Shown: positions 1 to 64,000 of the stretch, one piece after another
How the letters are laid out: every line of letters begins with the position of its first letter
How positions within the stretch are numbered: the first letter of the stretch is position 1
DNA from: a virus
Length of the DNA: 64,000 nucleotides
Reading direction: 5' to 3' (one strand)
IMG/VR virus record: IMGVR_UViG_3300049172_000080
Span: 1-64,000 of that record
The notes under the pieces: model-generated
Database searches by the model: none
Told to the model about the DNA's origin: nothing
What the model saw: the letters and a program-made list of their open reading frames with translations, nothing else
Position numbers and translations under genes: made by a program

Positions 1-329
1 CCGGTGATCACACGTGGCGTCACGCTGCCGAACTCATAAGGGGCGCGACGCGCACGTTCCCAGCTCCGGCCGAATTCACGAAACGCCGCTCCGGCTTCCG
101 CCAGCCTCATTTGCACGGCCGGGGCCGCCCGCTCAGTGTTCTCGCGGAGCGCGCGGAGACTCGCGGCCACCTCATTCAGGCGTTCCTGTACGGGTGCCGT
201 ATCGACCTCGATGTGCACAGCGACGGCCCCGGGCCCTGACGGATCAATGCCGACAACCACGGAGCCCGCACTTTCGGCGTCTGTGCCGGGTGCGGGCTCC
301 GTGGCGGCGGGTGTGCGGTCCGATGGCAT
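1..329 (-). CDS. hypothetical protein (C-terminal part cut by window edge)
   Basis: Minus-strand frame opens at ATG 329-327 (ATGA overlap with the stop of 329..598) and stays open to position 1; GC-rich third positions; no domain recognised. Confidence 0.45.
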   Translation of the reverse strand, partial: MPSDRTPAATEPAPGTDAESAGSVVVGIDPSGPGAVAVHIEVDTAPVQERLNEVAASLRALRENTERAAPAVQMRLAEAGAAFREFGRSWERARRAPYEFGSVTPRVIT

Positions 330-598
330 CAGCCCTCCTGGACGGCCACCCACAGGGTGTCCTTGTCGGCCTGGGATCCTTCGGGGCTGACCTTCTCGGC
401 GAGGCCCTGCCGGCGCAGGCGGTCCAGGGACAGGTAGGTGACGGACTTGTTCAGGCCCATCTCCTCGGCGATCTCGTTGCGGGCCATCCCGTCGGGGGTG
501 GCTGCCTGGAGCAGGGCCAGGATCTTCCGGTCCCTCTCGATGGTCTCTGCGGGCCTCGGCCTTCCTCGCGGTGGGCGCTGCGGCGCGGTCACAGTCAT
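329..598 (-). CDS. winged helix-turn-helix DNA-binding protein (MarR/ArsR-like), candidate regulator
   Basis: 89-aa ORF; RDRKILALLQ..MARNEIAEEMGLNKSVTYLSLDRLRRQGL wHTH pattern; GAGGAAGGA just upstream of ATG; own promoter at 634-662. Confidence 0.8.
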   Translation of the reverse strand: MTVTAPQRPPRGRPRPAETIERDRKILALLQAATPDGMARNEIAEEMGLNKSVTYLSLDRLRRQGLAEKVSPEGSQADKDTLWVAVQEG

Positions 599-628
599 GA
601 TTCCTTCCTCGGTGATCAGGGTGTTGAT

Positions 629-662
629 GATTTATCTTAATCGGTATACCCCTGGCTGTCAC
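629..662 (-). promoter_or_regulatory. sigma70-type promoter overlapping a degenerate copy of the AT-rich 14-bp dyad
   Basis: Minus strand: GTGACA (662-657), 17-nt spacer, TAAGAT (639-634); dyad-like GATTTATCTTAATC at 629-642. Confidence 0.55.
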
Positions 663-964
663 GTCCCAAGCCCCGGCGACGTCAGCAGGCCCGAGGACCG
701 CACCAGCTCGCAGGCGTCGTCCACACCCAGGGGTTCCTTATCCGTGGCCAGGTGCGACGGAGTGAACCCAGACACCACCTGCAACGGCCCGCCGGGCGCG
801 GTGCCGGGCGGGCCGTGGGGTGTGCTCTTCAGTTCCATGTGATCTCGCAGCAGACGCTCATACGCCTCGCGCAGACAGGCGTATGAGCGTCGTAGATCCG
901 GAGTGGGGATGCGTTCCGCGCTGTGCCGGCCCATGCTGTCCGCCCTTCCGTCCGGCTCGGTCAA
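659..964 (-). CDS. hypothetical protein
   Basis: 101-aa ORF with coding-like GC3 in a leftward gene string; no domain recognised. Confidence 0.5.
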   Translation of the reverse strand: MTEPDGRADSMGRHSAERIPTPDLRRSYACLREAYERLLRDHMELKSTPHGPPGTAPGGPLQVVSGFTPSHLATDKEPLGVDDACELVRSSGLLTSPGLGT

Positions 965-1006
965 AGCCGGGGACGGTACCAGCGATCGGCGGTGTCGCCG
1001 AACGGG

Positions 1007-1477
1007 TTACTTCACCGCTCGGTTTTGCCAGGCGTCCCGCATCCCCGGGTCGAAAGAAGCGGCCTGCGACGCGGCCCGGGACGCCGGCGCGGTCAGGAAC
1101 GCATCCATGCCCCGGCGCGTGGTCAGCTTCTCCAGCACCTCATCTCCGGTGACCAGGCCCTCCCACTCGATGAAGTCCCTCTCCTCGGGAATGGTCGACG
1201 CCCCACGCTTGACCACCAGGTACGGCAGCGGCTCGGGGTTGCCCTCTTCGGAATCCACGGCGAAGATCCGAAGTTCCGTCCAGCGGCAGGTGGAGCAGTG
1301 GACCCCCTTGGGGGCGAACTCCGTGTCCGGGTGGTTCTGGTGCCGGGGCCGGAAACTGGACCCCATGCCCAGTAGCTCTCCGGTAATAGTGATCGACTGG
1401 CCGTGCTGGTCGGTAATCGTCCAGGTGCCGGCCTTGCCGACGGATCCCAGTCCGGGCAGGGGTGTGGGGCTCGTCAT
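1007..1477 (-). CDS. hypothetical protein
   Basis: ORF 1007..1522 trimmed to ATG 1477, which is preceded by GAGGAG; 156 aa; no domain recognised. Confidence 0.6.
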   Translation of the reverse strand: MTSPTPLPGLGSVGKAGTWTITDQHGQSITITGELLGMGSSFRPRHQNHPDTEFAPKGVHCSTCRWTELRIFAVDSEEGNPEPLPYLVVKRGASTIPEERDFIEWEGLVTGDEVLEKLTTRRGMDAFLTAPASRAASQAASFDPGMRDAWQNRAVK

Positions 1478-1593
1478 TGGTCTGCTCTCCTCAATCCGTG
1501 GTCCTGCTCCGAGCGTACCCACTGGGTAAACGTGCGCGTAGCCGAGTCCAGGCCGCGTCGGGAGCGTGGCGAGACAGCGTATCGGGTAAGTCT

Positions 1594-1607
1594 GATTTAG
1601 TGAAATG
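1594..1607 (+). promoter_or_regulatory. AT-rich dyad copy (GATTTAGTGAAATG) with extended -10-like TGATTTAGT
   Basis: Lies in the 86-bp divergent intergenic region upstream of the RuvC-like gene; member of the 14-copy dyad family. Confidence 0.45.
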
Positions 1608-1635
1608 AATGCGCCCAGATATGGAGGACCAAGGA

Positions 1636-2217
1636 ATGCGCATCATGGGGTGGGACCTGTCGATTACGTGCACCGGGGTGGCGTTCCCCGACGACTCCAC
1701 GGCCGTCATCAAGCCGCGCGGCAAGGGGTACAGCCGGCTGCTCGTGATCGAGGAACGTCTGTGCGCGGCTCTGCGTGTGGCCCGGCCGCAGCTCGTCGTG
1801 GTGGAGGACATCCGGGCCGGGCTGAAGGGCGACGCGGCCAAGGTCGTCCCGATGGTGCACGCGGTCGCTATCCTCGCTCTTGGGCGAGCCGGGGTCCCTT
1901 ACGCCTTGGTCAACGCGAAGACGCTGAAGCTGTACGCAACCGGCTACGGCGGTGGCTCCGATAAGGAGTCCATGGCGCTGGCTGCTCTCACCCGGGCCGG
2001 GCGGAAGTTCCCCGGCGACCCGGGCGGCGACCAGTGCGACGCGTGGTGGCTGCGGGCGGCCGGTCACGCCGCCTACGGCGAGCCTCTGGTCCAGATGCCC
2101 CAGCACAACATCGACGCGCTGCGCATGGTGGCCTGGCCAACTCTGCCTGAAGCGTTCCCGGTGTTCGCGCCGCCCGTACCGAAGCAGACCCGCCGCCGAC
2201 GGAAGGCGGCCGTCTGA
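1636..2217 (+). CDS. RuvC-like Holliday junction resolvase
   Basis: GWDLSITCTGVA, VVVEDI and DQCDAWW acidic motifs typical of the RuvC/RNase H fold; start set at ATG 1636 directly after a GACCAAGGA leader (the ORF opens at 1609). Confidence 0.75.
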   Translation: MRIMGWDLSITCTGVAFPDDSTAVIKPRGKGYSRLLVIEERLCAALRVARPQLVVVEDIRAGLKGDAAKVVPMVHAVAILALGRAGVPYALVNAKTLKLYATGYGGGSDKESMALAALTRAGRKFPGDPGGDQCDAWWLRAAGHAAYGEPLVQMPQHNIDALRMVAWPTLPEAFPVFAPPVPKQTRRRRKAAV

Positions 2218-2251
2218 CATGATGCCGACGCGGCCCTGGGCCGTACACACG

Positions 2252-2286
2252 GGAAGACCCCGAGCGCGCTCTGCTCGGGGTCTTCC
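2252..2286. terminator. bidirectional hairpin terminator between convergent genes
   Basis: Perfect 14-bp stem GGAAGACCCCGAGC/GCTCGGGGTCTTCC, 7-nt loop, followed by TTAT. Confidence 0.7.
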
Positions 2287-2306
2287 TTATGGGTGGTGCT
2301 GTGCGG

Positions 2307-2897
2307 TCAGCCGCCGAACGGGTCCGGCGCCTCGCCGCCCTCGCCGCCCTGCGCGAGGAACCCGGCCGCCTGGTGGCCGTTCTGGTCGGCTCGGGTGTAC
2401 TGCGCGGTGTGCGTGTGACCCCAGTTGTTCCCGTACTTGACGTCCTGGCCGCGAGTCACCCTGATGTACCCGCCGATCTCCGGAGCCCGGACACCGGCGT
2501 CACGCAGGGCCTTGCCGAGCGCCTTCTGCATGCTGCCCTTCACGTACAGGGTGCGCACACCGTCGTCGTCGGGGATCGGCTTCTCCACGTACCGGTTGGT
2601 CTCCCAGGTGACGCCGGTCGGCTGGCCCTGGATTTCGATGATGAGCTGCTCGACCGGCTTCGCGGACTGTGCGAACTTGAGCTTGGACTGCTCGACCTTC
2701 TCCTTCCCCTCCCAGAACAGCAGCTCGCCCGAGTCCTTGTCGGTCTGCTGCGCCATCCGGAAGGACAGGATGGTCCCCTCCACGACGAACCCGGGCTGGG
2801 GGAACTTCGCGGCGACGGTGCCCCCACCGAGGAACTGAGCCGCCTTGGCGGCATCAGCGCTGAAGGGGTCGGTCTGCGTCTGCGGTGCAGTGGTCAT
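2307..2897 (-). CDS. hypothetical protein, possible ssDNA-binding protein
   Basis: 196 aa from ATG 2897 (the longer ORF 5' extension reads as Arg/Pro junk); ends in an acidic ..GGEGGEAPDPFGG tail reminiscent of SSB C-terminal tips; sits next to the exonuclease; function tentative. Confidence 0.6.
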   Translation of the reverse strand: MTTAPQTQTDPFSADAAKAAQFLGGGTVAAKFPQPGFVVEGTILSFRMAQQTDKDSGELLFWEGKEKVEQSKLKFAQSAKPVEQLIIEIQGQPTGVTWETNRYVEKPIPDDDGVRTLYVKGSMQKALGKALRDAGVRAPEIGGYIRVTRGQDVKYGNNWGHTHTAQYTRADQNGHQAAGFLAQGGEGGEAPDPFGG

Positions 2898-2976
2898 GCC
2901 TGTGTCCTGTCTGCTGTGTTCCTGTGGCCTCCGCCGCCGGTGGCGAGGGAGGGGAGCCGGTGGAACGTGGCTCCGG

Positions 2977-3059
2977 TGCGCGGCCGGGTCTCGAACCCGG
3001 ATCTGTTGGACTGGATCGGGACAGTCCAACTGCTCTGTGCCTGTTGAGCTACCGCGCGT
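2977..3059 (-). ncRNA. tRNA-like element with aberrant anticodon arm
   Basis: 83 nt on the minus strand. Acceptor CGCGCGG/CCGCGCA (C1:A72 mismatch), U8, D arm GCTC-AACAGGCACA-GAGC, T arm CCGGG-TTCGAGA-CCCGG. The anticodon arm is a 9-bp stem GTTGGACTG/CAGTCCAAC with an 8-nt loop TCCCGATC. Confidence 0.45.
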
Positions 3060-3281
3060 CCAGCGTTTTACGGCCGCCGCCCGACCCCGATCCGCCCGCA
3101 CGGTGTTGGTGTTTCGCCCTTGGGCTACTTGCCTCACGGCTGGTGCGTCGTTGGGTCGCTGTGGCCCCGGGGCCGGGGGATGAGCCCCGGGGCAGCCTCT
3201 GTGGAGTTGATCCGGGAGAGTTTGTGACGATGAGTCAACTACGTCTGTCTCGCCCGGACTTGCTGTGCTCCGTATGCTTTT

Positions 3282-3312
3282 ATGATACCCCGGAAGCTGA
3301 TTTAGTTAAACC
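3282..3312 (-). promoter_or_regulatory. candidate leftward promoter plus AT-rich dyad copy (GATTTAGTTAAACC, 3299-3312)
   Basis: Minus strand: TTAACT (3309-3304), 16-nt spacer, TATCAT (3287-3282); located just after the exonuclease stop and upstream of the tRNA-like element. Confidence 0.4.
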
Positions 3313-3316
3313 CTTC

Positions 3317-4588
3317 TCAGCCGCCGGGTTCGGAGAGTTCCTTGAGCCGGTTCTGCATGACGGCCACCAGCTCGTCCACCTCCTCGTCGGGCAGGCCAGC
3401 CTTCTTCGCCTCCTTCCACACCGCCGAGGCGTCGCCATTGGACGTGACCGCGAGGGCCTTGTCCTTGAGGGACGGCGGCCGGACCGTGGTCCGCGTGGTG
3501 ACGGCCGGCTCGGGCCGCTGCGGCGTGAATGTGTCCGCCGCCTCAGAGACCATGACCGGGGAGGCGAGGGTGCGCACCTTGCGCCACTCCCTGACCCGCT
3601 CGCACAGGATGGCCGCGTTCCAGCCGGACTCCAGGTCGACGCCGTAGACGGTCGGCGTCTTCTCGGACGTCTTGTCCACCGGCAGGTGGATGATGACCCC
3701 GGCGTCCGTGCGGACCTTCGTTCCAGGCTTGTCGAACCGGCTCAGCGGGTCCGGCTCCCAGACCTCGTCGTGCCGGTCCCACACGCCAGCCGTGTTGATG
3801 CCCTGCGCGTACGTGCTGAGCTGGATCGCGTGCTCTTGCCAGCCGTAGTCCAGGTCCCGGCCCGTCTTCTTGTCGCCGATCACGTACTCACCCGGCGCCA
3901 GCCGAACCTCCGCCCGCCCGATCTTCAGCACGAGCGGCTTGGTGACCTTGTAGCAGTTGTCCGAGGTCCCGGCGACGCCGTACTGCTTGACGACCGTGGT
4001 GAACTCGATGAGGTGAGGTACCGGTTCGAGCCCGGTCTCCTCCAGCAAGCGGATGTACGTCTCCACCATCTCGCGGCAGTCCGGCGGAATCTGGTCCATG
4101 ACGCTGCGCGGTCCACCAGGAGAGTGCCACGCCCGGTCCACCATCTCCGTAAAAGAGTGCATTGCGGTGCCGTCGTTGGCGGCCACCTTGGCACCGGCGG
4201 CGTCCTTCAGATCCGCCGTCAGCTCGTCCAGCAGTTTCTTGTCCTCCCGGACGTGCTTGCCGTGCGCCCGCCGCACGAGGTCCGGGCGCATCGTCGCCCC
4301 GAGCAGCGCCATGCGCAGGCCCCACTGGGACAGGGCGTACGTGTCGCTGATCGACTTGGCGAACGTCGTGGACCGGGTCCACGCGGTCTCCTTGCCGGTG
4401 TCCGGGTGCGGGATCAGGTACCGGCCGTACCGGTCGCGCTTGGTCTCCTTCTCACCGTGCGCGCCCGAGCCGCCGGCGAGGAACTGCGCCGCCGCGTCGG
4501 CCTGGTTCTGCGTCCCGTTCACCGCCGGGGCCGACGGCCGCCCGCTGCCGAGGAAGGCTGCTGCCGCCGCACTCTGGTCAGTCGTCAC
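3317..4588 (-). CDS. alternative model: stand-alone PD-(D/E)XK exonuclease from GTG 4588
   Basis: In-frame GTG at 4588-4586, 8 nt upstream of the stop of the embedded ORF 4578..4787; would give a 423-aa nuclease. Confidence 0.45.
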   Translation of the reverse strand: MTTDQSAAAAAFLGSGRPSAPAVNGTQNQADAAAQFLAGGSGAHGEKETKRDRYGRYLIPHPDTGKETAWTRSTTFAKSISDTYALSQWGLRMALLGATMRPDLVRRAHGKHVREDKKLLDELTADLKDAAGAKVAANDGTAMHSFTEMVDRAWHSPGGPRSVMDQIPPDCREMVETYIRLLEETGLEPVPHLIEFTTVVKQYGVAGTSDNCYKVTKPLVLKIGRAEVRLAPGEYVIGDKKTGRDLDYGWQEHAIQLSTYAQGINTAGVWDRHDEVWEPDPLSRFDKPGTKVRTDAGVIIHLPVDKTSEKTPTVYGVDLESGWNAAILCERVREWRKVRTLASPVMVSEAADTFTPQRPEPAVTTRTTVRPPSLKDKALAVTSNGDASAVWKEAKKAGLPDEEVDELVAVMQNRLKELSEPGG

Positions 4589-6415
4589 CGCAGCACTCCT
4601 GCCGTTCCCAGCCGCCCTCGCCGTCGGCGCGGATGATGTCACCGATTCCGATTTCGGCGAAACAGCTAGCGCACTCGCCTTCGTAGGAGGCTTCGAACCA
4701 GGGGCCAGGGCCGTCGTTGCCCTGGTCGTTGTCCGCGTCGATGCCGCCGAAGAACGCGGCAACGCCTCCGTCCTGTCGTCCGTGCATTCCTTGGTCTCCT
4801 GTTCCGTGGTCACCTCGGTCGCCGGGTCCCCAGCGCCGCAGTACTCGCAGAATGAGCCGCTGTGCCCGAACTTGCCGTCGTCACCCCAGGCGTAGCTGTG
4901 GCGGCACGGCGCGCGCTCCACCAGCTCGCCGAGGTTGGGCAGGTCACCAGTGCGGCCCTTGTGCGGGCCGTCCACGACGACCGCGTGCACCACGCCGTTG
5001 GTCTCGCCGGTGACGCGCATGAGCGTGCCGCGCCGGGTGAAGTGGTCGCCCTCGTCCAGCTCGCTAAGGCGTACCTGCGGGTCATCGCCGGGGCTGTACT
5101 GCCCGGGGGTGTAATCGTCGTCCGGGCAGCCGCATCCCGCGCGGTGCGTCTCCGGGTGCGGGCAGTTGGGCAGCTCCGGGTCGGGGCCGACCGGCTCCAC
5201 GTCCTCGGGGTCTACGGCGCCGCAGATCGTGCAGGTGCTGACAACGCGGTCCTGACCGTCCTCGTCCAAGTCGTCGGCCGTGCCCTGAAACCCGTTCGGG
5301 TGCGTGCACGTCTCCCGGGTGCACTGAGCACACGCTACGGTGCCGTGCGGGACGTCCGTGCCGCAGCCGGGGCACCGGTGGTTGTCTGTGTCGCACTTCT
5401 CGCAGTACACCCAGCCTGGGTGGATGCGGCGCCACGTCTCGCACTCCGGCGTTTCGCAGGTCTCCCGGGACCCGGGGTGCACCCACTCGACGCCCGACTC
5501 GTCCAGGTGCTTGTGGTTCAACTCCGGGTCGAGCGGGACGCCGAGGACGGCCGACGCGGTGCGGTCCATGTGGGCCGCCGTCTCCGCTTTCTTCTCCGGG
5601 CTGCGCTGCTCCAGCACCTTGATGGCCTTGTCCGTCAGCTCCGACATCCGCGCGTCCCGAGCCCGCTGCTCGTCGGTGCGGTAGTCCGGGGCGACGACGG
5701 CCGCCAGGCGCTCCTGCTCCGCCGTCGACAGCCCGCTGTTCGTCGCCAGGGCCGCGCCCATGAATTGTTCGGCCTCGGTCCGGGTGTCGCCGTCCATCGC
5801 GTCCAGGACCGTCCCGGCACCGGCGGTCTCCCGCTCCAGCAGCGCCGTGAGGGGCGAGGCCTTGAACCGTTCGGACATGGTCGGCTGCTGCACGGTCGCC
5901 TGGTCCACGCCCCACGGCGCTGCGCCGGTGCCCTCAGCCTCCGCCAGGGCATCCAGCTCGGCGTCGCTGACGGCCCCTCCGGCCGCGCCGTGGCAGCCGT
6001 AGCACTGGCCCACCTGGACGTGCTCGCACTGGGCGCGCAGCGTGGCGACGAGACCGTCCGTCGTGCCGACGAGGTCCGGGTAGGTGCCCAGCGGGAAGTC
6101 GGAACCGCCGGGGCACTGGCGGGGCGTCTGTTCGGTGGTGAGGTGGGACCGGACCCGGCCGTTGCCGGTGAGCTGCACCGGGTGCTTGCACAGGCGGCAC
6201 TGCGGCTGCTTCTCCCCGGCCTCCATGTCCTCGGCGAGGGCCAGCCCTGCCGCACCGGCCGGCGGCTGACCGACGCCCTTGCACTTGCGGCTGTCTGGCC
6301 CGGCCTGGAAGTCGGGGTTCTCGGTGAAGTGGTGGCGGATCGTCTTGTTCGCCGTGACGGTGTATTCGTTGCCGCACACGGAGCACGGCTTGCGCTCAGG
6401 GGTCGTCTGAGTCAT
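3317..6415 (-). CDS. uninterrupted 1032-codon ORF: Cys-rich multi-zinc-ribbon N-terminal region joined in frame to a PD-(D/E)XK (RecB/Cas4-like) exonuclease
   Basis: No stop codon in this frame between 6415 and 3317; many CxxC pairs in the N-terminal 530 aa; the C-terminal part has GTSDN..VIGDKKTG..AIQLSTYAQG nuclease motifs; the central ~70 codons are low-complexity. Confidence 0.6.
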   Translation of the reverse strand: MTQTTPERKPCSVCGNEYTVTANKTIRHHFTENPDFQAGPDSRKCKGVGQPPAGAAGLALAEDMEAGEKQPQCRLCKHPVQLTGNGRVRSHLTTEQTPRQCPGGSDFPLGTYPDLVGTTDGLVATLRAQCEHVQVGQCYGCHGAAGGAVSDAELDALAEAEGTGAAPWGVDQATVQQPTMSERFKASPLTALLERETAGAGTVLDAMDGDTRTEAEQFMGAALATNSGLSTAEQERLAAVVAPDYRTDEQRARDARMSELTDKAIKVLEQRSPEKKAETAAHMDRTASAVLGVPLDPELNHKHLDESGVEWVHPGSRETCETPECETWRRIHPGWVYCEKCDTDNHRCPGCGTDVPHGTVACAQCTRETCTHPNGFQGTADDLDEDGQDRVVSTCTICGAVDPEDVEPVGPDPELPNCPHPETHRAGCGCPDDDYTPGQYSPGDDPQVRLSELDEGDHFTRRGTLMRVTGETNGVVHAVVVDGPHKGRTGDLPNLGELVERAPCRHSYAWGDDGKFGHSGSFCEYCGAGDPATEVTTEQETKECTDDRTEALPRSSAASTRTTTRATTALAPGSKPPTKASALAVSPKSESVTSSAPTARAAGNGRSAAVTTDQSAAAAAFLGSGRPSAPAVNGTQNQADAAAQFLAGGSGAHGEKETKRDRYGRYLIPHPDTGKETAWTRSTTFAKSISDTYALSQWGLRMALLGATMRPDLVRRAHGKHVREDKKLLDELTADLKDAAGAKVAANDGTAMHSFTEMVDRAWHSPGGPRSVMDQIPPDCREMVETYIRLLEETGLEPVPHLIEFTTVVKQYGVAGTSDNCYKVTKPLVLKIGRAEVRLAPGEYVIGDKKTGRDLDYGWQEHAIQLSTYAQGINTAGVWDRHDEVWEPDPLSRFDKPGTKVRTDAGVIIHLPVDKTSEKTPTVYGVDLESGWNAAILCERVREWRKVRTLASPVMVSEAADTFTPQRPEPAVTTRTTVRPPSLKDKALAVTSNGDASAVWKEAKKAGLPDEEVDELVAVMQNRLKELSEPGG
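4578..4787 (-). CDS. small acidic Cys-containing protein encoded out of frame inside the 1032-codon ORF
   Basis: 69-aa ORF preceded by GGAGACCAAGGA directly abutting ATG, the identical 15-mer (with ATG) found before gene 6490..6858; the sequence (..WFEASYEGECASCFAEIGIGDIIRADGEGGWERQECCGDD) looks protein-like whereas the overlapping frame is low-complexity. Confidence 0.55.
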   Translation of the reverse strand: MHGRQDGGVAAFFGGIDADNDQGNDGPGPWFEASYEGECASCFAEIGIGDIIRADGEGGWERQECCGDD

Positions 6416-6489
6416 TGCGGTACCTTCCTGCTTCCTTGGTCAAAGGCCTAATGGCCAGGTGGAGAGGGCCGCCGCAGCCCTCTCCGGGG

Positions 6490-6858
6490 TCACTCGTCGG
6501 CTGCCTCGCGCGCCGTGATGAGTCCGTCCAGCCGCTCGGCGATGCGGTAGTCGTCGTCCAGACCGGACATGTAGAACGTGTGCCGCAGTTCCTTCAGCAC
6601 GCCGAGCACCTCGGCCCGGATGGCGGCCGTCACCGCAGAGTCGGGGCCCGTGACGGGCTTCTCCTCGAACGGGTTCTCCGCGTCCTCGGCGCGCTGTTCG
6701 TCGGCTTCGTCGCAGGCTCCTCGGTAGGCGTAGGCCTGGAAGTCGTACGTCACCGTGTCAAGGTCGGAATCCTCGCGACGCTCAGCGACCTCGCCCAACG
6801 TCTTTACCGCTAGGGCGACCTCTTCCCGAATGATCGCCCTGAGCCTTGCGTCGTCCAT
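6490..6858 (-). CDS. highly acidic early protein
   Basis: 122 aa with 31 Asp/Glu and 15 Arg/Lys counted by eye; GGAGACCAAGGA-ATG leader; first gene after the dyad at 6880. Confidence 0.75.
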   Translation of the reverse strand: MDDARLRAIIREEVALAVKTLGEVAERREDSDLDTVTYDFQAYAYRGACDEADEQRAEDAENPFEEKPVTGPDSAVTAAIRAEVLGVLKELRHTFYMSGLDDDYRIAERLDGLITAREAADE

Positions 6859-6879
6859 TCCTTGGTCTCCGTTCCTACT

Positions 6880-6919
6880 GGTTTAGCTAAATCATACCCC
6901 GGACGTCCGGGGAAGGAAA
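6880..6919 (-). promoter_or_regulatory. AT-rich dyad copy (GGTTTAGCTAAATC) with candidate leftward promoter
   Basis: Minus strand: TTTCCT (6919-6914), 17-nt spacer, TATGAT (6896-6891) fused to the dyad (6880-6893); 22 nt upstream of the gene 6490..6858 leader. Confidence 0.5.
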
Positions 6920-8541
6920 CGGTCCAGCTTGCGCGAAGCGATGGTCACCGCGAGCAAGTCCGAGGCAAGGCCCGCCCGGATCCCGTCCGGCACGTTCTGA
7001 CCGGCGTATTTCAGCAGGCCGATCAGCTTCGGAGACGCGGGCTTTTTCCTCCAGGCCGCCGTCCGGGTCATGTTCAACTGGCTGCGGTCCGTGGCCTCCG
7101 TCTCCGCCCAGGCCATCGCCATGCCGAGGTCCAGGCCCTCGTGCAGCCGCTCCCAGTCCCCGCGCGGCGGGGCATAGGCGACGTCCCACTTCTCCTCGCC
7201 CTGCCGGGACGGCCACAGCAGCACTTCCCCGTTGTCGCCCACCGGGATGAACTGCACGCCTCCGGCAGTGCGCAGCCACGAGTAGGCAGCCGAAGCCTTG
7301 AACAGGTCGATGTCCCGGTGCGTCAGCTCGAACCGCAGGGAGCCGGCCGGGACCTTGGAGTCCTTGTAGGACTCCTCGCGTTCGTAGGCCTCGGCCAGCG
7401 TCTCGCCGTCCTTCACCTCCCGGATCTCAGCGCCCGGCTCCAGGTCCACCAGTGTGCACAGCGACCCACCTTCGCCGGCGAGGATGAGCACCTGCGCGTC
7501 CTGCTTGCCGGTGGCGGGAGAGGGCCGCAGCACGCGGCCGACCATCTGTATGAACAGCGGCTCGGACTTCGTCGGCCGGGCGATGACCGCGCAGTCCGCG
7601 AACGGGAAGTCGGCCCCCTCCGTCAAGACCATGCAGTTGACGAGCGTGCGCACCTCGCCGGTGCGGAACCGGCGGTAGACGCTCAGCCGCTCCTCGCGGG
7701 GCGTGCCGCCGTGCACGTACGCCGCGCTCGGCAGAGCCTCCGCCGTCGCCCGCGCGACCTCCACCGTCGGGGTGAAAACGATCGGGCTCCGACGGTCGGC
7801 CGCGTGTTCCTCCAGCACCTTGGCGATGATCTGAGGGCCGCCAGCCTCCATCAGCGCATCGCCAAGGGAGGACGCGGTGTAGTCGCCTCGGGACCGCTTG
7901 ACGTCCCCGAGGTGCAGAGTGTCCACGTCGATCAGCTTGGAGCTGACGTCGACCAGATGGCCCTTGGCCATGCCCCACAGCGGGGAGCGGGTGAAGACCG
8001 CGTCTTCCCAGACGTCCCCGAGGCCCTGGCCGTCGCCCCGGGCGAGGGTGGCGGTGAAGCCGACTGCCTTGGTCCCGGGCATCCCGCTGTAGCAGCCGAG
8101 AGCGGCGAGAATGTTGCGGTAGCTGATCGCGGCGGCATGATGACATTCGTCAACAATGACGAGGCCGACCTTGCCGCACTTCTCCTGCGAGTCGACCAGG
8201 CGGTGCAGCCGGGCCTCACGGGCGAGGGTCTGTACCGAGCAGACCATGACGTCGGCAGCGACGTTGTCGGCCGCCGCCTTCACCTTGCCCGTGAACAGAC
8301 TCGGTTCGGTCTGCTTCAGCTTGTTCAGCGTCTGGTCGGCCAGCTCGTCGCGGTGCACGAGGATGACGACGCGCGTGCCCTCGGCTGCGATGTGCTCGGC
8401 GGCCAGGCGCGAGAAGATGATGGTCTTGCCGAGGCCGGTGGCCAACACGGCAGCCGGCCTCTGCATTCCGTCGGCCCATGCGGCCTGGAGAGCGGCGATG
8501 GCCTCGCGCTGATAGTCGCGCAGGGCGATGGTCTGGCTCAC
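6892..8541 (-). CDS. superfamily 2 DNA helicase (DEAD/DEAH-like)
   Basis: YQREAI..LATGLGKT (Walker A), VIVDECHH (motif II), TAT, later GADFP/ARPT motifs; 549 aa. Confidence 0.9.
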   Translation of the reverse strand: MSQTIALRDYQREAIAALQAAWADGMQRPAAVLATGLGKTIIFSRLAAEHIAAEGTRVVILVHRDELADQTLNKLKQTEPSLFTGKVKAAADNVAADVMVCSVQTLAREARLHRLVDSQEKCGKVGLVIVDECHHAAAISYRNILAALGCYSGMPGTKAVGFTATLARGDGQGLGDVWEDAVFTRSPLWGMAKGHLVDVSSKLIDVDTLHLGDVKRSRGDYTASSLGDALMEAGGPQIIAKVLEEHAADRRSPIVFTPTVEVARATAEALPSAAYVHGGTPREERLSVYRRFRTGEVRTLVNCMVLTEGADFPFADCAVIARPTKSEPLFIQMVGRVLRPSPATGKQDAQVLILAGEGGSLCTLVDLEPGAEIREVKDGETLAEAYEREESYKDSKVPAGSLRFELTHRDIDLFKASAAYSWLRTAGGVQFIPVGDNGEVLLWPSRQGEEKWDVAYAPPRGDWERLHEGLDLGMAMAWAETEATDRSQLNMTRTAAWRKKPASPKLIGLLKYAGQNVPDGIRAGLASDLLAVTIASRKLDRFLPRTSGV

Positions 8542-9038
8542 GTCGGCTCACCCCCTTCGGCTTCCGCGTCCATGTCGGCAAGGGCCGCGAGGAGTTCCGA
8601 GTTCCGGATGCGCCCCCGGCCGACGAGGTCCGCCGCCCGGCGGATCAGAGTGAAGTCGTAGTCCTGGTCGTCCACGCCACCGTGACGTCCCTGCGCGTCG
8701 TACCCCTTCGGCCAGTAGCCCTCTTCCAACAGGCCGGTGAATGCCCGCAGGACGAAGTCAGCGACCTCACGGGACATGGTCAGGTCCGGAGCGAACGGGT
8801 TCTCGTCGACCGGCCCCGGCTCCGCCTTGTCCAGCTCGGCGTCCACGCCGCGCTTCCACTCCTCGAACACGGCACGCGTGGCCCCACCGGCCCGAAGGTC
8901 GTCCGGGATCCTCACGCCCCGGTACGTCTCGGGCCCTTCGATGGACGGGTCCTCCGGCTGGGTCTTCAGCCGCTGCACGTGGTCGGGGCTGAGCGAGTCG
9001 AGCAGGCCCAGCAGCTTGCGGTCGTCGGGTGTGCTCAT
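8538..9038 (-). CDS. hypothetical protein
   Basis: 166-aa ORF, 4-nt overlap with the helicase start; coding-like composition. Confidence 0.7.
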   Translation of the reverse strand: MSTPDDRKLLGLLDSLSPDHVQRLKTQPEDPSIEGPETYRGVRIPDDLRAGGATRAVFEEWKRGVDAELDKAEPGPVDENPFAPDLTMSREVADFVLRAFTGLLEEGYWPKGYDAQGRHGGVDDQDYDFTLIRRAADLVGRGRIRNSELLAALADMDAEAEGGEPT

Positions 9039-9283
9039 CAGTCTTCCTCCCCGGCATCCCGGTTCAGCGCATCGCGCAGTTCGCTGTAGTCCGGACCGCC
9101 GCGCAAGCCCAGCAGCGTGTAAATCTCCGTGACGTGGAGCATCTCGGACCTGGGCGAATTAGGGGCCGGGTATGCCGTTTCCTTGCCGCACTGCTCAAGC
9201 AGGCGGTCCACGGCCCGGCGCAGCTCCGCCTCCGGGAGTGCCAGCGCGCGGGCGCGCAGTTCGTGGTTGTAGTCCTCGCTCAT
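9038..9283 (-). CDS. hypothetical protein
   Basis: ORF 9038..9643 trimmed to ATG 9283 (the upstream part reads as Arg/Gly/Pro junk); 81 aa. Confidence 0.6.
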   Translation of the reverse strand: MSEDYNHELRARALALPEAELRRAVDRLLEQCGKETAYPAPNSPRSEMLHVTEIYTLLGLRGGPDYSELRDALNRDAGEED

Positions 9284-9612
9284 GCGGCTTGCGCTCCCTC
9301 GAAGTTCTCCACCGCGCGGATCCACGCCGTCTGCGCCGGCGCCGCCGCGATCCAGGTGTCGATCCTGTGACTGACGATGAGGTGCTCCCACAGGTCGGCG
9401 AAGTGCTTGCCGTCGTCCGGCCCGTCGCAGGGGAACGGCGTGGGGCAGTGCGGGCAGCGCACCTTGGGGCCGGCCGGCATGACCGAAGCCAGCGCCTCGT
9501 ACCGCAGGTCTTCCAGCGTCCGGCGCAGGGGCGCGTCCTCCGGGGAACCGAGCACGGTCCCGGAGCCGATGAGGTTCAGTGCCGCCGCGTAGGCGGTCTC
9601 TTCCTTGGTCAT
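9280..9612 (-). CDS. hypothetical protein
   Basis: Start at ATG 9612 preceded by GGGAGGA; 110 aa; 4-nt overlap with the next gene; contains CPHCPTPFPC. Confidence 0.6.
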   Translation of the reverse strand: MTKEETAYAAALNLIGSGTVLGSPEDAPLRRTLEDLRYEALASVMPAGPKVRCPHCPTPFPCDGPDDGKHFADLWEHLIVSHRIDTWIAAAPAQTAWIRAVENFEGAQAA

Positions 9613-9775
9613 GAGTCCGTGATCCTCCCAGCGGGGTGCACAATCACCGAACTCGCACCTCACAAGGGAGGTGCGGGGACTGCGACGTCACCCCATCCGC
9701 GCCCGGCGTCCCGGGATTCCTTGGTCAGTGGTCGGCGGGGCGTCGTCGCGCCCCTATGTCCAGTATGGTACCCGT

Positions 9776-9825
9776 CGTGTAATCGTGTGTAAACGCGGGT
9801 ATCGTTGCTACACGTACTTACACAC
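9776..9825. promoter_or_regulatory. operator-like array of four CGTGTA(A) half-sites in the divergent early control region
   Basis: CGTGTAA (9776-9782) and CGTGTGTAA (9784-9792) face TACACG (9809-9814) and TTACACAC (9818-9825). Confidence 0.45.
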
Positions 9826-9840
9826 CATCAAGGAGGAGCA

Positions 9841-10065
9841 GTGGAAGAGTTCCTGACGGTCGCACAGGTGGCGGACCTCGCGGAGGTGCATCCGGGGTCC
9901 GTGTACCGGTGGCTGGACGATCCGGACGTGCCGCTGACCAAGCACAAGACGGCCAACGGCCGCGTCCGCATCCCCCGGGCCGAGGCCGAAACGTGGGTCC
10001 GGCTGCGCAACACGCCCGTCGTCGTCTCTGCCGCCTCCCCGGCCGTCTCGGGCGTCGGTGCGTGA
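9841..10065 (+). CDS. excisionase/MerR-type helix-turn-helix DNA-binding protein
   Basis: GTG 9841 preceded by AAGGAGGAG; LTVAQVADLAEVHPGSVYRWL..GRVRIPRAEAETW matches the Xis-family HTH pattern. Confidence 0.7.
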   Translation: MEEFLTVAQVADLAEVHPGSVYRWLDDPDVPLTKHKTANGRVRIPRAEAETWVRLRNTPVVVSAASPAVSGVGA

Positions 10066-10550
10066 TGAGCAACGGCCTGTACCAGACGGTCAAGCCGATA
10101 CCCACCACCGTGCACGGGGTCACCACCCGCTCACGGCTGGAAGCCCGCTGGATCCTGTTCTTCGAACACGCGCGTATCCCGTGGGAGTACGAGCCGGAGG
10201 CGTACCGCATCGGCACCCGGGGGTACCTGCCGGACTTCCGCATCAGGCCCCACCGTGGCGCTGACCAGGCATGGATGGAGATAAAGCCGGTCGCAGATAC
10301 CTTTGACGACCCACGCTGGGCGGGCCTCGTCACCGGGACCGGCCTGATGCTGTTCACGGTGCGCGACATGCACCGTCGGGGAGACGTCTGCGGGCGGGAT
10401 CACACCGTCCGCGTCTGGCACCCGAGCGGCATGGTCGCCGACGTCCACCGTATGTGGACCGGCCCCGAGTTCCGGACGGCGTGGGAGGCGGCTCACGCCG
10501 CGCGATTCGACGGCCGGCGCCCGGCGGTCCGGAAGGGGAGGAGAGAGTAA
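10065..10550 (+). CDS. PD-(D/E)XK-fold nuclease-like protein
   Basis: ATGA overlap with the previous stop; SRLEARWILFFE..YLPDFRI..AWMEIKP gives an E..PD..E-x-K arrangement. Confidence 0.55.
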   Translation: MSNGLYQTVKPIPTTVHGVTTRSRLEARWILFFEHARIPWEYEPEAYRIGTRGYLPDFRIRPHRGADQAWMEIKPVADTFDDPRWAGLVTGTGLMLFTVRDMHRRGDVCGRDHTVRVWHPSGMVADVHRMWTGPEFRTAWEAAHAARFDGRRPAVRKGRRE

Positions 10551-10606
10551 GTGCCCAAGCCCCCGCAGACCAAGGAAGCAATGACCAAGGAATCGAGGAA
10601 TCAGGC

Positions 10607-13600
10607 ATGACCACCTACGTGGAAGCGAACGCGGGGCAGTTGTCCGATCACCACCGGGCAGAGCTGGACGCGAGCGAGATTGCCCCGGAAGTGCGCGACG
10701 CCCGGGGCTACGAGACCCTGTACTGCACCGACGAGGACAAGGCCAGGCTGCGTCAGGAGAAGATCCCGGTCTGGGCATGGCGTGAAGAGTCCGCCTTCCC
10801 GGGTCTGCTCCTGCCGATGTACCGAGTCACCGGCGAGCGCATCGGCGCCATGTTCAAGCCTGGCATTCCGCAGGCGTACAACGAGAAGAAGGTGAAGTAC
10901 GCGACCCCTGTGGGGAAGCCGCGTCTGGACATCCCGCCGTCGGTGGCGCACCTCGTCCGCCCCACCGACCTCCACATGCTTCGTGAGACTCCGCTGTGGA
11001 TCACGGAAGGCATCAAGAAGGCGGACGCGCTCGCGTCCAAGGGCATCGCCGCAGTCACGCTGTCCGGGGTCTACAACTGGCGCGGGACGCTCGGCACTCT
11101 CGGCGACTGGGAGGACGTTCCGCTCAAGGGCCGCAACGTGATCATCTGCTTCGATGCGGATGCGCGGCGCAAGTCCGACGTCCTCTCCGCCATGGTCCGC
11201 CTGGGCCGGTGGCTGGAGACCCGTCGGGCGGAGAACGTCTATTACCTGATCGTCCCCGAGGAAGTGAACGGGGTCGAGGTCAAGGGCGTGGACGACTACT
11301 TCCACGCAGGCGGTACGCTCCAGGGCCTGCGGGACGCGGCCACGCTGGAAGTGCCGTCCGACAACTCCCGGGACGCCGCGTTCAGCGACGCCGTCCTGGT
11401 CGAAACCGTGTGCATGGAGGCCCTGGAAGGGCACTACCGGTGGGCCTCTGGTCTCGGGTGGATGCGTTGGGACGGCAAGGTGTGGACCGAGTGCCCGGAC
11501 GCCCCGGTGCTGGAGGAGATCCGGCTGTGGGCCCGTGCAGGGTGGGACCGGACCCTGGAGGAAATGCGCGGGGGAAAGGATCTGCGTTCTCAACTGGACG
11601 GGTGGAAGAGCGCCCTTTCAGCTTCCAAGCTGGGCAACCTGCTGAAGCTGGCCCGGGGAGTCACCGGCATCCTGGCCGACGCAAACGACTTCGACTACGA
11701 CCCTGACGCGATCAACTGCCAGAACGGCATCCTGGACTTGCGTAGTGGAGTCCTCACCCCGCACGACCCCGACCGGCTGATGACGAAGATCACCAGCTGT
11801 GACTACGTGCCCGGCGCACGGCACGCCGACTGGGACAAGGCCCTGGAGGCCCTGCCAGAAGACGTACGCGGATGGTTCCAGGTACGCATGGGGCAGGCCA
11901 TCACAGGCCATATTCCGCCGGACGACATCATCCTGGTGGCTCAGGGCGGCGGCTCTAACGGCAAGTCAACCATCATGGACACGCTCGCCAACGCGGCCGG
12001 GGAGAAGAACGGCTATCACACGGTGGTGGCCCACAGGGCTCTGCTCGGCAACGCGAGCGACAACCACCCCACCGAGATGATGGATTTCATGGGGGCCCGG
12101 CTCGCGGTGCTGGAAGAGACCCCGGAAGCCAAACGGCTGGACGTCAACCGGGCAAAGCAGCTCGCGGGTACGAAGCAGATCAAAGCACGACGGATGCGCC
12201 AGGACCCGGTCACCTTCAACACGTCACACACGCTGGTCATCAACACAAACAACAAGCCTGTGGTCGACGAGACCGACCACGGCACCTGGCGACGCCTGGC
12301 GATGCTGTGCTTCCCGTTCACGTACCGCAAGCTAGGGGAGCCGTGCAAGGGGCCCAACGACCGGCCGGGGGACCCGACGCTGCGCCAGCGCGTAGCAACG
12401 AACGAGCGCGTCGCCGAGGCGGCCCTGGCATGGATGGTGGAGGGCGCCGGTAAGTGGTACGCAGCCGAGCAGATCATGGAGGCCCCTCCGGTCAGGATCG
12501 AGAGGGACACCCTGGAGTGGCGCAAGGAGTCGGACCTGGTGCTGAGCTTCATCGTGGACCACCTGGAGTTCGACTACAACAGCCACATCTACGCCCCGGA
12601 GCTGTTCGAGACGTTCAAAACGTTCCTCGCTGACAAGGGTCACCAGCCGTGGACGGACCGCACGTTTGTGGCCCGATTCGGAGGCCATGACGAGTGCGCG
12701 AAGAGCGCCGTGGCCCGGAAGCGGATTAGGCCCCGCGAGGGCCGGTCCACCCTCACGCCGCTGGTCGAACCGCCGAACCCCTACTGGGCCTGGCTCGGGG
12801 TCAAGTTCCGGGACCTCGACGAAAACCCGCAGCTCAACGAGGACGAGTCTGGCCCTGTACCGCCTGTACCGCCTACTCCCTATAACCCTGAAATCTCCCC
12901 CCGTATAGGAGGAACTGAAGGAGACGGTACAGGCGGTACAGCTCCTCAGCTTGACCCCAACGCGGACCCGTTCGGCGATGATCCTTTCGCGGAAACGGAG
13001 GCCGATCACGCGCCCCGTGCGACCACCATCCCGGCCCCGTCACCGTCCCCGGAGACCGTCCCGCCGCGCGCCGGTGGTTCCGTCGGGTTCGACCTGGAGA
13101 CCCACTCGGCCAAGCTGCTGTTCCGCCACAAGGATCTCGGCGGAGACCCGTACGTTCGGCTGGCCGGCTACGTCACCGAGGACGGCACGGAGGTCGTCGT
13201 CAACTCCGTGGCTGATCTGATCAAGCGGCTGGAGGATGCCGACGAGCTGTACGGGCACAACCTCCTCGGGTTCGACCTGCTCGCGCTCGCCGTCCACCAC
13301 GGCGCCGACTACGACAAGCTGGCAGCCAAGACGGTGGACACCCTGCGGTGGGAGCAGACCATCAACCCGCCCGGCGCCGCCCACGAGAAGCCGTGGGCGA
13401 CCAAGGGCTACTACGGCCTGGACTCCACGGCACAGCGGTACGGGGTCAACGGCAAGACCGACGACCTGGCCGCCCTCGCCTTCAAGCACGGCCCCGAAGA
13501 GGTCAACGGCCGCAAGCTGGACAAGGCCGAGCGCACCGACCTCGGGTACGGGCGTATCCCGGTCAACGAGCTGACCGTCTACTTCAGCGGCGACCTCCAG

Positions 13601-14950
13601 GCCACCCGGGGCGTGCGGCGCGCCCTGGGCGAGCCGACGGACTACGTCCGGCGCGAGATGCGCGTGGCTCACCTCCAGCACCGGCCGACCCTGACCGGCT
13701 GGAAGGTCGACGTTCCGGTCCTGCGCGAGCTGGTCGACGCGGAGGCGGCCAAGCGGCAGGAGTCCCTGGAGTGGCTGCACGAGAACTGCGGCGTGCCGCT
13801 GACCGAAACCGTCGGCAAGGGCCGGGGCAAGAACCGAGTCTTCACGGAGGTTCCCCGGAAGTCCCCGCTGGCGTCCAACGAGGGCCGCGCAGCGCTCATC
13901 CGGGCTTTCCAGGACCGGGGTCTCCCGTACTACCTCAAAACGGAGTCAGGTGTCATCAGTCTGAGTAAGGACGCGCTGGGTGAGTCGTCGTACATGGTCG
14001 GCAAGGGTGCGGGGGGTCGCGAGGTACCGGCTCTGCTGAACCCGAACCGGCGCCCGTACCACCCGGACGCAGACTGGGCGGGGATTGAGGAGATGGCAGG
14101 GCACATCGTCACCGTGACATCCTCGGTCCAGAAGTACCAGGAGATCATGGACCATCTCGTCGGCGACCGGATCCACCCGCAGGTCGGCGACCTCCAGGGC
14201 TCCGGCCGGTGGGCGTACGTGCGTCCGTCGGTTACCAACATGGCCAAGCGCGGCGGCAAGGTCCACCAGCGCCGACCGCTCATCGCCGACGACGGTCACC
14301 TGCTGATCTGCTTCGACCTGGACCAGGTCGACATGCGCGCCATCGCCGGCCACTGCCAGGACCCGGCGTACATGGCGAACTTTGCGCCCGGGGCCGACGC
14401 GCACAGCATGATTGCCAACGCGGTGTTCGGTAGGGCCGACGGCGAGTGGCGCGACAACGCCAAGAAGATCGGTCACGGCTGGAACTACGGCATGGGTGTG
14501 AAGGGCATCGCCAACTCCGGCGTTGAGCTGGAACTGGCCCAGAAGTTCGACGACCAGATGAACGCGCAGTACCCCGGACTGTGCGCCTGGAGGACCGAAG
14601 TCCGCGAGCGGGGCGCGGCCGGACAGATGCTGGACAACGGCTTCGGCCGGCTCATGCGCTGCAACCCCGACCGCGCCTGGACGCAGGCCCCGGCCCTCAT
14701 GGGTCAGGGCGGCGCCCGGGACATCATGTGCGAGGCGCTGCTGCGGCTCGTCGACCGGGCCCCGGAGGCTACGGAGTGGCTGCGCTGCGTCGTGCACGAC
14801 GAAGTCGTCCTGTGCGTCCCCGAGCACCGCGTGGAGGAGATCACAGCCACCGTGCTCGACGCGTTCACCTTCAGCTTCAAAGGCGTACCGATCACGGCCG
14901 GCGCGAGCAAGGCTTCGGTGACGTGGTCCGGCTGCTACGCGAAGGACTGA
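10607..14950 (+). CDS. Toprim primase / D5-P4-type helicase / family A DNA polymerase in one ORF
   Basis: Toprim WITEGIKKAD..VIICFDADARR; P-loop VAQGGGSNGKST; Walker B LAVLEET; linker 12840-13070; exo GFDLETHS and LYGHNLLGFDL; pol motifs ICFDLDQVDMR, KKIGHGWNYGMG, VVHDEVV; no stop between the modules. Confidence 0.85.
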   Translation: MTTYVEANAGQLSDHHRAELDASEIAPEVRDARGYETLYCTDEDKARLRQEKIPVWAWREESAFPGLLLPMYRVTGERIGAMFKPGIPQAYNEKKVKYATPVGKPRLDIPPSVAHLVRPTDLHMLRETPLWITEGIKKADALASKGIAAVTLSGVYNWRGTLGTLGDWEDVPLKGRNVIICFDADARRKSDVLSAMVRLGRWLETRRAENVYYLIVPEEVNGVEVKGVDDYFHAGGTLQGLRDAATLEVPSDNSRDAAFSDAVLVETVCMEALEGHYRWASGLGWMRWDGKVWTECPDAPVLEEIRLWARAGWDRTLEEMRGGKDLRSQLDGWKSALSASKLGNLLKLARGVTGILADANDFDYDPDAINCQNGILDLRSGVLTPHDPDRLMTKITSCDYVPGARHADWDKALEALPEDVRGWFQVRMGQAITGHIPPDDIILVAQGGGSNGKSTIMDTLANAAGEKNGYHTVVAHRALLGNASDNHPTEMMDFMGARLAVLEETPEAKRLDVNRAKQLAGTKQIKARRMRQDPVTFNTSHTLVINTNNKPVVDETDHGTWRRLAMLCFPFTYRKLGEPCKGPNDRPGDPTLRQRVATNERVAEAALAWMVEGAGKWYAAEQIMEAPPVRIERDTLEWRKESDLVLSFIVDHLEFDYNSHIYAPELFETFKTFLADKGHQPWTDRTFVARFGGHDECAKSAVARKRIRPREGRSTLTPLVEPPNPYWAWLGVKFRDLDENPQLNEDESGPVPPVPPTPYNPEISPRIGGTEGDGTGGTAPQLDPNADPFGDDPFAETEADHAPRATTIPAPSPSPETVPPRAGGSVGFDLETHSAKLLFRHKDLGGDPYVRLAGYVTEDGTEVVVNSVADLIKRLEDADELYGHNLLGFDLLALAVHHGADYDKLAAKTVDTLRWEQTINPPGAAHEKPWATKGYYGLDSTAQRYGVNGKTDDLAALAFKHGPEEVNGRKLDKAERTDLGYGRIPVNELTVYFSGDLQATRGVRRALGEPTDYVRREMRVAHLQHRPTLTGWKVDVPVLRELVDAEAAKRQESLEWLHENCGVPLTETVGKGRGKNRVFTEVPRKSPLASNEGRAALIRAFQDRGLPYYLKTESGVISLSKDALGESSYMVGKGAGGREVPALLNPNRRPYHPDADWAGIEEMAGHIVTVTSSVQKYQEIMDHLVGDRIHPQVGDLQGSGRWAYVRPSVTNMAKRGGKVHQRRPLIADDGHLLICFDLDQVDMRAIAGHCQDPAYMANFAPGADAHSMIANAVFGRADGEWRDNAKKIGHGWNYGMGVKGIANSGVELELAQKFDDQMNAQYPGLCAWRTEVRERGAAGQMLDNGFGRLMRCNPDRAWTQAPALMGQGGARDIMCEALLRLVDRAPEATEWLRCVVHDEVVLCVPEHRVEEITATVLDAFTFSFKGVPITAGASKASVTWSGCYAKD
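12855..12941. repeat. 87-bp IR-flanked element, copy B (inside the primase-polymerase linker)
   Basis: CTGTACCGCCTGTACCGCC (12855-12873) and its near-perfect inverse GACGGTACAGGCGGTACAG (12923-12941); core TAACCCTGAAATCTCCCCCCGTATAGG resembles copy A at 61096-61180. Confidence 0.6.
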
Positions 14951-14955
14951 CGGCC

Positions 14956-15165
14956 ATGGCTGACGTGATCGAGTGTCCCCTGTGCGGGGACCTGGTGGAT
15001 ACGGGCCGGATGGACGATTCGCTCAAGGGATCGCACGTCCCGGGGCACGGGCCTGCCGCATGGCGGCTGTGCGAAGCCTCGGGCCTGTACATCGATGAGG
15101 CCCTGGCCATAGCCATCCTGCGGGCCGAGGGTGGCGAGCGACTGCGCCTGGCGGCTCACCCGTAG
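14956..15165 (+). CDS. small zinc-ribbon-like protein
   Basis: 69 aa from ATG 14956; CPLCGD motif; follows the polymerase stop by 5 nt. Confidence 0.55.
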   Translation: MADVIECPLCGDLVDTGRMDDSLKGSHVPGHGPAAWRLCEASGLYIDEALAIAILRAEGGERLRLAAHP

Positions 15166-15192
15166 ACGCGGCGCCGGGACAGCTCCGAGGGG

Positions 15193-15227
15193 TTGTCCCG
15201 GCACCCTGGCCATGGTTTAATTAAATC
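15193..15227 (+). promoter_or_regulatory. consensus early promoter with embedded AT-rich dyad
   Basis: TTGTCC (15193-15198), 17-nt spacer ending CATGG, TTTAAT (15216-15221); dyad GGTTTAATTAAATC 15214-15227; GACCAAGGAA leader at 15254. Confidence 0.7.
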
Positions 15228-15273
15228 GAAGGGTTCGGCGGTCGCCGCGCCCCGACCAAGGAAGGCGGAACGC

Positions 15274-15801
15274 ATGAGCACCGACTACAACCTCGGCGCC
15301 CTTGTCTACGGCATGGACCGCATTGAGAAGGCCCGGAAGACCATCGAGCGCCGTCGGTACACCAACAAGGTGGGTAACGACTGGACCCTCGGCGAGCCCG
15401 GCATGGAGCACCCGAAGGTTGTCGGCGTTACCGCGCAGGCGGTGCTCGACTACAGCGACGACGGTCAGCGCTTTCAGGTGAACGGCTACACCTACGGCGG
15501 ACACCACCTCTACCGTCGGGAGTTCGCGTCCCTGGACGCGGCTCTGCGCAACGGCTCTCGGGTGGCCAACGACGGCCCGACTCCGGCCGAGCGCGTGGAA
15601 GCGTGGAACCTGACGTACCCCGAGGGCCAGCCGGTGCGCTACTGGACCGGAGCACGCGAGGGCGCCGGGGAGACGGGGCGCACCCGCAGCGCGGCGTGGG
15701 TCGCCGAGGGCCACACCGCCGTCGTCCGGGTCACCGGTCACGGCGCCTGGATCGTCCTGACCCACGTCGACCCGATCCCGGAGACGGAGGTCCCGGCATG
15801 A
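15274..15801 (+). CDS. hypothetical protein
   Basis: 175 aa from ATG 15274 after the GACCAAGGAA leader; no domain recognised. Confidence 0.7.
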   Translation: MSTDYNLGALVYGMDRIEKARKTIERRRYTNKVGNDWTLGEPGMEHPKVVGVTAQAVLDYSDDGQRFQVNGYTYGGHHLYRREFASLDAALRNGSRVANDGPTPAERVEAWNLTYPEGQPVRYWTGAREGAGETGRTRSAAWVAEGHTAVVRVTGHGAWIVLTHVDPIPETEVPA

Positions 15802-16460
15802 CGACCATCGCCGAGACCCTGGCGACCGGGGTGAAGTACGACCCGTCGATACTCCTGCCGAACACGTGGTACGAGCTGCTGCGCACCGTCGAGACGCTGT
15901 GCCCGTGCGGCAACACGACGTCGGTCCGGGACGGCGGGCTGACCACCCACGAGCCGAAGGCCGGGTGGGGCCTGGACGGCAAGCGCCGCCCGGTCATCAA
16001 GGACGCGTACGGCACCGGGTACACGTGCCGGTACAGCGGTCGGACGGTCACCCTGGCCGCCGCCCTGGCGCGCGACGAGGCACTCACTCCGGCCGAGAAG
16101 CACGCTCGGGACGTCACCCTGCGGCGACTGGAGGCGGGCATCGTGGACACGGCACCGGCGGGGTACGCCCTGCCGAAGCCGGTCGCCGACCTGTTCGCCC
16201 TCGCCGAGGCCAACGGCTGGACCACGCAGCAGGCGTGGGTGCCGCGCGACGACGGGTTCGTCCTGAACGTCAGGGTGAGCCGGGCGGCCGACGAGGGCCG
16301 CCGGTGGCAGTACGACCTGAGCTACTTCGTCGCCCCAGGTGTCGCGCGCAAGACCTCGTTCGGACTGTCCGTCACGCCGGACCGCCGGAGCCCGCACGAC
16401 ACCCCGTCCCTCAAGACGATCCGCGCCGTCATCACGGCCAACCCGGTGACGGAGGGCTGA
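15798..16460 (+). CDS. hypothetical protein
   Basis: ATGA overlap with the previous gene; 220 aa; no domain recognised. Confidence 0.7.
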   Translation: MTTIAETLATGVKYDPSILLPNTWYELLRTVETLCPCGNTTSVRDGGLTTHEPKAGWGLDGKRRPVIKDAYGTGYTCRYSGRTVTLAAALARDEALTPAEKHARDVTLRRLEAGIVDTAPAGYALPKPVADLFALAEANGWTTQQAWVPRDDGFVLNVRVSRAADEGRRWQYDLSYFVAPGVARKTSFGLSVTPDRRSPHDTPSLKTIRAVITANPVTEG

Positions 16461-16463
16461 GCG

Positions 16464-16604
16464 GTGGTCTGGACGACGAACGGGTGGCGTGCGGAAACCG
16501 AGGCCCCGTGCCCCGGCACCACGGGCCAGCCCGCCGACATGCACGACATGTGGGGCAGCGGATGCTGCAACCCGATCACGCACGACGACCCCGAGGAGGG
16601 CTGA
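16464..16604 (+). CDS. small Cys/His-rich protein ending DDPEEG
   Basis: 46 codons from GTG 16464 after GGAGGG; below the ORF-track size cut-off; shares its C-terminus and junction with the next gene. Confidence 0.4.
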   Translation: MVWTTNGWRAETEAPCPGTTGQPADMHDMWGSGCCNPITHDDPEEG

Positions 16605-16607
16605 GCA

Positions 16608-16802
16608 GTGGGCCGACAGGAAGCGACCCCGCAGGAGGCGCGCGAGGCCGAGCTGCTGGAGCTGGTCCGGGACTTCCTCGATCCGGATCCGTGCTGGTTC
16701 GATCACCACGGCTATTGCCAGGCTCACGGCTGGTTCGATACGGACCCCGCGTGCCCGCACGGCCGGGCGCGGAGGTTGCTGGACGACCCCGAGGAGGGCT
16801 GA
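16608..16802 (+). CDS. small Cys/His-rich protein ending DDPEEG
   Basis: 64 aa; GTG start after GAGGAGGG embedded in the upstream C-terminus. Confidence 0.55.
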   Translation: MGRQEATPQEAREAELLELVRDFLDPDPCWFDHHGYCQAHGWFDTDPACPHGRARRLLDDPEEG

Positions 16803-16807
16803 GAACA

Positions 16808-17191
16808 GTGAGCATCCCCGGCTCCATCGACGTGGCGGACTATCGCGACGAGGTGGTGCGTCACGAGCAGGACCGGCCCGGCGACTACCACCCCGCGACG
16901 GCCGACGAGCCCCGCCGGATCCTGATCTGGAACGGCGAGGCTCTCGGCGGCGCGAACAACGGCGAAGGGCACAGTGACTGGACTCCTCGCCTGAACGTCA
17001 CGGTGCACGCGGCCGTCACCGGCTCCGGATACGCCTACGGGACCTCCGTGGCTGCCTGCGACGGTTCGATGGAGCTGGGGGAGTCGGCGGAGCTGTCGTG
17101 CCTCGTCGAACTCCGGAAGGTCGACAGCCGGCTGCTGTGCCGCCGCCCGGGGTGCCGGGTGCTGACCAAGGAAGCGAGGAGCAAGGAATGA
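16808..17191 (+). CDS. hypothetical protein
   Basis: GTG 16808 after the repeated GAGGAGGGCTGAG junction; 127 aa (last part of ORF 15866..17191). Confidence 0.55.
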   Translation: MSIPGSIDVADYRDEVVRHEQDRPGDYHPATADEPRRILIWNGEALGGANNGEGHSDWTPRLNVTVHAAVTGSGYAYGTSVAACDGSMELGESAELSCLVELRKVDSRLLCRRPGCRVLTKEARSKE

Positions 17192-17436
17192 GCGTCCATC
17201 TGGAGTGCGACCGCTGTGGGTTCCAGGAGCAGACCGGCAGCGTGATGCTGTTCGCCGGACTCACTGGCCCCGGCATCCCGACGGCCAAGCCCGAGCTGCC
17301 GGACGGCTGGACCCGGCCCCGGCTCCCCACCGAGGACGACGAGCTGCGTGACCGGGAGCTGTGCCCCGGGTGCAAGGCGGACCTGTTCGCGTTCATGCGG
17401 GGCGTTGCCGTCCCGGGACGACCCACGAGCGGATGA
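17188..17436 (+). CDS. small zinc-ribbon protein
   Basis: ATGA overlap; CDRCG..CPGC pairs; 82 aa. Confidence 0.6.
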   Translation: MSVHLECDRCGFQEQTGSVMLFAGLTGPGIPTAKPELPDGWTRPRLPTEDDELRDRELCPGCKADLFAFMRGVAVPGRPTSG

Positions 17437-17451
17437 AGGAGCTGGGCATCG

Positions 17452-17646
17452 ATGACTGAACCGAGACGCACGCGGCTGGTCGTGGACATCGAGTGGCGCG
17501 GCCACCCCGACGGCCGGGAGCCGTACTACGACGACGCCGAGCGAGTCACTGTCGCACGTGACTGGATCGAGGGCGCGTTTGAGGACCGCGACGACTCGCC
17601 CCGTGTCACCGTGACGGAGGTCCCCGCCGTGTCGGATGACGACTGA
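17452..17646 (+). CDS. hypothetical acidic protein
   Basis: 64-aa ORF, followed by a terminator. Confidence 0.6.
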   Translation: MTEPRRTRLVVDIEWRGHPDGREPYYDDAERVTVARDWIEGAFEDRDDSPRVTVTEVPAVSDDD

Positions 17647-17663
17647 CCGCCCGACGAATCACC

Positions 17664-17693
17664 GAGCCCCGGAGCCTCACGGTCCGGGGCTTC
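17664..17693 (+). terminator. hairpin terminator (GCCCCGGA family)
   Basis: GCCCCGGA / TCCGGGGC stem, 9-nt loop, then TTCG. Confidence 0.6.
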
Positions 17694-17697
17694 GCCG

Positions 17698-17766
17698 CGC
17701 TCCGGAACGATCATGAGCTGCTCCGGTCTTAACATCGCCGCGTCCAACGACCAGGCGAAGGGGTAG
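17698..17766 (+). promoter_or_regulatory. conserved leader with 17-codon uORF upstream of the modification operon
   Basis: 18-mer CGCTCCGGAACGATCATG (17698-17715) is identical to 53512-53529; the ATG 17713 uORF (MSCSGLNIAASNDQAKG) stops 2 nt before the ParB-like start. Confidence 0.4.
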
Positions 17767-17768
17767 CG

Positions 17769-18605
17769 ATGACCACGACCATCGGAACCGAGCAGGTCTC
17801 GCTGGAAGACCTCACCCCGTTCCCCGGCAACGCCCGGCGCGGCAACGTGGAGAGGATCCTGGACAGCCTCCGGGCGAACGGCCAGTACAAGCCGCTCACG
17901 GTGCGCCGGCAGGGCGAGACGCTGACGATCCTCGCCGGGAACCACACGTACCTTGCGCTGCTGCGGCACGAGGAGTCCGGCCGGGACGCCTGCCAGGACT
18001 GGGAGCTGGCCAACGACCGGCCGTGCCAGCTCTGCATCAACGTCGACAGCGACGACCCCACCGCACTCGCCCACCTCATCGAGTGCGACGACGACACCGC
18101 CAAGCGCATCAACCTGGTGGACAACAAATCGGCGGACGACGGTACCTACGACGACGAGGCCGTGGCCGCCATCCTCGGCTCGCTGGAGGGCGGTGTCGTC
18201 GGCACCGGCTACAGCGACGACGAGGCCGACTCGATCCTGGCCCGGTTCGAGGAAGAGGAAGTAGTCGAGTACACCGCGCCGGCGGTCGCCGAGTACAACG
18301 ACTCCCCGGAGGAACGCCAGTCGCGCATGGACTCGCACGGCGGGGAGAACAGCCGCACCTACGAGTCGCGCGGCGTGCGGGACATCTTCCTCGCCATGCC
18401 CAACGCCGAGGCCGACGAGCTGGGGCGCTGCATCATGGCGCTGCGCGAGCACTTCGGCGCCATGAGCCAGAGCGAGGTCGTGCTGCGGGCGGCCCGGGTC
18501 GCCGTGGCGGTGATGGACGGCGCGGACTCGGGTCTGACCCTCGCGGAGTGTCTCGGCCGGGGTGAGGAGATCTACGCCCCGGAGGAGACCCAGGACGCGG
18601 CATGA
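17769..18605 (+). CDS. ParB/Srx-like N-terminal domain protein
   Basis: LTPFPGNARRGNVERILDSLRANGQYKPLTVRR..ILAGNHTYLAL ParB-type nuclease/NTPase domain; 278 aa. Confidence 0.8.
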   Translation: MTTTIGTEQVSLEDLTPFPGNARRGNVERILDSLRANGQYKPLTVRRQGETLTILAGNHTYLALLRHEESGRDACQDWELANDRPCQLCINVDSDDPTALAHLIECDDDTAKRINLVDNKSADDGTYDDEAVAAILGSLEGGVVGTGYSDDEADSILARFEEEEVVEYTAPAVAEYNDSPEERQSRMDSHGGENSRTYESRGVRDIFLAMPNAEADELGRCIMALREHFGAMSQSEVVLRAARVAVAVMDGADSGLTLAECLGRGEEIYAPEETQDAA

Positions 18606-19690
18606 CAGCCCGGGTGGAGCTGACCGTCGGCATGGACTTCCGGCAGCCGTCCCTCCGGCGCGAGGTGTTCCTGCGCTTCTACGAGTGGTCCGTGCGGCAT
18701 CGTTCGTTCCCAGGCGGGGTGCACTACGTGCTGCCGCACCTGGCCGACGCGCTCGGCTGGGACACGGAGCAGCGCTTCTGGGCAGCGTTCCTCAACGCCA
18801 ACACCCAGAACCCTGTCACCACGCTGCTGCTCATGCAGGCCGCCCCGCACCCCGCCGACGCCTCCGGGGCGCTGGCGTTCTGGCAGCGGCACTACCGGGA
18901 GCTGGAGTGGGACACGGACCGCCGGTACCACAAAGCCCGGTTCAGCGACGCGGTGGACGGCTACCTGAAGCTGATCGGCTCCGGACCGGCGGCGCAGACC
19001 CGCTACTTCCGTCGGCCGCACGAGTGGACGGCGTGGTGGGAGGCCGCCTCGGCCGTCCCGACCATGGGCCGGCTGTCCACCTGGAGCTACCTGGAGTATC
19101 TGCGGATCCTGGAGTGCGGGGCACCGGACGCCGACACGCTCATGCTCACCGATATACCCGGCTCCCGCAGTCACCGCAACGGTCTCGCCCTGGTGGCCGG
19201 ACACGACGAGTGGATCTCCGACAAGCAGCTTGGCCTGGCCCCGGTCGCCTACACACCGGACGTGCTCAGCAAGCTGGCGTCCGTCGGCTACGGCCTGCTT
19301 CGCGAGGCGGCCCGCCGCCTGCCCGGGGACCGCACGGTCGGGTACCTGTCGCTGGAGTCGGCCCTGTGCACCTACAAGAGCTGGCACAAGCCGAACCGGC
19401 GGTATCCCGGCGTCTACAACGACATGCTGCACGACCGGATCGTCCGGGCGGAGAACCGCTTCGGCCGCCGCTTCGGCGTTATCTGGGACGCCCGGCGCGA
19501 GGCCCTGCCTGCCCGGCTGCGGCTGGAGGACAACCCCGGGGACCCGGGCTGCGTGCCGGTCAAGCAGAACTGGTATCTGACCACCGGCCAGGTCATCGGT
19601 ATGGCCGAGGAGTGGCCGTGCTTCACCAACGACTTCGACCGCATGGTGCGCGAGGGCGTGTTCGGCGTGAGGGAGCGGGCGTGGCTGTGA
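18602..19690 (+). CDS. candidate alpha-glutamyl/putrescinyl-thymine pyrophosphorylase-like (aGPT-Pplase) DNA base transferase
   Basis: ATGA overlap with the ParB-like gene; 362-aa protein; the assignment rests on operon context (kinase plus TET/JBP) and recollection of the family, not on a verified motif. Confidence 0.4.
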   Translation: MTARVELTVGMDFRQPSLRREVFLRFYEWSVRHRSFPGGVHYVLPHLADALGWDTEQRFWAAFLNANTQNPVTTLLLMQAAPHPADASGALAFWQRHYRELEWDTDRRYHKARFSDAVDGYLKLIGSGPAAQTRYFRRPHEWTAWWEAASAVPTMGRLSTWSYLEYLRILECGAPDADTLMLTDIPGSRSHRNGLALVAGHDEWISDKQLGLAPVAYTPDVLSKLASVGYGLLREAARRLPGDRTVGYLSLESALCTYKSWHKPNRRYPGVYNDMLHDRIVRAENRFGRRFGVIWDARREALPARLRLEDNPGDPGCVPVKQNWYLTTGQVIGMAEEWPCFTNDFDRMVREGVFGVRERAWL

Positions 19691-20415
19691 ACAAAGCGAT
19701 CCTCTGCGAGCGGTGGGAAATGCCGCTCGCAGAGCAGAACGACAGCAGCCGGTGGTTCGTCGACTGGGTCCGCCGGGACGCGAAGCAGGCCAGCGCGCAC
19801 GTCACCGCCGGGTACTGCGCCTACCGCGCGCTCAGCCTGGTCTACACCCCGGACGAGCTGCGCACGGCGGAGGAGTTCTTCGGCGGGCTCGGCTGCCAGT
19901 CGCTCATCATCAGCGATCGGTGGCAGCCGGAGCAGCACACCATCCACGAACATCACCCAGCCGCCGTGGAGCACCTGCGCACGCTGCTGCCGTGGGCCGA
20001 CGTATGGCGCTCCGACTCCTACGCCGTGGAGCCGGTCGGGGCGGACCTGGTCGGGCTGGACTTCGGGGACCTGACGGCGTGGCGGCTGCGCGAGGGTCAG
20101 GCTCACCGGCGGCTGCTCGATGCGGTGTTCGCCCGGAGGCCCCGGGCCGTGGTGCTCACGGACATCGCCGGGCCCCGGTTGCATCTGCACCGCGAACGCT
20201 ACAGCGAGGTGCTCGGCGCCGTCAGTCTCCCCAGCTATCGGGCGTACCTGGAGGCGCTGGTGCGCTGGTTCCAGACCACCTACGACTACGCGCTGGTGCG
20301 CGGCTACTGGCAGAGCTGGTCCACCGTGCTGGCGCTTGTCCCGGCGGAGAACTTCATCGGGCTGGGGTCGCTGGAACCCGTGCCCGACCGGCCCCGAGGA
20401 ATCGAGATCCTGTGA
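19687..20415 (+). CDS. hypothetical protein of the modification operon
   Basis: GTGA overlap upstream and TGATG overlap downstream; 242 aa; no motif recognised. Confidence 0.65.
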   Translation: MNKAILCERWEMPLAEQNDSSRWFVDWVRRDAKQASAHVTAGYCAYRALSLVYTPDELRTAEEFFGGLGCQSLIISDRWQPEQHTIHEHHPAAVEHLRTLLPWADVWRSDSYAVEPVGADLVGLDFGDLTAWRLREGQAHRRLLDAVFARRPRAVVLTDIAGPRLHLHRERYSEVLGAVSLPSYRAYLEALVRWFQTTYDYALVRGYWQSWSTVLALVPAENFIGLGSLEPVPDRPRGIEIL

Positions 20416-21284
20416 TGGACCTGGACACCTGGCTCAGCCCCGTGGAGAACCGGGACGGCCGCCTCTACAAGCGCGAAGATCTCGCCGCGCTGCCGGTCGG
20501 CGTCAACGGCTCCAAGCTGCGCGCCTGCGAGCACCTGATAGGCCGAGCCGCCCGTGCTGGCGCCAAGCGCGTCATCTCCGCCGCGTCCGTGCTCTCCCCG
20601 CAGAGCGCCATGGCGGCCGTCCTGGCGCAGCGCCACGGCCTCGGCTGCACGGTCGTCGTCGGAGGCACGAAGCCCAGTACGGCTATCCGCCACCCCTCGG
20701 TACGCATGGCCGTGGACCACGGCGCCTCACTGGAGTTCGCGGCCGTCGGCTACAACCCGGCGCTCCAGTCCTACGCGCGCAAGCTCGCCGCCCTCGACCC
20801 CGGCGCCTACTGGCTCCAGTACGGCATCACCACCCCACCCGCCGCCGGCCGCGAGGAGCTACGCGCCTTCCACGACGTTGCCGCCCGGCAGACCGCCAAC
20901 CTGCCGCCCGGTGTGGAGACGCTGGTGCTGCCGTTCGGCTCGGGCAACACCGGCGCCGGAGTGCTCATGGGCCTGGCGCAGCGCCCACCGGCAGACCGTC
21001 CGGAGCGCATCGTCCTCGTCGGAATCGGACCCGACCGGCGGGCCTGGCTCGCGGACCGGTTCGCCGCGATGGGCCTGCGGCTCCCTGCCTACGAGCACCT
21101 CGACCTGCATGGCTCCGGGTACGCCGCCTACGGCGACAAGATGCCCGGCACCGCCGACGGCATCCGCCTGCACCCCACCTACGAGGGCAAGGTCGTGCGC
21201 TACCTGAACGAGAAGCGGCCCGAGTGGTGGGCCCGGCGCGACGGCACGACGTGCCTGTGGATCGTGGGAGGGCCGATCTCGTGA
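20415..21284 (+). CDS. PLP-dependent enzyme, fold type II (Trp-synthase-beta / ACC-deaminase-like)
   Basis: YKREDL..VNGSKLR lysine motif and FGSGNTGAG phosphate-binding loop; 289 aa. Confidence 0.7.
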   Translation: MDLDTWLSPVENRDGRLYKREDLAALPVGVNGSKLRACEHLIGRAARAGAKRVISAASVLSPQSAMAAVLAQRHGLGCTVVVGGTKPSTAIRHPSVRMAVDHGASLEFAAVGYNPALQSYARKLAALDPGAYWLQYGITTPPAAGREELRAFHDVAARQTANLPPGVETLVLPFGSGNTGAGVLMGLAQRPPADRPERIVLVGIGPDRRAWLADRFAAMGLRLPAYEHLDLHGSGYAAYGDKMPGTADGIRLHPTYEGKVVRYLNEKRPEWWARRDGTTCLWIVGGPIS

Positions 21285-21856
21285 TCAGCGAGCTGCTGTA
21301 CATCGTCGGCCCGCCCGGCGCGGGGAAGTCCACCCTCGCGCGGGAGCTGCGCACCGGCTGGGACACGGAGGTCGACCGGCACCACCCCGTTCCGCACACT
21401 CGGTTCAACCACCCTGCGACCGGCCGGACCATCGGCCTGGAGCTGGGGGTGCCCCGGCCGGAATTCCCCGGCACCGACGCCCTGGCCATGGACATCGGGC
21501 CCCGGGCGCTCCAGTTCCTCTCCTCCAGCTACCTGCACTTCGCCCTCGGCGAGGGCGCCCGACTGGCCACGCGGCCGTTCCTCGGAGGACTGGCGCAGAA
21601 GGGCGTCGCCGTGACCGTGGTGGAGCTGATGGCGTCGCAGGCGCTGCTGGACGAACGGTGGCGCGAGCGCGGAGCGAAGCAGAACCCCTCCTGGCGCAAG
21701 GGCGCGGCCACCCGGGCGCAGCGCATAGCCGAGTGGGCGGCCGGAGCGCCGGGCGTTCGGCTGCGGTGCATCGACGTGGGGGAGTACAGCCTGTCGGAGA
21801 TGGCGGAAGAGGTGCGCGACGTCTTCCCGCCGATAGCCCTGGAGGTGGCTCGGTGA
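21281..21856 (+). CDS. P-loop kinase (candidate 5-hydroxymethyl-base DNA kinase)
   Basis: GTGA overlap; LYIVGPPGAGKSTLAREL Walker A; 191 aa; role inferred from context. Confidence 0.6.
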   Translation: MISELLYIVGPPGAGKSTLARELRTGWDTEVDRHHPVPHTRFNHPATGRTIGLELGVPRPEFPGTDALAMDIGPRALQFLSSSYLHFALGEGARLATRPFLGGLAQKGVAVTVVELMASQALLDERWRERGAKQNPSWRKGAATRAQRIAEWAAGAPGVRLRCIDVGEYSLSEMAEEVRDVFPPIALEVAR

Positions 21857-22746
21857 TCTCGATACGCCTGCGCTCGCGCATCAGTAAGCAGGAGCTGGAT
21901 GAGAAGGTCGGCAAGGTCATCGGCGACGACGCGTACAACGTGCTGCTGACCGGCCCGAGCCGGGTCTTCATGCCCGACGGCCGACCGCTGTGCGTCTACC
22001 TGCCTGGAGCGATGCGGGACGTCGTGACCGAGGAGCAGTACGAAATCCTGCACAGCCTGCGCGGGGACAAGACGCACAACCGGGGCCCGGCGTCCGGCTC
22101 CATGGCTGTCCGGCCCGGTGAGCAGAAACGCCAGTACTTCAAGTACGTCAGCTCATCCATCCTCGGCTCGTTCGACCCCAACGGAACGTTCAAGTTCTGC
22201 CGCCTCACCGCCTGGACGGGTAAGAACCTGCCGCAGTGGGAGGCGCTGCGCCCCGCGTTGCAGACGGTTGCCGACAACATGCGGCAGCACGTCCCCGACC
22301 GCTACGCGGCACAGATGGGGGAGATCGAGCAGACGCACCCGGACTGGGTGGTGCCCGGTACCCCGTTCATGACGATCACGGTCAACAACACGTACCCGAC
22401 CGGTGTCCACACCGACAAGGGCGACTTGGACAAGGGCTTCAGCACGATTTTCTGTCTGCGGCGCGGCGAGTACACCGGAGGCCGGTTCGTGTTCCCTGAA
22501 TTCCGCGTCGCCGTCGACCTCCAGGACGGCGATCTGATCCTCATGGACGCGCACCAGTGGCACGGGAACACCGCGCTCGTCTGCGCGTGCGGGGAGAAGC
22601 GGACGGCGTACTGCGACGCTTGCGGCGCCGAGCGAATCTCGGTCGTCAGCTACATGCGCACCGCGATGACCAAGTGCGCCAGCGAGGCCGAGGAGATCAG
22701 CCGGGCGCGGGAGTACCGCGAGCGCACCAAGGGCGTCGTCCGTTAA
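21853..22746 (+). CDS. TET/JBP-family 2OG/Fe(II) dioxygenase
   Basis: GTGA overlap; TGVHTDKGD (HxD), GGRFVFPEF, GDLILMDAHQWHGNT (distal His), then a Cys4 ribbon CACGEKRTAYCDACG; 297 aa. Confidence 0.7.
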   Translation: MISIRLRSRISKQELDEKVGKVIGDDAYNVLLTGPSRVFMPDGRPLCVYLPGAMRDVVTEEQYEILHSLRGDKTHNRGPASGSMAVRPGEQKRQYFKYVSSSILGSFDPNGTFKFCRLTAWTGKNLPQWEALRPALQTVADNMRQHVPDRYAAQMGEIEQTHPDWVVPGTPFMTITVNNTYPTGVHTDKGDLDKGFSTIFCLRRGEYTGGRFVFPEFRVAVDLQDGDLILMDAHQWHGNTALVCACGEKRTAYCDACGAERISVVSYMRTAMTKCASEAEEISRAREYRERTKGVVR

Positions 22747-22768
22747 CCGTTAGGGAGGCTAAGGACCT

Positions 22769-23401
22769 ATGGCGAAGGGTGACCCGCCCAACCAGCAGCC
22801 CAGCCACCGGGCGATGGTGGCGCAGCGGCGCACGCGCGCCATCGAACTGAAGAACCGGGGTCTGTCCTGGCAGCAGGTGGCGGAGCAGATGTCCCCGCAC
22901 TACCTGGACTCCGACGGCAATCCTTCGGCGGCGGCAGCCTGCGTGGACGTCTCCCGCGCGCTGAAGCAGGCGAACAAAGAGTTGGCCATGGGGCTGGAGG
23001 AGTACCGCGAGGCGGCGCGGATGCGACTGGACGGGCTGCGCCGTCAGGTGTTCGCCGTCCTCGCCCGGCCGCACTACGTTCTGCACGCGGGGCAGATCGT
23101 CCGCGACGACGAGGGCAACCCCCTCCGCGACGACAGCGTGGTCCTTGCGTGCGTCGACCGGCTGCAACGCATCGAGGAGCGGCAGGCGAAGATCGACGGC
23201 ACGGACGCGTCGGAAAAGTTGACCATCGCGCTCGACCGCCGGGTAGACGAGGAGACGACGGTGGTGGTGGAGGCCATCCTGGCCGGCGCCAACGCGGTGG
23301 AACTCGAACCCGCGCAGCGGCAGCGGATGCTGGAGGCGGCCGGCGCGCACCTTCGCGTCCTGGAGGGCGAAGTCGTCTCGGAGACGGAGGACCCCGGATG
23401 A
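22769..23401 (+). CDS. HTH DNA-binding protein, possible small terminase subunit
   Basis: RRTRAIELKNRGLSWQQVAEQM HTH followed by a coiled-coil-like region; SD GGGAGG; function tentative. Confidence 0.45.
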   Translation: MAKGDPPNQQPSHRAMVAQRRTRAIELKNRGLSWQQVAEQMSPHYLDSDGNPSAAAACVDVSRALKQANKELAMGLEEYREAARMRLDGLRRQVFAVLARPHYVLHAGQIVRDDEGNPLRDDSVVLACVDRLQRIEERQAKIDGTDASEKLTIALDRRVDEETTVVVEAILAGANAVELEPAQRQRMLEAAGAHLRVLEGEVVSETEDPG

Positions 23402-23580
23402 ACAGCGAAGTACAGACCGGCCCACATCCGTTTGCACGGGCGGGGTGGCGGTGGTGGCTGTGCGTTCACTGCTACGCCCCGAAGAGTCTGCACCCCCGGC
23501 GCGGCTGGGTCCGGGCGCGCCCGCTCGGGGACCGCAAGTACCTCTCCGCCGACGCACCGCACTTCCGTGAAGGCTGGTAG
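23398..23580 (+). CDS. small hypothetical protein
   Basis: ATGA overlap; 60 aa; WWLCVHCYAP motif. Confidence 0.5.
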   Translation: MNSEVQTGPHPFARAGWRWWLCVHCYAPKSLHPRRGWVRARPLGDRKYLSADAPHFREGW

Positions 23581-23636
23581 GTCCGTGCGCATATCGGTGC
23601 CATCATCCGGGCCCACCCACGACACAGGAGGCAGAC

Positions 23637-23891
23637 GTGCCCCTTCCCGCCGACGGCTTCACCACCACCAGCGTCACCTACTCCATGGCCACCAGCGACA
23701 ACCTGCCGGTGAGCATCACCGTGCGGACGGACAACGCGGGCCGGCGCGAGGCGTTCGAGCTGTTCCAGCCGTACCTGGAAGCGGCCCTCAACCAACTCCG
23801 CAACGACTACGCGAACGGCACCGAGCAGGAGGTGCTCTACATCGAGCGTGCCTACGGCGCGGCCATGCAGGACCAACTGACGAGCGAGTAG
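23637..23891 (+). CDS. hypothetical protein
   Basis: GTG start after AGGAGG; 84 aa. Confidence 0.6.
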   Translation: MPLPADGFTTTSVTYSMATSDNLPVSITVRTDNAGRREAFELFQPYLEAALNQLRNDYANGTEQEVLYIERAYGAAMQDQLTSE

Positions 23892-23943
23892 CCGACCGGC
23901 CGACGGGGTACGACATCCGGGACGGCGGGATGACACGCTCCGC

Positions 23944-23984
23944 CTCTGCTTAAGGAACCGCCCGGCGCCGCACCGGGCGGTTCC
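23944..23984 (+). terminator. rho-independent terminator
   Basis: 12-bp stem GGAACCGCCCGG/CCGGGCGGTTCC, 7-nt loop, tail TGCGTTTTCC. Confidence 0.8.
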
Positions 23985-24066
23985 TGCGTTTTCCAGGTCG
24001 TTCGGCGATTTCACAGCCCCTAGCTACCATCCGGCCACGACCAGTGACCTAGGAAACAGGGCGGCC

Positions 24067-25149
24067 ATGCGCATACTGCTCACCGGTGCGGCGGGGTTCG
24101 TTGGGAGCCACGTTCTGCGACACCTGCTGACGCACACGGACTGGGACGTCGTCTGCCCGGTGTCCTTCCATCACAAGGGCCTGCCGGCGCGTATCGCCTC
24201 AGCCGTGTCCGACACGCAATGGGCGCACCGCGTGGACATTGTGCACTGGGACATGCGCGCTCCGGCCGACTCGTTGACGCTGCACGAGTTCGAGGACTGC
24301 GACGTGATCATGAACGTCGCCTCCGAGTCGCACGTCGACCGCTCGATAGCCAACCCGGTCCCGTTCGTGCAGAACAACGTGGCGTTGATGCTGAACGCCT
24401 TGGAGGTCGCGCGGGCTATCGAGCCCCGGCTGTTCCTCCAGATGTCCACAGACGAGGTGTACGGCCCGGCCTACGGAGAGCACCGGCACGCGGAGTGGGA
24501 GCCGGCCGTGCCGTCGAACCCGTACAGCGCGAGCAAGGCCGCGCAGGAGGCCATCGCCGTCAGCTACTGGCGTACCTACGGCGTACCGGTCGTCATCACG
24601 AACACGATGAACATCATCGGGGAGATGCAGGACGGGGAGAAGTACCTCCCGAAGATCATCAAGAGTCTTCGCGCGGGGCGGCCCGTCCCGGTGCACACCG
24701 CGCCCGACGGCACCCCCGGCTCCCGCTTCTACCTCCACGCGCGCAACCTGGCCGACGCCTGGCTGTACCTGACGCGCCGGTACACCGAAGACGAGCCTGA
24801 CGTGACCACCCTGAGTGGCGAGCGCATACGCATCGCCATGGGCCCGGCGCAGTACCGGGACGGCGCGTTCACCCGGCCCGAGCGGTACAACATCGTCGGT
24901 GAGCGCGAGGTGGACAACGTGGAGCTAGTGCACATGGTCGGTGGGGCCATGGGCCTGGACCCTGGCGTCGTGGACAACCTGATCGAACCCACCTCGTTCC
25001 ACGCCTCGCGGCCGGGGCACGACCTGCGCTACGCCCTGGACGGCTCCAAGCTCGACGCCCTCGGCTGGGAGCCGCCGGTGTCGCTGGAGAAGTCCATCGA
25101 GACCACCGTGCGCTGGTCGCTCGACAACCCGCTCTGGCTGGAGCTGTAG
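24067..25149 (+). CDS. NDP-sugar 4,6-dehydratase/epimerase (extended SDR, RmlB-like)
   Basis: LLTGAAGFVGSH Rossmann motif, MSTDEVYG, YSASKAAQE (YxxxK); 360 aa; isolated between two hairpins. Confidence 0.85.
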   Translation: MRILLTGAAGFVGSHVLRHLLTHTDWDVVCPVSFHHKGLPARIASAVSDTQWAHRVDIVHWDMRAPADSLTLHEFEDCDVIMNVASESHVDRSIANPVPFVQNNVALMLNALEVARAIEPRLFLQMSTDEVYGPAYGEHRHAEWEPAVPSNPYSASKAAQEAIAVSYWRTYGVPVVITNTMNIIGEMQDGEKYLPKIIKSLRAGRPVPVHTAPDGTPGSRFYLHARNLADAWLYLTRRYTEDEPDVTTLSGERIRIAMGPAQYRDGAFTRPERYNIVGEREVDNVELVHMVGGAMGLDPGVVDNLIEPTSFHASRPGHDLRYALDGSKLDALGWEPPVSLEKSIETTVRWSLDNPLWLEL

Positions 25150-25154
25150 GGCAC

Positions 25155-25178
25155 TTGATGGTTTAGCAAAACCATCAA
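25155..25178 (+). terminator. AT-rich hairpin containing a dyad copy (GGTTTAGCAAAACC, 25160-25173)
   Basis: Perfect 10-bp stem TTGATGGTTT/AAACCATCAA with a 4-nt loop, 6 nt after the SDR stop. Confidence 0.5.
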
Positions 25179-25183
25179 CCGGG

Positions 25184-25197
25184 GATTTAACTAAATG
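25184..25197 (+). promoter_or_regulatory. AT-rich dyad copy (GATTTAACTAAATG)
   Basis: Member of the 14-copy family; upstream of the triple-HTH gene. Confidence 0.45.
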
Positions 25198-25310
25198 AGA
25201 ATGTCCTGGCAGACCCGGTGATTCGTCCCGGGACGTCGCCGGTCGACAAGGGCCCCGGATCAGCCAGATTGACCCGGGGCCCACCCCAATCTACGGAGGG
25301 AGCAGCCCCG

Positions 25311-26132
25311 ATGGATACCGAGCCGCAGCCCGTCGTCCTGACCGAACGTCAACGCCGCGTGCTGTGGCTGCTGTCCGTGGGCCGCACTCGGGCAGAGATA
25401 GTCCCGCTCATCCCCGGCGAGACAGACGGAGGTGTCAGGGCGGCGTGCGCTCGTATCTACGTTCTCCTCGACTGTGCCACGGCCGCGCAGGCCGTCCGGA
25501 ACGGGTTGTTGGGCGGGCACATCGGCCCGTACGAAGACTGCGGCACCCTGGCCGCGTACCGTCGGCACATCAAGCGCGAGGAGCCGACCTGCCCCGCCTG
25601 CAAGCGCGGCAACCGCGAACGGGCCGAGACAGAGGCCGCCCTGCGCAACCGCCGCGTGCGGCTGAACGAAGCGGAGATCCGGCTGCTGAGGGCATTTGAT
25701 GCCGGACGCACCATGAGCCAGATCTGCACCGCCTGGGGCGTCCACCACCGCGTCGTGAAGAACCTGGCCACGTCCGCCTACGAGGCCCTCGGAGTGGCGC
25801 ACCTTCCGCAGGTGGTCCGGCGCGAGGCAGCGCTGCGCGAGGCCCGCATGCGGGGCCTGCTCGGGGTGCGACCTCCCGATCAGCCGACATCGACGGATCG
25901 GCAGATTTCGTTGTCGAACACGCACGTCAGAATCCTGCGGGAGCTGGAGACCGGGGTCAGCTTCTCCGTCGCCGCCCAGCAGTTGAAGATGCATCCAGGG
26001 ACCTTCTCATCGCGCGTGTCCGAGGCGTACAAGCGCCTTGGCGTGGACTGGGTCGACAAGCCCGCGCGCCGGGAGGCCGCCCTGCGCAAGGCCCGCGCAC
26101 TTGGCCTCCTCCCCGAACCGGCGACGACCTGA
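25311..26132 (+). CDS. DNA-binding protein with three LuxR/sigma-r4-type HTH repeats
   Basis: Start ATG 25311 after ACGGAGGGAG; LTERQRRVLWLLSVGRTRAEI, LNEAEIRLLRAFDAGRTMSQIC, LSNTHVRILRELETGVSFSVAAQQL; also a CPACKRG motif. Confidence 0.65.
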   Translation: MDTEPQPVVLTERQRRVLWLLSVGRTRAEIVPLIPGETDGGVRAACARIYVLLDCATAAQAVRNGLLGGHIGPYEDCGTLAAYRRHIKREEPTCPACKRGNRERAETEAALRNRRVRLNEAEIRLLRAFDAGRTMSQICTAWGVHHRVVKNLATSAYEALGVAHLPQVVRREAALREARMRGLLGVRPPDQPTSTDRQISLSNTHVRILRELETGVSFSVAAQQLKMHPGTFSSRVSEAYKRLGVDWVDKPARREAALRKARALGLLPEPATT

Positions 26133-27439
<1,307 letters not shown>

Positions 27440-27449
27440 CCCGCAGAGT

Positions 27450-27484
27450 GGAGCCCGTGCCGAGTACCAGCCGGCACGGGCTCC
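27450..27484 (+). terminator. hairpin terminator
   Basis: 13-bp stem GGAGCCCGTGCCG/CGGCACGGGCTCC, then CGTCGTGTTTAT. Confidence 0.7.
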
Positions 27485-27504
27485 GTCGTGTTTATACAAG
27501 AGAT

Positions 27505-27518
27505 GATTTAGGTAAACT
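27505..27518 (+). promoter_or_regulatory. AT-rich dyad copy (GATTTAGGTAAACT) upstream of the terminase
   Basis: Preceded by TGTTTATAC and TGA; within the 150-bp non-coding leader of terL. Confidence 0.45.
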
Positions 27519-27637
27519 GACTCTTGAGACCGGGCTCGCTACAGCCCGACTTCAGGAACACCGCCCCGACGGGTTTCCGGGACGGCGTTTCGCGTTCTCC
27601 AGCGGCCTGCCACCCTGCCAGGGAGGCAGGCCGCTTT

Positions 27638-29893
27638 GTGCTCCGGAAACCGGCGGGCGCAGCTCCACCGACAATGGCCCCCATGGTGGACCGGATGCTG
27701 AGCCGCGCGGCGGCCGAGAAGCTGCTGATGCATGCGCGCCTGGTGACCGAGCCGCGCTGGACTCCGCTGCCCCACCAGGTTCCGCCCGAGGGCGACTGGT
27801 ACGGATGGCTGCTGCTGGCGGGCCGTGGCGCCGGGAAGACGGACGCCTGCGCGAGGTACGTGCACGAGCACGTCATGGGCCCGCCGTGCCTGCCCGGCCC
27901 CATCCCGCACTGGATAGGCATCATCGCGCCCACCCTCGGCGACGCGGCCACCTCCTGCTTCGCCGGTCCGTCCGGCCTTCGCGTGCACAGCCCCGAGGCG
28001 CACATGACCACCCGCCAAGGCGGCACGATCATCAAGTGGCCCAACGGCTCCGAGGCGAAGGTGTTCGGCGCGCACAGCCCCGAGGACATCGAGCGTCTGC
28101 GGTCCGGCGGTAACCGCTGCGTGGCGGAGGGCACGCTGGTGCGCACCGAGCACGGGGAGCGGCCCATCGAGACCATCCGGCCCGGGGACCGCGTGTGGAC
28201 CCGCAACGGCCTGCGCTCCGTGCTGGCGGTCTGGGACAACGGCGTGAAGGACGTGGTGCGTTACGACCACGACGCCGGGCCTACGTGGCTCACCCCGGAC
28301 CACAAGGTAGCCACGGCTGACGGCTGGAAACCCGTTTCGCTCGTCCAGCCAACGGAGACAATCTTTACATGGGGAAATACGGGGAATCGATACGTTACGA
28401 CGGCATCACGTGGCACGCCGGACCGGACGACTACTACCGGAGCACGCGCCACGGTCTGCTGCACCGGTACATGTACGCCCGCGAGGTCGGCCCGATACCC
28501 GCAGGGATGCAGGTGCACCACCGCAACCACGACAAGCGGGACAACCGCGTCAGCAATTTCGTACTGCTCGCCCCTGGCCAGCACTGGCACGAGCACCACG
28601 GCGAGCGCGGGGAAGACTGGCACAGCAAGGGCGGTCGGGCGACCTGGGACCATGCGCAGTACCGGGAGTTCACCTGCCAGCGGTGTGGCGAGGTCTTCCG
28701 CTCCCGAGGGACGACCGGAGCGCGGTACTGCTCCGGAGCCTGCCGGGAGGCTGTTGCTCCGTCACGAACACGGGAAGAACGGGTGTGCAGCGTGTGCGGC
28801 GACACGTTCGAGTGCCAGCGCCGGAACCCGACCCGCACCTGTTCGCGCCGGTGCACTTCGGTCCTCGCGTACCAGTCGCGCCGCGCGTGTGTACGACCTA
28901 ACGGTTGAGCACGATCACGAGTTCTTCGCGGGCGGCCTGCTCGTCTCCAACTGCCTGGCTTGGCTGGAGGAACTGGCCGCCTGGCGCTACCTGGACGACA
29001 CGTGGGACCAGATGCGGTTCGGTCTGCGTGTCGGCCCGCGCCCGCACTGGATCGCATCCACCACCCCGAAGCCCCGGACCCTCATCAAGCGCCTGGCCGC
29101 TGGCGAGATAGCCAACGTGGTGCGCACGCACGCGTCCATGTACGACAACCCTCACCTGCCCGAGGACATTCGGGCCGCGCTGGAGGATGCGTACGCCGGG
29201 ACGCAGATCGGCCGCCAGGAGCTGCACGCCGAGATTATCGACGCCGACGAAAACGCGCTGTGGACCCGAGGCACGATCGACGACCACCGGGTGCGCCCGG
29301 GTGACGTGCCACACCTCATCCGCAAGTCCATCGGCGTGGACCCGTCGGGCGGCCGGGGCGAGCAGGGCATCGTCGTCGTGGGCAAGGCGATGGTGTCGCA
29401 GGAGCCTGACGATCCGAGCCGGCCGCTGAAGCAGCGCATGCCGCTGGCGCACGGCTACGTCCTCGCCGACCGCACGTGCCACCTCTCCCCGGACGGCTGG
29501 GGCCGCCGCGCGGTGCAGGCAGCCGTCGACTACGAGGCGGACGACATCTGCGTGGAGGTCAACTTCGGCGGGGACATGGCCGTCCACACCATCCGGGCCG
29601 CCGCCGACGCCATGGGCATCAACATCCCGATCCGCACCGTGCGCGCGACGCGGGGGAAGAAGGTGCGCGCGGAGCCGGTCAGCGCGCTGAGTGAGCAGGG
29701 CCGTTGGCACATGGTGGGGGAGTTCCCTGAGCTGGAGGACCAGATGTGCACCTGGTACGACGAGCTGGACTGGAGCCCCGACCGGCTGGACGCGATGGTC
29801 TGGCCGGCCTGGCACCAGCGCATCGTGAAGGCGACGATGACCGGCACGACGTCGTCCAAGGGCCTGGCCACAGCGGCCCGCACAATCGGGTGA
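27638..29893 (+). CDS. terL: terminase large subunit, interrupted by an intein
   Basis: Walker A LLLAGRGAGKTDA; Walker B-like CLAWLEELAAW after intein removal; C-terminal nuclease-like region; start ambiguous (GTG 27638 after GGGAGG, or ATG 27674). Confidence 0.85.
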   Translation: MLRKPAGAAPPTMAPMVDRMLSRAAAEKLLMHARLVTEPRWTPLPHQVPPEGDWYGWLLLAGRGAGKTDACARYVHEHVMGPPCLPGPIPHWIGIIAPTLGDAATSCFAGPSGLRVHSPEAHMTTRQGGTIIKWPNGSEAKVFGAHSPEDIERLRSGGNRCVAEGTLVRTEHGERPIETIRPGDRVWTRNGLRSVLAVWDNGVKDVVRYDHDAGPTWLTPDHKVATADGWKPVSLVQPTETIFTWGNTGNRYVTTASRGTPDRTTTTGARATVCCTGTCTPARSARYPQGCRCTTATTTSGTTASAISYCSPLASTGTSTTASAGKTGTARAVGRPGTMRSTGSSPASGVARSSAPEGRPERGTAPEPAGRLLLRHEHGKNGCAACAATRSSASAGTRPAPVRAGALRSSRTSRAARVYDLTVEHDHEFFAGGLLVSNCLAWLEELAAWRYLDDTWDQMRFGLRVGPRPHWIASTTPKPRTLIKRLAAGEIANVVRTHASMYDNPHLPEDIRAALEDAYAGTQIGRQELHAEIIDADENALWTRGTIDDHRVRPGDVPHLIRKSIGVDPSGGRGEQGIVVVGKAMVSQEPDDPSRPLKQRMPLAHGYVLADRTCHLSPDGWGRRAVQAAVDYEADDICVEVNFGGDMAVHTIRAAADAMGINIPIRTVRATRGKKVRAEPVSALSEQGRWHMVGEFPELEDQMCTWYDELDWSPDRLDAMVWPAWHQRIVKATMTGTTSSKGLATAARTIG
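28118..28951 (+). mobile_element. intein (278 codons) in terL
   Basis: Cys1 CVAEGTLVRT (block A), LTPDHKVATADGW (block B), VYDLTVEHDHEFFAGG (F), LLVSN followed by Cys+1 (G); inserted immediately before the ATPase Walker B motif. Confidence 0.8.
28369..28908 (+). CDS. HNH endonuclease ORF nested in the intein in a different frame
   Basis: 179-aa ORF with its own ATG; GMQVHHRNHDKRDNRVSNFVLL..HWHEHH HNH core plus CQRCG..CSGAC and CSVCG..CSRRC pairs; the terminase frame over the same DNA is T/A/S/G/R low-complexity. Confidence 0.7.
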   Translation: MGKYGESIRYDGITWHAGPDDYYRSTRHGLLHRYMYAREVGPIPAGMQVHHRNHDKRDNRVSNFVLLAPGQHWHEHHGERGEDWHSKGGRATWDHAQYREFTCQRCGEVFRSRGTTGARYCSGACREAVAPSRTREERVCSVCGDTFECQRRNPTRTCSRRCTSVLAYQSRRACVRPNG

Positions 29894-29900
29894 CGCGGGG

Positions 29901-29935
29901 TTGTCCGGTCGCCGGAGCCATGGTTTAATTAATTC
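29901..29935 (+). promoter_or_regulatory. consensus early promoter with embedded AT-rich dyad
   Basis: TTGTCC (29901-29906), 17 nt, TTTAAT (29924-29929); dyad GGTTTAATTAATTC 29922-29935; GACCAAGGAA at 29947. Confidence 0.7.
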
Positions 29936-29963
29936 ATCGGAATGACGACCAAGGAAGCGGACG

Positions 29964-30338
29964 ATGAAAATGACCAAGGGCCAGCAGTTCGCGAAGACCA
30001 TGCGGATCACCCTCGACATCGGCACCCGCACCCGTCGCTACCGCAAGGGCGTCGACCTGCACGCCGCGATCCTGGATGCGATCAACGAGACCAACCTCTA
30101 CCCAGGCTGCCGTAGCGAGCAAACGGAAGCCATCCTCCGCACCGCCTACGGGGCCTGGATGTCCTACCAGAAGCACATTGCGGGCTACCGCGTTGACGGT
30201 GCCCTGATCGCCCACGTCAAGGCTTTGACTCCGTACCGGTTCTGCGCCCTGCTCGGCGACATGGTCGACGCCGACATCACCAACGTCGGCGAGGGCGAAC
30301 AGTTCTTCGTACAGATGCGCGCGGAGCTGGCCGCTTGA
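29964..30338 (+). CDS. hypothetical protein
   Basis: 124-aa ORF with its own promoter and terminator. Confidence 0.7.
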   Translation: MKMTKGQQFAKTMRITLDIGTRTRRYRKGVDLHAAILDAINETNLYPGCRSEQTEAILRTAYGAWMSYQKHIAGYRVDGALIAHVKALTPYRFCALLGDMVDADITNVGEGEQFFVQMRAELAA

Positions 30339-30351
30339 CCACCTGAACCCA

Positions 30352-30383
30352 GAGCCCCGGCGCCCGCGCGGCCCGGGGCTTCG
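30352..30383 (+). terminator. hairpin terminator (GCCCCGG family)
   Basis: GCCCCGG/CCGGGGC stem followed by TTCG. Confidence 0.55.
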
Positions 30384-30454
30384 CCGTGCTCCGAGATGGT
30401 GATTCGGCGGATTCGCCCTACCCTGCCCCGGGTCCACTTCCTCAGGAGGAATTC

Positions 30455-30820
30455 ATGGGCAAGGTCTACGGGCGGGAGCCGGCTGTGTGGCTGGCGGCCG
30501 TCGGAGCGGTGTGGCAGATCCTGAGCGCGTTCGGCCTCGGGTTCGACCCGCAGCTCCAATCCATCATCACCGCCATCGTCGCGGCCGTGCTCGGCATCAT
30601 CGTCGCCGTGCAGGTGGGCGACGGGATCATCGCAGCCCTCAACGGCCTCGTGGTCGCCGGGGTGTCGCTCGTCGCGTACTTCGGGTTCGACTGGAGCGCG
30701 GAGGCGCAGGCGCAGCTCGTCGGTGCCGTAATGCTGCTCGTCGCCTGGTTCGTGACCCGGCCGAACGTCACCGCGCCGCAGCCGGCCGAGGTGTCCCCTC
30801 CGGGCCGTCTCGTTGCTTGA
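30455..30820 (+). CDS. integral membrane protein (3-4 predicted TM helices)
   Basis: ATG 30455 after AGGAGGA; long hydrophobic runs (AVWLAAVGAVWQILSAFGLGF, IITAIVAAVLGIIVAV, VVAGVSLVAYFGF, LVGAVMLLVAWFV). Confidence 0.65.
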   Translation: MGKVYGREPAVWLAAVGAVWQILSAFGLGFDPQLQSIITAIVAAVLGIIVAVQVGDGIIAALNGLVVAGVSLVAYFGFDWSAEAQAQLVGAVMLLVAWFVTRPNVTAPQPAEVSPPGRLVA

Positions 30821-30935
30821 CGCAACCAGGTCACCAGGCGCAACGTCTCTCCTACGGCGGGGCGCTCGGCCTGGTGACCACCTCCAACCGTCGCCCGACA
30901 GGGCGTCCCGTCCACATGACCATGGAGCCGTGACC

Positions 30936-31367
30936 GTGCCTGTCTGGCTGCTCATCGCCTGCATGATCCTCGCGAACTACCGCGCCGCCCGCCTCGCGGT
31001 GAAGGACACGTTCCCGCCGGTGTTGTGGCTGCGCGACCGGCTCGCCGGCGGGTGGCGCCCGCTGACGGAACCGGAGCAGGAGAAGTGGGCCCCGGCGCAG
31101 CCGTCCGACGATGAGCCGTTCATCCGTCACCCCGCCCTCGGCACGTTGACGCTCATCGACGGCCGGACGAACCGCTACATACGTCGGGCGAAGTGGTCGC
31201 CGTACTGGCTGGGGGAGCTGGTGAGTTGCCCGTGGTGCGTGTCCGGGTGGACAGCCGCCGCGCTCACCGCAGCCGTCGCCCTCACTGTCGGCGTCTCGGC
31301 GCCGTTCCTCGTCTGGGGCGCGGTGTGGGGCTCCTCCGCTCTACTCGCCTCGCGGGAGTGGGCCTGA
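30936..31367 (+). CDS. membrane protein, DUF1360-like
   Basis: GTG 30936 after GGAG; N-terminal TM, SCPWCVSGW motif and a C-terminal TM pair; family name from recollection. Confidence 0.55.
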   Translation: MPVWLLIACMILANYRAARLAVKDTFPPVLWLRDRLAGGWRPLTEPEQEKWAPAQPSDDEPFIRHPALGTLTLIDGRTNRYIRRAKWSPYWLGELVSCPWCVSGWTAAALTAAVALTVGVSAPFLVWGAVWGSSALLASREWA

Positions 31368-31412
31368 CCGGAATCACCCCGGACTGTCGGCGGCAGCCGA
31401 TAACCTGCGGCC

Positions 31413-31664
31413 ATGGACGTCACCAAGCACCCCGACGGCAGTTACAGCCCGCCGTACGACGCGGACTGGCCACCCGACATTCAACTTCAGTGGACTGCGG
31501 GTGTCGTCGCTGCCGAGACCGGGCTTCGTATCAACGTCACCGACCTCGGCGCAGACACGTACGCCTTGCGAGTCGGCAGCAGCGGGCAGTCCCCGATGGA
31601 CGTCCGTTACGCGTATGCCTTCCTGGACGGAGTCCAGACCGGAGCGCGGGAGGCCCGACGGTGA
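31413..31664 (+). CDS. hypothetical protein
   Basis: 83-aa ORF. Confidence 0.55.
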   Translation: MDVTKHPDGSYSPPYDADWPPDIQLQWTAGVVAAETGLRINVTDLGADTYALRVGSSGQSPMDVRYAYAFLDGVQTGAREARR

Positions 31665-31699
31665 CCCCGGTTGTCAGTGCCTCGCGGTAGCTTCCCGAC

Positions 31700-32950
31700 A
31701 TGACCGACACCACCACATCGCTCCCGGTCTACGAGCGCCGGGACATCCCCGAGCAGCACCGGCACCTGCGCACGATGACGGAGCTGAAAGCCGACCGCCT
31801 GAAGCCGGCCGAAGGGCAGCAGCCCGTGGCACTGGTCCGGGTGTACCGGCGCGGCCACGGCTGGGGCGAATTCCCCCTGTATGACCCCGCTGGTGCGGCG
31901 AAGATGCGCCCGCTGTCCGCCAAGCAGCAGCGTGCCATCGAGGCCCGGCGGACCTGCCCGGAGTGCAATGAGGTGCGCGGATACGTCGTCTACATCAGGT
32001 GTAACGACTGCCGGGCGAAGGCGCAGCAGGAGGCGCAGGACCGGCAGGCGCGCACCTGCGAGCGGTGCAGGCGCGAGGCCGGGGCCGCGCTGCCGAAGGA
32101 CGTGCATGGCTGGCCGGCGTGCGATCCGTGCCGGATCCGCTACGCCATTTGCAAGCAACTCGCCGATGAGCGAGCGGCCGTGTGGCGCCGTACCTGCCCC
32201 GGATATCCGGGCCACGACTGCACGGTGGAGACCGCGACGGATGACGAGATCACCGAAGCATGGAACGCCGGGGACTACACCGGGCCCTGGCGGTGTCCGC
32301 CGTGCGGCGAGGCGTATGAGCGGTGGTACGAGGCTCAGCGCCACCAGGTCGGGGAGACGCGGGAGCGGCAGGTGGCCGGGCTGTCCGCATGGGCGCGGGA
32401 CGCTCTCGCCGACCCGGCCGTGGTCGTCCTGGACACGGAGACGACCGGGCTGCACGACGGGGCACGCATCGTCGACCTGGCTGTGCTGACCGTCGGCGGG
32501 GACGTCCTCGTGAACACGTTGCTCGACCCGGGCGAGCCGATCCCGGCCGAGGCGACGGACATCCACGGCATCACCGACGTGGACGTCCAGGGCCAGCCCC
32601 GGTTCGGGGACGTCCTGGTGCAGCTCACCGGGGCGCTCGTCAACCGCCGGTGTCTGATCTACAACGACACGTTCGACGTCGGCCGGCTGCGCCACGAACT
32701 GACGATGCACTACCGCGAGGCCGGCCACGGCGACCCGGCTGCCTCGGCAGCCGCGTGGCTGGAGACGATGCGGTTCGAGGACGTGATGATGCCGTACTCG
32801 GACTGGTACGGGGAGTGGTCGGACTACCACGGGAACTACTGCTGGCAGCCGCTGTTCGGCGGGGACCACCGGGCCGCGTCGGACTGCCGCGCGGTGCTGG
32901 ACCGACTGCGCGAGATGGCGGCTGGGGTTGCTGACCCGGCTGAGGCATGA
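31700..32950 (+). CDS. DnaQ-like DEDDh 3'-5' exonuclease with a Cys-rich N-terminal region
   Basis: VVLDTETTGL (Exo I), YNDTFDVGRL (Exo II), HRAASDC (Exo III); N-terminal CPECN..CNDC..CERC..CDPC pairs. Confidence 0.8.
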   Translation: MTDTTTSLPVYERRDIPEQHRHLRTMTELKADRLKPAEGQQPVALVRVYRRGHGWGEFPLYDPAGAAKMRPLSAKQQRAIEARRTCPECNEVRGYVVYIRCNDCRAKAQQEAQDRQARTCERCRREAGAALPKDVHGWPACDPCRIRYAICKQLADERAAVWRRTCPGYPGHDCTVETATDDEITEAWNAGDYTGPWRCPPCGEAYERWYEAQRHQVGETRERQVAGLSAWARDALADPAVVVLDTETTGLHDGARIVDLAVLTVGGDVLVNTLLDPGEPIPAEATDIHGITDVDVQGQPRFGDVLVQLTGALVNRRCLIYNDTFDVGRLRHELTMHYREAGHGDPAASAAAWLETMRFEDVMMPYSDWYGEWSDYHGNYCWQPLFGGDHRAASDCRAVLDRLREMAAGVADPAEA

Positions 32951-32962
32951 TTTAATCAAATC
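32928..32962 (+). promoter_or_regulatory. consensus early promoter with embedded AT-rich dyad
   Basis: TTGCTG (32928-32933), 17 nt, TTTAAT (32951-32956); dyad GATTTAATCAAATC 32949-32962; overlaps the exonuclease stop; GACCAAGGAA at 32972. Confidence 0.65.
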
Positions 32963-32993
32963 AAGAACACCGACCAAGGAACGAGGACTAGAC

Positions 32994-33281
32994 ATGGACG
33001 AAGCGCAGGCAGCGTTGGAAGGCGCGATCCGCAAAGCTGTGCCGGGGGACGGGGTGGACGCGATCGTCAACCTGATCGGCCCGCTGGTGGACGAGATTCG
33101 CCGCGACCAAGCCAAACGGGACGCTGACGTGCTGCGGCGGATGTCCGAGCGCAGCCCGAACACCACGCCGCCCCGGGGCGGCACGAACAGCCGCATGGTC
33201 TTCGGCACCGCTGCGCAGATGCTGGACCCCGACGGGGAGGGTTGGGGGCTGAACCTCCCGGACCACCTCAAGGACGCCTGA
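32994..33281 (+). CDS. hypothetical protein
   Basis: 95 aa from ATG 32994. Confidence 0.6.
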   Translation: MDEAQAALEGAIRKAVPGDGVDAIVNLIGPLVDEIRRDQAKRDADVLRRMSERSPNTTPPRGGTNSRMVFGTAAQMLDPDGEGWGLNLPDHLKDA

Positions 33282-33297
33282 CCCAGACCGCAGACCG

Positions 33298-33323
33298 GCC
33301 CCGGAGTCTCGTGACTCCGGGGC
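33298..33323. terminator. bidirectional hairpin terminator between convergent genes
   Basis: 11-bp stem GCCCCGGAGTC/GACTCCGGGGC, 4-nt loop, then TTCGTCGTG. Confidence 0.7.
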
Positions 33324-33332
33324 TTCGTCGTG

Positions 33333-34433
33333 TCACAGGAACCGGTCGACCAGGCCCTCGTATACCTTCACGGCCGCCGCCGCGTGCGTGCGCTTGAGCG
33401 CCTCGTCGTCCCGGCGACGGATGTAGCGCATCGTCGTGGAAATGTGGCTGTGGTCGGCGAACCGGCGGATATCGTCCGGCGTTGGCTTCCCGTCCTTCGA
33501 CGCCAGACCCTCGTCGTACATGTGGGTCAGCTTGCTGGCCCTCAGGACATGCGGGGTGAGGTCCCGGCCCGGCAGCACACCGGCCGCACGGCCGAGGCGG
33601 TTCAACAGCCGGTCCACGGCGTGCCGGTCCATCGGCCGGCCGCCGTCATCGAGCAGCAGGTGCCCGGAGGTGCGGCCCTCCCAGCACACCGCGCCCAGCT
33701 CGCACAGCTTCGGCGGAAGGGTGAACTTCCGGCCCTTGCCGCCCTTGCGGGTCAGGTCCAGCTTGCACTCCCCGCCGGACGGCTTCATGTGCTGCATCCC
33801 GGCCGCGCAGCACTCCGAGACGCGGCCGGCCAGCGTGTAGATGAGCACCGGCACGAGGGCCTGGCGCGGGGTCTGCGCCTGCTCCACCACAGCCTGGAAC
33901 TCAGGCACTTCGAGGATCGGCGTCATCGCCGCCTCGTCGTGCTGGTCGATCACCGGCCGGTCGTACCGGGTGATGGGGTTGATGATCTCCAGCCGGGTAC
34001 GGAACTTGGTGTACTCGATCAGCGAAGTCAGCGAGGACACCAGCCGGTTGACCCGGCGCGGCCCGAGCCCGATGTCCGTGGTCCAGGCCCTCCAGGCCGG
34101 GATGACGTCGGGGGTGATCGCCCCGAGGTACCAGGGCTCAGTACCGACCAGCTCCCGGGCGGCGCGTGCCCAGTGGCGGACGTCGTCGGCGTACTCGCGC
34201 CGGGTGCCGTCGCTCAGCCTCTCGGAGTTCAACCACCCCACCACGTGCTCGAACGTCTCGGGTGCGCACAGCTCGTGAAGCAGGTCGAGCCGGTGGACGC
34301 GCGGCCCGAGCCGGCGGTTCCTCGGGTCGCGCGGGGCGACCGTGCCCAGTTTCTCGCGCAGGCCCAGCACGGTACGCAGCGCCGCGTTCCCGTCGGCCGC
34401 GATGGTGGTGGGCTCGGTTGGAGCGAGTGTCAC
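33333..34433 (-). CDS. int: tyrosine integrase
   Basis: LAGRVSE (Arg), HVLRAS (HxxR), ADHSHISTTMRYI (His..Tyr); start set at the GTG with a GTGA overlap onto the upstream stop. Confidence 0.85.
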   Translation of the reverse strand: MTLAPTEPTTIAADGNAALRTVLGLREKLGTVAPRDPRNRRLGPRVHRLDLLHELCAPETFEHVVGWLNSERLSDGTRREYADDVRHWARAARELVGTEPWYLGAITPDVIPAWRAWTTDIGLGPRRVNRLVSSLTSLIEYTKFRTRLEIINPITRYDRPVIDQHDEAAMTPILEVPEFQAVVEQAQTPRQALVPVLIYTLAGRVSECCAAGMQHMKPSGGECKLDLTRKGGKGRKFTLPPKLCELGAVCWEGRTSGHLLLDDGGRPMDRHAVDRLLNRLGRAAGVLPGRDLTPHVLRASKLTHMYDEGLASKDGKPTPDDIRRFADHSHISTTMRYIRRRDDEALKRTHAAAAVKVYEGLVDRFL

Positions 34434-34903
34434 GGCGGATCCCAGATCGCCCCGCCCAAGCCAGCGGGGACAGCGCTGAATTCGCAATCGGTCCACCGAC
34501 AGACGTCCTCGGCTGCCGGGCCGTACTGGACGTACCAGGCGTGGTCGTGGAGTCTCTCGTCGCTCTCGGAAGCCTCAGCCGCCCACTCTTCGTCTGTTGT
34601 CGCCCACTCGTCCCGGTGTGCGAGCAGGATACCGAAGCCCCGGATCTGCCTATCAGGATCGCGGCGGTACGGCGTCCCGGCTTCCATGACGAGGTCACCC
34701 AACTCGGGGTCGCGCATACGTGCGTCCAGTTCGGCGACCTTCGGGGCCGGGTTGCCTACAGTCACCGCATCGCGAAGGGCGCCCGCAACGATGATCATGT
34801 GTCGACGGAGGGCGGTTGCCTTGTCGTCCAGGTCCAGCAGACCATCTCTGCGCGCGGTTCCGGAGACGCCCTCGTAGGGCTGCGGGTATCGGGTGTCGCT
34901 CAA
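34430..34903 (-). CDS. hypothetical protein
   Basis: 157-aa ORF, TTG start after GAGGAA, coupled to int. Confidence 0.6.
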   Translation of the reverse strand: MSDTRYPQPYEGVSGTARRDGLLDLDDKATALRRHMIIVAGALRDAVTVGNPAPKVAELDARMRDPELGDLVMEAGTPYRRDPDRQIRGFGILLAHRDEWATTDEEWAAEASESDERLHDHAWYVQYGPAAEDVCRWTDCEFSAVPAGLGGAIWDPP

Positions 34904-34945
34904 GGTTCCTCATTCCGTGGTCGTGAGTGTCACGGCTGATGAGCC

Positions 34946-35092
34946 CTAGTCCTGAGGCAGCGCACCGGGCGGGATCACCAGCAGCCCACCGTCCACATGA
35001 TCAGGAGCGTCGCCATAGAGCACGATCTCAATTCCGCCGTCCGTTCGTTCCAGCTCCACCGTATTCACGAGTTGTGGGTCGCGTTCGTCCAT
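34946..35092 (-). CDS. small hypothetical protein (48 aa)
   Basis: ATG 35092 to TAG 34946, read by hand (below the ORF-track cut-off); weak SD. Confidence 0.3.
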   Translation of the reverse strand: MDERDPQLVNTVELERTDGGIEIVLYGDAPDHVDGGLLVIPPGALPQD

Positions 35093-35196
35093 GCGCTGAG
35101 CCTACCCGGGACCATGATCACGTGGACGCAAAACACACGTTTTGCGCTTCGCCCAGAGCGATTCTGCGAGAACGACGTTCTGTGCCATCCTCCGGG

Positions 35197-35231
35197 TTGT
35201 CCTCTGCGAGATCCCATGGTTTAATTAATTC
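35197..35231 (+). promoter_or_regulatory. consensus early promoter with embedded AT-rich dyad
   Basis: TTGTCC (35197-35202), 17 nt, TTTAAT (35220-35225); dyad GGTTTAATTAATTC 35218-35231; TCATCGGGCAGG leader; GACCAAGGAA at 35257. Confidence 0.7.
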
Positions 35232-35279
35232 ATCGGGCAGGATGAGCGGCCCGACTGACCAAGGAAAGAGGGACCGGCT

Positions 35280-35732
35280 GTGACTCGACGCGAGATGTCC
35301 AAGACGGAGCGCGCGGCCCGCGACGCAATGAAGCCCTACATCCGCGAGGGCCTCATCAGCCAGGGCGAGGCGAACAAGACGATCCGCGACAGCCTCGCCC
35401 TGGTGGAGAAGACCGTCCGGGACAACTACTCACCGGATCAGGCGTTCTACTACGCGGGCAAGATCGCAACGGCGCGCGAGGCGTTCGAGGCGCAGGAGAA
35501 CCCCGTGGTGCGTATCATCCTCCGGGGCAAACTGATGGGCTGGGAGATGTACGCGGCCGTCTACGTGGTGGTCCGCGAGGAGCACGGCGACACGGACGTC
35601 CCGATGGACCAGGCCGTGGAGACCATGGCCACCATCCGCGACACCGCGCGGGAGATGCGGACGGAGTCGCAGGCCTTCAAGGACATCGTCCGTGAGACCG
35701 AGCTGACGGCACCTGTGGAGGCCGCGCGATGA
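35280..35732 (+). CDS. hypothetical protein
   Basis: 150-aa ORF, GTG start. Confidence 0.65.
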   Translation: MTRREMSKTERAARDAMKPYIREGLISQGEANKTIRDSLALVEKTVRDNYSPDQAFYYAGKIATAREAFEAQENPVVRIILRGKLMGWEMYAAVYVVVREEHGDTDVPMDQAVETMATIRDTAREMRTESQAFKDIVRETELTAPVEAAR

Positions 35733-36250
35733 CCACACCCGAACGCCGCAGGGCGGACCGTCTCCAGGAGCAGGCCGACCGGCTCACGGCCAGGGCTGAG
35801 GGGATGCGCGAGCGGGCAGACGGCATGTACGGCCGGTTCGCCGGCGGACAGCCGCTGCTCGTCGGCCACCACTCCTACCGCTCCGCCCGGCGGACGAAGA
35901 ACCGTGCGGACGCGGCGTCCGACCGGGCGCTGGCCGCGTACACCGAGGCGAAGCAGGCACAGGCCAACGCGAAGTACGCCAAGGCCAAGGCGGACGCGAA
36001 GGACTCAATAGTCGAGAAGGTGTCCGCCCGGACCCGGCCGTGGCAGCGCTCGGATTTCCGGGTGGGCGACATCGTCACCGTGCGCACCTTCGAGACCGGT
36101 CAGGACACCTACCGGGTGAAGAGGGTCAACGCCAAGACGCTGACGCTGGACGGCGGCGGAGGTGGCTGGGACGACCCCCGCCGCGAGTACGACCGAGTCC
36201 TGTCCCGCACCCGGGACGGCGTCACCATCACCGACCCGGCCGAAGTCTGA
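35729..36250 (+). CDS. DUF3560-like protein
   Basis: ATGA overlap; GQPLLVGHHSYRSARR motif recalled from DUF3560; 173 aa. Confidence 0.6.
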   Translation: MTTPERRRADRLQEQADRLTARAEGMRERADGMYGRFAGGQPLLVGHHSYRSARRTKNRADAASDRALAAYTEAKQAQANAKYAKAKADAKDSIVEKVSARTRPWQRSDFRVGDIVTVRTFETGQDTYRVKRVNAKTLTLDGGGGGWDDPRREYDRVLSRTRDGVTITDPAEV

Positions 36251-36254
36251 CGGG

Positions 36255-36289
36255 TTGTGCCCCTGCCCGGACCATGATTTAATTAAGTC
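36255..36289 (+). promoter_or_regulatory. consensus early promoter with embedded AT-rich dyad
   Basis: TTGTGC (36255-36260), 17 nt, TTTAAT (36278-36283); dyad GATTTAATTAAGTC 36276-36289; TCATCGGGCAGG leader; GACCAAGGAA at 36309. Confidence 0.7.
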
Positions 36290-36332
36290 ATCGGGCAGGG
36301 GCCCGGCAGACCAAGGAAAGAAGGAACTGACC

Positions 36333-36695
36333 ATGAACGCCACCGCCACCCGCGCCGCCTCCTCCACCATGATCCGCATTGCCGCCGTCCTGCGTGAGCA
36401 CGAGGCGCTGCTGGCCAAGTACGGCGTGCACGGCATCGTCGGCGTCATCGCCTACATCACCGCCGACGGCTACGGCCGCCGCTACGACGCCGACAGCCCC
36501 CTGCCCGCCCTGGCCGTCCGCATCGGCCGCATCGGCTCCCACGTCGCCGGCGTCCGCCGCGTCAACCGCCGCATCGTCCAGACCCACGAGGTGAGCGAGG
36601 CCCGCATGCGCGACGGCATGCTGCTCCAGGACATCGCCAACACCCTCGACTCCCTGCGCATGGGCGGCGGGCCTGTCGGCCGCGTCAGCGCCTGA
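36333..36695 (+). CDS. hypothetical protein
   Basis: 120 aa from ATG 36333. Confidence 0.65.
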   Translation: MNATATRAASSTMIRIAAVLREHEALLAKYGVHGIVGVIAYITADGYGRRYDADSPLPALAVRIGRIGSHVAGVRRVNRRIVQTHEVSEARMRDGMLLQDIANTLDSLRMGGGPVGRVSA

Positions 36696-36703
36696 CCCCA
36701 GAC

Positions 36704-36749
36704 ACGACGAAGCCCCGGGACTCCACCACAGGTCCCGGGGCTTCGTCGT
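36704..36749. terminator. bidirectional hairpin terminator
   Basis: Perfect 18-bp stem ACGACGAAGCCCCGGGAC/GTCCCGGGGCTTCGTCGT, 10-nt loop, between convergent genes. Confidence 0.75.
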
Positions 36750-36758
36750 CGTGACTCG

Positions 36759-37139
36759 TTACACGAGCCAGTGCCGGCCACCAGCCGCACCGAAGGCGCC
36801 GACGTACACCTGGTGCGTGTAGTCGCCGGACTGCCAGCGTGTGCCCGCAGTGCCCGCGATGAAGCGATGGCACGTACGTTCGATAATACGGCGTAGCTCG
36901 GGGAACTGAAGGTTCAAGAGCAGACCCGACAGCTCCACCCCTTCCGGAGCGGGCAGGGCCGCCGCGTCCTCGTCCCCGGTCGCCTCGTGCACGGCGGCCC
37001 GGATGGCCAGGACGCGGACCGCGTCGGCCATGCTCCCGGCGACGTCCGGCATCTCCGGGTCAGCCATCCACCGGCCGTGGATCTCTGCCGCGCGGCAAGC
37101 GGTCATCGTGACGTCGGACAGAGTGCTGGTGGCGGCCAT
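36759..37139 (-). CDS. hypothetical protein (divergent from the GntR regulator)
   Basis: 126-aa ORF; SD GGAGGA. Confidence 0.65.
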   Translation of the reverse strand: MAATSTLSDVTMTACRAAEIHGRWMADPEMPDVAGSMADAVRVLAIRAAVHEATGDEDAAALPAPEGVELSGLLLNLQFPELRRIIERTCHRFIAGTAGTRWQSGDYTHQVYVGAFGAAGGRHWLV

Positions 37140-37155
37140 GCGGTCCTCCGTGTGT

Positions 37156-37169
37156 GATTTATCGAATTC
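37156..37169. promoter_or_regulatory. AT-rich dyad copy (GATTTATCGAATTC)
   Basis: In the divergent 140-bp region between 37139 and 37280. Confidence 0.4.
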
Positions 37170-37188
37170 ATGGGCATGCCCCTGTGAG

Positions 37189-37221
37189 ACTTCCTACAGG
37201 AAGCACCCTCCTGTAGGAAGT
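37189..37221. promoter_or_regulatory. perfect 13-bp inverted repeat, candidate GntR/HutC operator
   Basis: ACTTCCTACAGGA (37189-37201), 7-bp spacer, TCCTGTAGGAAGT (37209-37221). Confidence 0.6.
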
Positions 37222-37246
37222 TAGGGCACCGTTCCGGTACCGTCAA
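37218..37246 (-). promoter_or_regulatory. sigma70-type promoter for gene 36759..37139
   Basis: Minus strand: TTGACG (37246-37241), 17 nt, TAACTT (37223-37218); the -10 overlaps the right arm of the inverted repeat. Confidence 0.5.
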
Positions 37247-37279
37247 CCACATCCGATAGGAAGACCCGAGGAGCTAAGC

Positions 37280-37957
37280 ATGGCTGGCACCGTGGCACGC
37301 ATGGTCAATTACCTGAAAGCGCGCGTTGACCTGGGAACACTGAAGCCTGGCGACCGACTGCCACCCACCACCGCACTGATGAAGCAGTTCATGATCAGCG
37401 ACAACGCGGTCTACCGGGGAATCGCGCTCTTGAAGGCCGAGGGCTACGTCACCTCCCAGCAGGGCAAGGGGGTGTTCGTCGCCGACCGCCGCCGGCTCAT
37501 CGTGGGTGAGAAGCGGATCCAGGGCATTACGCAAGCCGGTGAGACGATCAACCACAAGCGCAGCGAACGCGTGCAGGCGCCGGACTGGGTCGCCGAGTTC
37601 CTCGGGGAGGGCGAGTGCGTGAATCGCGTTCGTACCGTGAGCCGTGGGGACGCGGTCGTGCAGGCGTCGCAGTCGTGGGTGCACCTCGCGGTTGCCGACG
37701 TCGTTCCCGAGATCGATGAGCCCCAGGCCTGCGACCCGACCTGGCAAGCCGTTTACCAGGACCGCTCGGGCAACCCCGTGAAGGTGGCGTCCAAGACGGG
37801 CATCGTCCGCACCACCACGGACGAGGAGCGTGAGGAGTTCGGCCTGGACGCCGACCGGGAGGTGCTGGCCGTCCGTAGCATCTACGTCACCGGCAATACG
37901 GTGATCGGTGTCGGCGAGGCCGCGTACGCGCCGGATAACCCTTTGATCATGTCCTGA
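37280..37957 (+). CDS. GntR-family transcriptional regulator (HutC/UTRA type)
   Basis: LKPGDRLPPTTALMKQFMISDNAVYRGIALLKAEGYVTSQQGKGVFV wHTH, plus a ~150-aa C-terminal effector-like domain. Confidence 0.8.
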   Translation: MAGTVARMVNYLKARVDLGTLKPGDRLPPTTALMKQFMISDNAVYRGIALLKAEGYVTSQQGKGVFVADRRRLIVGEKRIQGITQAGETINHKRSERVQAPDWVAEFLGEGECVNRVRTVSRGDAVVQASQSWVHLAVADVVPEIDEPQACDPTWQAVYQDRSGNPVKVASKTGIVRTTTDEEREEFGLDADREVLAVRSIYVTGNTVIGVGEAAYAPDNPLIMS

Positions 37958-37978
37958 GAGCGCATGCGTGCCCCACCC

Positions 37979-38009
37979 GAGCCCCGGAGCCTTCACGCTC
38001 CGGGGTTTC
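37979..38009 (+). terminator. hairpin terminator (left copy of the repeat flanking the RiPP cassette)
   Basis: GCCCCGGAGC/GCTCCGGGGT stem, 6-nt loop, TTCGTTGTGT. Confidence 0.65.
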
Positions 38010-38023
38010 GTTGTGTCGGAGAG

Positions 38024-38058
38024 TTGCATGCATCACACAACTGTGGTTTAATTAATCC
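38024..38058 (+). promoter_or_regulatory. consensus early promoter with embedded AT-rich dyad (drives the RiPP cassette)
   Basis: TTGCAT (38024-38029), 17 nt, TTTAAT (38047-38052); dyad GGTTTAATTAATCC 38045-38058. Confidence 0.65.
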
Positions 38059-38209
38059 ATGATCGGCGACCCGTGGGAGCTGGTCTTCCACGGCGTGAAC
38101 ACCGGCCGGGACTGAGTTCACGTACAGCCGACCACCCGGCGGAGAGCAAGGAACCAGGAACACAGGAACGGGTCGTCAACGCGCGGCCCCACAACAGAAG
38201 GACTACGTC

Positions 38210-38479
38210 ATGAGTGCTACGGCCACTCCGTTCGCTCTTCTCGTCGAGATTCCGGCACCTCCCGTCAACCGGACTCCGGCGTACACGTACGACAAGTCCC
38301 GCCAGCTCAACGTGACGGCGGCCGGTGACGCTGTGATCGACGTCAGTTCCGTCGCGGCCCCCTCGCACACGCACAACCACAAGGGCTGGAAGAAGGACGA
38401 CGACTGGGCGTCCCCGGACGGGCTGTTCGGACCGACGTTCACGCACAACGCCTCGGGTCACAAGAAGGACGACGACTGA
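38210..38479 (+). CDS. graspetide (omega-ester peptide) precursor with two core repeats
   Basis: 89 aa; SD AGAAGGA; leader-like TPFALLVE; cores SHTHNHKGWKKDDDW and TFTHNASGHKKDDD; immediately upstream of the ATP-grasp ligase. Confidence 0.7.
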   Translation: MSATATPFALLVEIPAPPVNRTPAYTYDKSRQLNVTAAGDAVIDVSSVAAPSHTHNHKGWKKDDDWASPDGLFGPTFTHNASGHKKDDD

Positions 38480-38481
38480 TC

Positions 38482-39489
38482 ATGCCTCTCACTCCCACAG
38501 TGCTCGTCATCAGCGCACCCGATGACCTGAGTGCAGATCTCGTGATACGGCAGATCCAGGAACGTGGAGTCAGCATTCACCGCGTCAACCCCGCTGACCT
38601 CGCGCGCCCGGGTCTCCTGCGAATGACCGGCATCTCGGACGAGGAACCCCTGAGGTTCAAGATCGACGATGGTCACCGCGTCACACTCTCGCAGTCGGTC
38701 GCGTCCGTTTTCTGGTGGCACCCGGATCCACCCAGCCGCTGGGAGGAGGGAGAGTCCAGGGCCATCCTGGAGGACTTCCTTTACGGTCTCGATGACGTCC
38801 TGTGGGTCAACCACCCGCGCCGGGCCCAAGCGGCTCGGCCGGGCCCTCGGCAACTGAACATCGCGGCATCTCTGGGCTTCCGTACCCCGCCCGCGCTCTA
38901 CACCAACGACCCCGTCCAGGCTGCCGCCTTCGCCCGGGAGCAAGGCGGGCAGGTTGTGTGCAAGACACTCACTGCGCACCCTGACCGGTTCGTTCAGGCA
39001 CGGCTCACGACCGCCGAGGAGATCGAGGCCGCCGCAAACAGCGTGCGTCAGAACGTCGGCTACTTCCAGAAGCCGGTGGACAAGGTATGCGACGTCCGCT
39101 TAACCGTGGTCGGTGACCGGGCGTTCCCTTGCAGGATCACGTCCCCCGGCGCACTGGACTGGAGGGCGGTGCCTGAGACGGGCCTGGGTTTCGAGGTAGT
39201 GGGTATCAGCCTGCCCTTAAACCAGAAGGTTCAGAAACTCATGCAGGTTCTGGGTCTGGAGTACGCGGCGCTGGATTTCGCCGTCGACCAGAACGGCACC
39301 TGGTGGTTCCTGGAGGCGAACCCGGCCGGCCAGTTCGGGTTCGTGGAGGCCGCGACCGGCATGGTCATCTCACGAGCCATCTCTGATCACCTCGTGCAGA
39401 CCGCTCTGGCAACCCACGTCTACACCCCCGGCGGCGGCCACCACGCCTCTTCCGGGGCCCCGTGGCAGCGGGGTGGCGCCGACCGCTGA
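38482..39489 (+). CDS. ATP-grasp RiPP maturase (MvdC/MvdD-like macrocyclase)
   Basis: TVLVISAPDDLSADLVIRQIQERGVSIHRV N-terminus; central VVCKTL.. ATP-grasp body; YAALDFAVDQNGTWWFLEANPAGQFGFVE C-terminal motif. Confidence 0.8.
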   Translation: MPLTPTVLVISAPDDLSADLVIRQIQERGVSIHRVNPADLARPGLLRMTGISDEEPLRFKIDDGHRVTLSQSVASVFWWHPDPPSRWEEGESRAILEDFLYGLDDVLWVNHPRRAQAARPGPRQLNIAASLGFRTPPALYTNDPVQAAAFAREQGGQVVCKTLTAHPDRFVQARLTTAEEIEAAANSVRQNVGYFQKPVDKVCDVRLTVVGDRAFPCRITSPGALDWRAVPETGLGFEVVGISLPLNQKVQKLMQVLGLEYAALDFAVDQNGTWWFLEANPAGQFGFVEAATGMVISRAISDHLVQTALATHVYTPGGGHHASSGAPWQRGGADR

Positions 39490-39507
39490 GCGCATGTGCG
39501 CCCCACC

Positions 39508-39535
39508 GGCCCCGGAGCGAAGATGCTCCGGGGCC
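39508..39535 (+). terminator. hairpin terminator (right copy of the flanking repeat)
   Basis: 11-bp stem GGCCCCGGAGC/GCTCCGGGGCC, 6-nt loop, TTCGTGTGTG. Confidence 0.7.
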
Positions 39536-39622
39536 TTCGTGTGTGAGTAGGCGAAATAGACCTTTCGACGTATGGTGCCCCGCGTCCCCCAGACTTCCTC
39601 GGGTCAGGGTGCACAGGGGTGC

Positions 39623-39658
39623 GTGAGCCCCGCTGGTGTGGTGGCCAGCGGGGCTCAC
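39623..39658 (+). promoter_or_regulatory. perfect 14-bp stem hairpin in the 5' leader of gene 39688
   Basis: GTGAGCCCCGCTGG (39623-39636) / CCAGCGGGGCTCAC (39645-39658), 8-nt loop, 30 nt before the ATG. Confidence 0.5.
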
Positions 39659-39687
39659 GTGCGAACCGCTGCCGACGGGAGAACGAG

Positions 39688-40419
39688 ATGCCCCGGGACT
39701 GGCTGCTCCGCCAGAACAGCGAACTGCGCCGTGAAGGCATATTCAACTGGAGTCTCCCGGCTTGGGCGGGCCGGCTCCCCGACGGCCGGACGTACAACAC
39801 GTGTCCCTCCGCTTCCGCCTGCGCACCGCTCTGTTACGCGCGGCAGGGGACCTACCGCTTCCCGGGCGTCCTCGCCGCGCATGAGCGCAACCTCATGATG
39901 ATTCTGGACGACCTGCCCGGCTGGGAGCGGCGGATGGAAGAGGAGCTAAACCATCCACGTTTCCGGGGCAACCACGTGCGCATCCACGACAGTGGGGATT
40001 TCCTCAGCTTGGAGTACCTGGACGCCTGGCTGCGCATCATGCGCTACGTCCCTGCGACCTCCTTCTACGCGTACACCAAGGAGATCACCCTGTTTCGCGA
40101 GAGGGTGGAACCCGATCCGCCGGCGAACTTCCACTGGTGCTACTCCCTGGGTGGTACGCAGGACCGCCTCATCGACCGCGAGCACGACCGTCACGCCGAC
40201 GTCTTCCCCGACGAAGGCGCCATCGCTGAGGCAGGGTATGCCTCACAAGAGAAGTCCGATCTTCTGGCCATCTACGGCCCGCCGAAGATGGGCATCCCCG
40301 CCAACAACATCCGCCACCTGCGCCGCCGTCAGGGCATGGCCAGCTTCGGCGACTTGCAGGAGCAGCGTGACAACCGCCGACGCGGTCCCGGCAAGCAGTA
40401 CCGCCCCGGGCGGCCGTAG
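39688..40419 (+). CDS. Cys-containing hypothetical protein (possibly phage gp88-like family)
   Basis: ATG 39688 after GGGAGA; NWSLPAWAG..TCPSASACAPLCYARQGTYRF; family name from unverified recollection. Confidence 0.55.
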   Translation: MPRDWLLRQNSELRREGIFNWSLPAWAGRLPDGRTYNTCPSASACAPLCYARQGTYRFPGVLAAHERNLMMILDDLPGWERRMEEELNHPRFRGNHVRIHDSGDFLSLEYLDAWLRIMRYVPATSFYAYTKEITLFRERVEPDPPANFHWCYSLGGTQDRLIDREHDRHADVFPDEGAIAEAGYASQEKSDLLAIYGPPKMGIPANNIRHLRRRQGMASFGDLQEQRDNRRRGPGKQYRPGRP

Positions 40420-40494
40420 CCCGTTTGCCGTGAAAACGGCTATTCGGATGATCGCGGCTACCATGCCCTCCGATCCGAACCGGGGAGGTATGCC

Positions 40495-42351
40495 GTGCCG
40501 TGGTACGACGCATTCCGGGGGCGTGTGGCCCGGGAGCCTGCCCCGCTGCCCCAGTCGCCGCCGGAGGCGCTGACGGCCGCCGCTGCTCCGCCTCCCGGCC
40601 CCGAGACCAAGTTCCTGCGCCGCACAGAGCAGTGGCAGGAGGAGGTCTGGCGCTTCCACGACACGCTCGGCGAGTTCAATTACGGCGTCGGGTGGTTGGC
40701 CAACATGCTGTCCCGGGTGCGCCTGCGCGCCGGCCGCCTGAAGCCGGGCTCCGATGAACCGGACATCGTCACCTCCGGTACGGCCGCTGACCTGATGATG
40801 CTGTTCGGCGGAGGGGTCGCCAGTCAGTCACAGCTCATGAGGCGCCTGACCGTACAGCTCTCCCTCCCGGGCGAGGGGTACCTGGTCGGCGAGACAGTGG
40901 GCAAGACCGAACGCTGGCAGGTCCGTTCCGTCGACGAGATCCGCGTGCAGTCCGGCAAATACCAGGTGATGGACGAAGAAAGCGCCACCACCGGCCAGGA
41001 CTGGCGCGACCTCGCCGAGGATCACCACGTCGTCCGCGTCTGGCGCCCGCACGACCGGTACTACCACATGGCAGACTCCCCGGCGCGCAGCGCCCGCGAC
41101 ATCATGCGAGAGCTGGAGCTGGTCAACCGGAAGATCACGGCCGAGTACCTCTCCCGCCTGGCCTCCGCCGGACTCCTCCTGCTCCCCGATGAGCTGAGCT
41201 TCCCGGTCCGCGAGGAGTTCGCCAACGACCCGGACAATGCCAACCCGCTGATGTCCGAGTGGATCGAGATTGCCGCGACGGCGATCCAGAACCCGGGAAC
41301 CGCGTCCGCCGTGGTTCCCATTCCGCTGGTCGGTCCGGCCGAGGCGATCGACAAGGTCAAGCACGTCGACTTCACGTTGAAGATCGACGAAAAGATTATC
41401 GAGAAGCGGGACAGCGCGATCAAGCGCCTGGCAACCAAGTTGGACATGCCGGCCGACGTGCTACTGGGTCTGGGTGACGTCAACCACTGGTCTGCCTGGC
41501 AGTTGGAGGAGGGCGCTCTCAAGACGCATATCGCCCCCATCGCTGAGCTGATCTGCGACGCCCTCACGCGCGGCTATCTCCAGCCCCGGCTGGAGGCGTC
41601 CGGCGAGGATCCGGCCGCCTGGGTCGTCTGGTACGACATGAGCGAGCTGGCTCTGAGCCCGGACCGCAGCGGCAACGCGACTCTGGCCTACGACCGGATG
41701 GAGCTGGGTGGCGCCGCGTACCGGCGAGAGCTGGGGTTCGACGAGGACGACGCGCCTTCGCCCGAAGACTTGAAGGAACAGGCCCTGAAGGTCATCATCC
41801 GCACGCTGCCGTCCGGCGCCGCGTCCGCCCTCGCCCAGCTCATCAGCGAGGACGTCCCGCAGATCGTCCCCGTCTCCCCGCAGGACCCCGGGACCGCCGA
41901 GGCCGTGCAGCAAGGCGACACCCCGCCGCCGGCGAACCAGCAGCCGACCGAGGAGGGCGCGGGCCGCGCGGCGCCGCCGTCCGACGAGCCGTCGCCGACG
42001 CAGGACCGCACCGGGCCGCCCTCCCGGGACCAGCGCGCCACGGCCGAGCGGGCGCAGCTCCTCGTGCAGCAGGCCCGGACGCAGCACATGCTCCGAGTCG
42101 GTGCGGCCAACCGGTGGGACCTGCTGCATCCCGGCATCTGCGGCGAGCACGAGTACTCCTGCCCGTTCACACACGCAGTCGCCACGGCGGCCCCGTCCGT
42201 ACGGCCCGGGACGTCGGGGACGTACCTGTGCCACCTGGACGCCTTCGGCCGCCTAGTTCTCGACGGCCGTAGTCCCTACGCGGACACCGCCGCCATGATC
42301 TCCACGTCACTGGTACCGAGGGCGGTGAACGGCCATGCCCCCGCGCACTGA
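40495..42351 (+). CDS. portal protein
   Basis: 618 aa, GTG after GGGGAGG; position ahead of MuF/protease/capsid; general resemblance to actinophage portals. Confidence 0.7.
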   Translation: MPWYDAFRGRVAREPAPLPQSPPEALTAAAAPPPGPETKFLRRTEQWQEEVWRFHDTLGEFNYGVGWLANMLSRVRLRAGRLKPGSDEPDIVTSGTAADLMMLFGGGVASQSQLMRRLTVQLSLPGEGYLVGETVGKTERWQVRSVDEIRVQSGKYQVMDEESATTGQDWRDLAEDHHVVRVWRPHDRYYHMADSPARSARDIMRELELVNRKITAEYLSRLASAGLLLLPDELSFPVREEFANDPDNANPLMSEWIEIAATAIQNPGTASAVVPIPLVGPAEAIDKVKHVDFTLKIDEKIIEKRDSAIKRLATKLDMPADVLLGLGDVNHWSAWQLEEGALKTHIAPIAELICDALTRGYLQPRLEASGEDPAAWVVWYDMSELALSPDRSGNATLAYDRMELGGAAYRRELGFDEDDAPSPEDLKEQALKVIIRTLPSGAASALAQLISEDVPQIVPVSPQDPGTAEAVQQGDTPPPANQQPTEEGAGRAAPPSDEPSPTQDRTGPPSRDQRATAERAQLLVQQARTQHMLRVGAANRWDLLHPGICGEHEYSCPFTHAVATAAPSVRPGTSGTYLCHLDAFGRLVLDGRSPYADTAAMISTSLVPRAVNGHAPAH

Positions 42352-45322
42352 CCACCAGCACCCGCCGCTCGTGACGGCAGCCGCCGACGGCTCGCACACG
42401 CAGGGCTGCATGATCGCCCTCATGCCGGCGGCAGAGAACGCAGAACGCTTGGCGATACCGGGCGGGGAACCGGCCGAGGAGCTGCACTGCACGCTGCGCT
42501 ATCTGGGCAAGGCAGACACGCACGGCGCTGACGCGCGCACGTCCCTCATAGAGGAGATGCGCAGGCTCAGCCGAGATCTTCCGCCGATCACGTCCAAGAT
42601 CTTCGGGGCCGCGCACTGGAACGGTAATGGCCCCGAGCCGTCATGGGTGTGGTCCGTAGGGGACCTGCCTGACGGGGTGTCTTTGAACGCCGCTCACGAG
42701 ATGGCCAACGAAGCCGTGTGGGCGACGGCCCTTGAAGTCCCCCGACCGCACAGCCCCTGGGTCGCCCACATCTGCGCCGCGTACAGCGATGACCCGGAAT
42801 TCCTCGCGGAGATGGAGCAGCGGCTCGGCGAGGTGACGTTCGACCGCATCCGGGTCAGCTTCGGTGACGAAGACCACGACATCCCGCTGACCGGCGACGC
42901 GGTGACGGCCGCCGCCGGGCCGTTGCGTCGGGAGCCGACCGAGCTGGAGATGGCTTCGCGCGTCGACTTCGCCTCCGTGCACCGCGAGTGGGAGGCGGCG
43001 ACGAACCGGGCGATGCAGTCACTGAGGTCTACGACGGCCGCCTGGCGCCTGGACCTGCGGCAGCAAATCGCCCGCGACCTCGCCGACGACGCCCTGGACT
43101 CCATCCCCGAGCTGACCCTGGACAGCCGGGCCGCCACGGCCACGCTGCTCAGCCTCATGGAGGAGTACGCGGTCAAGGCCGGTCGGGCGTGCCAGCGCGA
43201 GGCGGAGCAGCAAGGCATCGCCGTGCCGGACTGGTCACTGCCCGACGGCGGCGAAGACGCGGTCACCGCCGCGCTCACCGGGCGGCGACTGCTGACGTCC
43301 GTCGCGGAGCTGACCAGCGACCTCATGTCCGGCGCATTGCTGACGGCCGCGAAGCGGAAACTCTCCGGCCTGCTGCGCTCGAACCGGCCGACGAACCAGA
43401 TCGCTGCCGAGGTGGATCGGGAGCTGGCCACGGTCGACGACACCACCGTGCGCGCCGCCGTGGGCTCCGCGATGACGGCCGCTCAGAACGCCGGACGGTA
43501 CGCCGTGATGGAAGCCGCTCCGCTGGCGCAGTCGTACGTGGCCAGCGAGATCCTGGACCGCCGCACGTGCGAGCCGTGCAAGGACATCGACGGCCGTACC
43601 TTCACCTCCCTGGACGGCGCCGTGGCGGAGTACCCGGTCATGGGCTACCGCGACTGCACCGGCGCCCGCTACGGCAACGCCTGTCGTGGCTTCATCATCG
43701 CCGTCTGGCAGGAAGTGCGAAGCCCGGCGACTACGGCGAGCGCCGATACCCAACCGGCCGCACAGGACGCGGCGAAAGGAGATCAGTCCATGACGACCGA
43801 AGCAGCGACCGAAGCGACCGAGGCCCTGAGCAAGGGCGACCCGAACCCTGGCACGCCGAAGGACAAGCGGCTCAAGGAGAACCAGAAGGCGGCCGAGGAG
43901 AAGCAGTGCCCGCCCGGCATGGAGCTGGACGAGGAGTCTGGCGAGTGCGTGCCGGAGTCCGATGAGGAAGAGGCGGCCGGGGGCACGACGGCGCTGCGCG
44001 GCGAGCACGGCCCGGAGACCCTGGCCCACGGCGCGGCGGCTGACGCCGAGAAGGTGACCGGCCCGCCGGTCAGCGAGATGGGCGCCGGGGACACCGCGCC
44101 GTGGCGTGGCCCGCTGACCGTGGAGGGCATAGAGACCGGCGACGGCCGCGAGTTCAAGCCGGACGCACTCACCTGGGCTGATCTGCCTCTGCCGCTGCGC
44201 TGGAACAAAGAGGACTCCCACGGCGGGGAACCGCACACCGTGGCGGTCAATGTCGGCCGCATCGACAAGGTGTGGCGCGAGGACGGCGGCCTGGTCATGG
44301 GCGAGGGCGTGCTGGACCTGTCCACCGAGGACGGCCGCACCGTCCACGGCAAGATCAAGGGCCAATTCCTGCGCGGGGTGTCCGTGGACGTTGACTCCAT
44401 CAAGGACGCCGACATGGAGCTGGTGTGGCCGGCCGACCCGGACGCCGACGGCGAGGGCTCCCCGTTCGACATGCTGTTCGCGTCGCCGGAAAAGGTGGTT
44501 TTCAACCGAGGCCGCATCCGCGCGGCGACGCTGGTGGACATCCCGGCGTTCGCCGAGGCGTACATCGCGTTGCTGGACGAGGCGGGGGCCGTCGTCGCCG
44601 GCGGGGAGCCGATCGGCGCGGTGCGTGAGACGCGTGTCCGGTCGGTTCAGGCGCGCACGGTGGAGGCGCCGCTGCGTCCGCCGGCCGGCTGGTTCGCCAA
44701 CCCGGGTCTGTCCGTGCCGACGGGGATTACCGTCACGCCGGAGGGTCGGGTCTACGGGCACGCCGCGCTGTGGGGGACGTGTCACATCGGGCAGGAGGGT
44801 GTGTGCGTCACCCCGCCGCACGAGGAGTCCCACCCGTACTACATGACCGGCAACGTCTGGACGGAGGACGGCTCGTCGGTGTCCGTCGGCCAGATCACCG
44901 TCGGCACCGGGCACGCGCCACTGTCCTACGGCTACCGGGCGGCGGCTGACCATTACGACAACACCGGCGCGGCCGTGGCCGACGTCGCGGTGGGCAACGA
45001 CGCGCACGGTATCTGGGTCGCCGGGTCCATCCGCCCCAAGACCCCGGAGTCGCGCATCCACGAGCTGCGCGCGGCTGGTCAGGTGTCCGGCGACTGGCGC
45101 CGCATCGGCGGGAACCTGCGCCTGGTGGGTCTGCTCGCGGTGAACGTCCCCGGCTTCCCGGTCCCCAAGCTGAAGACGCACCTGACGTCCGGTCAGCAGC
45201 TCGCCCTCGTCGCGGCGGGTATCCCGCAGCTCAGTGAATCGCTGAGCGAGGAGGAGCTGGACCAGTGGGCTTACCGCCGCGTCCTCAAGACCCTGTCCCG
45301 ACAGGTACACGGAGAGGAGTGA
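42335..45322 (+). CDS. 2H-phosphoesterase / MuF-like head morphogenesis / capsid maturation protease fusion ORF
   Basis: N-term LHCTLRYLG and PWVAHICAAY (HxTx / HxCx); MuF motif ILDRRTCEPCKDIDGRTF; internal AAAGGAGA-ATG at 43790; protease-like GIETGDGREF..LPLPLRWN and GHAALWGTCHIG; no stop between the modules. Confidence 0.7.
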   Translation: MPPRTDHQHPPLVTAAADGSHTQGCMIALMPAAENAERLAIPGGEPAEELHCTLRYLGKADTHGADARTSLIEEMRRLSRDLPPITSKIFGAAHWNGNGPEPSWVWSVGDLPDGVSLNAAHEMANEAVWATALEVPRPHSPWVAHICAAYSDDPEFLAEMEQRLGEVTFDRIRVSFGDEDHDIPLTGDAVTAAAGPLRREPTELEMASRVDFASVHREWEAATNRAMQSLRSTTAAWRLDLRQQIARDLADDALDSIPELTLDSRAATATLLSLMEEYAVKAGRACQREAEQQGIAVPDWSLPDGGEDAVTAALTGRRLLTSVAELTSDLMSGALLTAAKRKLSGLLRSNRPTNQIAAEVDRELATVDDTTVRAAVGSAMTAAQNAGRYAVMEAAPLAQSYVASEILDRRTCEPCKDIDGRTFTSLDGAVAEYPVMGYRDCTGARYGNACRGFIIAVWQEVRSPATTASADTQPAAQDAAKGDQSMTTEAATEATEALSKGDPNPGTPKDKRLKENQKAAEEKQCPPGMELDEESGECVPESDEEEAAGGTTALRGEHGPETLAHGAAADAEKVTGPPVSEMGAGDTAPWRGPLTVEGIETGDGREFKPDALTWADLPLPLRWNKEDSHGGEPHTVAVNVGRIDKVWREDGGLVMGEGVLDLSTEDGRTVHGKIKGQFLRGVSVDVDSIKDADMELVWPADPDADGEGSPFDMLFASPEKVVFNRGRIRAATLVDIPAFAEAYIALLDEAGAVVAGGEPIGAVRETRVRSVQARTVEAPLRPPAGWFANPGLSVPTGITVTPEGRVYGHAALWGTCHIGQEGVCVTPPHEESHPYYMTGNVWTEDGSSVSVGQITVGTGHAPLSYGYRAAADHYDNTGAAVADVAVGNDAHGIWVAGSIRPKTPESRIHELRAAGQVSGDWRRIGGNLRLVGLLAVNVPGFPVPKLKTHLTSGQQLALVAAGIPQLSESLSEEELDQWAYRRVLKTLSRQVHGEE

Positions 45323-45499
45323 TCACAATGTGTGGCTGCAACCGTCCCGCACCGCCCCCGCCGCCGCAGCCGGAACCGATCGGCGGCTGACCAGCGACAA
45401 CGGCCGAATCGTCAGAGTCCTTGTGACTTTTGGCGATTCGGCCGTTTGTATGTACGGTGCGCGCCGACTTGATCTCGGCAGCTTCCCACGGAGGTTTCA

Positions 45500-47290
45500 G
45501 TGCCGGAACCGGAGCTTTTCACCGCACCTGACGACCTCTCCCTGGTGGGCGAGGCCGATCTGCGCGAACTGGAGACCAACGCGGTCGGCGAGTTCGACCG
45601 CGTCAATGGCCTCCAGCACATCACGCCCGAACACATCAGCTACAGCGAACGCCTCACGCGCGACCTGGACCGCATCCGCGCCGAGCTGCGCGTGCGCGCG
45701 GTCCGCGCGGAGGAAGAGGCCGCCACCGCACAGCAGGAGGCGACGCGGCGCATGGCGCTGCTGCGTCAGTCCGTGCACGCCGGTGAGGGCGGCGGAGGCG
45801 GTGACGGAGGCGAGGGCGCCGCCCCCGTCACCGCCGGCGGCCGTGTCGACCTCGCGGCGCTGACCGAGGCCACGGCCAAGGGCGTGGCGTCGATCCTGTT
45901 CGGAGACCAGGCGCCGGAGTCCGTGCGCAAGCGCGTCGCCTCCCTGTCGCAGGTGCGTGAGCGCGCCCCGCAGGCCAAGGCACCGAACGCGCAGACCATG
46001 GCCGTGACGGCCAGCGTTGACATCCCCGGCGTGGCGGCCGGCCAGTCCATGCCGACGCTGGAGGCCCTGGGCGAGGCGTTCCGCGCCAAGGCCAAGGCAG
46101 TCCCCACCACGCAGTACGGCGATCGTGGCGCACCGCGCCACCTGGTGGCCTCGGTGCGCAACCAGTTCGACCACACCGTGGACGACCGCACCTCCGCCTC
46201 CACGGTGGAGGAGCTGTGGCACTCGATGACGCAGGCGGGCGGCAAGGCCGAGGCCCTGCTGGCCGGCGGTGGCTGGTGCGCCCCGTCGGAAGTCTCCTAC
46301 GACTTCTTCAACATCGCCGACACTCCGGTGGGTCTCGTCGACCTGCCGACCGTCGGCGTTTCCCGGGGCGGCATCCGCTTCCCCGTCTCCCCGTCCATCG
46401 GGGACGTGTTCTTCCAGAACGCGGGCAGCAACCCGGCCTCCGGGTTCGGCGGGTTCGGCGTCACCTTCTCCAACGCGAGCGACCCGTGGCTGTGGACCGA
46501 GGCCGATGACATCGCCACCGTCACCGGCTCGGTGAACAAGCCGACCCTGCGCGTGCCGTGCCCGACGTTCGATGAGGCTCGGCTGGAGGCGTACGGCATC
46601 AGCCTCACCGCCGGTAACCTCACCGACGACGCGTACCCCGAAGCCACGCAGAACTTCATCAGGTTGCTGCGGGCCGCCTACGCGCACGTCATCAACGCCC
46701 GGCTCATCTCCCTCATGGTGGCCCGGTCCACCTCGGCGATCGCTCTTGGCGGGTCGAACAAGCCGGCCGCGCAGACCCTGCTCAACGGCGTGGAGCTGGC
46801 GGCGATCGACTACCGCGCCAAGTTCGCCATGCGTGAGGACGCGGTGCTGGAGGTCGTCCTGCCGCGCTGGACGCTCGCGGTCATCCGGGCCGACCTCGCC
46901 TGGCGGACCAAGGTGGAGCGGGAGTCGGTGTCGGACGCGCAGATCACAGCCTGGTTCACGGACCGGTCGGTGCGCCCGCAGTTCGTCTCCGACTGGCAGG
47001 TGCGCGGCTCCGGCCAGTTCGGCCGCGTGGACACGAACATGACGGCGTGGCCGACGGCGGTGGACTTCATGATGTACGCCGCCGGCACCTTCCTTCACGG
47101 CAACGGCCTCCAGCTCGACCTCGGCGTCATCCGCGACAGCGTGCTGAACGCGGAAAACGATTACACGGCCCTGTGGGCGGAGGAAGCGCACCTGGTCGCC
47201 AAGGTCGGCCACGAGTCCCGCCTGTACCGGGCGACGCTCGCGGTCAACGGCTCGGGCAGCGCTGACCAGACCCTCGGTCACCAGCTCTGA
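45500..47290 (+). CDS. major capsid protein (HK97 fold) with an N-terminal scaffold-like coiled coil
   Basis: 596 aa; GTG after GGAGG; N-terminal helical region with a Gly-rich hinge, then a capsid-like body; position after the protease. Confidence 0.7.
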   Translation: MPEPELFTAPDDLSLVGEADLRELETNAVGEFDRVNGLQHITPEHISYSERLTRDLDRIRAELRVRAVRAEEEAATAQQEATRRMALLRQSVHAGEGGGGGDGGEGAAPVTAGGRVDLAALTEATAKGVASILFGDQAPESVRKRVASLSQVRERAPQAKAPNAQTMAVTASVDIPGVAAGQSMPTLEALGEAFRAKAKAVPTTQYGDRGAPRHLVASVRNQFDHTVDDRTSASTVEELWHSMTQAGGKAEALLAGGGWCAPSEVSYDFFNIADTPVGLVDLPTVGVSRGGIRFPVSPSIGDVFFQNAGSNPASGFGGFGVTFSNASDPWLWTEADDIATVTGSVNKPTLRVPCPTFDEARLEAYGISLTAGNLTDDAYPEATQNFIRLLRAAYAHVINARLISLMVARSTSAIALGGSNKPAAQTLLNGVELAAIDYRAKFAMREDAVLEVVLPRWTLAVIRADLAWRTKVERESVSDAQITAWFTDRSVRPQFVSDWQVRGSGQFGRVDTNMTAWPTAVDFMMYAAGTFLHGNGLQLDLGVIRDSVLNAENDYTALWAEEAHLVAKVGHESRLYRATLAVNGSGSADQTLGHQL

Positions 47291-47324
47291 GTCCTGACCG
47301 CAGCAGCAACGGGAGGAGCGTGAC

Positions 47325-48212
47325 GTGGCCGGTATCCGGGGCATAGTCGACGGGCCGGACTTCGTCGCGCTCCCGAACATCCTGTGGGACGCCGCTCAGC
47401 ACCCCGCTCCGGCGGGGCCGCACTGGCAGCAGGGCGTGACCTGGACGGACTGGTGCGGCGGCGCGCAGACGACCTACGCGGACGAGTGCATCGCCGTCAC
47501 CGGTACGGACGGTGCCGTTCCGGCCGCTCCGCCGTTGGAGCCGACGGCGAGCGGCGTGGACCGTGGGGCAACCGCCTTCACGGTGTACGCCGCGTTCGAT
47601 TGTTCGCTGATCGGCCTGCCCGACGTGGACCAGGCAGTGCAGGCGCTGGACCGCAGCGAGGCCTTCCAGGTGGGCCGCGCGTTCTGGACGGGGCAGGCTG
47701 GCGGACAGGCCACGGTGTGGCCGCACCTGGCCGCCGACGACGATCTGGACGACCCGCACGGCATTCGCCTTCAGACGGCTGCCGACACGGTGGTGGCGAC
47801 AGCCAGCGACGCGGCCACGGTAGTCGGCCGCCTGGACGGAGCACTCGCCGACCAGTACGGCGGGGAAGGCGTGGTCCACGTTCCCGTGGTCGCCCTGGCC
47901 ACTCTGACGTCCCGGGACCTTGTCCGTCAGGAAGCGAACGGGGTGCTGCGCACCCCCGGCGGGCACCGGGTCGTCGCGGCGGCCGGGTACACCGGGTCCG
48001 GCCCGGACGGCGCCGCCTCTCCGGACGGCTCGGCGTGGATCTACGCCACCGGCGCCCTGTTCGGCTACCGCTCGGACGTCGCGGTACGGGACTTCCCCGG
48101 CACGTTCGACCGGTCCAACAACACCGTCCGCAAACAGGCGTCCCGTACGTACCTCTTCGGCTGGGAGTGCGCACATCTCGCAGCCCTGATGACTCTCGGC
48201 GTACCCACGTAA
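47325..48212 (+). CDS. capsid-protein paralog (possible vertex/pentamer protein)
   Basis: 295 aa; its C-terminus WIYATGALFGYR..FDRSNNTV..FGWECAHLAA aligns by eye with FMMYAAGTFLHG..RDSVLNAENDY..WAEEAHLVA of the preceding gene. Confidence 0.45.
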   Translation: MAGIRGIVDGPDFVALPNILWDAAQHPAPAGPHWQQGVTWTDWCGGAQTTYADECIAVTGTDGAVPAAPPLEPTASGVDRGATAFTVYAAFDCSLIGLPDVDQAVQALDRSEAFQVGRAFWTGQAGGQATVWPHLAADDDLDDPHGIRLQTAADTVVATASDAATVVGRLDGALADQYGGEGVVHVPVVALATLTSRDLVRQEANGVLRTPGGHRVVAAAGYTGSGPDGAASPDGSAWIYATGALFGYRSDVAVRDFPGTFDRSNNTVRKQASRTYLFGWECAHLAALMTLGVPT

Positions 48213-48222
48213 GGGGTGAACA

Positions 48223-48918
48223 GTGGTAGCAACCGTGGCTTCGGCCGCCACCGCGATCAAGGGCACGCACGCCCGAATCGTCCGCGTGGACGCCTGCGGC
48301 AACCCGGTCACCGGGACGGGATCCATGGTCGTCGTGACCAAGGGTTTTGTTCAGGTGCAAATGGAACCTCAGTACGAGGACGGCGAAGAGTTCTTTGAAA
48401 GGACTGCTGACGGCACTCCTTGCGTGAACCAGAAGGACGATCCTGTGCTGAAGCGAATGCAGCTCACGATCGACTTCTGTGAAATCAACACCACCGGGGT
48501 CGCGTACCTCGCGAGCGCGAGGGAGCTGACCGTCAACGGCGCCGGGGTGACCGGGACCGGCTTCGCCTTCGCGGAGGGCTCGCCGTCAAACCGGTATTCC
48601 CTGGAGGTGTGGCAGCGCGTAGCGGGGTCGGGCTCGTGCGACCCGTCCGGAGCGCAGCGCTACATCTACAACGCGTGGCCCAACGTGGGCGCCTCGCGCA
48701 TCGGCTCGTACACGGTGGAGAACGGCCGCTCCACCATGCAGGTCCTGTCCGAGACGCAGGCGGTGTCCACGACACCGGTCATCGGGTGGGGTAACGGGCC
48801 CGGGGCCACGTCGTGGCTGCCGACCGGCGAGACAGCACAGGCCGGCGAGCACTGGCTGTGGAACATCACCACTACGGCTCCGCCCGACCCGCAGGTCAAC
48901 CCGCTGACCCTGACGTGA
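48223..48918 (+). CDS. virion structural protein (function unassigned)
   Basis: 231-aa ORF in the head/neck gene string. Confidence 0.6.
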   Translation: MVATVASAATAIKGTHARIVRVDACGNPVTGTGSMVVVTKGFVQVQMEPQYEDGEEFFERTADGTPCVNQKDDPVLKRMQLTIDFCEINTTGVAYLASARELTVNGAGVTGTGFAFAEGSPSNRYSLEVWQRVAGSGSCDPSGAQRYIYNAWPNVGASRIGSYTVENGRSTMQVLSETQAVSTTPVIGWGNGPGATSWLPTGETAQAGEHWLWNITTTAPPDPQVNPLTLT

Positions 48919-49208
48919 TCCTGACCCGCGAGCAGCACTGGGTCTGCCCCAACTGTGACCGTGCGGAGGTTACGGAGGGGGCAGACAACCGTTTCCACAC
49001 CTGTGCCGGCCTCGCCGGGCTGCTCGCCCCGATGGTCCTGGAGGGGACGCGGGTCAGCGTGAGGGCTGTGGTCCGGGAGGACTACGTAGGTAGCGAGGAC
49101 GTGCGGTACGACGGCGAGGGCCGGCCGGTGATGGCCGTGGTCACGGAGCGGGACGACGGCATGGACCGTGCAGTCTTCGCCCCCACGGCCCGAGTGACGA
49201 GGGGCTGA
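48915..49208 (+). CDS. small zinc-ribbon protein
   Basis: GTGA overlap; WVCPNCD..HTC; 97 aa. Confidence 0.55.
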   Translation: MILTREQHWVCPNCDRAEVTEGADNRFHTCAGLAGLLAPMVLEGTRVSVRAVVREDYVGSEDVRYDGEGRPVMAVVTERDDGMDRAVFAPTARVTRG

Positions 49209-49212
49209 ACCG

Positions 49213-49695
49213 ATGGCGTGGACGGACAGCAGGGCTTTCAGGGCGTGGATCTCGGGCCCGATGATGCAGGCCTCCGGGACCGGCTACACCGGCCTGGACA
49301 GCGACACGCTCAAGGCCGCGCTGTTCGACAACACTGTCACCCCGGACCGTGACGCGGCCGTCGCCGATACCGGATACGGAGTGGGCACCTGGACGACCGC
49401 GCGGGAAATCACCGGCGGTGCCAACTGGGCTGCGGGCGGCCGTACACTCACCGGCAAGACGGTCTCCACCCCGAGTCCCGGCGTGGTGATGTTCGACGCG
49501 GCCGACCTTGCCGCCGGTGGCACCCTCACCTTGTCCGATGCCTACGGCTGTCTCGTCTACGACGACTCCATCACCGGCGGCACGGTCGCCGACCAAGGTG
49601 TGGCCTACTTCTACTTCGGCGGCCCGCAACCGGTCGTCTCCGGCTCGTTCACTGTGGTCTGGTCCAGCAGCGGCCTGCTCCAGTTCGAGGCGTAA
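49213..49695 (+). CDS. virion structural protein
   Basis: 160-aa ORF beginning MAW like the fibre paralogs at 61226 and 61784. Confidence 0.6.
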   Translation: MAWTDSRAFRAWISGPMMQASGTGYTGLDSDTLKAALFDNTVTPDRDAAVADTGYGVGTWTTAREITGGANWAAGGRTLTGKTVSTPSPGVVMFDAADLAAGGTLTLSDAYGCLVYDDSITGGTVADQGVAYFYFGGPQPVVSGSFTVVWSSSGLLQFEA

Positions 49696-49705
49696 GGGGT
49701 CTGCC

Positions 49706-51514
49706 GTGCCTATCCCCGCAGGAGTCGAGACGGTCACCGTCACCGACGGCGGCGTGCCTCTCACCGGGCCCGACGGCACCCCGCTGGAGGGGTCCTTCAC
49801 CGTGGCCGGACCGGACCTCGCCACGGTCGCCGAGGACGACTATCTGTTCGGCGGGTCCGCGCGCCGGTGGGTGAGGGCCGGACGGTTCGACCCCCTGCCG
49901 CTCGTGGCCACGGACGCCACTGGCATAGATCCGACCGGATTCTCCTACACGATCGTTTTCACCCCGCAGTACGGCACGGCTTGGACCCGGTACTTCCAGT
50001 TGCCGAAGGCCTCACCGTCCGTCGTCCTGGCGGACATCCTCATCCCTGATCCGGTGGCCGGCTCGCACGCTGTGCTCGTGAATCCGTCCCAGGTCGTCAT
50101 CGGCCAGGACCAGGTGACTGGACTGCCGGAGGCGCTGGACGCACTGCTGCCCAGGGCCGGCGGCTCGATCACCGGGGACCTGAGCATCTCGGGACGGCTG
50201 AGCACGGCCGGGGTGCCCTTGCCGTTGATGGTGCCTGCCAGTCCTCGCCCGGCCTACCGAGAGGCTTCCTGGTCGCAGCAGTTCCAGTCGGGGCACGGTT
50301 GGACGGCCTCGGGCTCCGGCGTCGGGTCTAGCGAACCCAACGACACCACGACTTTCTGCAAGGGAACGCAGAGCTTCCGCGTGACGACGACCGGCACCGG
50401 CGCCGTGGCGAACATCCGCCGTCTGGGATCCGCGCTGCCGGACCTGACCGGAAAGGCCCTCCGGCTGACCTTCCGCGTCTCGAACACCACATACCTGAAC
50501 CAGATCAACGTTCAGGTCGGCAGCGGCACGTTGACGAACACGTTCTCGTGGCGGCTGCACACGCACTCCGCCACGGCGGAGAACCAGGTGCTCAGTGGTG
50601 AGTGGACGGTCATGACGCTGTCGTGGGCGGACGTCCGCTCGACGACCGGCACCTACTCCATCAGCGCGAACGGCGTCCCCTCCGTGACCTCCGGCTTCAC
50701 GGACCTCCTCTTCCAGGTGGTCGACAACAACACCGGCAACCCGGTCACGGCCCACCTCCAGGCCGTGGAGGTCATCCCGGACACCAAGGAGAAGTTCCCG
50801 AACGGCGTTGTCTCCGTCACCTTCGACGACTCCTACGCCAGCCAGTACACCCTCGCCCGGCCGAAGATGGACGCCCTGGGCTTCCGGGGCACCCTGTACA
50901 CGATCTGCGACGTCATCGGAACGTCGTCGTACCTGACGCTGCCCCAGCTCCAGTCCGTGCAGGGCGCCTCGGGGTGGGAAGTGGCGGGCCACGCCTATTC
51001 GGTGGCGAACCACAACGCGAAGTTCAACACCTTGACCTCGGCAGTGGTGGAGGACGACATCCGGCGCACCCGGGCGTGGATGCTCGCCAACGGCTTCCCG
51101 AGCGACAGCTTCGCCTACCCAGGTGGGTTCTTCGGCCGGACCAGCGATGGCGCGTCCATCGAGTCCCTCACCTGCCGCTACTTCTCCAGCGGGCGGGGCA
51201 TCAGCAGCGCCGACAACCTGGAGAGCTTCCCGCCCCCGACCCCGCTGCGCATGCGGTCCATCACGGGGATTGGCGCCCTTGCCGGGGCCTCGGCCCGAGG
51301 TCTCCCGGCGAACCTCACCGGCCCTGGAGGATCGCTCGACCGCTGCCAGCTCGACGGCAACTGGACCACCCTGACCTTCCACGAGATCGTCACCGGCTCG
51401 GTCACGACGACGAATCAGTGCAGCCAGACCGACTTCAACTCGATCATGGACGCCATCGCAGCGCGCGGCATCCGCGTCCTGCCGGTGGGCGACGTCCTCC
51501 GGCTCAACGCCTGA
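49706..51514 (+). CDS. fibre-like structural protein with a C-terminal CE4 (NodB) polysaccharide deacetylase domain
   Basis: GTG 49706 after AAGGGG; VSVTFDDSYASQY, GHAYSVANH, FAYPGGFFG, LTFHEI match the NodB motifs; the N-terminal 400 aa are Gly/Thr/Ser-rich and beta-like. Confidence 0.7.
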   Translation: MPIPAGVETVTVTDGGVPLTGPDGTPLEGSFTVAGPDLATVAEDDYLFGGSARRWVRAGRFDPLPLVATDATGIDPTGFSYTIVFTPQYGTAWTRYFQLPKASPSVVLADILIPDPVAGSHAVLVNPSQVVIGQDQVTGLPEALDALLPRAGGSITGDLSISGRLSTAGVPLPLMVPASPRPAYREASWSQQFQSGHGWTASGSGVGSSEPNDTTTFCKGTQSFRVTTTGTGAVANIRRLGSALPDLTGKALRLTFRVSNTTYLNQINVQVGSGTLTNTFSWRLHTHSATAENQVLSGEWTVMTLSWADVRSTTGTYSISANGVPSVTSGFTDLLFQVVDNNTGNPVTAHLQAVEVIPDTKEKFPNGVVSVTFDDSYASQYTLARPKMDALGFRGTLYTICDVIGTSSYLTLPQLQSVQGASGWEVAGHAYSVANHNAKFNTLTSAVVEDDIRRTRAWMLANGFPSDSFAYPGGFFGRTSDGASIESLTCRYFSSGRGISSADNLESFPPPTPLRMRSITGIGALAGASARGLPANLTGPGGSLDRCQLDGNWTTLTFHEIVTGSVTTTNQCSQTDFNSIMDAIAARGIRVLPVGDVLRLNA

Positions 51515-51526
51515 CAGGGAGGCGCC

Positions 51527-52306
51527 GTGGCTGAGATGGGTCCGTGTGAGGACTGGCCGGTCTACTGGACGTGCGACGTATCCACCTACTCACCCGAGCT
51601 GACCGAGTACGCGGTGGCGGCCGCCACGAGGGTGCTGTGGGCGCTGTCGGGGCGCCGGTTCGGACAGTGCGAAGTGACCTGGAGGCCGTGCGCGGAGGAC
51701 TGTGGGGACTGGGCATCCATCCCGCTGTGGGGCAGGGACTGGCGCGTCGGCTACTCGATGCCGCCGTGGGACTTCTACCGCCTCCCGTACTGCTCCGGGG
51801 GCTGCTCGTCCGGCGGATGCTCCTGCACGCACATCCCGACCATTCGCCTGTCCGACACGGTGAGCCGCGTCGTGGAGGTGAAGCTGGACGGCACGCCGAT
51901 GGTCACTGGCGCCTACCGGCTGGACGGCCGTGCCCTGATGCGCACCGACGGGCACACCTGGCCGCGCTGCAACAACCTCGCCCGGGACGACGACCAGCCG
52001 GGCACCTGGTCCGTGCGGGCAGTCGTCGGTGAACCGGTGCCGGACTCCGGGCGCCTGGCGATGGGCGAGCTGGCCTGCGAGATCGCCAAGGCCGGGACCG
52101 GGGCGGACTGTCGTCTCCCGCCGGGCGTGACGCAGCTCGTCCGCCAGGGCGTCACGATCCAGTACCCGGACATGGGCCAGTTGCTCAAGGACGGCAGGAC
52201 CGGCCTGTACCTGGTGGACATGTTCCTGGCGGCTGAGAACCCCGACGGCCTGAAGCAACGCGGCCGGGTGTACGACGTCGACCGGATGCTGAGGGGGCGA
52301 CCGTGA
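51527..52306 (+). CDS. head-to-tail connector/adaptor protein
   Basis: 259 aa, GTG after GGGAGG; position plus the Cys/Trp-rich N-terminus common in actinophage adaptors. Confidence 0.55.
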   Translation: MAEMGPCEDWPVYWTCDVSTYSPELTEYAVAAATRVLWALSGRRFGQCEVTWRPCAEDCGDWASIPLWGRDWRVGYSMPPWDFYRLPYCSGGCSSGGCSCTHIPTIRLSDTVSRVVEVKLDGTPMVTGAYRLDGRALMRTDGHTWPRCNNLARDDDQPGTWSVRAVVGEPVPDSGRLAMGELACEIAKAGTGADCRLPPGVTQLVRQGVTIQYPDMGQLLKDGRTGLYLVDMFLAAENPDGLKQRGRVYDVDRMLRGRP

Positions 52307-52803
52307 TCGAAGGGAAGGCGCGCTGGTACGTCGTCGGGCAGAACCTCGTAGCCGCCGTGCGGGCCGGGCTCACGTCCAAGCCGAAGCGGGCCGGGCAGGT
52401 CCCCGGGGACATCGCCTGGGACTCGTGCGACTGCGGCGGGATGCTCGCCGTGTCGCTGTCCCGGCTGTACCTCTCGGATAACTTCCCCGAGGAGTCCGAG
52501 ACGGTCACCGGAGCCTGCCAGCCTCCGTACGAGGTCGGACAGTTCACCGTGGCCGTGGTGCGCTGCGCCCCGAACCCCGACGGCACTGAGCAGGCCCCGC
52601 CCGCCGACGAGCTGGACACGGCCGCAGGACTACTGCTCCAGGACGCCACCGAGATGCTGGACGCGGTGGCCGCTGTGCTGTGCCGCCTGAAGAACGACGA
52701 CCAGGTGCTGGACTACCTGGTGACTCCGGTGGAACCGGTCGGACCTGAGGGCGGCTGCGTGGGCGTCAATCTGACCGTGCGCGTCTGCCTGGTGAGGAGC
52801 TGA
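52303..52803 (+). CDS. head-tail connector protein
   Basis: GTGA overlap; 166 aa; position. Confidence 0.5.
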   Translation: MIEGKARWYVVGQNLVAAVRAGLTSKPKRAGQVPGDIAWDSCDCGGMLAVSLSRLYLSDNFPEESETVTGACQPPYEVGQFTVAVVRCAPNPDGTEQAPPADELDTAAGLLLQDATEMLDAVAAVLCRLKNDDQVLDYLVTPVEPVGPEGGCVGVNLTVRVCLVRS

Positions 52804-52804
52804 C

Positions 52805-53170
52805 GTGCCGGCCGCACGTATCGAGATCCGGGCCGGCGGGGTCAACGAACTCCTCCTCGCCCCCGACTCGCCTGTGATGAAGGAACTCCTTCGTAAGGCC
52901 CGCCGGGTGCAGCGCAACGCCCGGCGCATGGCCCCGGGGAAGATGGGCCGCAAGGTGCGCGCCGTGGTCGTCGGGCGGCACGTGCGGGTGGAGTCCACCC
53001 ACGAGGCGACGATGTACGTCATCAAGGGCACCCGGCCGCACCAGATCCGCCCGCGCACCCGTCAGGTTCTCAAGTTCACCACCAAGCGTGGCGTCGTGTT
53101 CGCCCGCGTGGTCAACCACCCTGGCACGAAGAAGAACGACTTCCTGACCAAGGCCTTGAGGATGGGCTGA
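52805..53170 (+). CDS. HK97 gp10-like tail completion/neck protein
   Basis: 121 aa; GTG after GAGGAG; size, basic composition and ..THEATMYVIKGTRPHQIRP.. pattern. Confidence 0.5.
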   Translation: MPAARIEIRAGGVNELLLAPDSPVMKELLRKARRVQRNARRMAPGKMGRKVRAVVVGRHVRVESTHEATMYVIKGTRPHQIRPRTRQVLKFTTKRGVVFARVVNHPGTKKNDFLTKALRMG

Positions 53171-53173
53171 GCT

Positions 53174-53509
53174 ATGGATCCATGTGTCTTCTGCGAGATA
53201 GTCGCCGGTCAGGCCCCGGCCACTGTCATTCAGGAGTGGGACGATGCGCTCGCTATCGTGCCGCTCGGCCCGGTGGCCGACGGGCACACGCTCGTCATCC
53301 CCAAGCAGCACGTCGCCGACTTCGGTGAGAACCCGGACGTGTCTGGTGCCACGATGCGCCGGGCTGCCGAACTGGCTGCGGGCGGGCAACCGATGAACGT
53401 GATCACCTCCCGGGGACGCGAGGCCACACAGTCCGTGTTTCATCTCCACCTGCACCTGATACCACGCGCCAAGAACGACGGCTTGGCTCTGCCCTGGTAT
53501 AGCGGGTAA
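53174..53509 (+). CDS. HIT-family (histidine triad) nucleotide hydrolase/transferase
   Basis: CVFCEIVAG N-terminal motif and SVFHLHLHLIPR histidine triad; 111 aa. Confidence 0.85.
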   Translation: MDPCVFCEIVAGQAPATVIQEWDDALAIVPLGPVADGHTLVIPKQHVADFGENPDVSGATMRRAAELAAGGQPMNVITSRGREATQSVFHLHLHLIPRAKNDGLALPWYSG

Positions 53510-53526
53510 CACGCTCCGGAACGATC

Positions 53527-53988
53527 ATGGTGCGCTCTGGGCTTACCGTGCGCGCCATGACCGAGATCAGGGACTTCACGAAGGCGCGGAGGGACATCTC
53601 CTTCCGCGTGGACGACGACATGTTCCACGCCGCGCGCGGTGTCCCGGCTGACGTGCTGCTGGACTTCGCCACGGAGTTCTCCAGCATGGAGACGAGCGCG
53701 ACCATCGACCAGCAGCTCAAGGCCTTCCGCTCGATGCTGGAGGTCGTGCTGCTGCCGGAGTCGCTGAAGCGGTTCAACGAGCGGATGCGCGACCGCGAGA
53801 ACCCCATCGAGATCGACCAGGTAGAGGACATCGTCACCTGGCTTATGGAGCAGTACGGGCTCCGCCCTACCGAACCGTCCTCGGCCTCGCCCTCTGGGCC
53901 CTCCAGCCCGGGACCTGGCACTACCTCGACGGTCAGTACACCGGCCGAGGTGTCGATATCCGCCAGCTCCCCGTCGATCGCTTCCTGA
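53527..53988 (+). CDS. tail assembly chaperone (G-like)
   Basis: Immediately upstream of the tape measure; start uncertain (ATG 53527 or 53557). Confidence 0.65.
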   Translation: MVRSGLTVRAMTEIRDFTKARRDISFRVDDDMFHAARGVPADVLLDFATEFSSMETSATIDQQLKAFRSMLEVVLLPESLKRFNERMRDRENPIEIDQVEDIVTWLMEQYGLRPTEPSSASPSGPSSPGPGTTSTVSTPAEVSISASSPSIAS

Positions 53989-54212
53989 ACCTCGTCTACT
54001 ACGAGATGAGCCAGCGAGCGGAGCCGCGCGAAGGCGAACCGGAGAACGCCGCACAGCAGCGGCTGGACTCCGAGCTGGAGGTGCGCCTGTGGCGTACCCC
54101 AGGCCAGGCCGAGCCCAAGCCGGTGGAGCTGGAAGAGGGCGCGCCCTGGTGGTGGCACGGCGACGAGGACGCAAGTCAGCAGTTCCTCGCCGCACGAGGG
54201 GTGGTGCTGTAG
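53527..54212 (+). CDS. tail assembly chaperone GT-like product via a -1 frameshift
   Basis: The -1 frame from 53913 reads ..QPGTWHYLDGQYTGRGVDIRQLPVDRFLNLVYYEM.. and ends at 54212, directly abutting the tape measure start. Confidence 0.6.
53907..53913 (+). promoter_or_regulatory. candidate -1 programmed frameshift slippery heptamer CCCGGGA
   Basis: X XXY YYZ phased correctly in the G frame (AGC CCG GGA). Confidence 0.55.
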
Positions 54213-57200
54213 ATGGCCGTCGGCACGCTGATCGGAGTCGGGTTCGTCCGTATCGACGCCGACACATCTCCGGCCATGAAGGCGGTACAGGGGCTGGGGC
54301 GGATCGGCTCGCACGCCCTCGCCAGTGCCTTCACGCCGGTGACGGCAGCCGTGGCGGCCGGGGTCGGCGCCCTGACGGCCACCCTGGCCTCTGCCGGCGC
54401 GGCGGGCGGCGCGTTCGCGGCGGCCGTCGTCCCGCAGTTCCAGAAGATCACCGAGGCCAGTCAGAAGCTGAAGACTGCGGAGGACGCCGAGGAGAAGGCG
54501 ACCGTCGCCAAGGCGCATGCCCAGAAGCTGGCCCGGGAAATGGGTGTCAAGTACGGCCAGCAGATCCAGATTTCCTCCGGCATGTCGGAGGAGGCCAAGA
54601 CCAAGGCGCAGGAGTACAACAAGGCGTTGAGCGAGGTCACCACCTCCACCAACGCCGCGCGCAAGTCGCAGGCCATCTACGACGAGAAGATGAAGGCGAT
54701 GTCCCCGGCCACCCGGGACACAGCCAACGCGTACCAGAACCTCAAGGACGCCGTAGAGGACTGGTCCGACTCTTTGTCGTCGACCACGATGCCGATCTTC
54801 ACGACGGGTCTGAACAAGATCCGGGAAATGCTGCCGAAGCTGACCCCGTTCGTGAAGACCGGTGCCCAGGAAATCCGTGGGTTCCTGTCGTCGTTCGGGG
54901 AGGGCCAGGCCGGCCGGGTCTTCTCCGAGTTCGGTAAGAACCTCCAGGCGAACGCCGGTTCCGCGCTGGGCGGTCTGCTGACCTCCATCAAGAACATCAC
55001 CGTCGGCGTCGTCGGCATGATCAACGCTTTCATGCCGGTGCAGAAGGACATGTCCGGCGGCATGGTGGAGCTGACGCAGCGTTTCGCCGACTTCGGCGCG
55101 AACCTCGGCAAGAGCGAGGGGTTCGCGACGTTCATGGAGCAGGCGCGCGGGGCTATCCCGCCGATCAAGGAGTTTGTCTCAGCTCTCGGCGACGTCGCCT
55201 CCGCAGCAGGCCCCCTGGGCGGCATCGGACTGCTGGTGCTCCAGGTCTTTTCGCAGATCGTGGCTGCGACGCCCACACCGGTGCTGCGGTTGCTCATTCC
55301 GGCGATCCTCGCCGTCAACGCCGGGATGAAGCTGTACGCCATCTACCAGTCGGCCTCGGCTGCGGCTACGTGGGCCTTCAGCACGTCGGTCGTGGCGAGC
55401 AACGGGGCCGTGGCCAGCAGCCGTGCGGCTCTGCTCCTTTTCCGGATCCAGCAGGCCGCATACGCCGTGAGTACGGCCGCGTCCACCGCAGCCACGTGGC
55501 TGTTCACCACATCGGTCACCACGTCCAGCGGCGCGGTGTACGCCAGCCGGGCCGCGCTGATCGCACACCGGATCGTCACGCTGGCATCTGCCGCAGCCAC
55601 CGGGATAGCCACAGCGGCCACCTGGGCGTTCAGTGCCGCGATGGCCGTCGCCACCTCTCCCATTACGCTGGTGATCGCCGCGTTGGTCGCCCTCGGCGTG
55701 GGGCTCTTCCTGTTGTGGAAGAAGTCGGAGACTTTCCGCAACATCGTCAAGGGCGCCCTGAGCGGCGTGGCCAGCGCGGCAAAGGCCGTCGGAGCCTGGT
55801 TCGCCGGACCCTTCGTCAACTTCTTCACCGGGGCCTGGAACGGGCTGAACAACCGAGTGTTCCAGCCGATCGGCCGGTTCTTCACGCAGACCCTGCCCGG
55901 AGCCGCCGCGATCGTGCGGGACCGTGTCACCGGGGCGTGGAACAGCCTGCGCGACCGGGTGACCGTAGCCTACGCGGCGGTCCGTGACCGGGTGCTGGCG
56001 CCCATCGGCCGGTTCTTCACCCAGACCATCCCCGGCTGGGCGCTGACCGTGGCCAGCCGGGTGACCGGATCCTGGAACGGCCTGCGGGATCGGCTCGTCG
56101 GGGTCTACGGGTCCGTGCGCAACCGGGTGTTCTCGCCCATCGGCAACTTCTTCACCCGGACCATCCCCGGCTGGGCGAGTACCGTGCGCTCGCGTGTGAG
56201 CGGCGCCTGGTCCGGGCTGTTGGACCGGCTCGTCGGGGTCTACAACTCGATACGCAACCGGGTGTTCTCACCCATCGGGAACTTCTTCACCAAGACCATC
56301 CCGAACTGGGCGAAGACCTTGCGCGACCGCGTGAAGAGCTACTTCTCCGCAATGCGTGACGGCATCGGCACCATCTGGAACGGCATCAAGTCCAAGACCA
56401 AGGCGCCCATCAACTGGGTGCTGGACAAGGTGTGGAACAAGGGGATCTACAAAATCTGGGGGAAGATCGCCGGCTGGGTCGGGCTGGAGAACAGCCTGAA
56501 AGAGATCAAACTGCTGGCGGCCGGCGGCACGGTCGGTCGGGCCACCCCGGGTGTCTTCAACAAGCCAACCGCGATCGTCGGCGAGGGCAACCCGAGGTAT
56601 CCGGAATTCGTGATCCCCACCGACCCCAAGTACGCCACGCGGGCACGGGGCCTGTGGGAGGCGGCCGGGGCGCACTTCTACGCGGACGGCGGCATCCTCG
56701 GCTCCATCAAGGGCGCCGTCGGCTCCGTGCTCGATACAGGCAAGAACCTGAGCAAGACGGCCCTGAGCTTCCTGTCCGACCCGGTCGACAAGGCCAAGGA
56801 CATGCTGATGGGCCCGCTGAAGAACATGACGCGGGCCATCGGCTCCAGCTCATGGGCGAAGATGGCCGCCCGGCTGCCGCGCATGGCCGTGGACGGCCTG
56901 CTCAAGGCCGTGACGTCCGTGGGCTCCGACCTGCTCGGCATCGGCGGATCCGGCGGCCCGGTGGACATCGGCGGCTCAGGTGTGAAGCGCTGGACCGGCG
57001 TCGTGCGCCAGGCCCTCGGCCTCGTCGGCCAGCCGCTGTCCCTGACGAACACGACGCTGCGCCGCATGAACCAGGAGTCCGGCGGCAACCCCAGGGCCGT
57101 CAACCTCTGGGACATCAACGCCAAGCGCGGCTATCCGTCGGTCGGTCTCATGCAGGTCATCCGGCCTACCTTCCAGTCCCACGCCGGCCGGTTCCGCAAG

Positions 57201-57590
57201 ACGGGGCCGTTCATGTACGGCACGTCCATCAACCCGCTGGCCAACGTCTACGCGAGCATGCGTTACGCGTTGTCGGCGTACGGCAGCCTGTCCCGCGCCT
57301 ACAACCGGCCCGGCGGGTACGCGGGCGGCACCGATGGTGCGACCAATGGATGGCATTGGGTCGGGGAGATGGGGCCGGAGCTGCTGAAGCTGCCCGCCGG
57401 TGCCCGGGTGCGCAGCCACCGCGCGTCGGTACGCCAGGCCGTCACCGCGTCCCCGTCCGTGATCCACCTGACCGTGGAGAACCACGGCGTGATCGGCAGC
57501 CGGCAGGAGACGCTGGACTGGCTGACCCACGCACTGGACCAACTCGACCGCCTCAACCGGCTGCCCCGTGCGGCGAGGAGGGCCGGATAG
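54213..57590 (+). CDS. tape measure protein with a C-terminal lytic transglycosylase (SLT) domain
   Basis: 1125 aa; helical/TM-rich; internal repeats; MNQESGGNPRAVN..GLMQVIRPTF SLT motifs. Confidence 0.9.
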   Translation: MAVGTLIGVGFVRIDADTSPAMKAVQGLGRIGSHALASAFTPVTAAVAAGVGALTATLASAGAAGGAFAAAVVPQFQKITEASQKLKTAEDAEEKATVAKAHAQKLAREMGVKYGQQIQISSGMSEEAKTKAQEYNKALSEVTTSTNAARKSQAIYDEKMKAMSPATRDTANAYQNLKDAVEDWSDSLSSTTMPIFTTGLNKIREMLPKLTPFVKTGAQEIRGFLSSFGEGQAGRVFSEFGKNLQANAGSALGGLLTSIKNITVGVVGMINAFMPVQKDMSGGMVELTQRFADFGANLGKSEGFATFMEQARGAIPPIKEFVSALGDVASAAGPLGGIGLLVLQVFSQIVAATPTPVLRLLIPAILAVNAGMKLYAIYQSASAAATWAFSTSVVASNGAVASSRAALLLFRIQQAAYAVSTAASTAATWLFTTSVTTSSGAVYASRAALIAHRIVTLASAAATGIATAATWAFSAAMAVATSPITLVIAALVALGVGLFLLWKKSETFRNIVKGALSGVASAAKAVGAWFAGPFVNFFTGAWNGLNNRVFQPIGRFFTQTLPGAAAIVRDRVTGAWNSLRDRVTVAYAAVRDRVLAPIGRFFTQTIPGWALTVASRVTGSWNGLRDRLVGVYGSVRNRVFSPIGNFFTRTIPGWASTVRSRVSGAWSGLLDRLVGVYNSIRNRVFSPIGNFFTKTIPNWAKTLRDRVKSYFSAMRDGIGTIWNGIKSKTKAPINWVLDKVWNKGIYKIWGKIAGWVGLENSLKEIKLLAAGGTVGRATPGVFNKPTAIVGEGNPRYPEFVIPTDPKYATRARGLWEAAGAHFYADGGILGSIKGAVGSVLDTGKNLSKTALSFLSDPVDKAKDMLMGPLKNMTRAIGSSSWAKMAARLPRMAVDGLLKAVTSVGSDLLGIGGSGGPVDIGGSGVKRWTGVVRQALGLVGQPLSLTNTTLRRMNQESGGNPRAVNLWDINAKRGYPSVGLMQVIRPTFQSHAGRFRKTGPFMYGTSINPLANVYASMRYALSAYGSLSRAYNRPGGYAGGTDGATNGWHWVGEMGPELLKLPAGARVRSHRASVRQAVTASPSVIHLTVENHGVIGSRQETLDWLTHALDQLDRLNRLPRAARRAG
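55857..56396 (+). repeat. 135-bp (45-aa) tandem repeats, about 4 copies, within the tape measure
   Basis: Units start at 55857, 55992, 56127, 56262 (RV[FL]xPIGxFFTxTIPGWAxTVxSRVxGxWxGLxDRLVGVY). Confidence 0.8.
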
Positions 57591-60500
57591 ATGGCAGTCG
57601 CCTTCCGCTCCATCGGCACCCGGCTCAAGGTCGACATGACCTCCGCGCCGAACCCGCAGACCGTCACCATGCCGCCGGGCCACGCCTCCGGGGACCTGCT
57701 GCTGCTGTTCCTCGTCTACGACAACAACGTGGCCCCGACGACCGAGCCCGGAGGCTGGACGCTGCTCGGTACGGCCAGTGCGGGGCAGTCGCTCCCGGGC
57801 GCGACCGCGTCCCAGGTACAGACGCGCGTGTACTACCGCGTGGCCACCGGGGCCACTCCCGGCGCCTCATTCTCGTTCTCGAAAGCAGCGTGGCCCACGG
57901 GGAGCCCGTTCGTCCTCGCTTTCGCGGCCGCCTACAGCGGGGTAGACCCGGCGGGCCCGATAGAGAAGTGGGGTGCGACCGGGACGGCGAACACAGCCGC
58001 GACGCAGGCGCACCCGCAGCTCACCACCGTGGCCAGCGGGGACTGGCTGCTCACCTTCCGCTCGGGCTCCGCCTGGCAGGCCCGCACGGTGACCGCCTCG
58101 GGTGGCACGAACACCGAGCGGGTGGACGACGTCGACGGCTTCGGCGAGCTGTTCGCCGCGCTGTACGACTCCGGGGCCGATCTCACCCCGGGGACGCAGA
58201 CGCAGCGCTCCACCACCTCTGCCGGCGGGGACGCCATCTGCCAGGGCGGCTCCACCATGTGGTCGCTGGCGCTGAAGCCGGTCACGGCCGCCGCCGTCAC
58301 CGTTGCGCTGCCCGGCACCGCCACCGTGTCCGCCACGGCCTACAACCCCACCGTGGTCACCGCTCCAGGCGGGTGGGATCTGTGCGGCGCCGAGGGGTTG
58401 CCGTCGTACTCCTTCCGCGTGGACTGGAACGCGGACGGCTCGTTCACCGACTCGGACTCTGCCGGGGACGCGTACGCGGCCGACACCTTCGGCCGGACGG
58501 TGGCCAGCGGCTGGGGTACGGCAGACACCGGGCAGTCCTGGACCGTCAACGGCGGCTCGGCGTCCGACTACTCCGTGGGCTCCGGGGCCGGCCGGCACTC
58601 GTGCTCTTCGCGGTCCGTGTCGCGGTTCAGCTTCCTGCCGGGCGCCGCGCCAGGTGCGGACATGGACGTCTCCGTCACCGTGTCCACCGACCAAACGGCT
58701 GTCGGCGGCTCGTTCCTGGCGTTCCTGCTGGCCCGGTTCACCGACACGTCCAACGCGTACATGGCCCGCCTGGACTTCAAGGCGACTCAGGGCATGGCGC
58801 TCATCATCCGTAAGCGGGTCGCCGGGGTGGAGACGGAGCTGGCCACCTTCACGCTGCCGTTCCCGCACACGGCGTCCGCGCTGTACCGGCTCCGGCTGCG
58901 CACGCTGGGCCCGTACATCCATGCCAAGTGCTGGCCGGACGGGGAGACGGAGCCGGCCTGGCAGGTGGCGGCGGAGGACTCCGCGCTGACCTCCGGATCC
59001 GGCGCCGGGGTGCGCACGTTCGTCGAAGGGACCACCACCAACACGCTGCCCGTCGGCTACGCGTTCGACGACTTCCAGGTGCGCGAGACCCTGGACCTGG
59101 AGGACGTCACCGACGACATCATCAGCGACATCTCGGTGAGCTACGGCCGGGACCAGGACCGCCAGCTCAGCCCGGCCGCTGTCGGCTCGGCGTCGTTCAC
59201 CCTGAACAACATCAGCGAGCGGCACAGCCCGGAGAACGCGGCGGGCCCGCTGTACGGGGACCTGGACCCGGCGAGGGCGATGCGAGGGGAGGTGACGTTC
59301 AACGGGCAGACGCACGCGCTGTTCAACGGCCGCATCGACGACTACACGGTGCACGCCGACTTTGCCGACCGCACAGCGGAGTTCACGTTCCTGGACGGGC
59401 TGAACGACCTCTCCGGCATCAAGCTCTCCACCGGCGTGTACAGCGCGCTGCGCACCGGGGAGCTGATCAACACGATCCTGGACCTGGTCGGGTGGACGGC
59501 CGCACGGGACATCGACCCCGGCGCCACGGTGGTGCGCTACTGGTGGGCGGAGGGCGCGGACGCCTTCAGTGCCATCACCGACCTGGTGAAATCAGAGGGC
59601 CCGCCTGCGGTCGCCTACGTCGCCCCGGACGGCCGGTTCGTCTTCCGCGACAGGCATCACCGGCTACTGCGCACGCAGTCGCGCGAGATCCGGGCGACGT
59701 TCACCGGTGGCCGGCTCGGGGACTGTGCGGCGGGCGCACCGCCGTCGGGCTACGACTTCACCAAGCCGTTCGTCTACTCGCACGGCTGGCGCGACATCGT
59801 CAACGCCGTCACGTTCGATGTGGAGGAGCGGACACCGTCGGCGACGCTGGAGGCGGTGTGGACGGATGAGTCCACCTACACGTTGAGCGCGGGGCAGTCT
59901 CTGGAGCTGGAGGTAACGACCTCCGACCCGTTCGTCGACGCGGCTCCGATGGTGGGCGGCCAGGACATCATTTACAGCGCCCCGGGCGCGGCGTGGGTGG
60001 ACAGGGTGCTGAGCCGGACCTCAGGCGCCTCGGCCACGCTGACGCTGCGGGCCGTGGGCGGCCCGGCGACCATCACCTACATACAGCTTCGCGCCCGGCC
60101 GCTAGCGGTGAACCGCACGGTGAAAATATCGCTGACAGACCCGGGCTCGATCACGCGGCACGGTGAGCGGTCCTACCCCGACGGTGCGCCGTGGGCGGGC
60201 CCGGCAGACGCGGAGGCCATCGCGAATATGGTCCTGCTGCACTACGGCAGGCGCCGGCCCACCGTGCAGATCCGGGTGGCCAGTTCGGACCCGGCGCACC
60301 TCATGCAGGTACTCCAGCGCACCGTCAGCGACCGCATCCGCATCGTCAACGAGGAGATGGGGCTGGATGGGGACTTCTTCGTGGAGCGGGTGACGCACAC
60401 GATCCAGCGTCTCGGCCGGCCGGGCCGCGCCCCGGTGCACTCGGTGGTGCTCGGGTGCGAGCGGGACCTGGTGGCGCCTTCGAACGCGTTCACGTTCGAC

Positions 60501-60623
60501 GTGCGCGGCGCCGGGTTCGACCAAGGCGTATTCGACCTGACGGTGGCGGACAGCCCGGACGAGGTGTTCGTGTTCGACGACCCGGTGCAGGGTCGGCTCG
60601 ACTACGGCCGACTCGGGACCTGA
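57591..60623 (+). CDS. minor tail protein (distal tail/tip complex)
   Basis: 1010 aa directly after the tape measure; FRVDWNADGSF-type motif common in actinophage minor tail proteins. Confidence 0.7.
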   Translation: MAVAFRSIGTRLKVDMTSAPNPQTVTMPPGHASGDLLLLFLVYDNNVAPTTEPGGWTLLGTASAGQSLPGATASQVQTRVYYRVATGATPGASFSFSKAAWPTGSPFVLAFAAAYSGVDPAGPIEKWGATGTANTAATQAHPQLTTVASGDWLLTFRSGSAWQARTVTASGGTNTERVDDVDGFGELFAALYDSGADLTPGTQTQRSTTSAGGDAICQGGSTMWSLALKPVTAAAVTVALPGTATVSATAYNPTVVTAPGGWDLCGAEGLPSYSFRVDWNADGSFTDSDSAGDAYAADTFGRTVASGWGTADTGQSWTVNGGSASDYSVGSGAGRHSCSSRSVSRFSFLPGAAPGADMDVSVTVSTDQTAVGGSFLAFLLARFTDTSNAYMARLDFKATQGMALIIRKRVAGVETELATFTLPFPHTASALYRLRLRTLGPYIHAKCWPDGETEPAWQVAAEDSALTSGSGAGVRTFVEGTTTNTLPVGYAFDDFQVRETLDLEDVTDDIISDISVSYGRDQDRQLSPAAVGSASFTLNNISERHSPENAAGPLYGDLDPARAMRGEVTFNGQTHALFNGRIDDYTVHADFADRTAEFTFLDGLNDLSGIKLSTGVYSALRTGELINTILDLVGWTAARDIDPGATVVRYWWAEGADAFSAITDLVKSEGPPAVAYVAPDGRFVFRDRHHRLLRTQSREIRATFTGGRLGDCAAGAPPSGYDFTKPFVYSHGWRDIVNAVTFDVEERTPSATLEAVWTDESTYTLSAGQSLELEVTTSDPFVDAAPMVGGQDIIYSAPGAAWVDRVLSRTSGASATLTLRAVGGPATITYIQLRARPLAVNRTVKISLTDPGSITRHGERSYPDGAPWAGPADAEAIANMVLLHYGRRRPTVQIRVASSDPAHLMQVLQRTVSDRIRIVNEEMGLDGDFFVERVTHTIQRLGRPGRAPVHSVVLGCERDLVAPSNAFTFDVRGAGFDQGVFDLTVADSPDEVFVFDDPVQGRLDYGRLGT

Positions 60624-60634
60624 GGGAGGCAGCG

Positions 60635-61021
60635 ATGGGGATGGAAGTACCGCGTGAGCGGGCGCAGGTGGCCCGTGCGTACGTCTACAGCGGAGAGTGG
60701 GTGGCCGACTGCCCCCGGCCCGGCGCACAGCCGGGACAGGCGGGCTGCGGCAACGTCGAGTTCCTGTACCGGCCTGCTCGTATCGGCGGGCCCCGGGACG
60801 TGCCGGTCGACTTCTACCTGTGCTCGCACTGCGGCATGCAGGCGCCCATCGTCTGGCCCGACGACCGGCACGCACTCCTCGCCGTGCTGATGCGCCGCCC
60901 GGTGTCCGAGACGCGCAACTGGTACCCGGCCGATCACCCCGTGGCGATCCGGTTCCGCATCCCGCACGGGCAGAGCGTGCGCGATCTTGAGGACGAGAAC
61001 GAGGTCCACGGTGTGCGCTGA
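60635..61021 (+). CDS. small Cys-containing tail-region protein
   Basis: ATG 60635 after GGGAGG; 128 aa; CPRPG..CGN..CSHCG. Confidence 0.6.
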   Translation: MGMEVPRERAQVARAYVYSGEWVADCPRPGAQPGQAGCGNVEFLYRPARIGGPRDVPVDFYLCSHCGMQAPIVWPDDRHALLAVLMRRPVSETRNWYPADHPVAIRFRIPHGQSVRDLEDENEVHGVR

Positions 61022-61095
61022 CAGACCCCCAGAAACGTTAGGCCCGATAACGGTTAAGACCGAAAATCCGCAGGTGAGAGGTAAGAACAAGATCC

Positions 61096-61180
61096 GGTAC
61101 CGTCGGTACCCTCTTAGTCGGTTAACCGTGAAATTGACTCCCCCTATACGTAAACAGGAGCACACGGTACCGCCGGTACC
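61096..61180. repeat. 85-bp IR-flanked element, copy A (intergenic)
   Basis: GGTACCGTCGGTACC (61096-61110) and GGTACCGCCGGTACC (61166-61180) flank TAACCGTGAAATTGACTCCCCCTATACG; related to 12855-12941. Confidence 0.6.
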
Positions 61181-61225
61181 GAAACTGATTCGTTTCGTTA
61201 ACGTGGCTCGGGAGGTGGCCTGACG

Positions 61226-61768
61226 ATGGCCTGGAGCGCACCTATGACCGCTGTCGCCGGAGCGACCTTCACGGCGGCGGCCTTCAATCAGTTCGTCCGC
61301 GACAACCTGCTGGAGACCGCACCCGCCAAGGCGACCGCCGCGTCCCAGCTCTTCGTGTCCACGGGCCCGAACGCGATCACCACCCGCGTGCCGACGCAGG
61401 CCTCGGTCACCACCAACCAGTCGACGTCCTCGTCCACGTTCACGGACCTGGCTACCGTCGGCCCCCGGGTGACCGTGGAGACCGGCACCATCGCGTTCTG
61501 CTGGTTCGGGGCCAGCCAGGCCCACAGCGCCACCGACAACGAGACCGCGTGCAGTGTGGCCGTCTCCGGGGCGTCCACCGTGGCCGCGTCCAATGCCTGG
61601 CAGCACTCCACCGACGGCGTCACCGCCGGCAACTACGTGCGCGGCACCAGCTTCCACATCTTCACCGGCCTGACCCCCGGGGTGAACGTCTTCACCATGA
61701 AGTACCGGCTCGGGGTGTCGGGCACCGCCTCGTTCAAGGACCGCGAACTCGGCGTACTGCCGCTGTAA
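61226..61768 (+). CDS. minor tail/fibre protein (paralog 1)
   Basis: MAWSAPMTAVAGATFTAAAFNQFVRDNLLETAPAKA; paralogous to 61784..62320. Confidence 0.7.
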   Translation: MAWSAPMTAVAGATFTAAAFNQFVRDNLLETAPAKATAASQLFVSTGPNAITTRVPTQASVTTNQSTSSSTFTDLATVGPRVTVETGTIAFCWFGASQAHSATDNETACSVAVSGASTVAASNAWQHSTDGVTAGNYVRGTSFHIFTGLTPGVNVFTMKYRLGVSGTASFKDRELGVLPL

Positions 61769-61783
61769 GGAGGGAGACGAACC

Positions 61784-62320
61784 ATGGCCTGGAACGCCCC
61801 CATGACCGCCATCGCCGGCAGCGTCTTCACCGCCGCGCAGTTCAACCAGTTCATCCGCGACAACCTCGCCGAGACCGCGCCTGCCAAGGCCGTCACGCCC
61901 GGCGGGTACTTCGTCACCACGGCTACCAACCAGATCGCCGAGCGCATCGGCCAGGCAGCAACCCAGTTGGCCAACGACACCACGACCTCCACGTCCTACG
62001 GGGACCTGGACACCACGTCGGGACCATCCCTGACCGTGACCACCGGCAACTGCGCCCTCGTCATCATCTCCGCCTCGTTGAGCAACTCGGCGAACGTATC
62101 CGCGCGCATGGCGTACGAGGTGAGCGGGGCGTCGTCCCTCGCTGCTGCGGACAACCGGGGTATCGCCACCTTCGGAGTGGCCGGCGTGGGCATCGTCGCC
62201 TCGAACATGATTTTCCACAGCGATCTGACGGCGGGCTCCAACACGTTCGCCGCGAAGTACCGCGTGGCCGGCGGAACGGGTTCCTTCACGTCCCGCCGTA
62301 TCACCGTCCTGCCCTTCTAG
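61784..62320 (+). CDS. minor tail/fibre protein (paralog 2)
   Basis: MAWNAPMTAIAGSVFTAAQFNQFIRDNLAETAPAKA. Confidence 0.7.
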   Translation: MAWNAPMTAIAGSVFTAAQFNQFIRDNLAETAPAKAVTPGGYFVTTATNQIAERIGQAATQLANDTTTSTSYGDLDTTSGPSLTVTTGNCALVIISASLSNSANVSARMAYEVSGASSLAAADNRGIATFGVAGVGIVASNMIFHSDLTAGSNTFAAKYRVAGGTGSFTSRRITVLPF

Positions 62321-62328
62321 GAGGCCCC

Positions 62329-62808
62329 GTGCCCGCCGGATACGTCACCGTTAAGGTGTACTACGAGTACGACGCCGGTACCTGGTACGCCTCCGGCGAC
62401 CAGCCCGAGGCGCGTGCCCGGCCGCTGGCGGCCACCAACCGCGCAGCCGCCGAGACCGAGGCGACGACGGAACTCACTGCGCGCGGCCTGAGCCTCGTGG
62501 GCGCCTGGACCTATCAGGGCAACGACGAGGCGGGGTCCCGCGCCGTGTTCGCTCGCGCAGGCTCCAGCGACGCGGTGAAGTCCCTCCTCGCGCTGTTCTG
62601 GACCACCCACAAGGAGCTGCTGGCCAAGCTGGGCGTCAACGTCCCTGCACTGCCCGCCGCCCAGCGCGCCCTGCTCTTCAGCCAGGACGTCATGCTGGTC
62701 GGGCTGGTGCGGACCCTGGTGGACAGGGGCGACCTCACGGAGGACGACATCGCCGCCGCGTGCAGCTCTGTCCAGGCCGCAGACTTCTCCTGGCTGACGG
62801 GTCTGTGA
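62329..62808 (+). CDS. hypothetical protein
   Basis: GTG 62329 after AGGAGG; 159 aa. Confidence 0.6.
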   Translation: MPAGYVTVKVYYEYDAGTWYASGDQPEARARPLAATNRAAAETEATTELTARGLSLVGAWTYQGNDEAGSRAVFARAGSSDAVKSLLALFWTTHKELLAKLGVNVPALPAAQRALLFSQDVMLVGLVRTLVDRGDLTEDDIAAACSSVQAADFSWLTGL

Positions 62809-63128
62809 TGGACGGCTTCAGTGCGTTCCTCACCCCGACGCTGGGCGCCGGCGGAATCGTCCTACTCGTCGTGCTCATGGTCCTGCGGGGGACGCTGGTA
62901 CCCCGCTCCACCGTGGACATGATGCGCGAGGACAGCAACCGTCAGGTGGAGCTGTGGAAGGCCCTTGCCGAGGGCAGGCAAGGGCTCATCGAGATTCAGC
63001 AGGCGCAGCTCGACATGCTGATGGGCACCGCCGAGACCACTGAACGCGTGCTGAACGCCGTCTCCGAAGCGGCACGCGACAACCGGGGAGGTGGTGGCCG
63101 TGCCCTGGCTCAGTCGCCGCAGGAGTGA
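62808..63128 (+). CDS. membrane protein of the lysis region (one N-terminal TM plus a coiled coil)
   Basis: TGATG overlap; LGAGGIVLLVVLMVL TM segment; 106 aa. Confidence 0.6.
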   Translation: MDGFSAFLTPTLGAGGIVLLVVLMVLRGTLVPRSTVDMMREDSNRQVELWKALAEGRQGLIEIQQAQLDMLMGTAETTERVLNAVSEAARDNRGGGGRALAQSPQE

Positions 63129-63321
63129 GGCGGGCCGCGAACAGGCGGCCGAGGAGGTGCAGACCGTCCAGGAGGCGCTCCAGTCCCTCGAACAGGACAT
63201 CGCTCGGGCGCACGCTCGTACGGCGGTGATTTCGGAGATTTCGCGTACTCTGCGGCGGCTGGGCGAACGAAATCACTTTGCCCCGATGATCAAAGATGCG
63301 CTTGGGGGCAAGTTCAGATGA
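63091..63321 (+). CDS. hypothetical protein of the lysis region
   Basis: 76-aa ORF, GTG starts after GGAGGTGG; overlaps the previous gene. Confidence 0.45.
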   Translation: MVAVPWLSRRRSEAGREQAAEEVQTVQEALQSLEQDIARAHARTAVISEISRTLRRLGERNHFAPMIKDALGGKFR

Positions 63322-63638
63322 CGTCAGGGGAGATGGTGAACGTCTGGGGCAGCGCGATCGCTCTTGTCGGGTGCCTGTCCTTCGTCGCCGTCTACACCCT
63401 GCTCGCCCGATGGTGGCGGACGCTCGTCGGCCGGCTGCTCGTCATCAAGGCTCTGGCCATTGCGGCGTTCATGGCCATCTCCATCTGCGTCACCGCGTTC
63501 GGGGTCGACGCGGAGGCCCTGCGCACGCTGCGGGGCATCCTCGCCGCGCTGTTCGGAGTGCTGATGCTGTATCAGGCGTGGCTCGTAGGCCACACGCAGA
63601 TCAAGGGGGCCCGCCGTGGCGGCACCGATGAACCCTGA
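63318..63638 (+). CDS. holin-like membrane protein (3 TM)
   Basis: Three hydrophobic segments and a charged C-terminus; immediately upstream of the amidase. Confidence 0.6.
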   Translation: MTSGEMVNVWGSAIALVGCLSFVAVYTLLARWWRTLVGRLLVIKALAIAAFMAISICVTAFGVDAEALRTLRGILAALFGVLMLYQAWLVGHTQIKGARRGGTDEP

Positions 63639-64000
63639 CACCTTCATACGCATCTTCCGCGAGGAGGGCGTGCGGATCTCCGAGTACCCGGGCTGGCGCA
63701 CCCGGGAGCGCGACGACGAGACCGGCCTGGTCTTCGGCCCGGTGCGGATGATCCTCAACCACCACACCGCTGGGAGGAACTCCCGCGACATCGTCGCCCG
63801 GGACGGCGTACCCGGCCTGCCCCCGCCGCTCGCGCACATCCACCTCGCCAAGGACGGCGTCGCCACGATGTGCAGCGACGGCCGCGCGAACCACGCCGGG
63901 CCGATGGCCGTCAACGCCTACCAGAGTTTCCGCGACGAGCAGGCCGTCCACCCGGCTCCGTCCAAGGCCTCGGGCACCATCGACGGCAACGACGTCAGCT
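63628..64000 (+). CDS. N-acetylmuramoyl-L-alanine amidase endolysin (PGRP/amidase_2-like), truncated by the window end
   Basis: ILNHHTAG..RDIV..HLAKDG..DGRANHAG motifs; open to the window edge. Confidence 0.7.
   Translation, partial: MNPDTFIRIFREEGVRISEYPGWRTRERDDETGLVFGPVRMILNHHTAGRNSRDIVARDGVPGLPPPLAHIHLAKDGVATMCSDGRANHAGPMAVNAYQSFRDEQAVHPAPSKASGTIDGNDVS

Follow-up and report, generated by a model that had tools for sequence, protein, structure and literature searches.

In the plasmid-prophage P1, a single repressor, C1, is thought to act at many scattered operators, many of them overlapping promoters, and maintenance functions remain expressed; the operators are asymmetric 17-mers. The Streptomyces phage phiC31 has a repressor encoded by its c gene, conserved inverted repeats thought to bind this repressor, and many near-identical early promoters, each followed by tail-less terminators. 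The L5-type stoperators of mycobacteriophages (gp71) are asymmetric; their effect depends on orientation and is exerted on elongation within transcription units. On the IncP plasmid RK2/RP4, the KorA operator OA overlaps the -10 of several promoters. Its sequence is 5'-GTTTAGCTAAAC-3', and that of the KorB operator of RK2 is TTTAGCCGCTAAA (PMC2680271).

Here we describe a short dyad that recurs at promoters of a Streptomyces phage-plasmid of ~90-100 kb. The whole stretch of DNA analysed, referred to as the window, is 64 kb long and covers part of this element only. The nearest complete relative is pS1D4-14.2, and no phage in INPHARED gave a DNA match. An initial annotation had listed fourteen copies of the dyad and interpreted them as the common operator of a set of early promoters. 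Regulation by the dyad most likely follows a familiar control scheme, here in a new and little-studied phage-plasmid family.

Results

All fourteen 14-mers listed initially are exact in position and sequence (Table 1). Matches to GRTTTANNTAAAYC in the window comprise three exact copies, nine with one mismatch and two with two mismatches, which together make up the listed sites; allowing three mismatches adds only three (10274, 41472 and 50325), every one within coding sequence. Each plus-strand GRTTTA hexamer across the window likewise belongs to one of the fourteen. The copies are intergenic throughout (14/14, within the 5.1 kb that the gene map leaves intergenic), and the 56.6 kb of coding DNA in the window contain no site at up to two mismatches. 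Relative to a null in which only the intergenic DNA was dinucleotide-shuffled, segment by segment, 12 sites were observed at up to one mismatch against a mean of 0.006 expected, and 14 against 0.14 at up to two mismatches, which confirms enrichment over a composition-matched background.

Table 1. Dyad copies, associated promoter boxes and genes of interest in the window
Feature	Position	Strand	Context	Relatives
Copy A	629-642	-	GATTAAGATAAATC on - strand; promoter of winged-helix gene 329-592	14-mer unchanged in 9 family members, flanks differ; layout also retained by distant relatives L152, L154
Copy A GGGTAT box	646-651	-	3 nt upstream of dyad	
Copy B	1594-1607	+	Upstream of RuvC-like gene 1636-2217	Orthologues in pS1D4 (15732), L120, L131, L132, L135, L137, L138 retain GGGTAW-N4-dyad
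Copy B GGGTAA box	1584-1589		4 nt upstream of dyad	
Copy C	3299-3312	-	Dyad supplies GTTTAA (3306-3311, -), 15 nt before GGGTAT (3285-3290, -); directed at tRNA-like gene and gene 2307-2897	GGTTTAAYTAAATC-N8/9-GGGTATCAT kept in 9 family loci; geometry recurs in L152 (5216)
Copy D	6880-6893	-	Abuts GGGTAT (6894-6899, -); GTTTCC 15 nt further upstream; genes 6490-6858 and 3317-6415 downstream	pS1D4 at 21601
Class I dyad	15214-15227	+	Box GGGTTGTCC 15190-15198; operon from 15274 downstream	pS1D4 at 31334
Tandem pair, first	25160-25173	none	Within perfect palindrome TGATGGTTTAGCAAAACCATCA; upstream of multi-HTH gene 25311-26132	Conserved in 11/11 family loci examined
Tandem pair, second	25184-25197	none	GGGGATTTAACTAAATGAGAG; 24 bp centre to centre from first	Dyad plus flanks invariant in 11 family loci
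Dyad	27505-27518	+	In ~150 bp window-specific insertion upstream of terminase gene; then ~110 nt structured stretch and terminator-like hairpin (fold z-score -3.95)	Insertion missing from L141, L145
Class I dyad	29922-29935	+	Box GGGTTGTCC 29898-29906; gene 29964-30338 downstream	
Class I dyad	32949-32962	+	Box GGGTTGCTG 32925-32933; gene 32994-33281 downstream	pS1D4 at 48263
Class I dyad	35218-35231	+	Box GGGTTGTCC 35194-35202; genes 35280-36250 downstream	
Class I dyad	36276-36289	+	Box GGGTTGTGC 36252-36260; gene 36333-36695 downstream	
Weak dyad, 2 mismatches	37156-37169	-	GGGCAT (37176-37181, -) lies 6 nt upstream of dyad	Also kept in L128; corresponding position in pS1D4 has none at up to 2 mismatches
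Class I variant dyad	38045-38058	+	Box GAGTTGCAT 38021-38029; genes 38210-39489 downstream	
Candidate binder	329-592	-	87-aa minimal winged helix; Pfam HTH_24, HTH_20	
Second candidate binder	25311-26132	+	273 aa; three LuxR/GerE-like HTH repeats, WhiB-like Cys motif	
Lysin gene	26190-27236			
Terminase large subunit gene	27674-29893			
ParB-like gene	17769-18605		In operon with DNA-modification genes; dyad-free surroundings	ParA encoded by relatives

Across the family, the dyad y-GRTTTA-NN-TAAAYC-r overlaps at least three promoter contexts, the -10 and -35 boxes of the non-class-I promoters being called by consensus. Class I is a repeated promoter, GGGGTTGYNC-N12-yAT-dyad, in which the dyad begins 2 nt ahead of TTTAAT and TG-N-TTTAAT is located 17 nt from TTGYNC. 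In class II, a SigB-type GGGTAY box lies 0-4 nt upstream of the dyad, and in class III, a single promoter, the dyad itself forms the -35 (GTTTAA-N15-GGGTAT). The GGGTAY and GTTTNN boxes near dyads fit the consensus published for the nine SigB homologues of S. coelicolor, GTTTAA-N12-14-GGG(A/T)A(A/T) (PMC8346170). Among 37 non-class-I groups, the dyad begins 0-6 nt after a GGG(T/C)AN box in 20 and gives GTTTAN 15-16 nt before GGGTAN in three. The dyad had been described as embedding the -10 of one early promoter; only the six class I sites among the fourteen are of that promoter type, and the others are found just downstream of GGGTAY boxes, forming a -35, or in tandem. The geometry ascribed to those six, TTG(T/C)nn-17 nt-TTTAAT, is present in all of them, but the spacer ends in CATG(G/A) in only five, that of 38045 ending in CTGTGG. 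Within the window, no intergenic GGGTTGY box occurs without a dyad, so class I box and dyad are inseparable there. A further repeat, GACCAAGGAA, occurs 14 times, chiefly in 5' leaders.

Given this association, might the AT-rich 14-mer simply be an intrinsic -10, discriminator or melting element for a host or element sigma factor, with no separate operator protein? The dyads always lie at or beside putative promoter cores, and the 93 class I copies, with their 17-nt spacing, are nearly invariant and asymmetric. Assignment of TTTAAT to the sigma70 -10, as first proposed, is doubtful, since it lacks an A at position 2 and a sigma70 consensus scan of 25-40 kb found no promoter; a non-housekeeping sigma is therefore conceivable, and the product of 25311-26132 has a weak sigma-region-4-like PHROG match. 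The right half of class I copies is systematically off-symmetry (TAATTC in most, versus TAAAYC), which a purely promoter-determined sequence would explain equally well. However, the 14-mer occupies -14 to -1 in class I, is shifted 5 nt away from the same GGGGTTGTCC box in the L040/L121/L129 group, where it overlaps TATGAT, follows GGGTAY in class II and sits at the -35 in class III, so that a single sigma element does not fit all four positions. Symmetry of the core is partly circular, because the sites were gathered with a palindromic search pattern, but the group-weighted matrix of the non-class-I sites is two-fold symmetric in the unselected flanks too (T/C at position 0, A/G at position 15), and the tandem pair includes a perfect 20-22 bp palindrome. 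Flanking bases, again outside the search pattern, were tallied in 84 class I copies: A(-1) in 69, T(0) in 83, A(+15) in 77 and T(+16) in 59. Judged from sequence, variable register and two-fold symmetry argue for an operator over a -10 element, and we regard the intrinsic element as unlikely.

The dyad is conserved in at least 12 related elements, with 199 non-redundant copies in 614 kb of family loci. Orthologous copies retain GRTTT and AAAYC and change in the central 2-4 nt and in the flanks; none of the relatives examined carries an altered dyad. The proposal of a promoter set sharing one operator-like dyad is thus upheld by half-sites that are kept while centre, flanks and register vary. 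The 19-mer GGTTTAATTAATTCATCGG is found in IMG/VR in this family only (26 stretches on 12 contigs), and no dyad site occurs in 99 kb of an unrelated Streptomyces phage-plasmid with equal GC content. The latter result bears on the idea that a host nucleoid-associated protein or xenogeneic silencer of the Lsr2 kind, or another host regulator of AT islands, nucleates at the dyads. They do form 14-bp AT islands in a genome of 68% GC, at promoters of horizontally mobile DNA, and Lsr2-type proteins insert an RGR hook into the minor groove of AT-rich DNA. Yet the conserved outer G/C positions, fixed 2-nt centre spacing and dyad symmetry exceed AT-richness in specificity, the unrelated phage-plasmid is without such sites, and no Lsr2 domain was found among 50 window proteins scanned against Pfam. 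A silencer of this kind is very unlikely to account for the dyads.

No site at up to two mismatches lies in the window beyond 38058. The apparent confinement to the first 38 kb is nonetheless an effect of the window: most of the 24 dyad sites of pS1D4-14.2 are in two arms, outside the window or at its left edge. The label 'early' has the same origin, with terminase, lysin-operon and regulator genes among the targets, and calling 40-64 kb the late region is inaccurate, as the genes for terminase large subunit and lysin fall within the 'early' 38 kb. Dyad copies are absent from the replication operon, the operon of ParB-like and DNA-modification genes, the integrase and the long structural operon. 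It is extremely improbable, in our estimation, that the ParB-like protein binds the dyads as parS-like centromere or replication sites, with a secondary effect on transcription as for RK2 KorB. The element does encode that protein, relatives encode ParA, and there is a likeness between the half-site TTTAG and the operators of KorB (TTTAGCCGCTAAA) and KorA (GTTTAGCTAAAC) (PMC2680271). But this likeness is confined to a short AT-rich half-site, the dyads are scattered, one per promoter, without clustering by par genes, and the ParB-like gene has no site nearby.

Discussion

How might the dyad act? We consider it probable, though far from certain, that the 18-bp sequence AT-GRTTTA-NN-TAAAYC-AT is the operator of one element-encoded, sequence-specific DNA-binding protein, probably a dimer. 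We envision the dyad as a module in its own right, superimposed on the -10/+1 core, or in one case the -35, of promoters with at least three architectures. Since the dyads overlie promoter cores, their occupancy would block RNA polymerase at 13 transcription units in the window and, for a complete element, at 20-30. The double operator would guard the multi-HTH regulator gene at the head of the lysin-terminase region. Together with the absence of copies from the replication, ParB-like/DNA-modification and structural operons and from the integrase, this is the pattern to be expected if the protein silences accessory or lytic-entry genes during maintenance of the element. The promoter-overlapping position suggests repression without fixing the sign of the effect. 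Alternatively, the dyad might bind an element-encoded activator or dual-function regulator, for example the product of 25311-26132, as a stage-specific switch. Class I and II promoters depart from the housekeeping consensus and might need help, and the multi-HTH gene, at the head of the lysis and packaging region, has its own double site. Sites centred on -10/+1 as here, however, occupy the classical position of steric repression, not of activation, and the recognition helices of HTH repeats 1 and 2 of 25311-26132 vary among orthologues (the third is conserved) whereas the dyad is constant. We therefore hold an activator to be decidedly unlikely.

Which protein would bind the presumed operator? 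The conserved HTH proteins 329-592, 9841-10065 and 25311-26132 all accompany the dyad in the relatives examined, without exception, and their distribution therefore cannot pinpoint the binder. The winged-helix protein 329-592, one of those proposed initially, is the best candidate, and in our proposal it would be autoregulated. Its promoter bears an invariant dyad copy, the protein is seen in this phage-plasmid family only (62 homologue clusters at 47% identity or more, on family-sized contigs), and its N-terminal RGRPRP arm and recognition helix T(Y/W)L(S/A)LDRLR are invariant in alignments; even at 47-56% overall identity, arm, helix and dyad are all unchanged. The arm could recognise the AT-rich centre of the dyad through the minor groove. 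An AF2 model (pLDDT 81) gave ArsR, MarR and Z-alpha winged helices as top Foldseek matches. The multi-HTH protein is a second candidate, or else a tightly controlled target. The other two earlier suggestions fared less well: 9841-10065 has no dyad site nearby, and we rejected the GntR protein 37280-37957, which is absent from pS1D4-14.2 despite the 24 sites there, the 37156 dyad facing the divergent gene 36759-37139 and not the GntR gene. A gene beyond the window, or a host gene, could also supply the binder.

Among the known systems, P1 shares with this element dispersed, promoter-overlapping sites on a phage-plasmid, but C1 is a much larger protein than our 87-aa candidate and its asymmetric operators differ from the two-fold symmetric 14-18-mer seen here. 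phiC31 likewise combines a Streptomyces host with a repeated, highly conserved promoter and an inverted repeat; the sequences differ, however, the genomes are unrelated, and here the dyad is embedded in the promoter core and found on SigB-type promoters as well. The L5 stoperators, short repressor sites present in 20-30 copies in the small gaps between actinobacteriophage genes, are similar in length, number and location, but the dyads are symmetric and placed at promoter cores. RK2 KorA offers a parallel in that a small HTH protein globally represses a plasmid backbone through a short AT-rich palindrome, and the 6880 site (GGTTTAGCTAAATC) is identical to OA at 11 of 12 positions. When PDB sequences were searched with a profile built from the 329-592 family, KorA was not detected at E values up to 10; the predicted fold of the candidate is an ArsR/MarR-type winged helix, and host phylum and element type differ. 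The resemblance to KorA is, by this comparison, presumably one of mode of action together with a short sequence coincidence.

The dyad lies in a Streptomyces phage-plasmid

Given its likeness to pS1D4-14.2 and its relatives in IMG/VR, the window can be recognised as about two thirds of a Streptomyces phage-plasmid. pS1D4-14.2, a plasmid of Streptomyces sp. S1D4-14 (98,815 bp), is ~80% identical to the window across long stretches and has genes for ParA, a ParB-family protein, a tyrosine recombinase, portal, capsid and tape measure. The family also includes at least 12 IMG/VR contigs, each 89-99 kb long. Among INPHARED phages we found no near-identical DNA, and a distant search of that collection returned a single gene in common with phage Gilgamesh. 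The initial annotation had divided the window into an early part (38 kb) and a late part (40-64 kb); this split is inaccurate with respect to gene content, as the first 38 kb include the lysin and terminase genes (see table).

Several genes are noteworthy in their own right. Four of the five consecutive genes of the DNA-modification cassette resemble, by Pfam, a post-replicative thymidine-hypermodification cassette: an amino-acid:DNA transferase (ADDT), a PLP-dependent enzyme, P-loop nucleotide kinase 3 and a Tet/JBP 2OG-Fe oxygenase. For the fifth (19687-20415), Pfam gave no match; the ParB-like gene precedes the cassette and a sugar epimerase/dehydratase gene (24067-25149) follows it. The T-rich dyad could be a substrate of this cassette. 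A tRNA-like gene at 2975-3058 (minus strand) has an abnormal anticodon region (ARAGORN 'tRNA-???'), and its counterpart in two relatives is called tRNA-Arg(CCG), with 96-97 nt. The 1032-aa protein encoded at 3317-6415 (minus strand) has no Pfam or PDB sequence match, and the idea that it is a hidden RNA polymerase is neither supported nor dismissed; its size and position are kept in all relatives (1072-1280 aa in distant ones, one of them with a faint LAGLIDADG match). Finally, 38210-39489 encodes two proteins in succession: one of 89 aa weakly matches Strep_pep, a ribosomally synthesised peptide family in Pfam, below the Pfam cut-off, and the next, of 335 aa, faintly matches ATP-grasp. Together they may provide the element with a small cassette for peptide modification. 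Rfam gave no family match anywhere in the window.

Features of the window, with dyad sites named by start coordinate
Feature	Position	Arrangement or detail
Helicase	6892-8541	
Primase-polymerase fusion	10607-14950	
ParB-like protein	17769-18605	
DNA-modification cassette	18602-22746	
Lysin	26190-27236	
Terminase large subunit, intein-containing	27674-29893	Hint/intein: Pfam Hint_2, residues 149-186, between N- and C-terminal terminase domains
Integrase-type recombinase	33333-34433	
Structural operon	from ~39.7 kb	
Class I dyad sites	15214, 29922, 32949, 35218, 36276; 38045 as variant	GGGG-TTG-Y-N-C, 12 nt, y-A-T, dyad, A-T-c-g-g-g
Class II dyad site	629	GCTTGG-N14-GGGTAT-acc-dyad
Class II dyad site	1594	GCGTGG-N14-GGGTAA-gtct-dyad
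Class II dyad site	6880	GTTTCC-N15-GGGTAT-dyad
Class II dyad site (weaker)	37156	GGGCAT-N6-dyad
Class III dyad site	3299	GTTTAA-N15-GGGTAT
Leader motif GACCAAGGAA, examples among 14 copies	1627, 6867(-), 10568, 10583, 15254, 29947, 32972, 35257, 36309	
GC-rich hairpin copies	17667-17689, 33299-33322, 36714-36739, 37982-38005, 39510-39533; pS1D4-14.2: 84174, 90597, 93584	

The dyad is enriched far above chance and conserved in the family

The 14 dyad sequences of the initial annotation are all exact. The degenerate pattern GRTTTANNTAAAYC matches the window three times exactly, nine times with one mismatch and twice with two, which yields precisely these 14 sites; at three mismatches only three further matches appear, all within coding sequence. 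In a check that makes no use of the palindrome, we searched the plus strand of the whole 64 kb for the half-site hexamer GRTTTA, and each of its 14 occurrences is a dyad site. In a codon-usage-based map of 74 genes for this window of 67-72% G+C, every site falls into the 5.1 kb of intergenic DNA, and the 56.6 kb of coding DNA hold no dyad at up to two mismatches. When each intergenic segment was shuffled separately with dinucleotides preserved, 0.006 sites were expected at up to one mismatch and 0.14 at up to two, against 12 and 14 observed. The enrichment over a composition-matched null that the initial annotation had anticipated is thereby borne out and, since segments were shuffled one by one, does not merely reflect intergenic DNA being richer in AT.

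With 14 copies in the window, 24 in pS1D4-14.2 (at up to two mismatches) and 199 non-redundant ones in family loci totalling 614 kb, the dyad is abundant, far above chance and dispersed over the element, as a regulon demands. Eight window sites have orthologues in pS1D4-14.2. Its remaining copies lie mostly among small genes on the minus strand, in one arm at 0-25 kb and another at 81-99 kb, and its structural block (49-84 kb) is free of dyads. A search of 2.9 million IMG/VR contigs with the 19-mer GGTTTAATTAATTCATCGG retrieved 26 stretches, all of this family. Within orthologous groups GRTTT and AAAYC are fixed and the centre varies (AACA/AGCA, AAGA/AAGG/AGGA, AACT/AATT), and the same dyad stands at equivalent places in the distant relatives L152 and L154, in which the protein encoded at 329-592 has a homologue of 47-56% identity. 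The dyad is a real, strongly conserved cis-regulatory element.

One dyad in several promoter contexts

Promoters around the dyad were assigned by consensus only, and the register of the dyad relative to their TTGYNC, TATGAT or GGGTAY boxes varies. The largest class (class I; 93 family copies) is a module in which a GGGGTTGYNC-type box precedes the dyad, usually followed by the leader motif. Its flanks, which played no part in site selection, lengthen the palindrome to 18 bp (A at -1 in 69 of 84, T at 0 in 83, A at +15 in 77 and T at +16 in 59), and its right half departs systematically from symmetry (T prevails at position 12 with 48 copies, against 22 with A and 14 with G, and at position 13 with 74). 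The identical geometry that had been ascribed to six window copies holds for all but 38045, which lacks the CATG(G/A) ending. A related group (L040 6768, L121 3880, L129 6147, L117 4021) combines the GGGGTTGTCC box of class I with a 17-nt spacer and TATGAT. Here the dyad begins within TATGAT, at its fourth base, and its distance from the -35 box exceeds that of class I by 5 nt.

Outside class I, 20 of 37 groups have an upstream GGG(T/C)A(N) hexamer separated from the dyad by 0-6 nt, in most cases 3-4 (class II), and at 3299, its nine orthologues and L152 5216 the dyad itself supplies GTTTAA, with GGGTAT 15 nt later (class III). Nine SigB homologues of S. coelicolor share the promoter consensus GTTTAA-N12-14-GGG(A/T)A(A/T), examples being GTTTCC-N13-GGGTAT and GCTTGG-N13-GGGTAG (PMC8346170). 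The class II and class III boxes match this consensus; by sequence, sites 629, 1594, 3299 and 6880 conform to a SigB-type arrangement of GTTTNN/GNNTNN, 12-15 nt and GGG(T/A/C)A(N). A further arrangement is a tandem pair (sites 25160 and 25184), 24 bp apart, ahead of gene 25311-26132, kept in all 11 family loci examined, with the first copy inside the perfect palindrome GATGGTTTA(A/G)CAAAACCATC.

Which sigma factor might read class I? The initial annotation had proposed a housekeeping (sigma70/HrdB-type) extended -10 promoter, and class I does have TTGYNC, a 17-nt spacer and TG. However, housekeeping -10 hexamers almost always have A at position 2, where TTTAAT has T, and a consensus scan demanding this A found no promoter in 25-40 kb. 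The alternative hexamer yATGRT provides A2 and T6, yet lies only 12 nt from TTGYNC. A SigB-type reading is discounted because GTTTAA and GGG are just 10 nt apart, too short, and a sigma28-type reading because the conserved partner box is absent.

Is the dyad itself, then, a recognition element of RNA polymerase? The same 14-mer occupies -14 to -1 of one promoter type, is displaced by 5 nt on another, spans the presumed start of SigB-type promoters, serves at -35 or stands in tandem. Such varied placement is hard to reconcile with a single polymerase element and looks like that of a separately evolving protein-binding module. The group-weighted matrix of non-class-I sites (y-G-R-T-T-T-A-N-N-T-A-A-A-Y-C-r) correlates with its own reverse complement at 0.97 over 22 columns, where the palindromic search pattern partly builds in the symmetry of the core, and at 0.81 over the unselected flanks alone, where it does not. 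From these sequence features, the dyad is probably the operator of an element-encoded regulator, whose regulon would include SigB-type promoters beside those of class I.

A small winged-helix protein is the first candidate binder

According to the PGAP annotation, the complete relative has only three conserved HTH genes, the counterparts of 329-592, 9841-10065 and 25311-26132. The first encodes an 87-aa protein, modelled as a minimal winged helix behind a disordered N-terminal arm (AlphaFold model, pLDDT 81), with ArsR, MarR and Z-alpha winged helices as nearest solved folds. Its homologues form 62 clusters, all at least 47% identical, and where the contig is long its size matches that of the family; an AT-hook-like R8-G-R-P-R-P13 and, in the recognition helix, L53 and L55-D-R-L-R59 are invariant. 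A dyad that departs slightly from the consensus (GATTAAGRTAAATC) recurs unchanged in the promoter of this gene in every relative, distant ones included. The 25311-26132 protein combines three LuxR-type HTH repeats with a WhiB-like Cys motif, and its first two recognition helices differ between orthologues whereas the dyad does not; a sigma factor identity was rejected, since neither a sigma domain in Pfam nor any PDB match turned up. The 9841-10065 gene has no dyad nearby. On these grounds we rank 329-592 first, a tentative choice whose chances, provided that an element-encoded binder exists, we put roughly between one in three and even. Co-varying changes of dyad and HTH were not found, because all 62 clusters keep the recognition helix and all relatives the dyad. 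A phage-plasmid of Streptomyces atratus that is not related to this family (99 kb, 68.7% G+C) has neither the dyad nor any of the three HTH genes, and is therefore of no help in choosing among the candidates.

The GntR protein (37280-37957), also nominated by the initial annotation, is rejected as the binder: it is absent from pS1D4-14.2 with its 24 sites, and site 37156 faces the other gene. It occurs in only one other family locus and has different palindromes of its own at 37190-37220. These two palindromes, CTTCCTACAGGAAG and CTCCTGTAGGAAG, stand side by side in the gap that separates gene 36759-37139 from the divergent GntR/UTRA gene 37280-37957, and are probably the operators of the GntR protein itself. 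An XRE-family gene takes its place in pS1D4-14.2, which suggests an exchangeable regulator slot. No Lsr2 domain was found in the 50 window proteins scanned against Pfam, which cover the genes outside the structural region apart from a handful of tiny early ORFs; within this set, nothing points to Lsr2-type xenogeneic silencing encoded by the element.

Genes with and without a dyad

Dyads precede the winged-helix gene 329-592, a RuvC-like gene, the tRNA-like gene (downstream of the class III promoter 3299) with 2307-2897, and 6490-6858 with the 1032-aa protein, whose predicted promoter accordingly bears a dyad. They also precede the 15274-17646 operon, the multi-HTH regulator heading the lysin region, the terminase gene (a window-specific site) and five small units between 29.9 and 39.5 kb, the last of these sites including 38045, under whose promoter 38210-39489 lies. 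No dyad was found in the divergent region 9613-9840, which drives the helicase and primase-polymerase operons, or at the ParB-like/DNA-modification operon, the recombinase and the whole structural operon. This distribution fits a silencer of accessory and lytic-entry genes: judging from position, the binder would keep these genes silent while replication and maintenance genes run. Region 9613-9840 has other repeats (GTGTAATCG, GTGTAAACG, ACACGTACTTACACAC) and a GGGTAT box in place of the dyad, and replication genes are therefore probably under separate control.

A more far-reaching scenario can be envisioned, although we consider it very improbable. In it, a hitherto undescribed switch between maintenance and lysis, in a new family of Streptomyces phage-plasmids, would have the dyad as its master operator, read by the minimal winged helix with its AT-hook-like RGRPRP arm. 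Transcription of the regulator gene from its own promoter, and of the left-arm genes, would depend on host SigB-type stress or developmental sigma factors, tying derepression to host stress or sporulation, and the thymidine-hypermodification cassette would chemically alter the T-rich operator in replicated or virion DNA, such that modified genomes escape the repressor and the unmodified plasmid stays silent.

Several further features accompany these units. The leader motif stands 8-17 nt upstream of start codons or directly abuts an ATG, and pairing with the 3' end of 16S rRNA offers no explanation for its GACC part. From the tandem dyads to the start of the multi-HTH gene runs a leader of ~115 nt (25198-25310), almost invariant in 11 elements (with the equivalent stretch in L139-L149), with a strong hairpin GGGCCCCGG...CCCGGGGCCC (MFE -51.6 kcal/mol, z = -2.1; no Rfam match); it may be an attenuator or an antitermination target. 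Site 27505 lies inside a ~150-bp insertion specific to this window (27491-27650; missing in L141 and L145), in which the dyad is followed by a highly structured stretch of ~110 nt (MFE -65.8 kcal/mol, z = -3.95) and, at the end, by a terminator with a T-run, GCGGCCTGCC...GGCAGGCCGC-TTTGTG. Together they make up a candidate gene for a small RNA, which the dyad would control and which directly precedes the terminase gene. GC-rich hairpins, CCCCGGAG...CTCCGGGG plus CTTCG, recur after many transcription units without a T-tail, and in several relatives the loop of such a hairpin consists of TTGCNN, the -35 box belonging to the class I promoter that follows, so that terminator and promoter overlap.

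Comparison with known systems

Streptomyces phage-plasmids have, to our knowledge, barely been studied, and we know of no account of how 90-100 kb of phage genes are kept quiet during plasmid replication. Literature searches on the motif string, phiC31 early promoters and pZL12 returned nothing on the dyad motif, and no paper on regulation in this family was found. The system offers a testable handle: a single 18-bp sequence (dyad probe ATGGTTTAATTAAACCAT), a small protein as candidate binder and, in the window, ~13 transcription units as predicted targets. Its promoter, leader and terminator modules, compact and presumably strong and co-regulated, come ready-made and could serve as Streptomyces genetic tools.

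Control of many dispersed operators by one repressor is familiar from C1 of P1, from the phiC31 repressor, which acts on inverted repeats at repeated early promoters, and from the gp71 stoperators of L5; the proposed dyad regulon follows the same logic, as does KorA/OA of the IncP plasmid RK2. L5-like stoperators are asymmetric, have a single orientation relative to transcription and lie inside transcribed regions, unlike the dyads, which are two-fold symmetric and placed at predicted promoter cores. The KorA operator, 5'-GTTTAGCTAAAC-3' (that of KorB being TTTAGCCGCTAAA; PMC2680271), equals window site 6880 at 11 of 12 positions. A profile search of PDB sequences with the 329-592 family returned only MarR, Lrp and PadR winged helices and no KorA, so KorA/OA is an analogy and not a sign of membership. 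The proposed dyad system is a new instance of the well-known scheme of P1, L5, phiC31 and RK2 rather than a new principle, and would become the latter only if SigB-type promoters or DNA hypermodification turned out to be functionally linked to it.

Follow-up and report, generated by a model that had tools for sequence, protein, structure and literature searches.

One question raised by this locus is what a chain of six genes ending with a Tet/JBP-type dioxygenase does to the DNA of the phage that carries it, and which part of it is new. The window, i.e. the whole 64-kb stretch of DNA that was analysed, belongs in the best explanation to a temperate Streptomyces phage of about 95 kb, known from metagenomic DNA. 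With a probability of roughly 0.85, the six genes form a dioxygenase-fed thymidine hypermodification operon, which most likely gives thymines of the phage's own DNA a bulky modification of amino-alcohol type. Systems of this type have been described before; novelty is confined to the third ORF (19687-20415), an uncharacterised methyltransferase-like gene through which the end product could be a new base. The features of the locus are:

17664-17693, + strand: GC-rich hairpin, a putative terminator lacking a U-tract, at the 5' boundary of the operon (sequence and fold)
17769-18605, + strand: ParB/Srx-fold protein, 278 aa, predicted activator or DNA-loading partner of the dioxygenase (phrog_723, AF2, Foldseek)
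18578-21276, + strand: exchangeable 'tailoring cassette' comprising the 3' end of ParB, AADT, MTf and PLP (blastn against the Streptomyces africanus sibling phage L035)
18602-19690, + strand: amino acid:DNA transferase (AADT, formerly aGPT-Pplase clade 2), 362 aa, predicted to displace the phosphate on 5-phosphomethyl-dU by an amino acid (Pfam ADDT)
19687-20415, + strand: class-I SAM-methyltransferase-fold protein (MTf), 242 aa, predicted extra tailoring enzyme (AF2, Foldseek)
20415-21284, + strand: fold-type II PLP enzyme, 289 aa, with the predicted Schiff-base lysine K34 in NGSKLR (PALP, ViI gp226 homologue)
21281-21856, + strand: P-loop kinase, 191 aa, predicted 5-hydroxymethyl-dU DNA kinase making the phosphorylated leaving group (Pfam Ploopntkinase3)
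21853-22746, + strand: Tet/JBP-family Fe(II)/2-oxoglutarate dioxygenase, 297 aa, predicted thymine C5-methyl hydroxylase on DNA (Pfam, conserved residues)

All six ORFs of the preliminary description are in frame at these coordinates, and each motif quoted there was found in the translated ORFs. Their stop and start codons overlap by 1 or 4 bp (in order ATGA, GTGA, TGATG, GTGA and GTGA), with ATG as start codon of 17769-18605, 18602-19690 and 20415-21284 and GTG as start codon of the other three; homologues aligned from residue 1 support these starts. The overlaps suggest that translation could be coupled across the junctions. The same gene set was found again in at least seven other contigs with identities down to 54%, and dN/dS values of 0.04-0.24 for all six genes versus three related contigs indicate purifying selection. 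Profile searches, which had been proposed as a check, returned significant Pfam matches to both Tet_JBP and ADDT, and four proteins passed the gathering cut-offs (Tet_JBP, ADDT, Ploopntkinase3 and PALP). The hairpin lies between the operon and an upstream 64-aa ORF ending at 17646. Its description as a terminator holds in so far as a real GC-rich hairpin is present; however, it has no U-tract, was missed by a consensus terminator scan and has a fold energy that is ordinary for its composition (z = -1.1), hence a terminator role in an actinobacterial host can only be called plausible.

The protein encoded by 21853-22746 matched Pfam Tet_JBP (PF12851) at 1.3e-17 with 63.9 bits versus a cut-off of 34.9, and phrog_24024 of PHROGs at 4e-45. 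It contains the motifs HTD (186-188), GGRFVFPEF, DAHQWHGNT (232-240) and CxC-x8-CxxC (244-258), the last one representing a clade-specific cysteine cluster (C244, C246, C255, C258) that is accompanied by a C-terminal helical extension. The catalytic residues are conserved, with H186-x-D188, H237 and R261 as key positions; the pattern HxD...H...R is kept in seven homologues including gp2 of Mycobacterium phage Prince, which is annotated as 'thymidine hydroxylase'. A tblastn search for a thymidylate-synthase-like gene in the 64-kb window gave a best E of 0.43, and no C5-methyltransferase motif was found there. Neither a hydroxymethylase nor a C5-methyltransferase was detected among 30 further window ORFs or in about 19 kb of flanks from a close relative, for which the 10 largest ORFs were inspected; this agrees with the earlier statement that neither was seen in the 64 kb. 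Because the Tet_JBP protein occurs together with its partner families and no thymidylate-synthase-like or C5-methyltransferase gene was found in these sequences, a dioxygenase-first, post-replicative thymidine route is the best reading. The notion that such a route is uncharacterised had to be given up. ParB-dependent phage T-dioxygenases making 5hmU in dsDNA have been reconstituted in vivo and in vitro in 2026, and P-loop kinases and AADTs are 'consistently linked' to them (PMC13229309); contigs with Tet_JBP-linked T-hypermodification were shown already in 2021 (PMC8989533), and the annotation of cultured phages of Gordonia, Rhodococcus and Mycobacterium already shows ParB-TET-aGPT-Pplase2-kinase operons.

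It is highly improbable that the dioxygenase is a TET-type 5-methylcytosine oxidase and that the operon hypermodifies cytosine instead of thymine. Oxidation of 5mC by phage Tet_JBP enzymes of clades A/B is reported (PMC8256090), the T-dioxygenases 5mYOX97 and 5mYOX176 also act on 5mC in vitro (PMC13229309), and a C5 DNA methylase is encoded within the same island of a sibling phage from Streptomyces sp. NRRL S-455. However, this sibling island has no Tet_JBP gene, and no C5-methyltransferase was found in the window or in the inspected flanks of the close relative, which argues for thymine. ParB association without a C5-MT is the published mark of T-dioxygenases (PMC13229309), and thymidine pathways are the only ones known to include AADT, kinase and PLP partners (PMC8989533).

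For the first gene, the preliminary description had noted a ParB/Srx-type domain, and the motifs FPGNARRG (aa 18-25) and ILAGNHTYLAL (aa 54-64) are present; no Pfam match was obtained, while the fold is backed by the ParB-like phrog_723 (3.8e-39), AF2 and Foldseek. The AF2 model (pLDDT 79.5, mostly >90 in the first 120 residues) shows a confidently predicted domain of nucleotide-binding type at the N-terminus (aa 1-125), followed by an acidic linker of low confidence and a C-terminal part made of helices; the top Foldseek matches of the model (E 6.5e-6) are ParB of B. subtilis, M. xanthus and C. crescentus with CDP or CTP, Noc and KorB. Its identity to Prince gp1 is 29%. ParB-dependent 5mYOX enzymes are documented, the ParB dependence of this dioxygenase subclass having been shown experimentally (PMC13229309), and in Pelagibacter phage HTVC112P a homologue of our dioxygenase likewise adjoins a ParB-like gene. 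In the present operon the two genes occupy opposite ends and are not adjacent, which is a point against the proposed pathway. The P-loop claim for 21281-21856 was borne out by Pfam Ploopntkinase3 (PF18751, 7.3e-25) and the Walker A motif GPPGAGKST at aa 10-18. Its family occurs in actinophages only (416 records), and in Gordonia phage Wooper the homologue is annotated as 'DNA kinase' next to aGPT-Pplase2. The match to Ploopntkinase3 has to be read with the caveat that the experimentally verified 5-HMUDKs belong to HMUDK_HMUD1 or HMUD2, or match only the generic AAA_33 domain.

It is very unlikely that the ParB-like protein serves the partition of a plasmid-prophage and the P-loop protein acts as small terminase or packaging ATPase, both being chance neighbours of the modification genes. 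In its favour are sibling elements that form whole contigs of 92.7 and 95.7 kb in Streptomyces assemblies, compatible with an extrachromosomal prophage, and a weak ParA/CbiA-like ORF in a relative. Moreover, the P-loop family matches phrog_800 'terminase small subunit', and many actinophages carry a member directly upstream of their terminase. As gene 1, a family member immediately precedes the terminase in hundreds of mycobacteriophages of cluster B, where some records annotate it as 'small terminase subunit'. In the window, however, the large terminase lies 5.7 kb downstream with five other genes between. The overlaps at all operon junctions and the experimental ParB dependence mentioned above also speak against chance neighbourhood, and the ParB-like gene is the first gene, at the same position, in four different DNA-modification islands, among them one with a direct ParB-N6/N4-methyltransferase fusion. 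Returning to hypermodification, the dioxygenase, aided by the ParB-like protein, would convert the thymine C5-methyl group in phage dsDNA into 5-hydroxymethyl-dU, and the kinase would then phosphorylate its hydroxyl, as judged from homology and from what is published on the biochemistry of relatives.

For phages ViI and M6 the path from 5-hmdU via kinase and AADT to a PLP decarboxylase has been reconstituted (PMC8989533). The assignment of 18602-19690 to the aGPT-Pplases, made before from context only, received support from Pfam ADDT (PF18724; the family formerly named aGPT-Pplase) at 2.1e-14 with 54.3 bits versus a cut-off of 26.2, and from phrog_3271 of PHROGs (8e-82). The protein shares 57% identity with Prince gp3 and 46% with the 'aGPT-Pplase clade 2' protein of Montesquieu. 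Its closest characterised relative is the serine transferase gp247 of ViI (E 1e-17), and neither of the glycine transferases M6 gp51 and PaMx11 gp46 was matched in BLASTP; since the identity to gp247 is only 24%, the amino-acid specificity cannot be read from homology. The protein encoded by 20415-21284 contains YKREDL (18-23), NGSKLR (31-36) and FGSGNTGAG (174-182), and its proposed fold-type II nature agrees with the matches to PALP (2.2e-12, Pfam) and phrog_3650 (4e-72, PHROGs). Homologues occur in 349 phage records, mostly of Ackermannviridae. BLASTP aligned it nearly end-to-end with ViI gp226 (YP_004327553; 30% identity, E 1e-44), placing K34 opposite K92, the catalytic lysine of this proven O-seryl-thymidine decarboxylase (PMC8989533). 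Both M6 gp52 and ViI gp226 belong to PALP, which contradicts the former view that this class of PLP enzyme is not used in the characterised pathways.

The AADT would replace the phosphate by an amino acid, most likely serine attached via its side-chain oxygen, because AADT and PLP enzyme are both closest to the ViI pair and because no radical-SAM isomerase is present that could unmask an N-linked amine. The PLP enzymes require a free alpha-amine, a rule met by O-linked serine, while N-linked glycine meets it only after radical-SAM isomerisation (PMC8989533). The PLP enzyme would subsequently remove the carboxyl group of the adduct and leave a side chain of aminoethoxymethyl type, i.e. 5-NeOmdU or a close analogue. 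Such ViI-like chemistry of serine transfer followed by decarboxylation has about even chances judging from the sequences, whereas the whole pathway, the exact product aside, is probably correct. It is unlikely that the AADT uses another nucleophile such as glycine, threonine, homoserine, glutamate or a polyamine, and that the PLP enzyme catalyses something else, for instance beta-elimination or deamination as in its relatives ACC deaminase and D-cysteine desulfhydrase, with a product unrelated to 5-NeOmdU. Apart from the low identity to gp247, this would be in line with AADTs known to use Gly, Ser or putrescine (PMC8989533), with mycobacteriophage Prince, which possesses the 57%-identical AADT but no PLP enzyme, and with the closest NCBIfam models of the PLP enzyme (ACC deaminase, D-Cys desulfhydrase, CuyA and XcbE, none of them anywhere near its cut-off). 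However, the closest experimentally characterised PLP homologue is a decarboxylase, homologues of AADT and PLP enzyme co-occur across a nearly identical set of Ackermannviridae genomes, and the isomerase needed for the N-linked glycine route is missing from the operon.

Two parts can be told apart in the operon, an 'activation' part that stays constant and a 'tailoring' part that can be exchanged. In a blastn comparison with the S. africanus sibling, homology covered 17699-18577 (89%) and resumed at 21277-23377 (87%) with sharp breakpoints. ParB, kinase and TET remained constant with 88-95% identity (95% for the dioxygenase), whereas AADT-MTf-PLP is replaced by an ADDT (1.4e-17) and a DAO (6.8e-12) gene, the closest characterised relatives of which are M6 gp51 and PaMx11 gp46 for the AADT and PaMx11 gp47 for the FAD oxidoreductase. 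Thus, the sibling combines an AADT resembling the glycine type with a PaMx11-gp47-like flavoenzyme, and the exchange of the three genes with ParB, kinase and TET kept indicates that activation and tailoring are functionally separate.

The third ORF, for which no motif had been recognised, encodes a protein with class-I SAM-methyltransferase fold and an invariant ExFGGxG motif. The AF2 model of MTf (pLDDT 94.3, pTM 0.92) matched the DnrK/TamK/RdmB methyltransferase fold in the PDB (Foldseek, E 1.6e-9) and 'AdoMet_MTases domain' phage proteins in BFVD (TM 0.73-0.81), and motif I (E63-x-F-G-G-x-G69) is followed by the acidic motif II residue E88, DSY (110-112) and LDFGD (124-128). No match was obtained in Pfam, PHROGs or NCBIfam, nor by tblastn in 50,697 phage records. 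About 160 homologues, all of about 240 aa and unannotated, were seen on uncultured phage contigs only, mostly within thymidine-hypermodification clusters. The adjacent order AADT-MTf-PLP is kept in seven dioxygenase-fed clusters, and the three genes also lie side by side in five clusters fed by a thymidylate-synthase-like hydroxymethylase.

In the proposed pathway MTf would finally add one or more methyl groups, most plausibly on the free amine. If it does so, the resulting base is a derivative not yet described; hence, the product may be a base not yet described on account of the MTf gene, not of the PLP enzyme. While gene identities, folds, synteny, purifying selection and the cassette swap are direct results, we infer all chemical steps, the amino acid, the order of PLP enzyme and methyltransferase and the final product, and a methylated and novel product is a tentative suggestion. 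The biological purpose is most likely the shielding of phage DNA against host nucleases. Although unlikely, the same pathway could end with 5-NeOmdU, the base known from ViI, or with another adduct already described, MTf being a separate DNA/RNA methyltransferase, a scaffold or a non-methylating enzyme. The ViI-type AADT and PLP enzymes would suit such an end, and the non-methylating proteins TamK (a decarboxylase) and RdmB (a hydroxylase) are among the top structural matches. The MTf gene is also situated 7-9 kb from the thymidylate-synthase-like hydroxymethylase gene in several contigs or stands alone (L007, L043); positions distant from other hypermodification genes, or solitary ones, were seen in L007, L043, L012, L016 and L021-L023. 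However, 15 of the 16 IMG/VR loci with an MTf homologue have thymidine-hypermodification genes no more than 10 kb away, at least six distinct groups of contigs place it between AADT and PLP, the ORFs overlapping or nearly abutting, and in the S. africanus sibling it was swapped out along with both. A separate DNA methyltransferase is also disfavoured by the lack of DPPY/SPPY and PCQ motifs in the homologue alignment and by the length of 242 aa, which leaves no room for a target-recognition domain. Finally, the SAM-binding motifs of MTf are invariant in the homologue alignment and its dN/dS is 0.11-0.20.

The six open reading frames between 17769 and 22746 are in frame as claimed in the preliminary description, the start-stop overlaps ATGA, GTGA, TGATG, GTGA and GTGA are present at their five junctions, and each of the quoted motifs was found at defined residues. 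Pfam gathering thresholds were passed by four of the six proteins, homologues align from residue 1 with the proposed GTG starts, and dN/dS values of 0.04-0.24 were obtained for all six genes in comparison with three related contigs; hence, these frames represent real coding sequences. They are arranged as follows:

17769-18605, plus strand: ParB/Srx-fold protein, 278 aa (phrog_723 'ParB-like', 3.8e-39; no Pfam hit)
18602-19690, plus strand: amino acid:DNA transferase (AADT), 362 aa (Pfam ADDT PF18724, the renamed aGPT-Pplase clade 2, 2.1e-14, 54.3 bits, cut-off 26.2)
19687-20415, plus strand: protein with a predicted class-I SAM-methyltransferase fold (MTf), 242 aa (AF2 model and Foldseek)
20415-21284, plus strand: fold-type II PLP enzyme, 289 aa (PALP, 2.2e-12; phrog_3650, 4e-72)
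21281-21856, plus strand: P-loop kinase, 191 aa (Ploopntkinase3, 7.3e-25)
21853-22746, plus strand: Tet/JBP dioxygenase, 297 aa (Tet_JBP, 1.3e-17)

The operon was thought to follow directly after a terminator at 17664-17693. A hairpin does exist at this position, but it can be taken as a putative terminator only by way of a reasonable guess, because it has no U-tract, was not called by the consensus scan and shows an unremarkable energy (z = -1.1). Promoters were not detected by consensus scan either. The window clearly belongs to a phage, as judged from its genes for a helicase, a primase-PolA fusion, a large terminase with an intein, a portal and an integrase. In megablast searches of 50,697 phage records the operon found no match and the structural region matched solely a 113-nt tape-measure stretch, so that no close cultured relative exists among them; flanking DNA was judged from close relatives of the window's contig. 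Sibling elements were identified in a contig of Streptomyces africanus NRRL B-24243 (L035, 92,743 bp), whose dioxygenase is 95% identical to that of the window, and in one of Streptomyces sp. NRRL S-455 (L040, 95,726 bp), and these point to Streptomyces as the host.

We read the locus, with a probability of about 0.85, as a thymidine hypermodification operon that is fed by a DNA dioxygenase. The profile searches proposed at the outset gave significant matches to both Tet_JBP and ADDT. As the source of 5-hmdU, the Tet_JBP protein has a conserved HxD/H/R constellation, with H186, D188, H237 and R261 kept across seven homologues, and an alignment of these sequences shows its Cys cluster to be specific to the Streptomyces/Actinomadura clade. 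Co-encoded with the dioxygenase is a ParB/Srx N-terminal nucleotide-binding domain at 17769-18605, which was modelled by AF2 with pLDDT values mostly above 90 and for which the best Foldseek matches are ParB from B. subtilis, M. xanthus and C. crescentus in complex with CDP or CTP, as well as Noc and KorB (E 6.5e-6). ParB partners of this dioxygenase subclass are characterised by a retained C-terminal dimerisation domain and by the lack of an obvious DNA-binding domain. The C-terminal part of the window protein was modelled as an acidic disordered linker and four helices with pLDDT ~75-80, Pfam gave no helix-turn-helix hit, and the global TM of only ~0.3 allows no more than a tentative assignment of domains. 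The absence of a dUMP/dCMP hydroxymethylase and of a C5-methyltransferase from the 64 kb, as stated in the preliminary description, stood up to closer searching: tblastn of the window revealed no thymidylate-synthase-like gene (best E 0.43), a C5-methyltransferase was detected neither in the operon nor by motif scan, and domains of either kind were also missing from 30 other window ORFs and from the flanks of a near-identical relative (10 largest ORFs, ~19 kb). The lack of a neighbouring C5-methyltransferase agrees with the ParB-dependent thymine dioxygenases.

The assignment of 18602-19690 as an aGPT-Pplase, previously made from context only, was confirmed by the ADDT match, and the same Pfam model is matched by M6 gp51, PaMx11 gp46 and ViI gp247 from phages with known pathways. 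The closest characterised relative is the serine transferase ViI gp247 (24% identity, E 1e-17, 70 bits), which is too distant to read the specificity, and the glycine transferases M6 gp51 and PaMx11 gp46 gave no BLASTP match. Homologues of the AADT and of the PLP enzyme occur in nearly the same set of Ackermannviridae genomes. The PLP enzyme aligns with ViI gp226 at 30% identity (E 1e-44, 96% coverage), and K34 of its NGSKLR motif is aligned with K92 of gp226, for which Schiff-base formation is proposed (PMC8989533), as expected for a ViI-type PLP decarboxylase. M6 gp52 and ViI gp226, both proven decarboxylases, are PALP enzymes according to Pfam and the window enzyme is a homologue of the latter, so that the earlier view of a PLP class unused in characterised pathways had to be given up.

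The P-loop protein at 21281-21856 is predicted from its context to act as 5-hmdU DNA kinase. The verified kinases M6 gp54 and ViI gp243 belong to the Pfam families HMUDK_HMUD1 and HMUD2 and PaMx11 gp49 matches AAA_33 only; none of the checked verified 5-hmdU DNA kinases is contained in Ploopntkinase3. Similarity of the window protein was found neither to ViI gp243 in a direct comparison nor to M6 gp54 and PaMx11 gp49 by BLASTP. Homologues also form gene 1 (nt 28-477), immediately in front of the terminase, in hundreds of mycobacteriophages of cluster B, with annotations that differ between adenylate kinase, nucleotide kinase and terminase small subunit, and the role of this family may be broader than the phosphorylation of 5-hmdU.

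We infer every chemical step of the pathway that the six proteins could perform. Thymine in the phage dsDNA would be converted into 5-hmdU by ParB-assisted hydroxylation and then phosphorylated by the P-loop kinase, and the AADT would subsequently exchange the phosphate for an amino acid. An O-linked serine is most likely here, because the PLP step requires a free alpha-amine (PMC8989533) and the locus is without a radical-SAM isomerase that could unmask an N-linked one. The gp226-like PLP enzyme would decarboxylate this intermediate to an aminoethoxymethyl-type side chain, which might finally be methylated by MTf, most plausibly at the amine once the PLP enzyme has acted, since an earlier N-methylation would block Schiff-base formation. 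We give ViI-like chemistry, i.e. serine transfer followed by decarboxylation, about an even chance, and it is doubtful whether the product is both methylated and novel. If this is true, the final base could be, for example, a mono-, di- or tri-N-methylated 5-(2-aminoethoxy)methyl-dU, and its synthesis would be the DNA parallel of the phospholipid head-group route from serine via ethanolamine to choline.

The dioxygenase-first route was initially regarded as uncharacterised, which does not hold. Phage thymine dioxygenases that depend on ParB or act independently of it have been defined and reconstituted in vivo and in vitro (O'Toole et al., PNAS 2026, PMC13229309), and the ParB-dependent subclass was described as 'consistently linked' with GATases, P-loop kinases and AADTs (PMC13229309). 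Contigs carrying Tet_JBP in place of a dUMP hydroxymethylase beside hypermodification genes were noted by Lee et al. (PMC8989533), and ParB-TET/JBP-aGPT-Pplase2-kinase operons, which lie upstream of the terminase and whose genes overlap by 4 bp, are annotated in the cultured actinophages Gordonia CaiB, Rhodococcus Tonitrus and Mycobacterium Prince. The original observation was correct and its core functional reading right, and the kind of system is already described; because dioxygenase-fed pathways with ParB activators are published, the locus adds little in principle. What remains new is the methyltransferase-fold family together with the final base, which may be an undescribed one, and the cassette-swap island is a useful by-product.

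With clade C1 of the 5mYOX dioxygenases that act with ParB (PMC13229309), the window shares the Tet_JBP enzyme and a ParB/Srx protein with M. xanthus and C. crescentus ParB as best structural matches, the lack of a C5-methyltransferase, a kinase and an AADT in the cluster, and a C-terminal extension of the dioxygenase. However, the ParB and dioxygenase genes of the window are situated at opposite ends of the operon, and the published work ends at 5hmU, without the downstream tailoring set found here. The pathway of Salmonella phage ViI to 5-NeOmdU employs the gp67/gp243 kinases, the Ser:DNA transferase gp247 and the PLP decarboxylase gp226 (Lee et al. 2018, 2021, PMC8989533). Among characterised enzymes, the AADT and the PLP enzyme of the window are each closest to the ViI pair, and the logic of phosphate activation, amino-acid transfer and decarboxylation is common to both. 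In contrast to ViI, where 5-hmdU comes from a dUMP hydroxymethylase, it would be provided by a DNA dioxygenase in the window, the kinase belongs to Ploopntkinase3 and not to HMUD2, the genes form one operon whereas those of ViI are scattered, and the methyltransferase-fold gene is extra. Hence, with its dioxygenase, ParB and MTf the locus differs from a ViI-type system in which only kinase, AADT and decarboxylase act on hydroxymethylase-derived 5-hmdU.

The cultured actinophage operons, represented by Mycobacterium cluster B (Prince), the Gordonia DR cluster (CaiB) and Rhodococcus phage Tonitrus, have ParB, Tet_JBP, AADT (57% to Prince gp3) and kinase (39%) in common with the window, as well as the 4-bp overlaps, the place upstream of packaging genes and the hosts among the Actinobacteria. 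However, they comprise four or five genes, their dioxygenases are distant (27%, E 5e-8), and neither a PLP enzyme nor an MTf gene is present at the Prince locus inspected. A chemically identified modification in actinophages with such an operon was not found in the literature searched. Another, unexplained permutation of the modules exists in the cultured Mycobacterium phage AlanGrant (L003, 1-3152), in which a 480-aa gp1 with ParB-like N-terminus is followed by a PLP enzyme (46% to that of the window) and the kinase, and tblastn detected neither AADT nor Tet_JBP.

The product of 19687-20415 had been described as a protein with no recognisable motif. MTf found no match in Pfam, PHROGs or NCBIfam, the profile search against PDB sequences returned only noise (BCS1 and Mtf1, E 0.2-1.6), tblastn at E <= 1 against the 50,697 phage records revealed nothing in cultured phages, and a pattern scan of 185,579 species genomes, which used just two peptide patterns, gave no relatives. 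However, 160 homologues of ~240 aa each were collected, and the motifs ExFGGxG, DSY and LDFGD are invariant in this family. Within motif I these are E63, F65, G66, G67 and G69, and the acidic end of strand 2 is represented by E or D at position 88 (40 homologues). A few homologues show sub-threshold matches to AviRa or Methyltransf_25 only (E 0.03-0.1), and MTf does not belong to a curated methyltransferase family at the sequence level. The AlphaFold (AF2) model (pLDDT 94.3, pTM 0.92) yielded 1,198 matches in the PDB (E <= 1e-3); the top ones are without exception methyltransferase-fold enzymes, led by the small-molecule methyltransferase family of DnrK, TamK and RdmB (E 1.6e-9), and in BFVD the best viral matches come from uncultured phages and carry the label 'AdoMet_MTases domain' (TM 0.73-0.81). 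Hence, MTf is predicted to possess a class-I SAM-methyltransferase fold with Rossmann-like seven-strand architecture, an assignment that comes from structure prediction only; judging from the best PDB matches, this fold also houses non-methylating enzymes. A role as DNA amino- or C5-methyltransferase was rejected, since neither DPPY/SPPY nor PCQ/ENV motifs are present and 242 aa leave no room for a target-recognition domain. Homologues of MTf are located within 10 kb of thymidine-hypermodification genes in 15 of the 16 IMG/VR loci, an NCBI metagenome contig (L007) carries MTf without such genes across its 10.5 kb, and in L043 the gene stands alone within 6 kb. This unannotated family of ~160 members is tied to such clusters and may define a new final base.

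The complete six-gene set is kept in four close relatives (L008-L011) and also in the more distant contigs L017 (dioxygenase 59% identical), L042 and L044. An HNH endonuclease gene has been inserted between AADT and MTf in one of these distant copies (L042:5364-5933), as would fit a traffic of mobile elements through the island. The triad of AADT, MTf and PLP enzyme occurs in the same order in five further loci (L005, L013-L015, L018), where a thymidylate-synthase-like hydroxymethylase and HMUDK_hel replace ParB and the dioxygenase; since it is paired with either source, the triad is a module indifferent to how 5-hmdU arises. The S. africanus sibling keeps ParB (90%), kinase (88%), dioxygenase (95%) and the downstream genes, and has window positions 18578-21276 replaced, with sharp nucleotide breakpoints, by a different AADT and a DAO-family flavoenzyme. 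This AADT is 24% identical to that of the window and closest to M6 gp51, and the flavoenzyme shares 27% identity with the gp47 lyase of PaMx11. The cassette therefore resembles the 5-aminomethyl-dU branch of Pseudomonas phage PaMx11 with its Gly:DNA transferase gp46 and flavin-dependent lyase gp47, the AADT being nearest to the Gly type; this branch is absent from the window and, as the swapped-in counterpart, marks the cassette boundaries.

The sibling Streptomyces phages measure ~93-96 kb. Two further ones (L040, L041) carry other islands after the conserved ParB N-domain at the same position, one type with a C5 DNA methylase, an Asn synthase/GATase-like enzyme and Methyltransf_25, the other with ParB fused to an N6/N4 methyltransferase. 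Comparison of window 17699-23377 with L035, L040 and L041 thus distinguishes four island versions (AADT-MTf-PLP-kinase-TET; AADT'-FAD oxidoreductase-kinase-TET; the C5-methylase type; the ParB-methyltransferase fusion) between flanks of 77-97% protein identity. Because these versions share their position in the siblings, the ParB-like gene heads a hypervariable DNA-modification island. In the dioxygenase-type islands, ParB, kinase and dioxygenase are the constant 'activation' unit, and AADT and its partners the exchangeable 'tailoring' unit. We only tentatively propose, as a rather unlikely possibility, that MTf is a dedicated tailoring enzyme of DNA hypermodification that methylates the amino-acid-derived side chain to an undescribed base, and that the ParB-led island is a Streptomyces phage hot spot of whole-cassette exchange changing the DNA chemistry. 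Thymidine hypermodifications shield the DNA of phages against restriction enzymes as well as CRISPR nucleases and are a source of enzymes for DNA chemistry. The near-identical Streptomyces phages that differ only in the tailoring cassette represent a natural experiment separating activation from tailoring genes, and one sibling resides in the available strain S. africanus NRRL B-24243, which opens the chemistry of the lineage to experiment. Moreover, the locus offers ViI-type chemistry in a compact and completely clustered form that requires no nucleotide-pool enzymes, and it is hence attractive for heterologous reconstitution.

An NAD-dependent sugar epimerase/dehydratase is encoded 1.3 kb downstream of the operon (24067-25149, plus strand; L029:12104-13162 in a relative; Epimerase 9e-43, GDP_Man_Dehyd 4e-40). 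We considered this gene as a component of the pathway and rejected the idea, because it is kept beside all four island variants, even those without T-hypermodification genes, and hence lacks specificity for thymidine modification; its target might be the cell envelope or DNA sugars. In a relative, an ORF with weak similarity to glycosyltransferases (E 7e-4, short of the cut-off) is found just past the window end. Just upstream of the modification island, all siblings keep the 1,498-aa fusion of DUF3854 (Toprim-like), D5_N primase/helicase, DUF5906 and family-A DNA polymerase (10454-14950, plus strand). The large terminase subunit (Terminase_6N, 6C; 27524-29893, plus strand) contains a Hint-domain intein at ~aa 199-275, and the terminase of the L041 sibling is uninterrupted (457 aa).

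The phage lineage may be temperate or plasmid-like: a tyrosine integrase is encoded at 33333-34496 (minus strand), the sibling elements represent whole stand-alone contigs (92.7 and 95.7 kb; L035, L040) in Streptomyces assemblies, and a weak ParA/CbiA-like ORF occurs in a relative (L029:16050-16730). An ORF of 1,032 aa (3317-6415, minus strand), which shows a strong coding signal (GC3 0.91) and no Pfam match, shares a minus-strand block with a ResIII/DEAD helicase (6892-8541). Finally, a protein of 668 aa encoded among the structural genes (49508-51514, plus strand) has a polysaccharide deacetylase domain (3.4e-7) and may be a tail-associated depolymerase or esterase.
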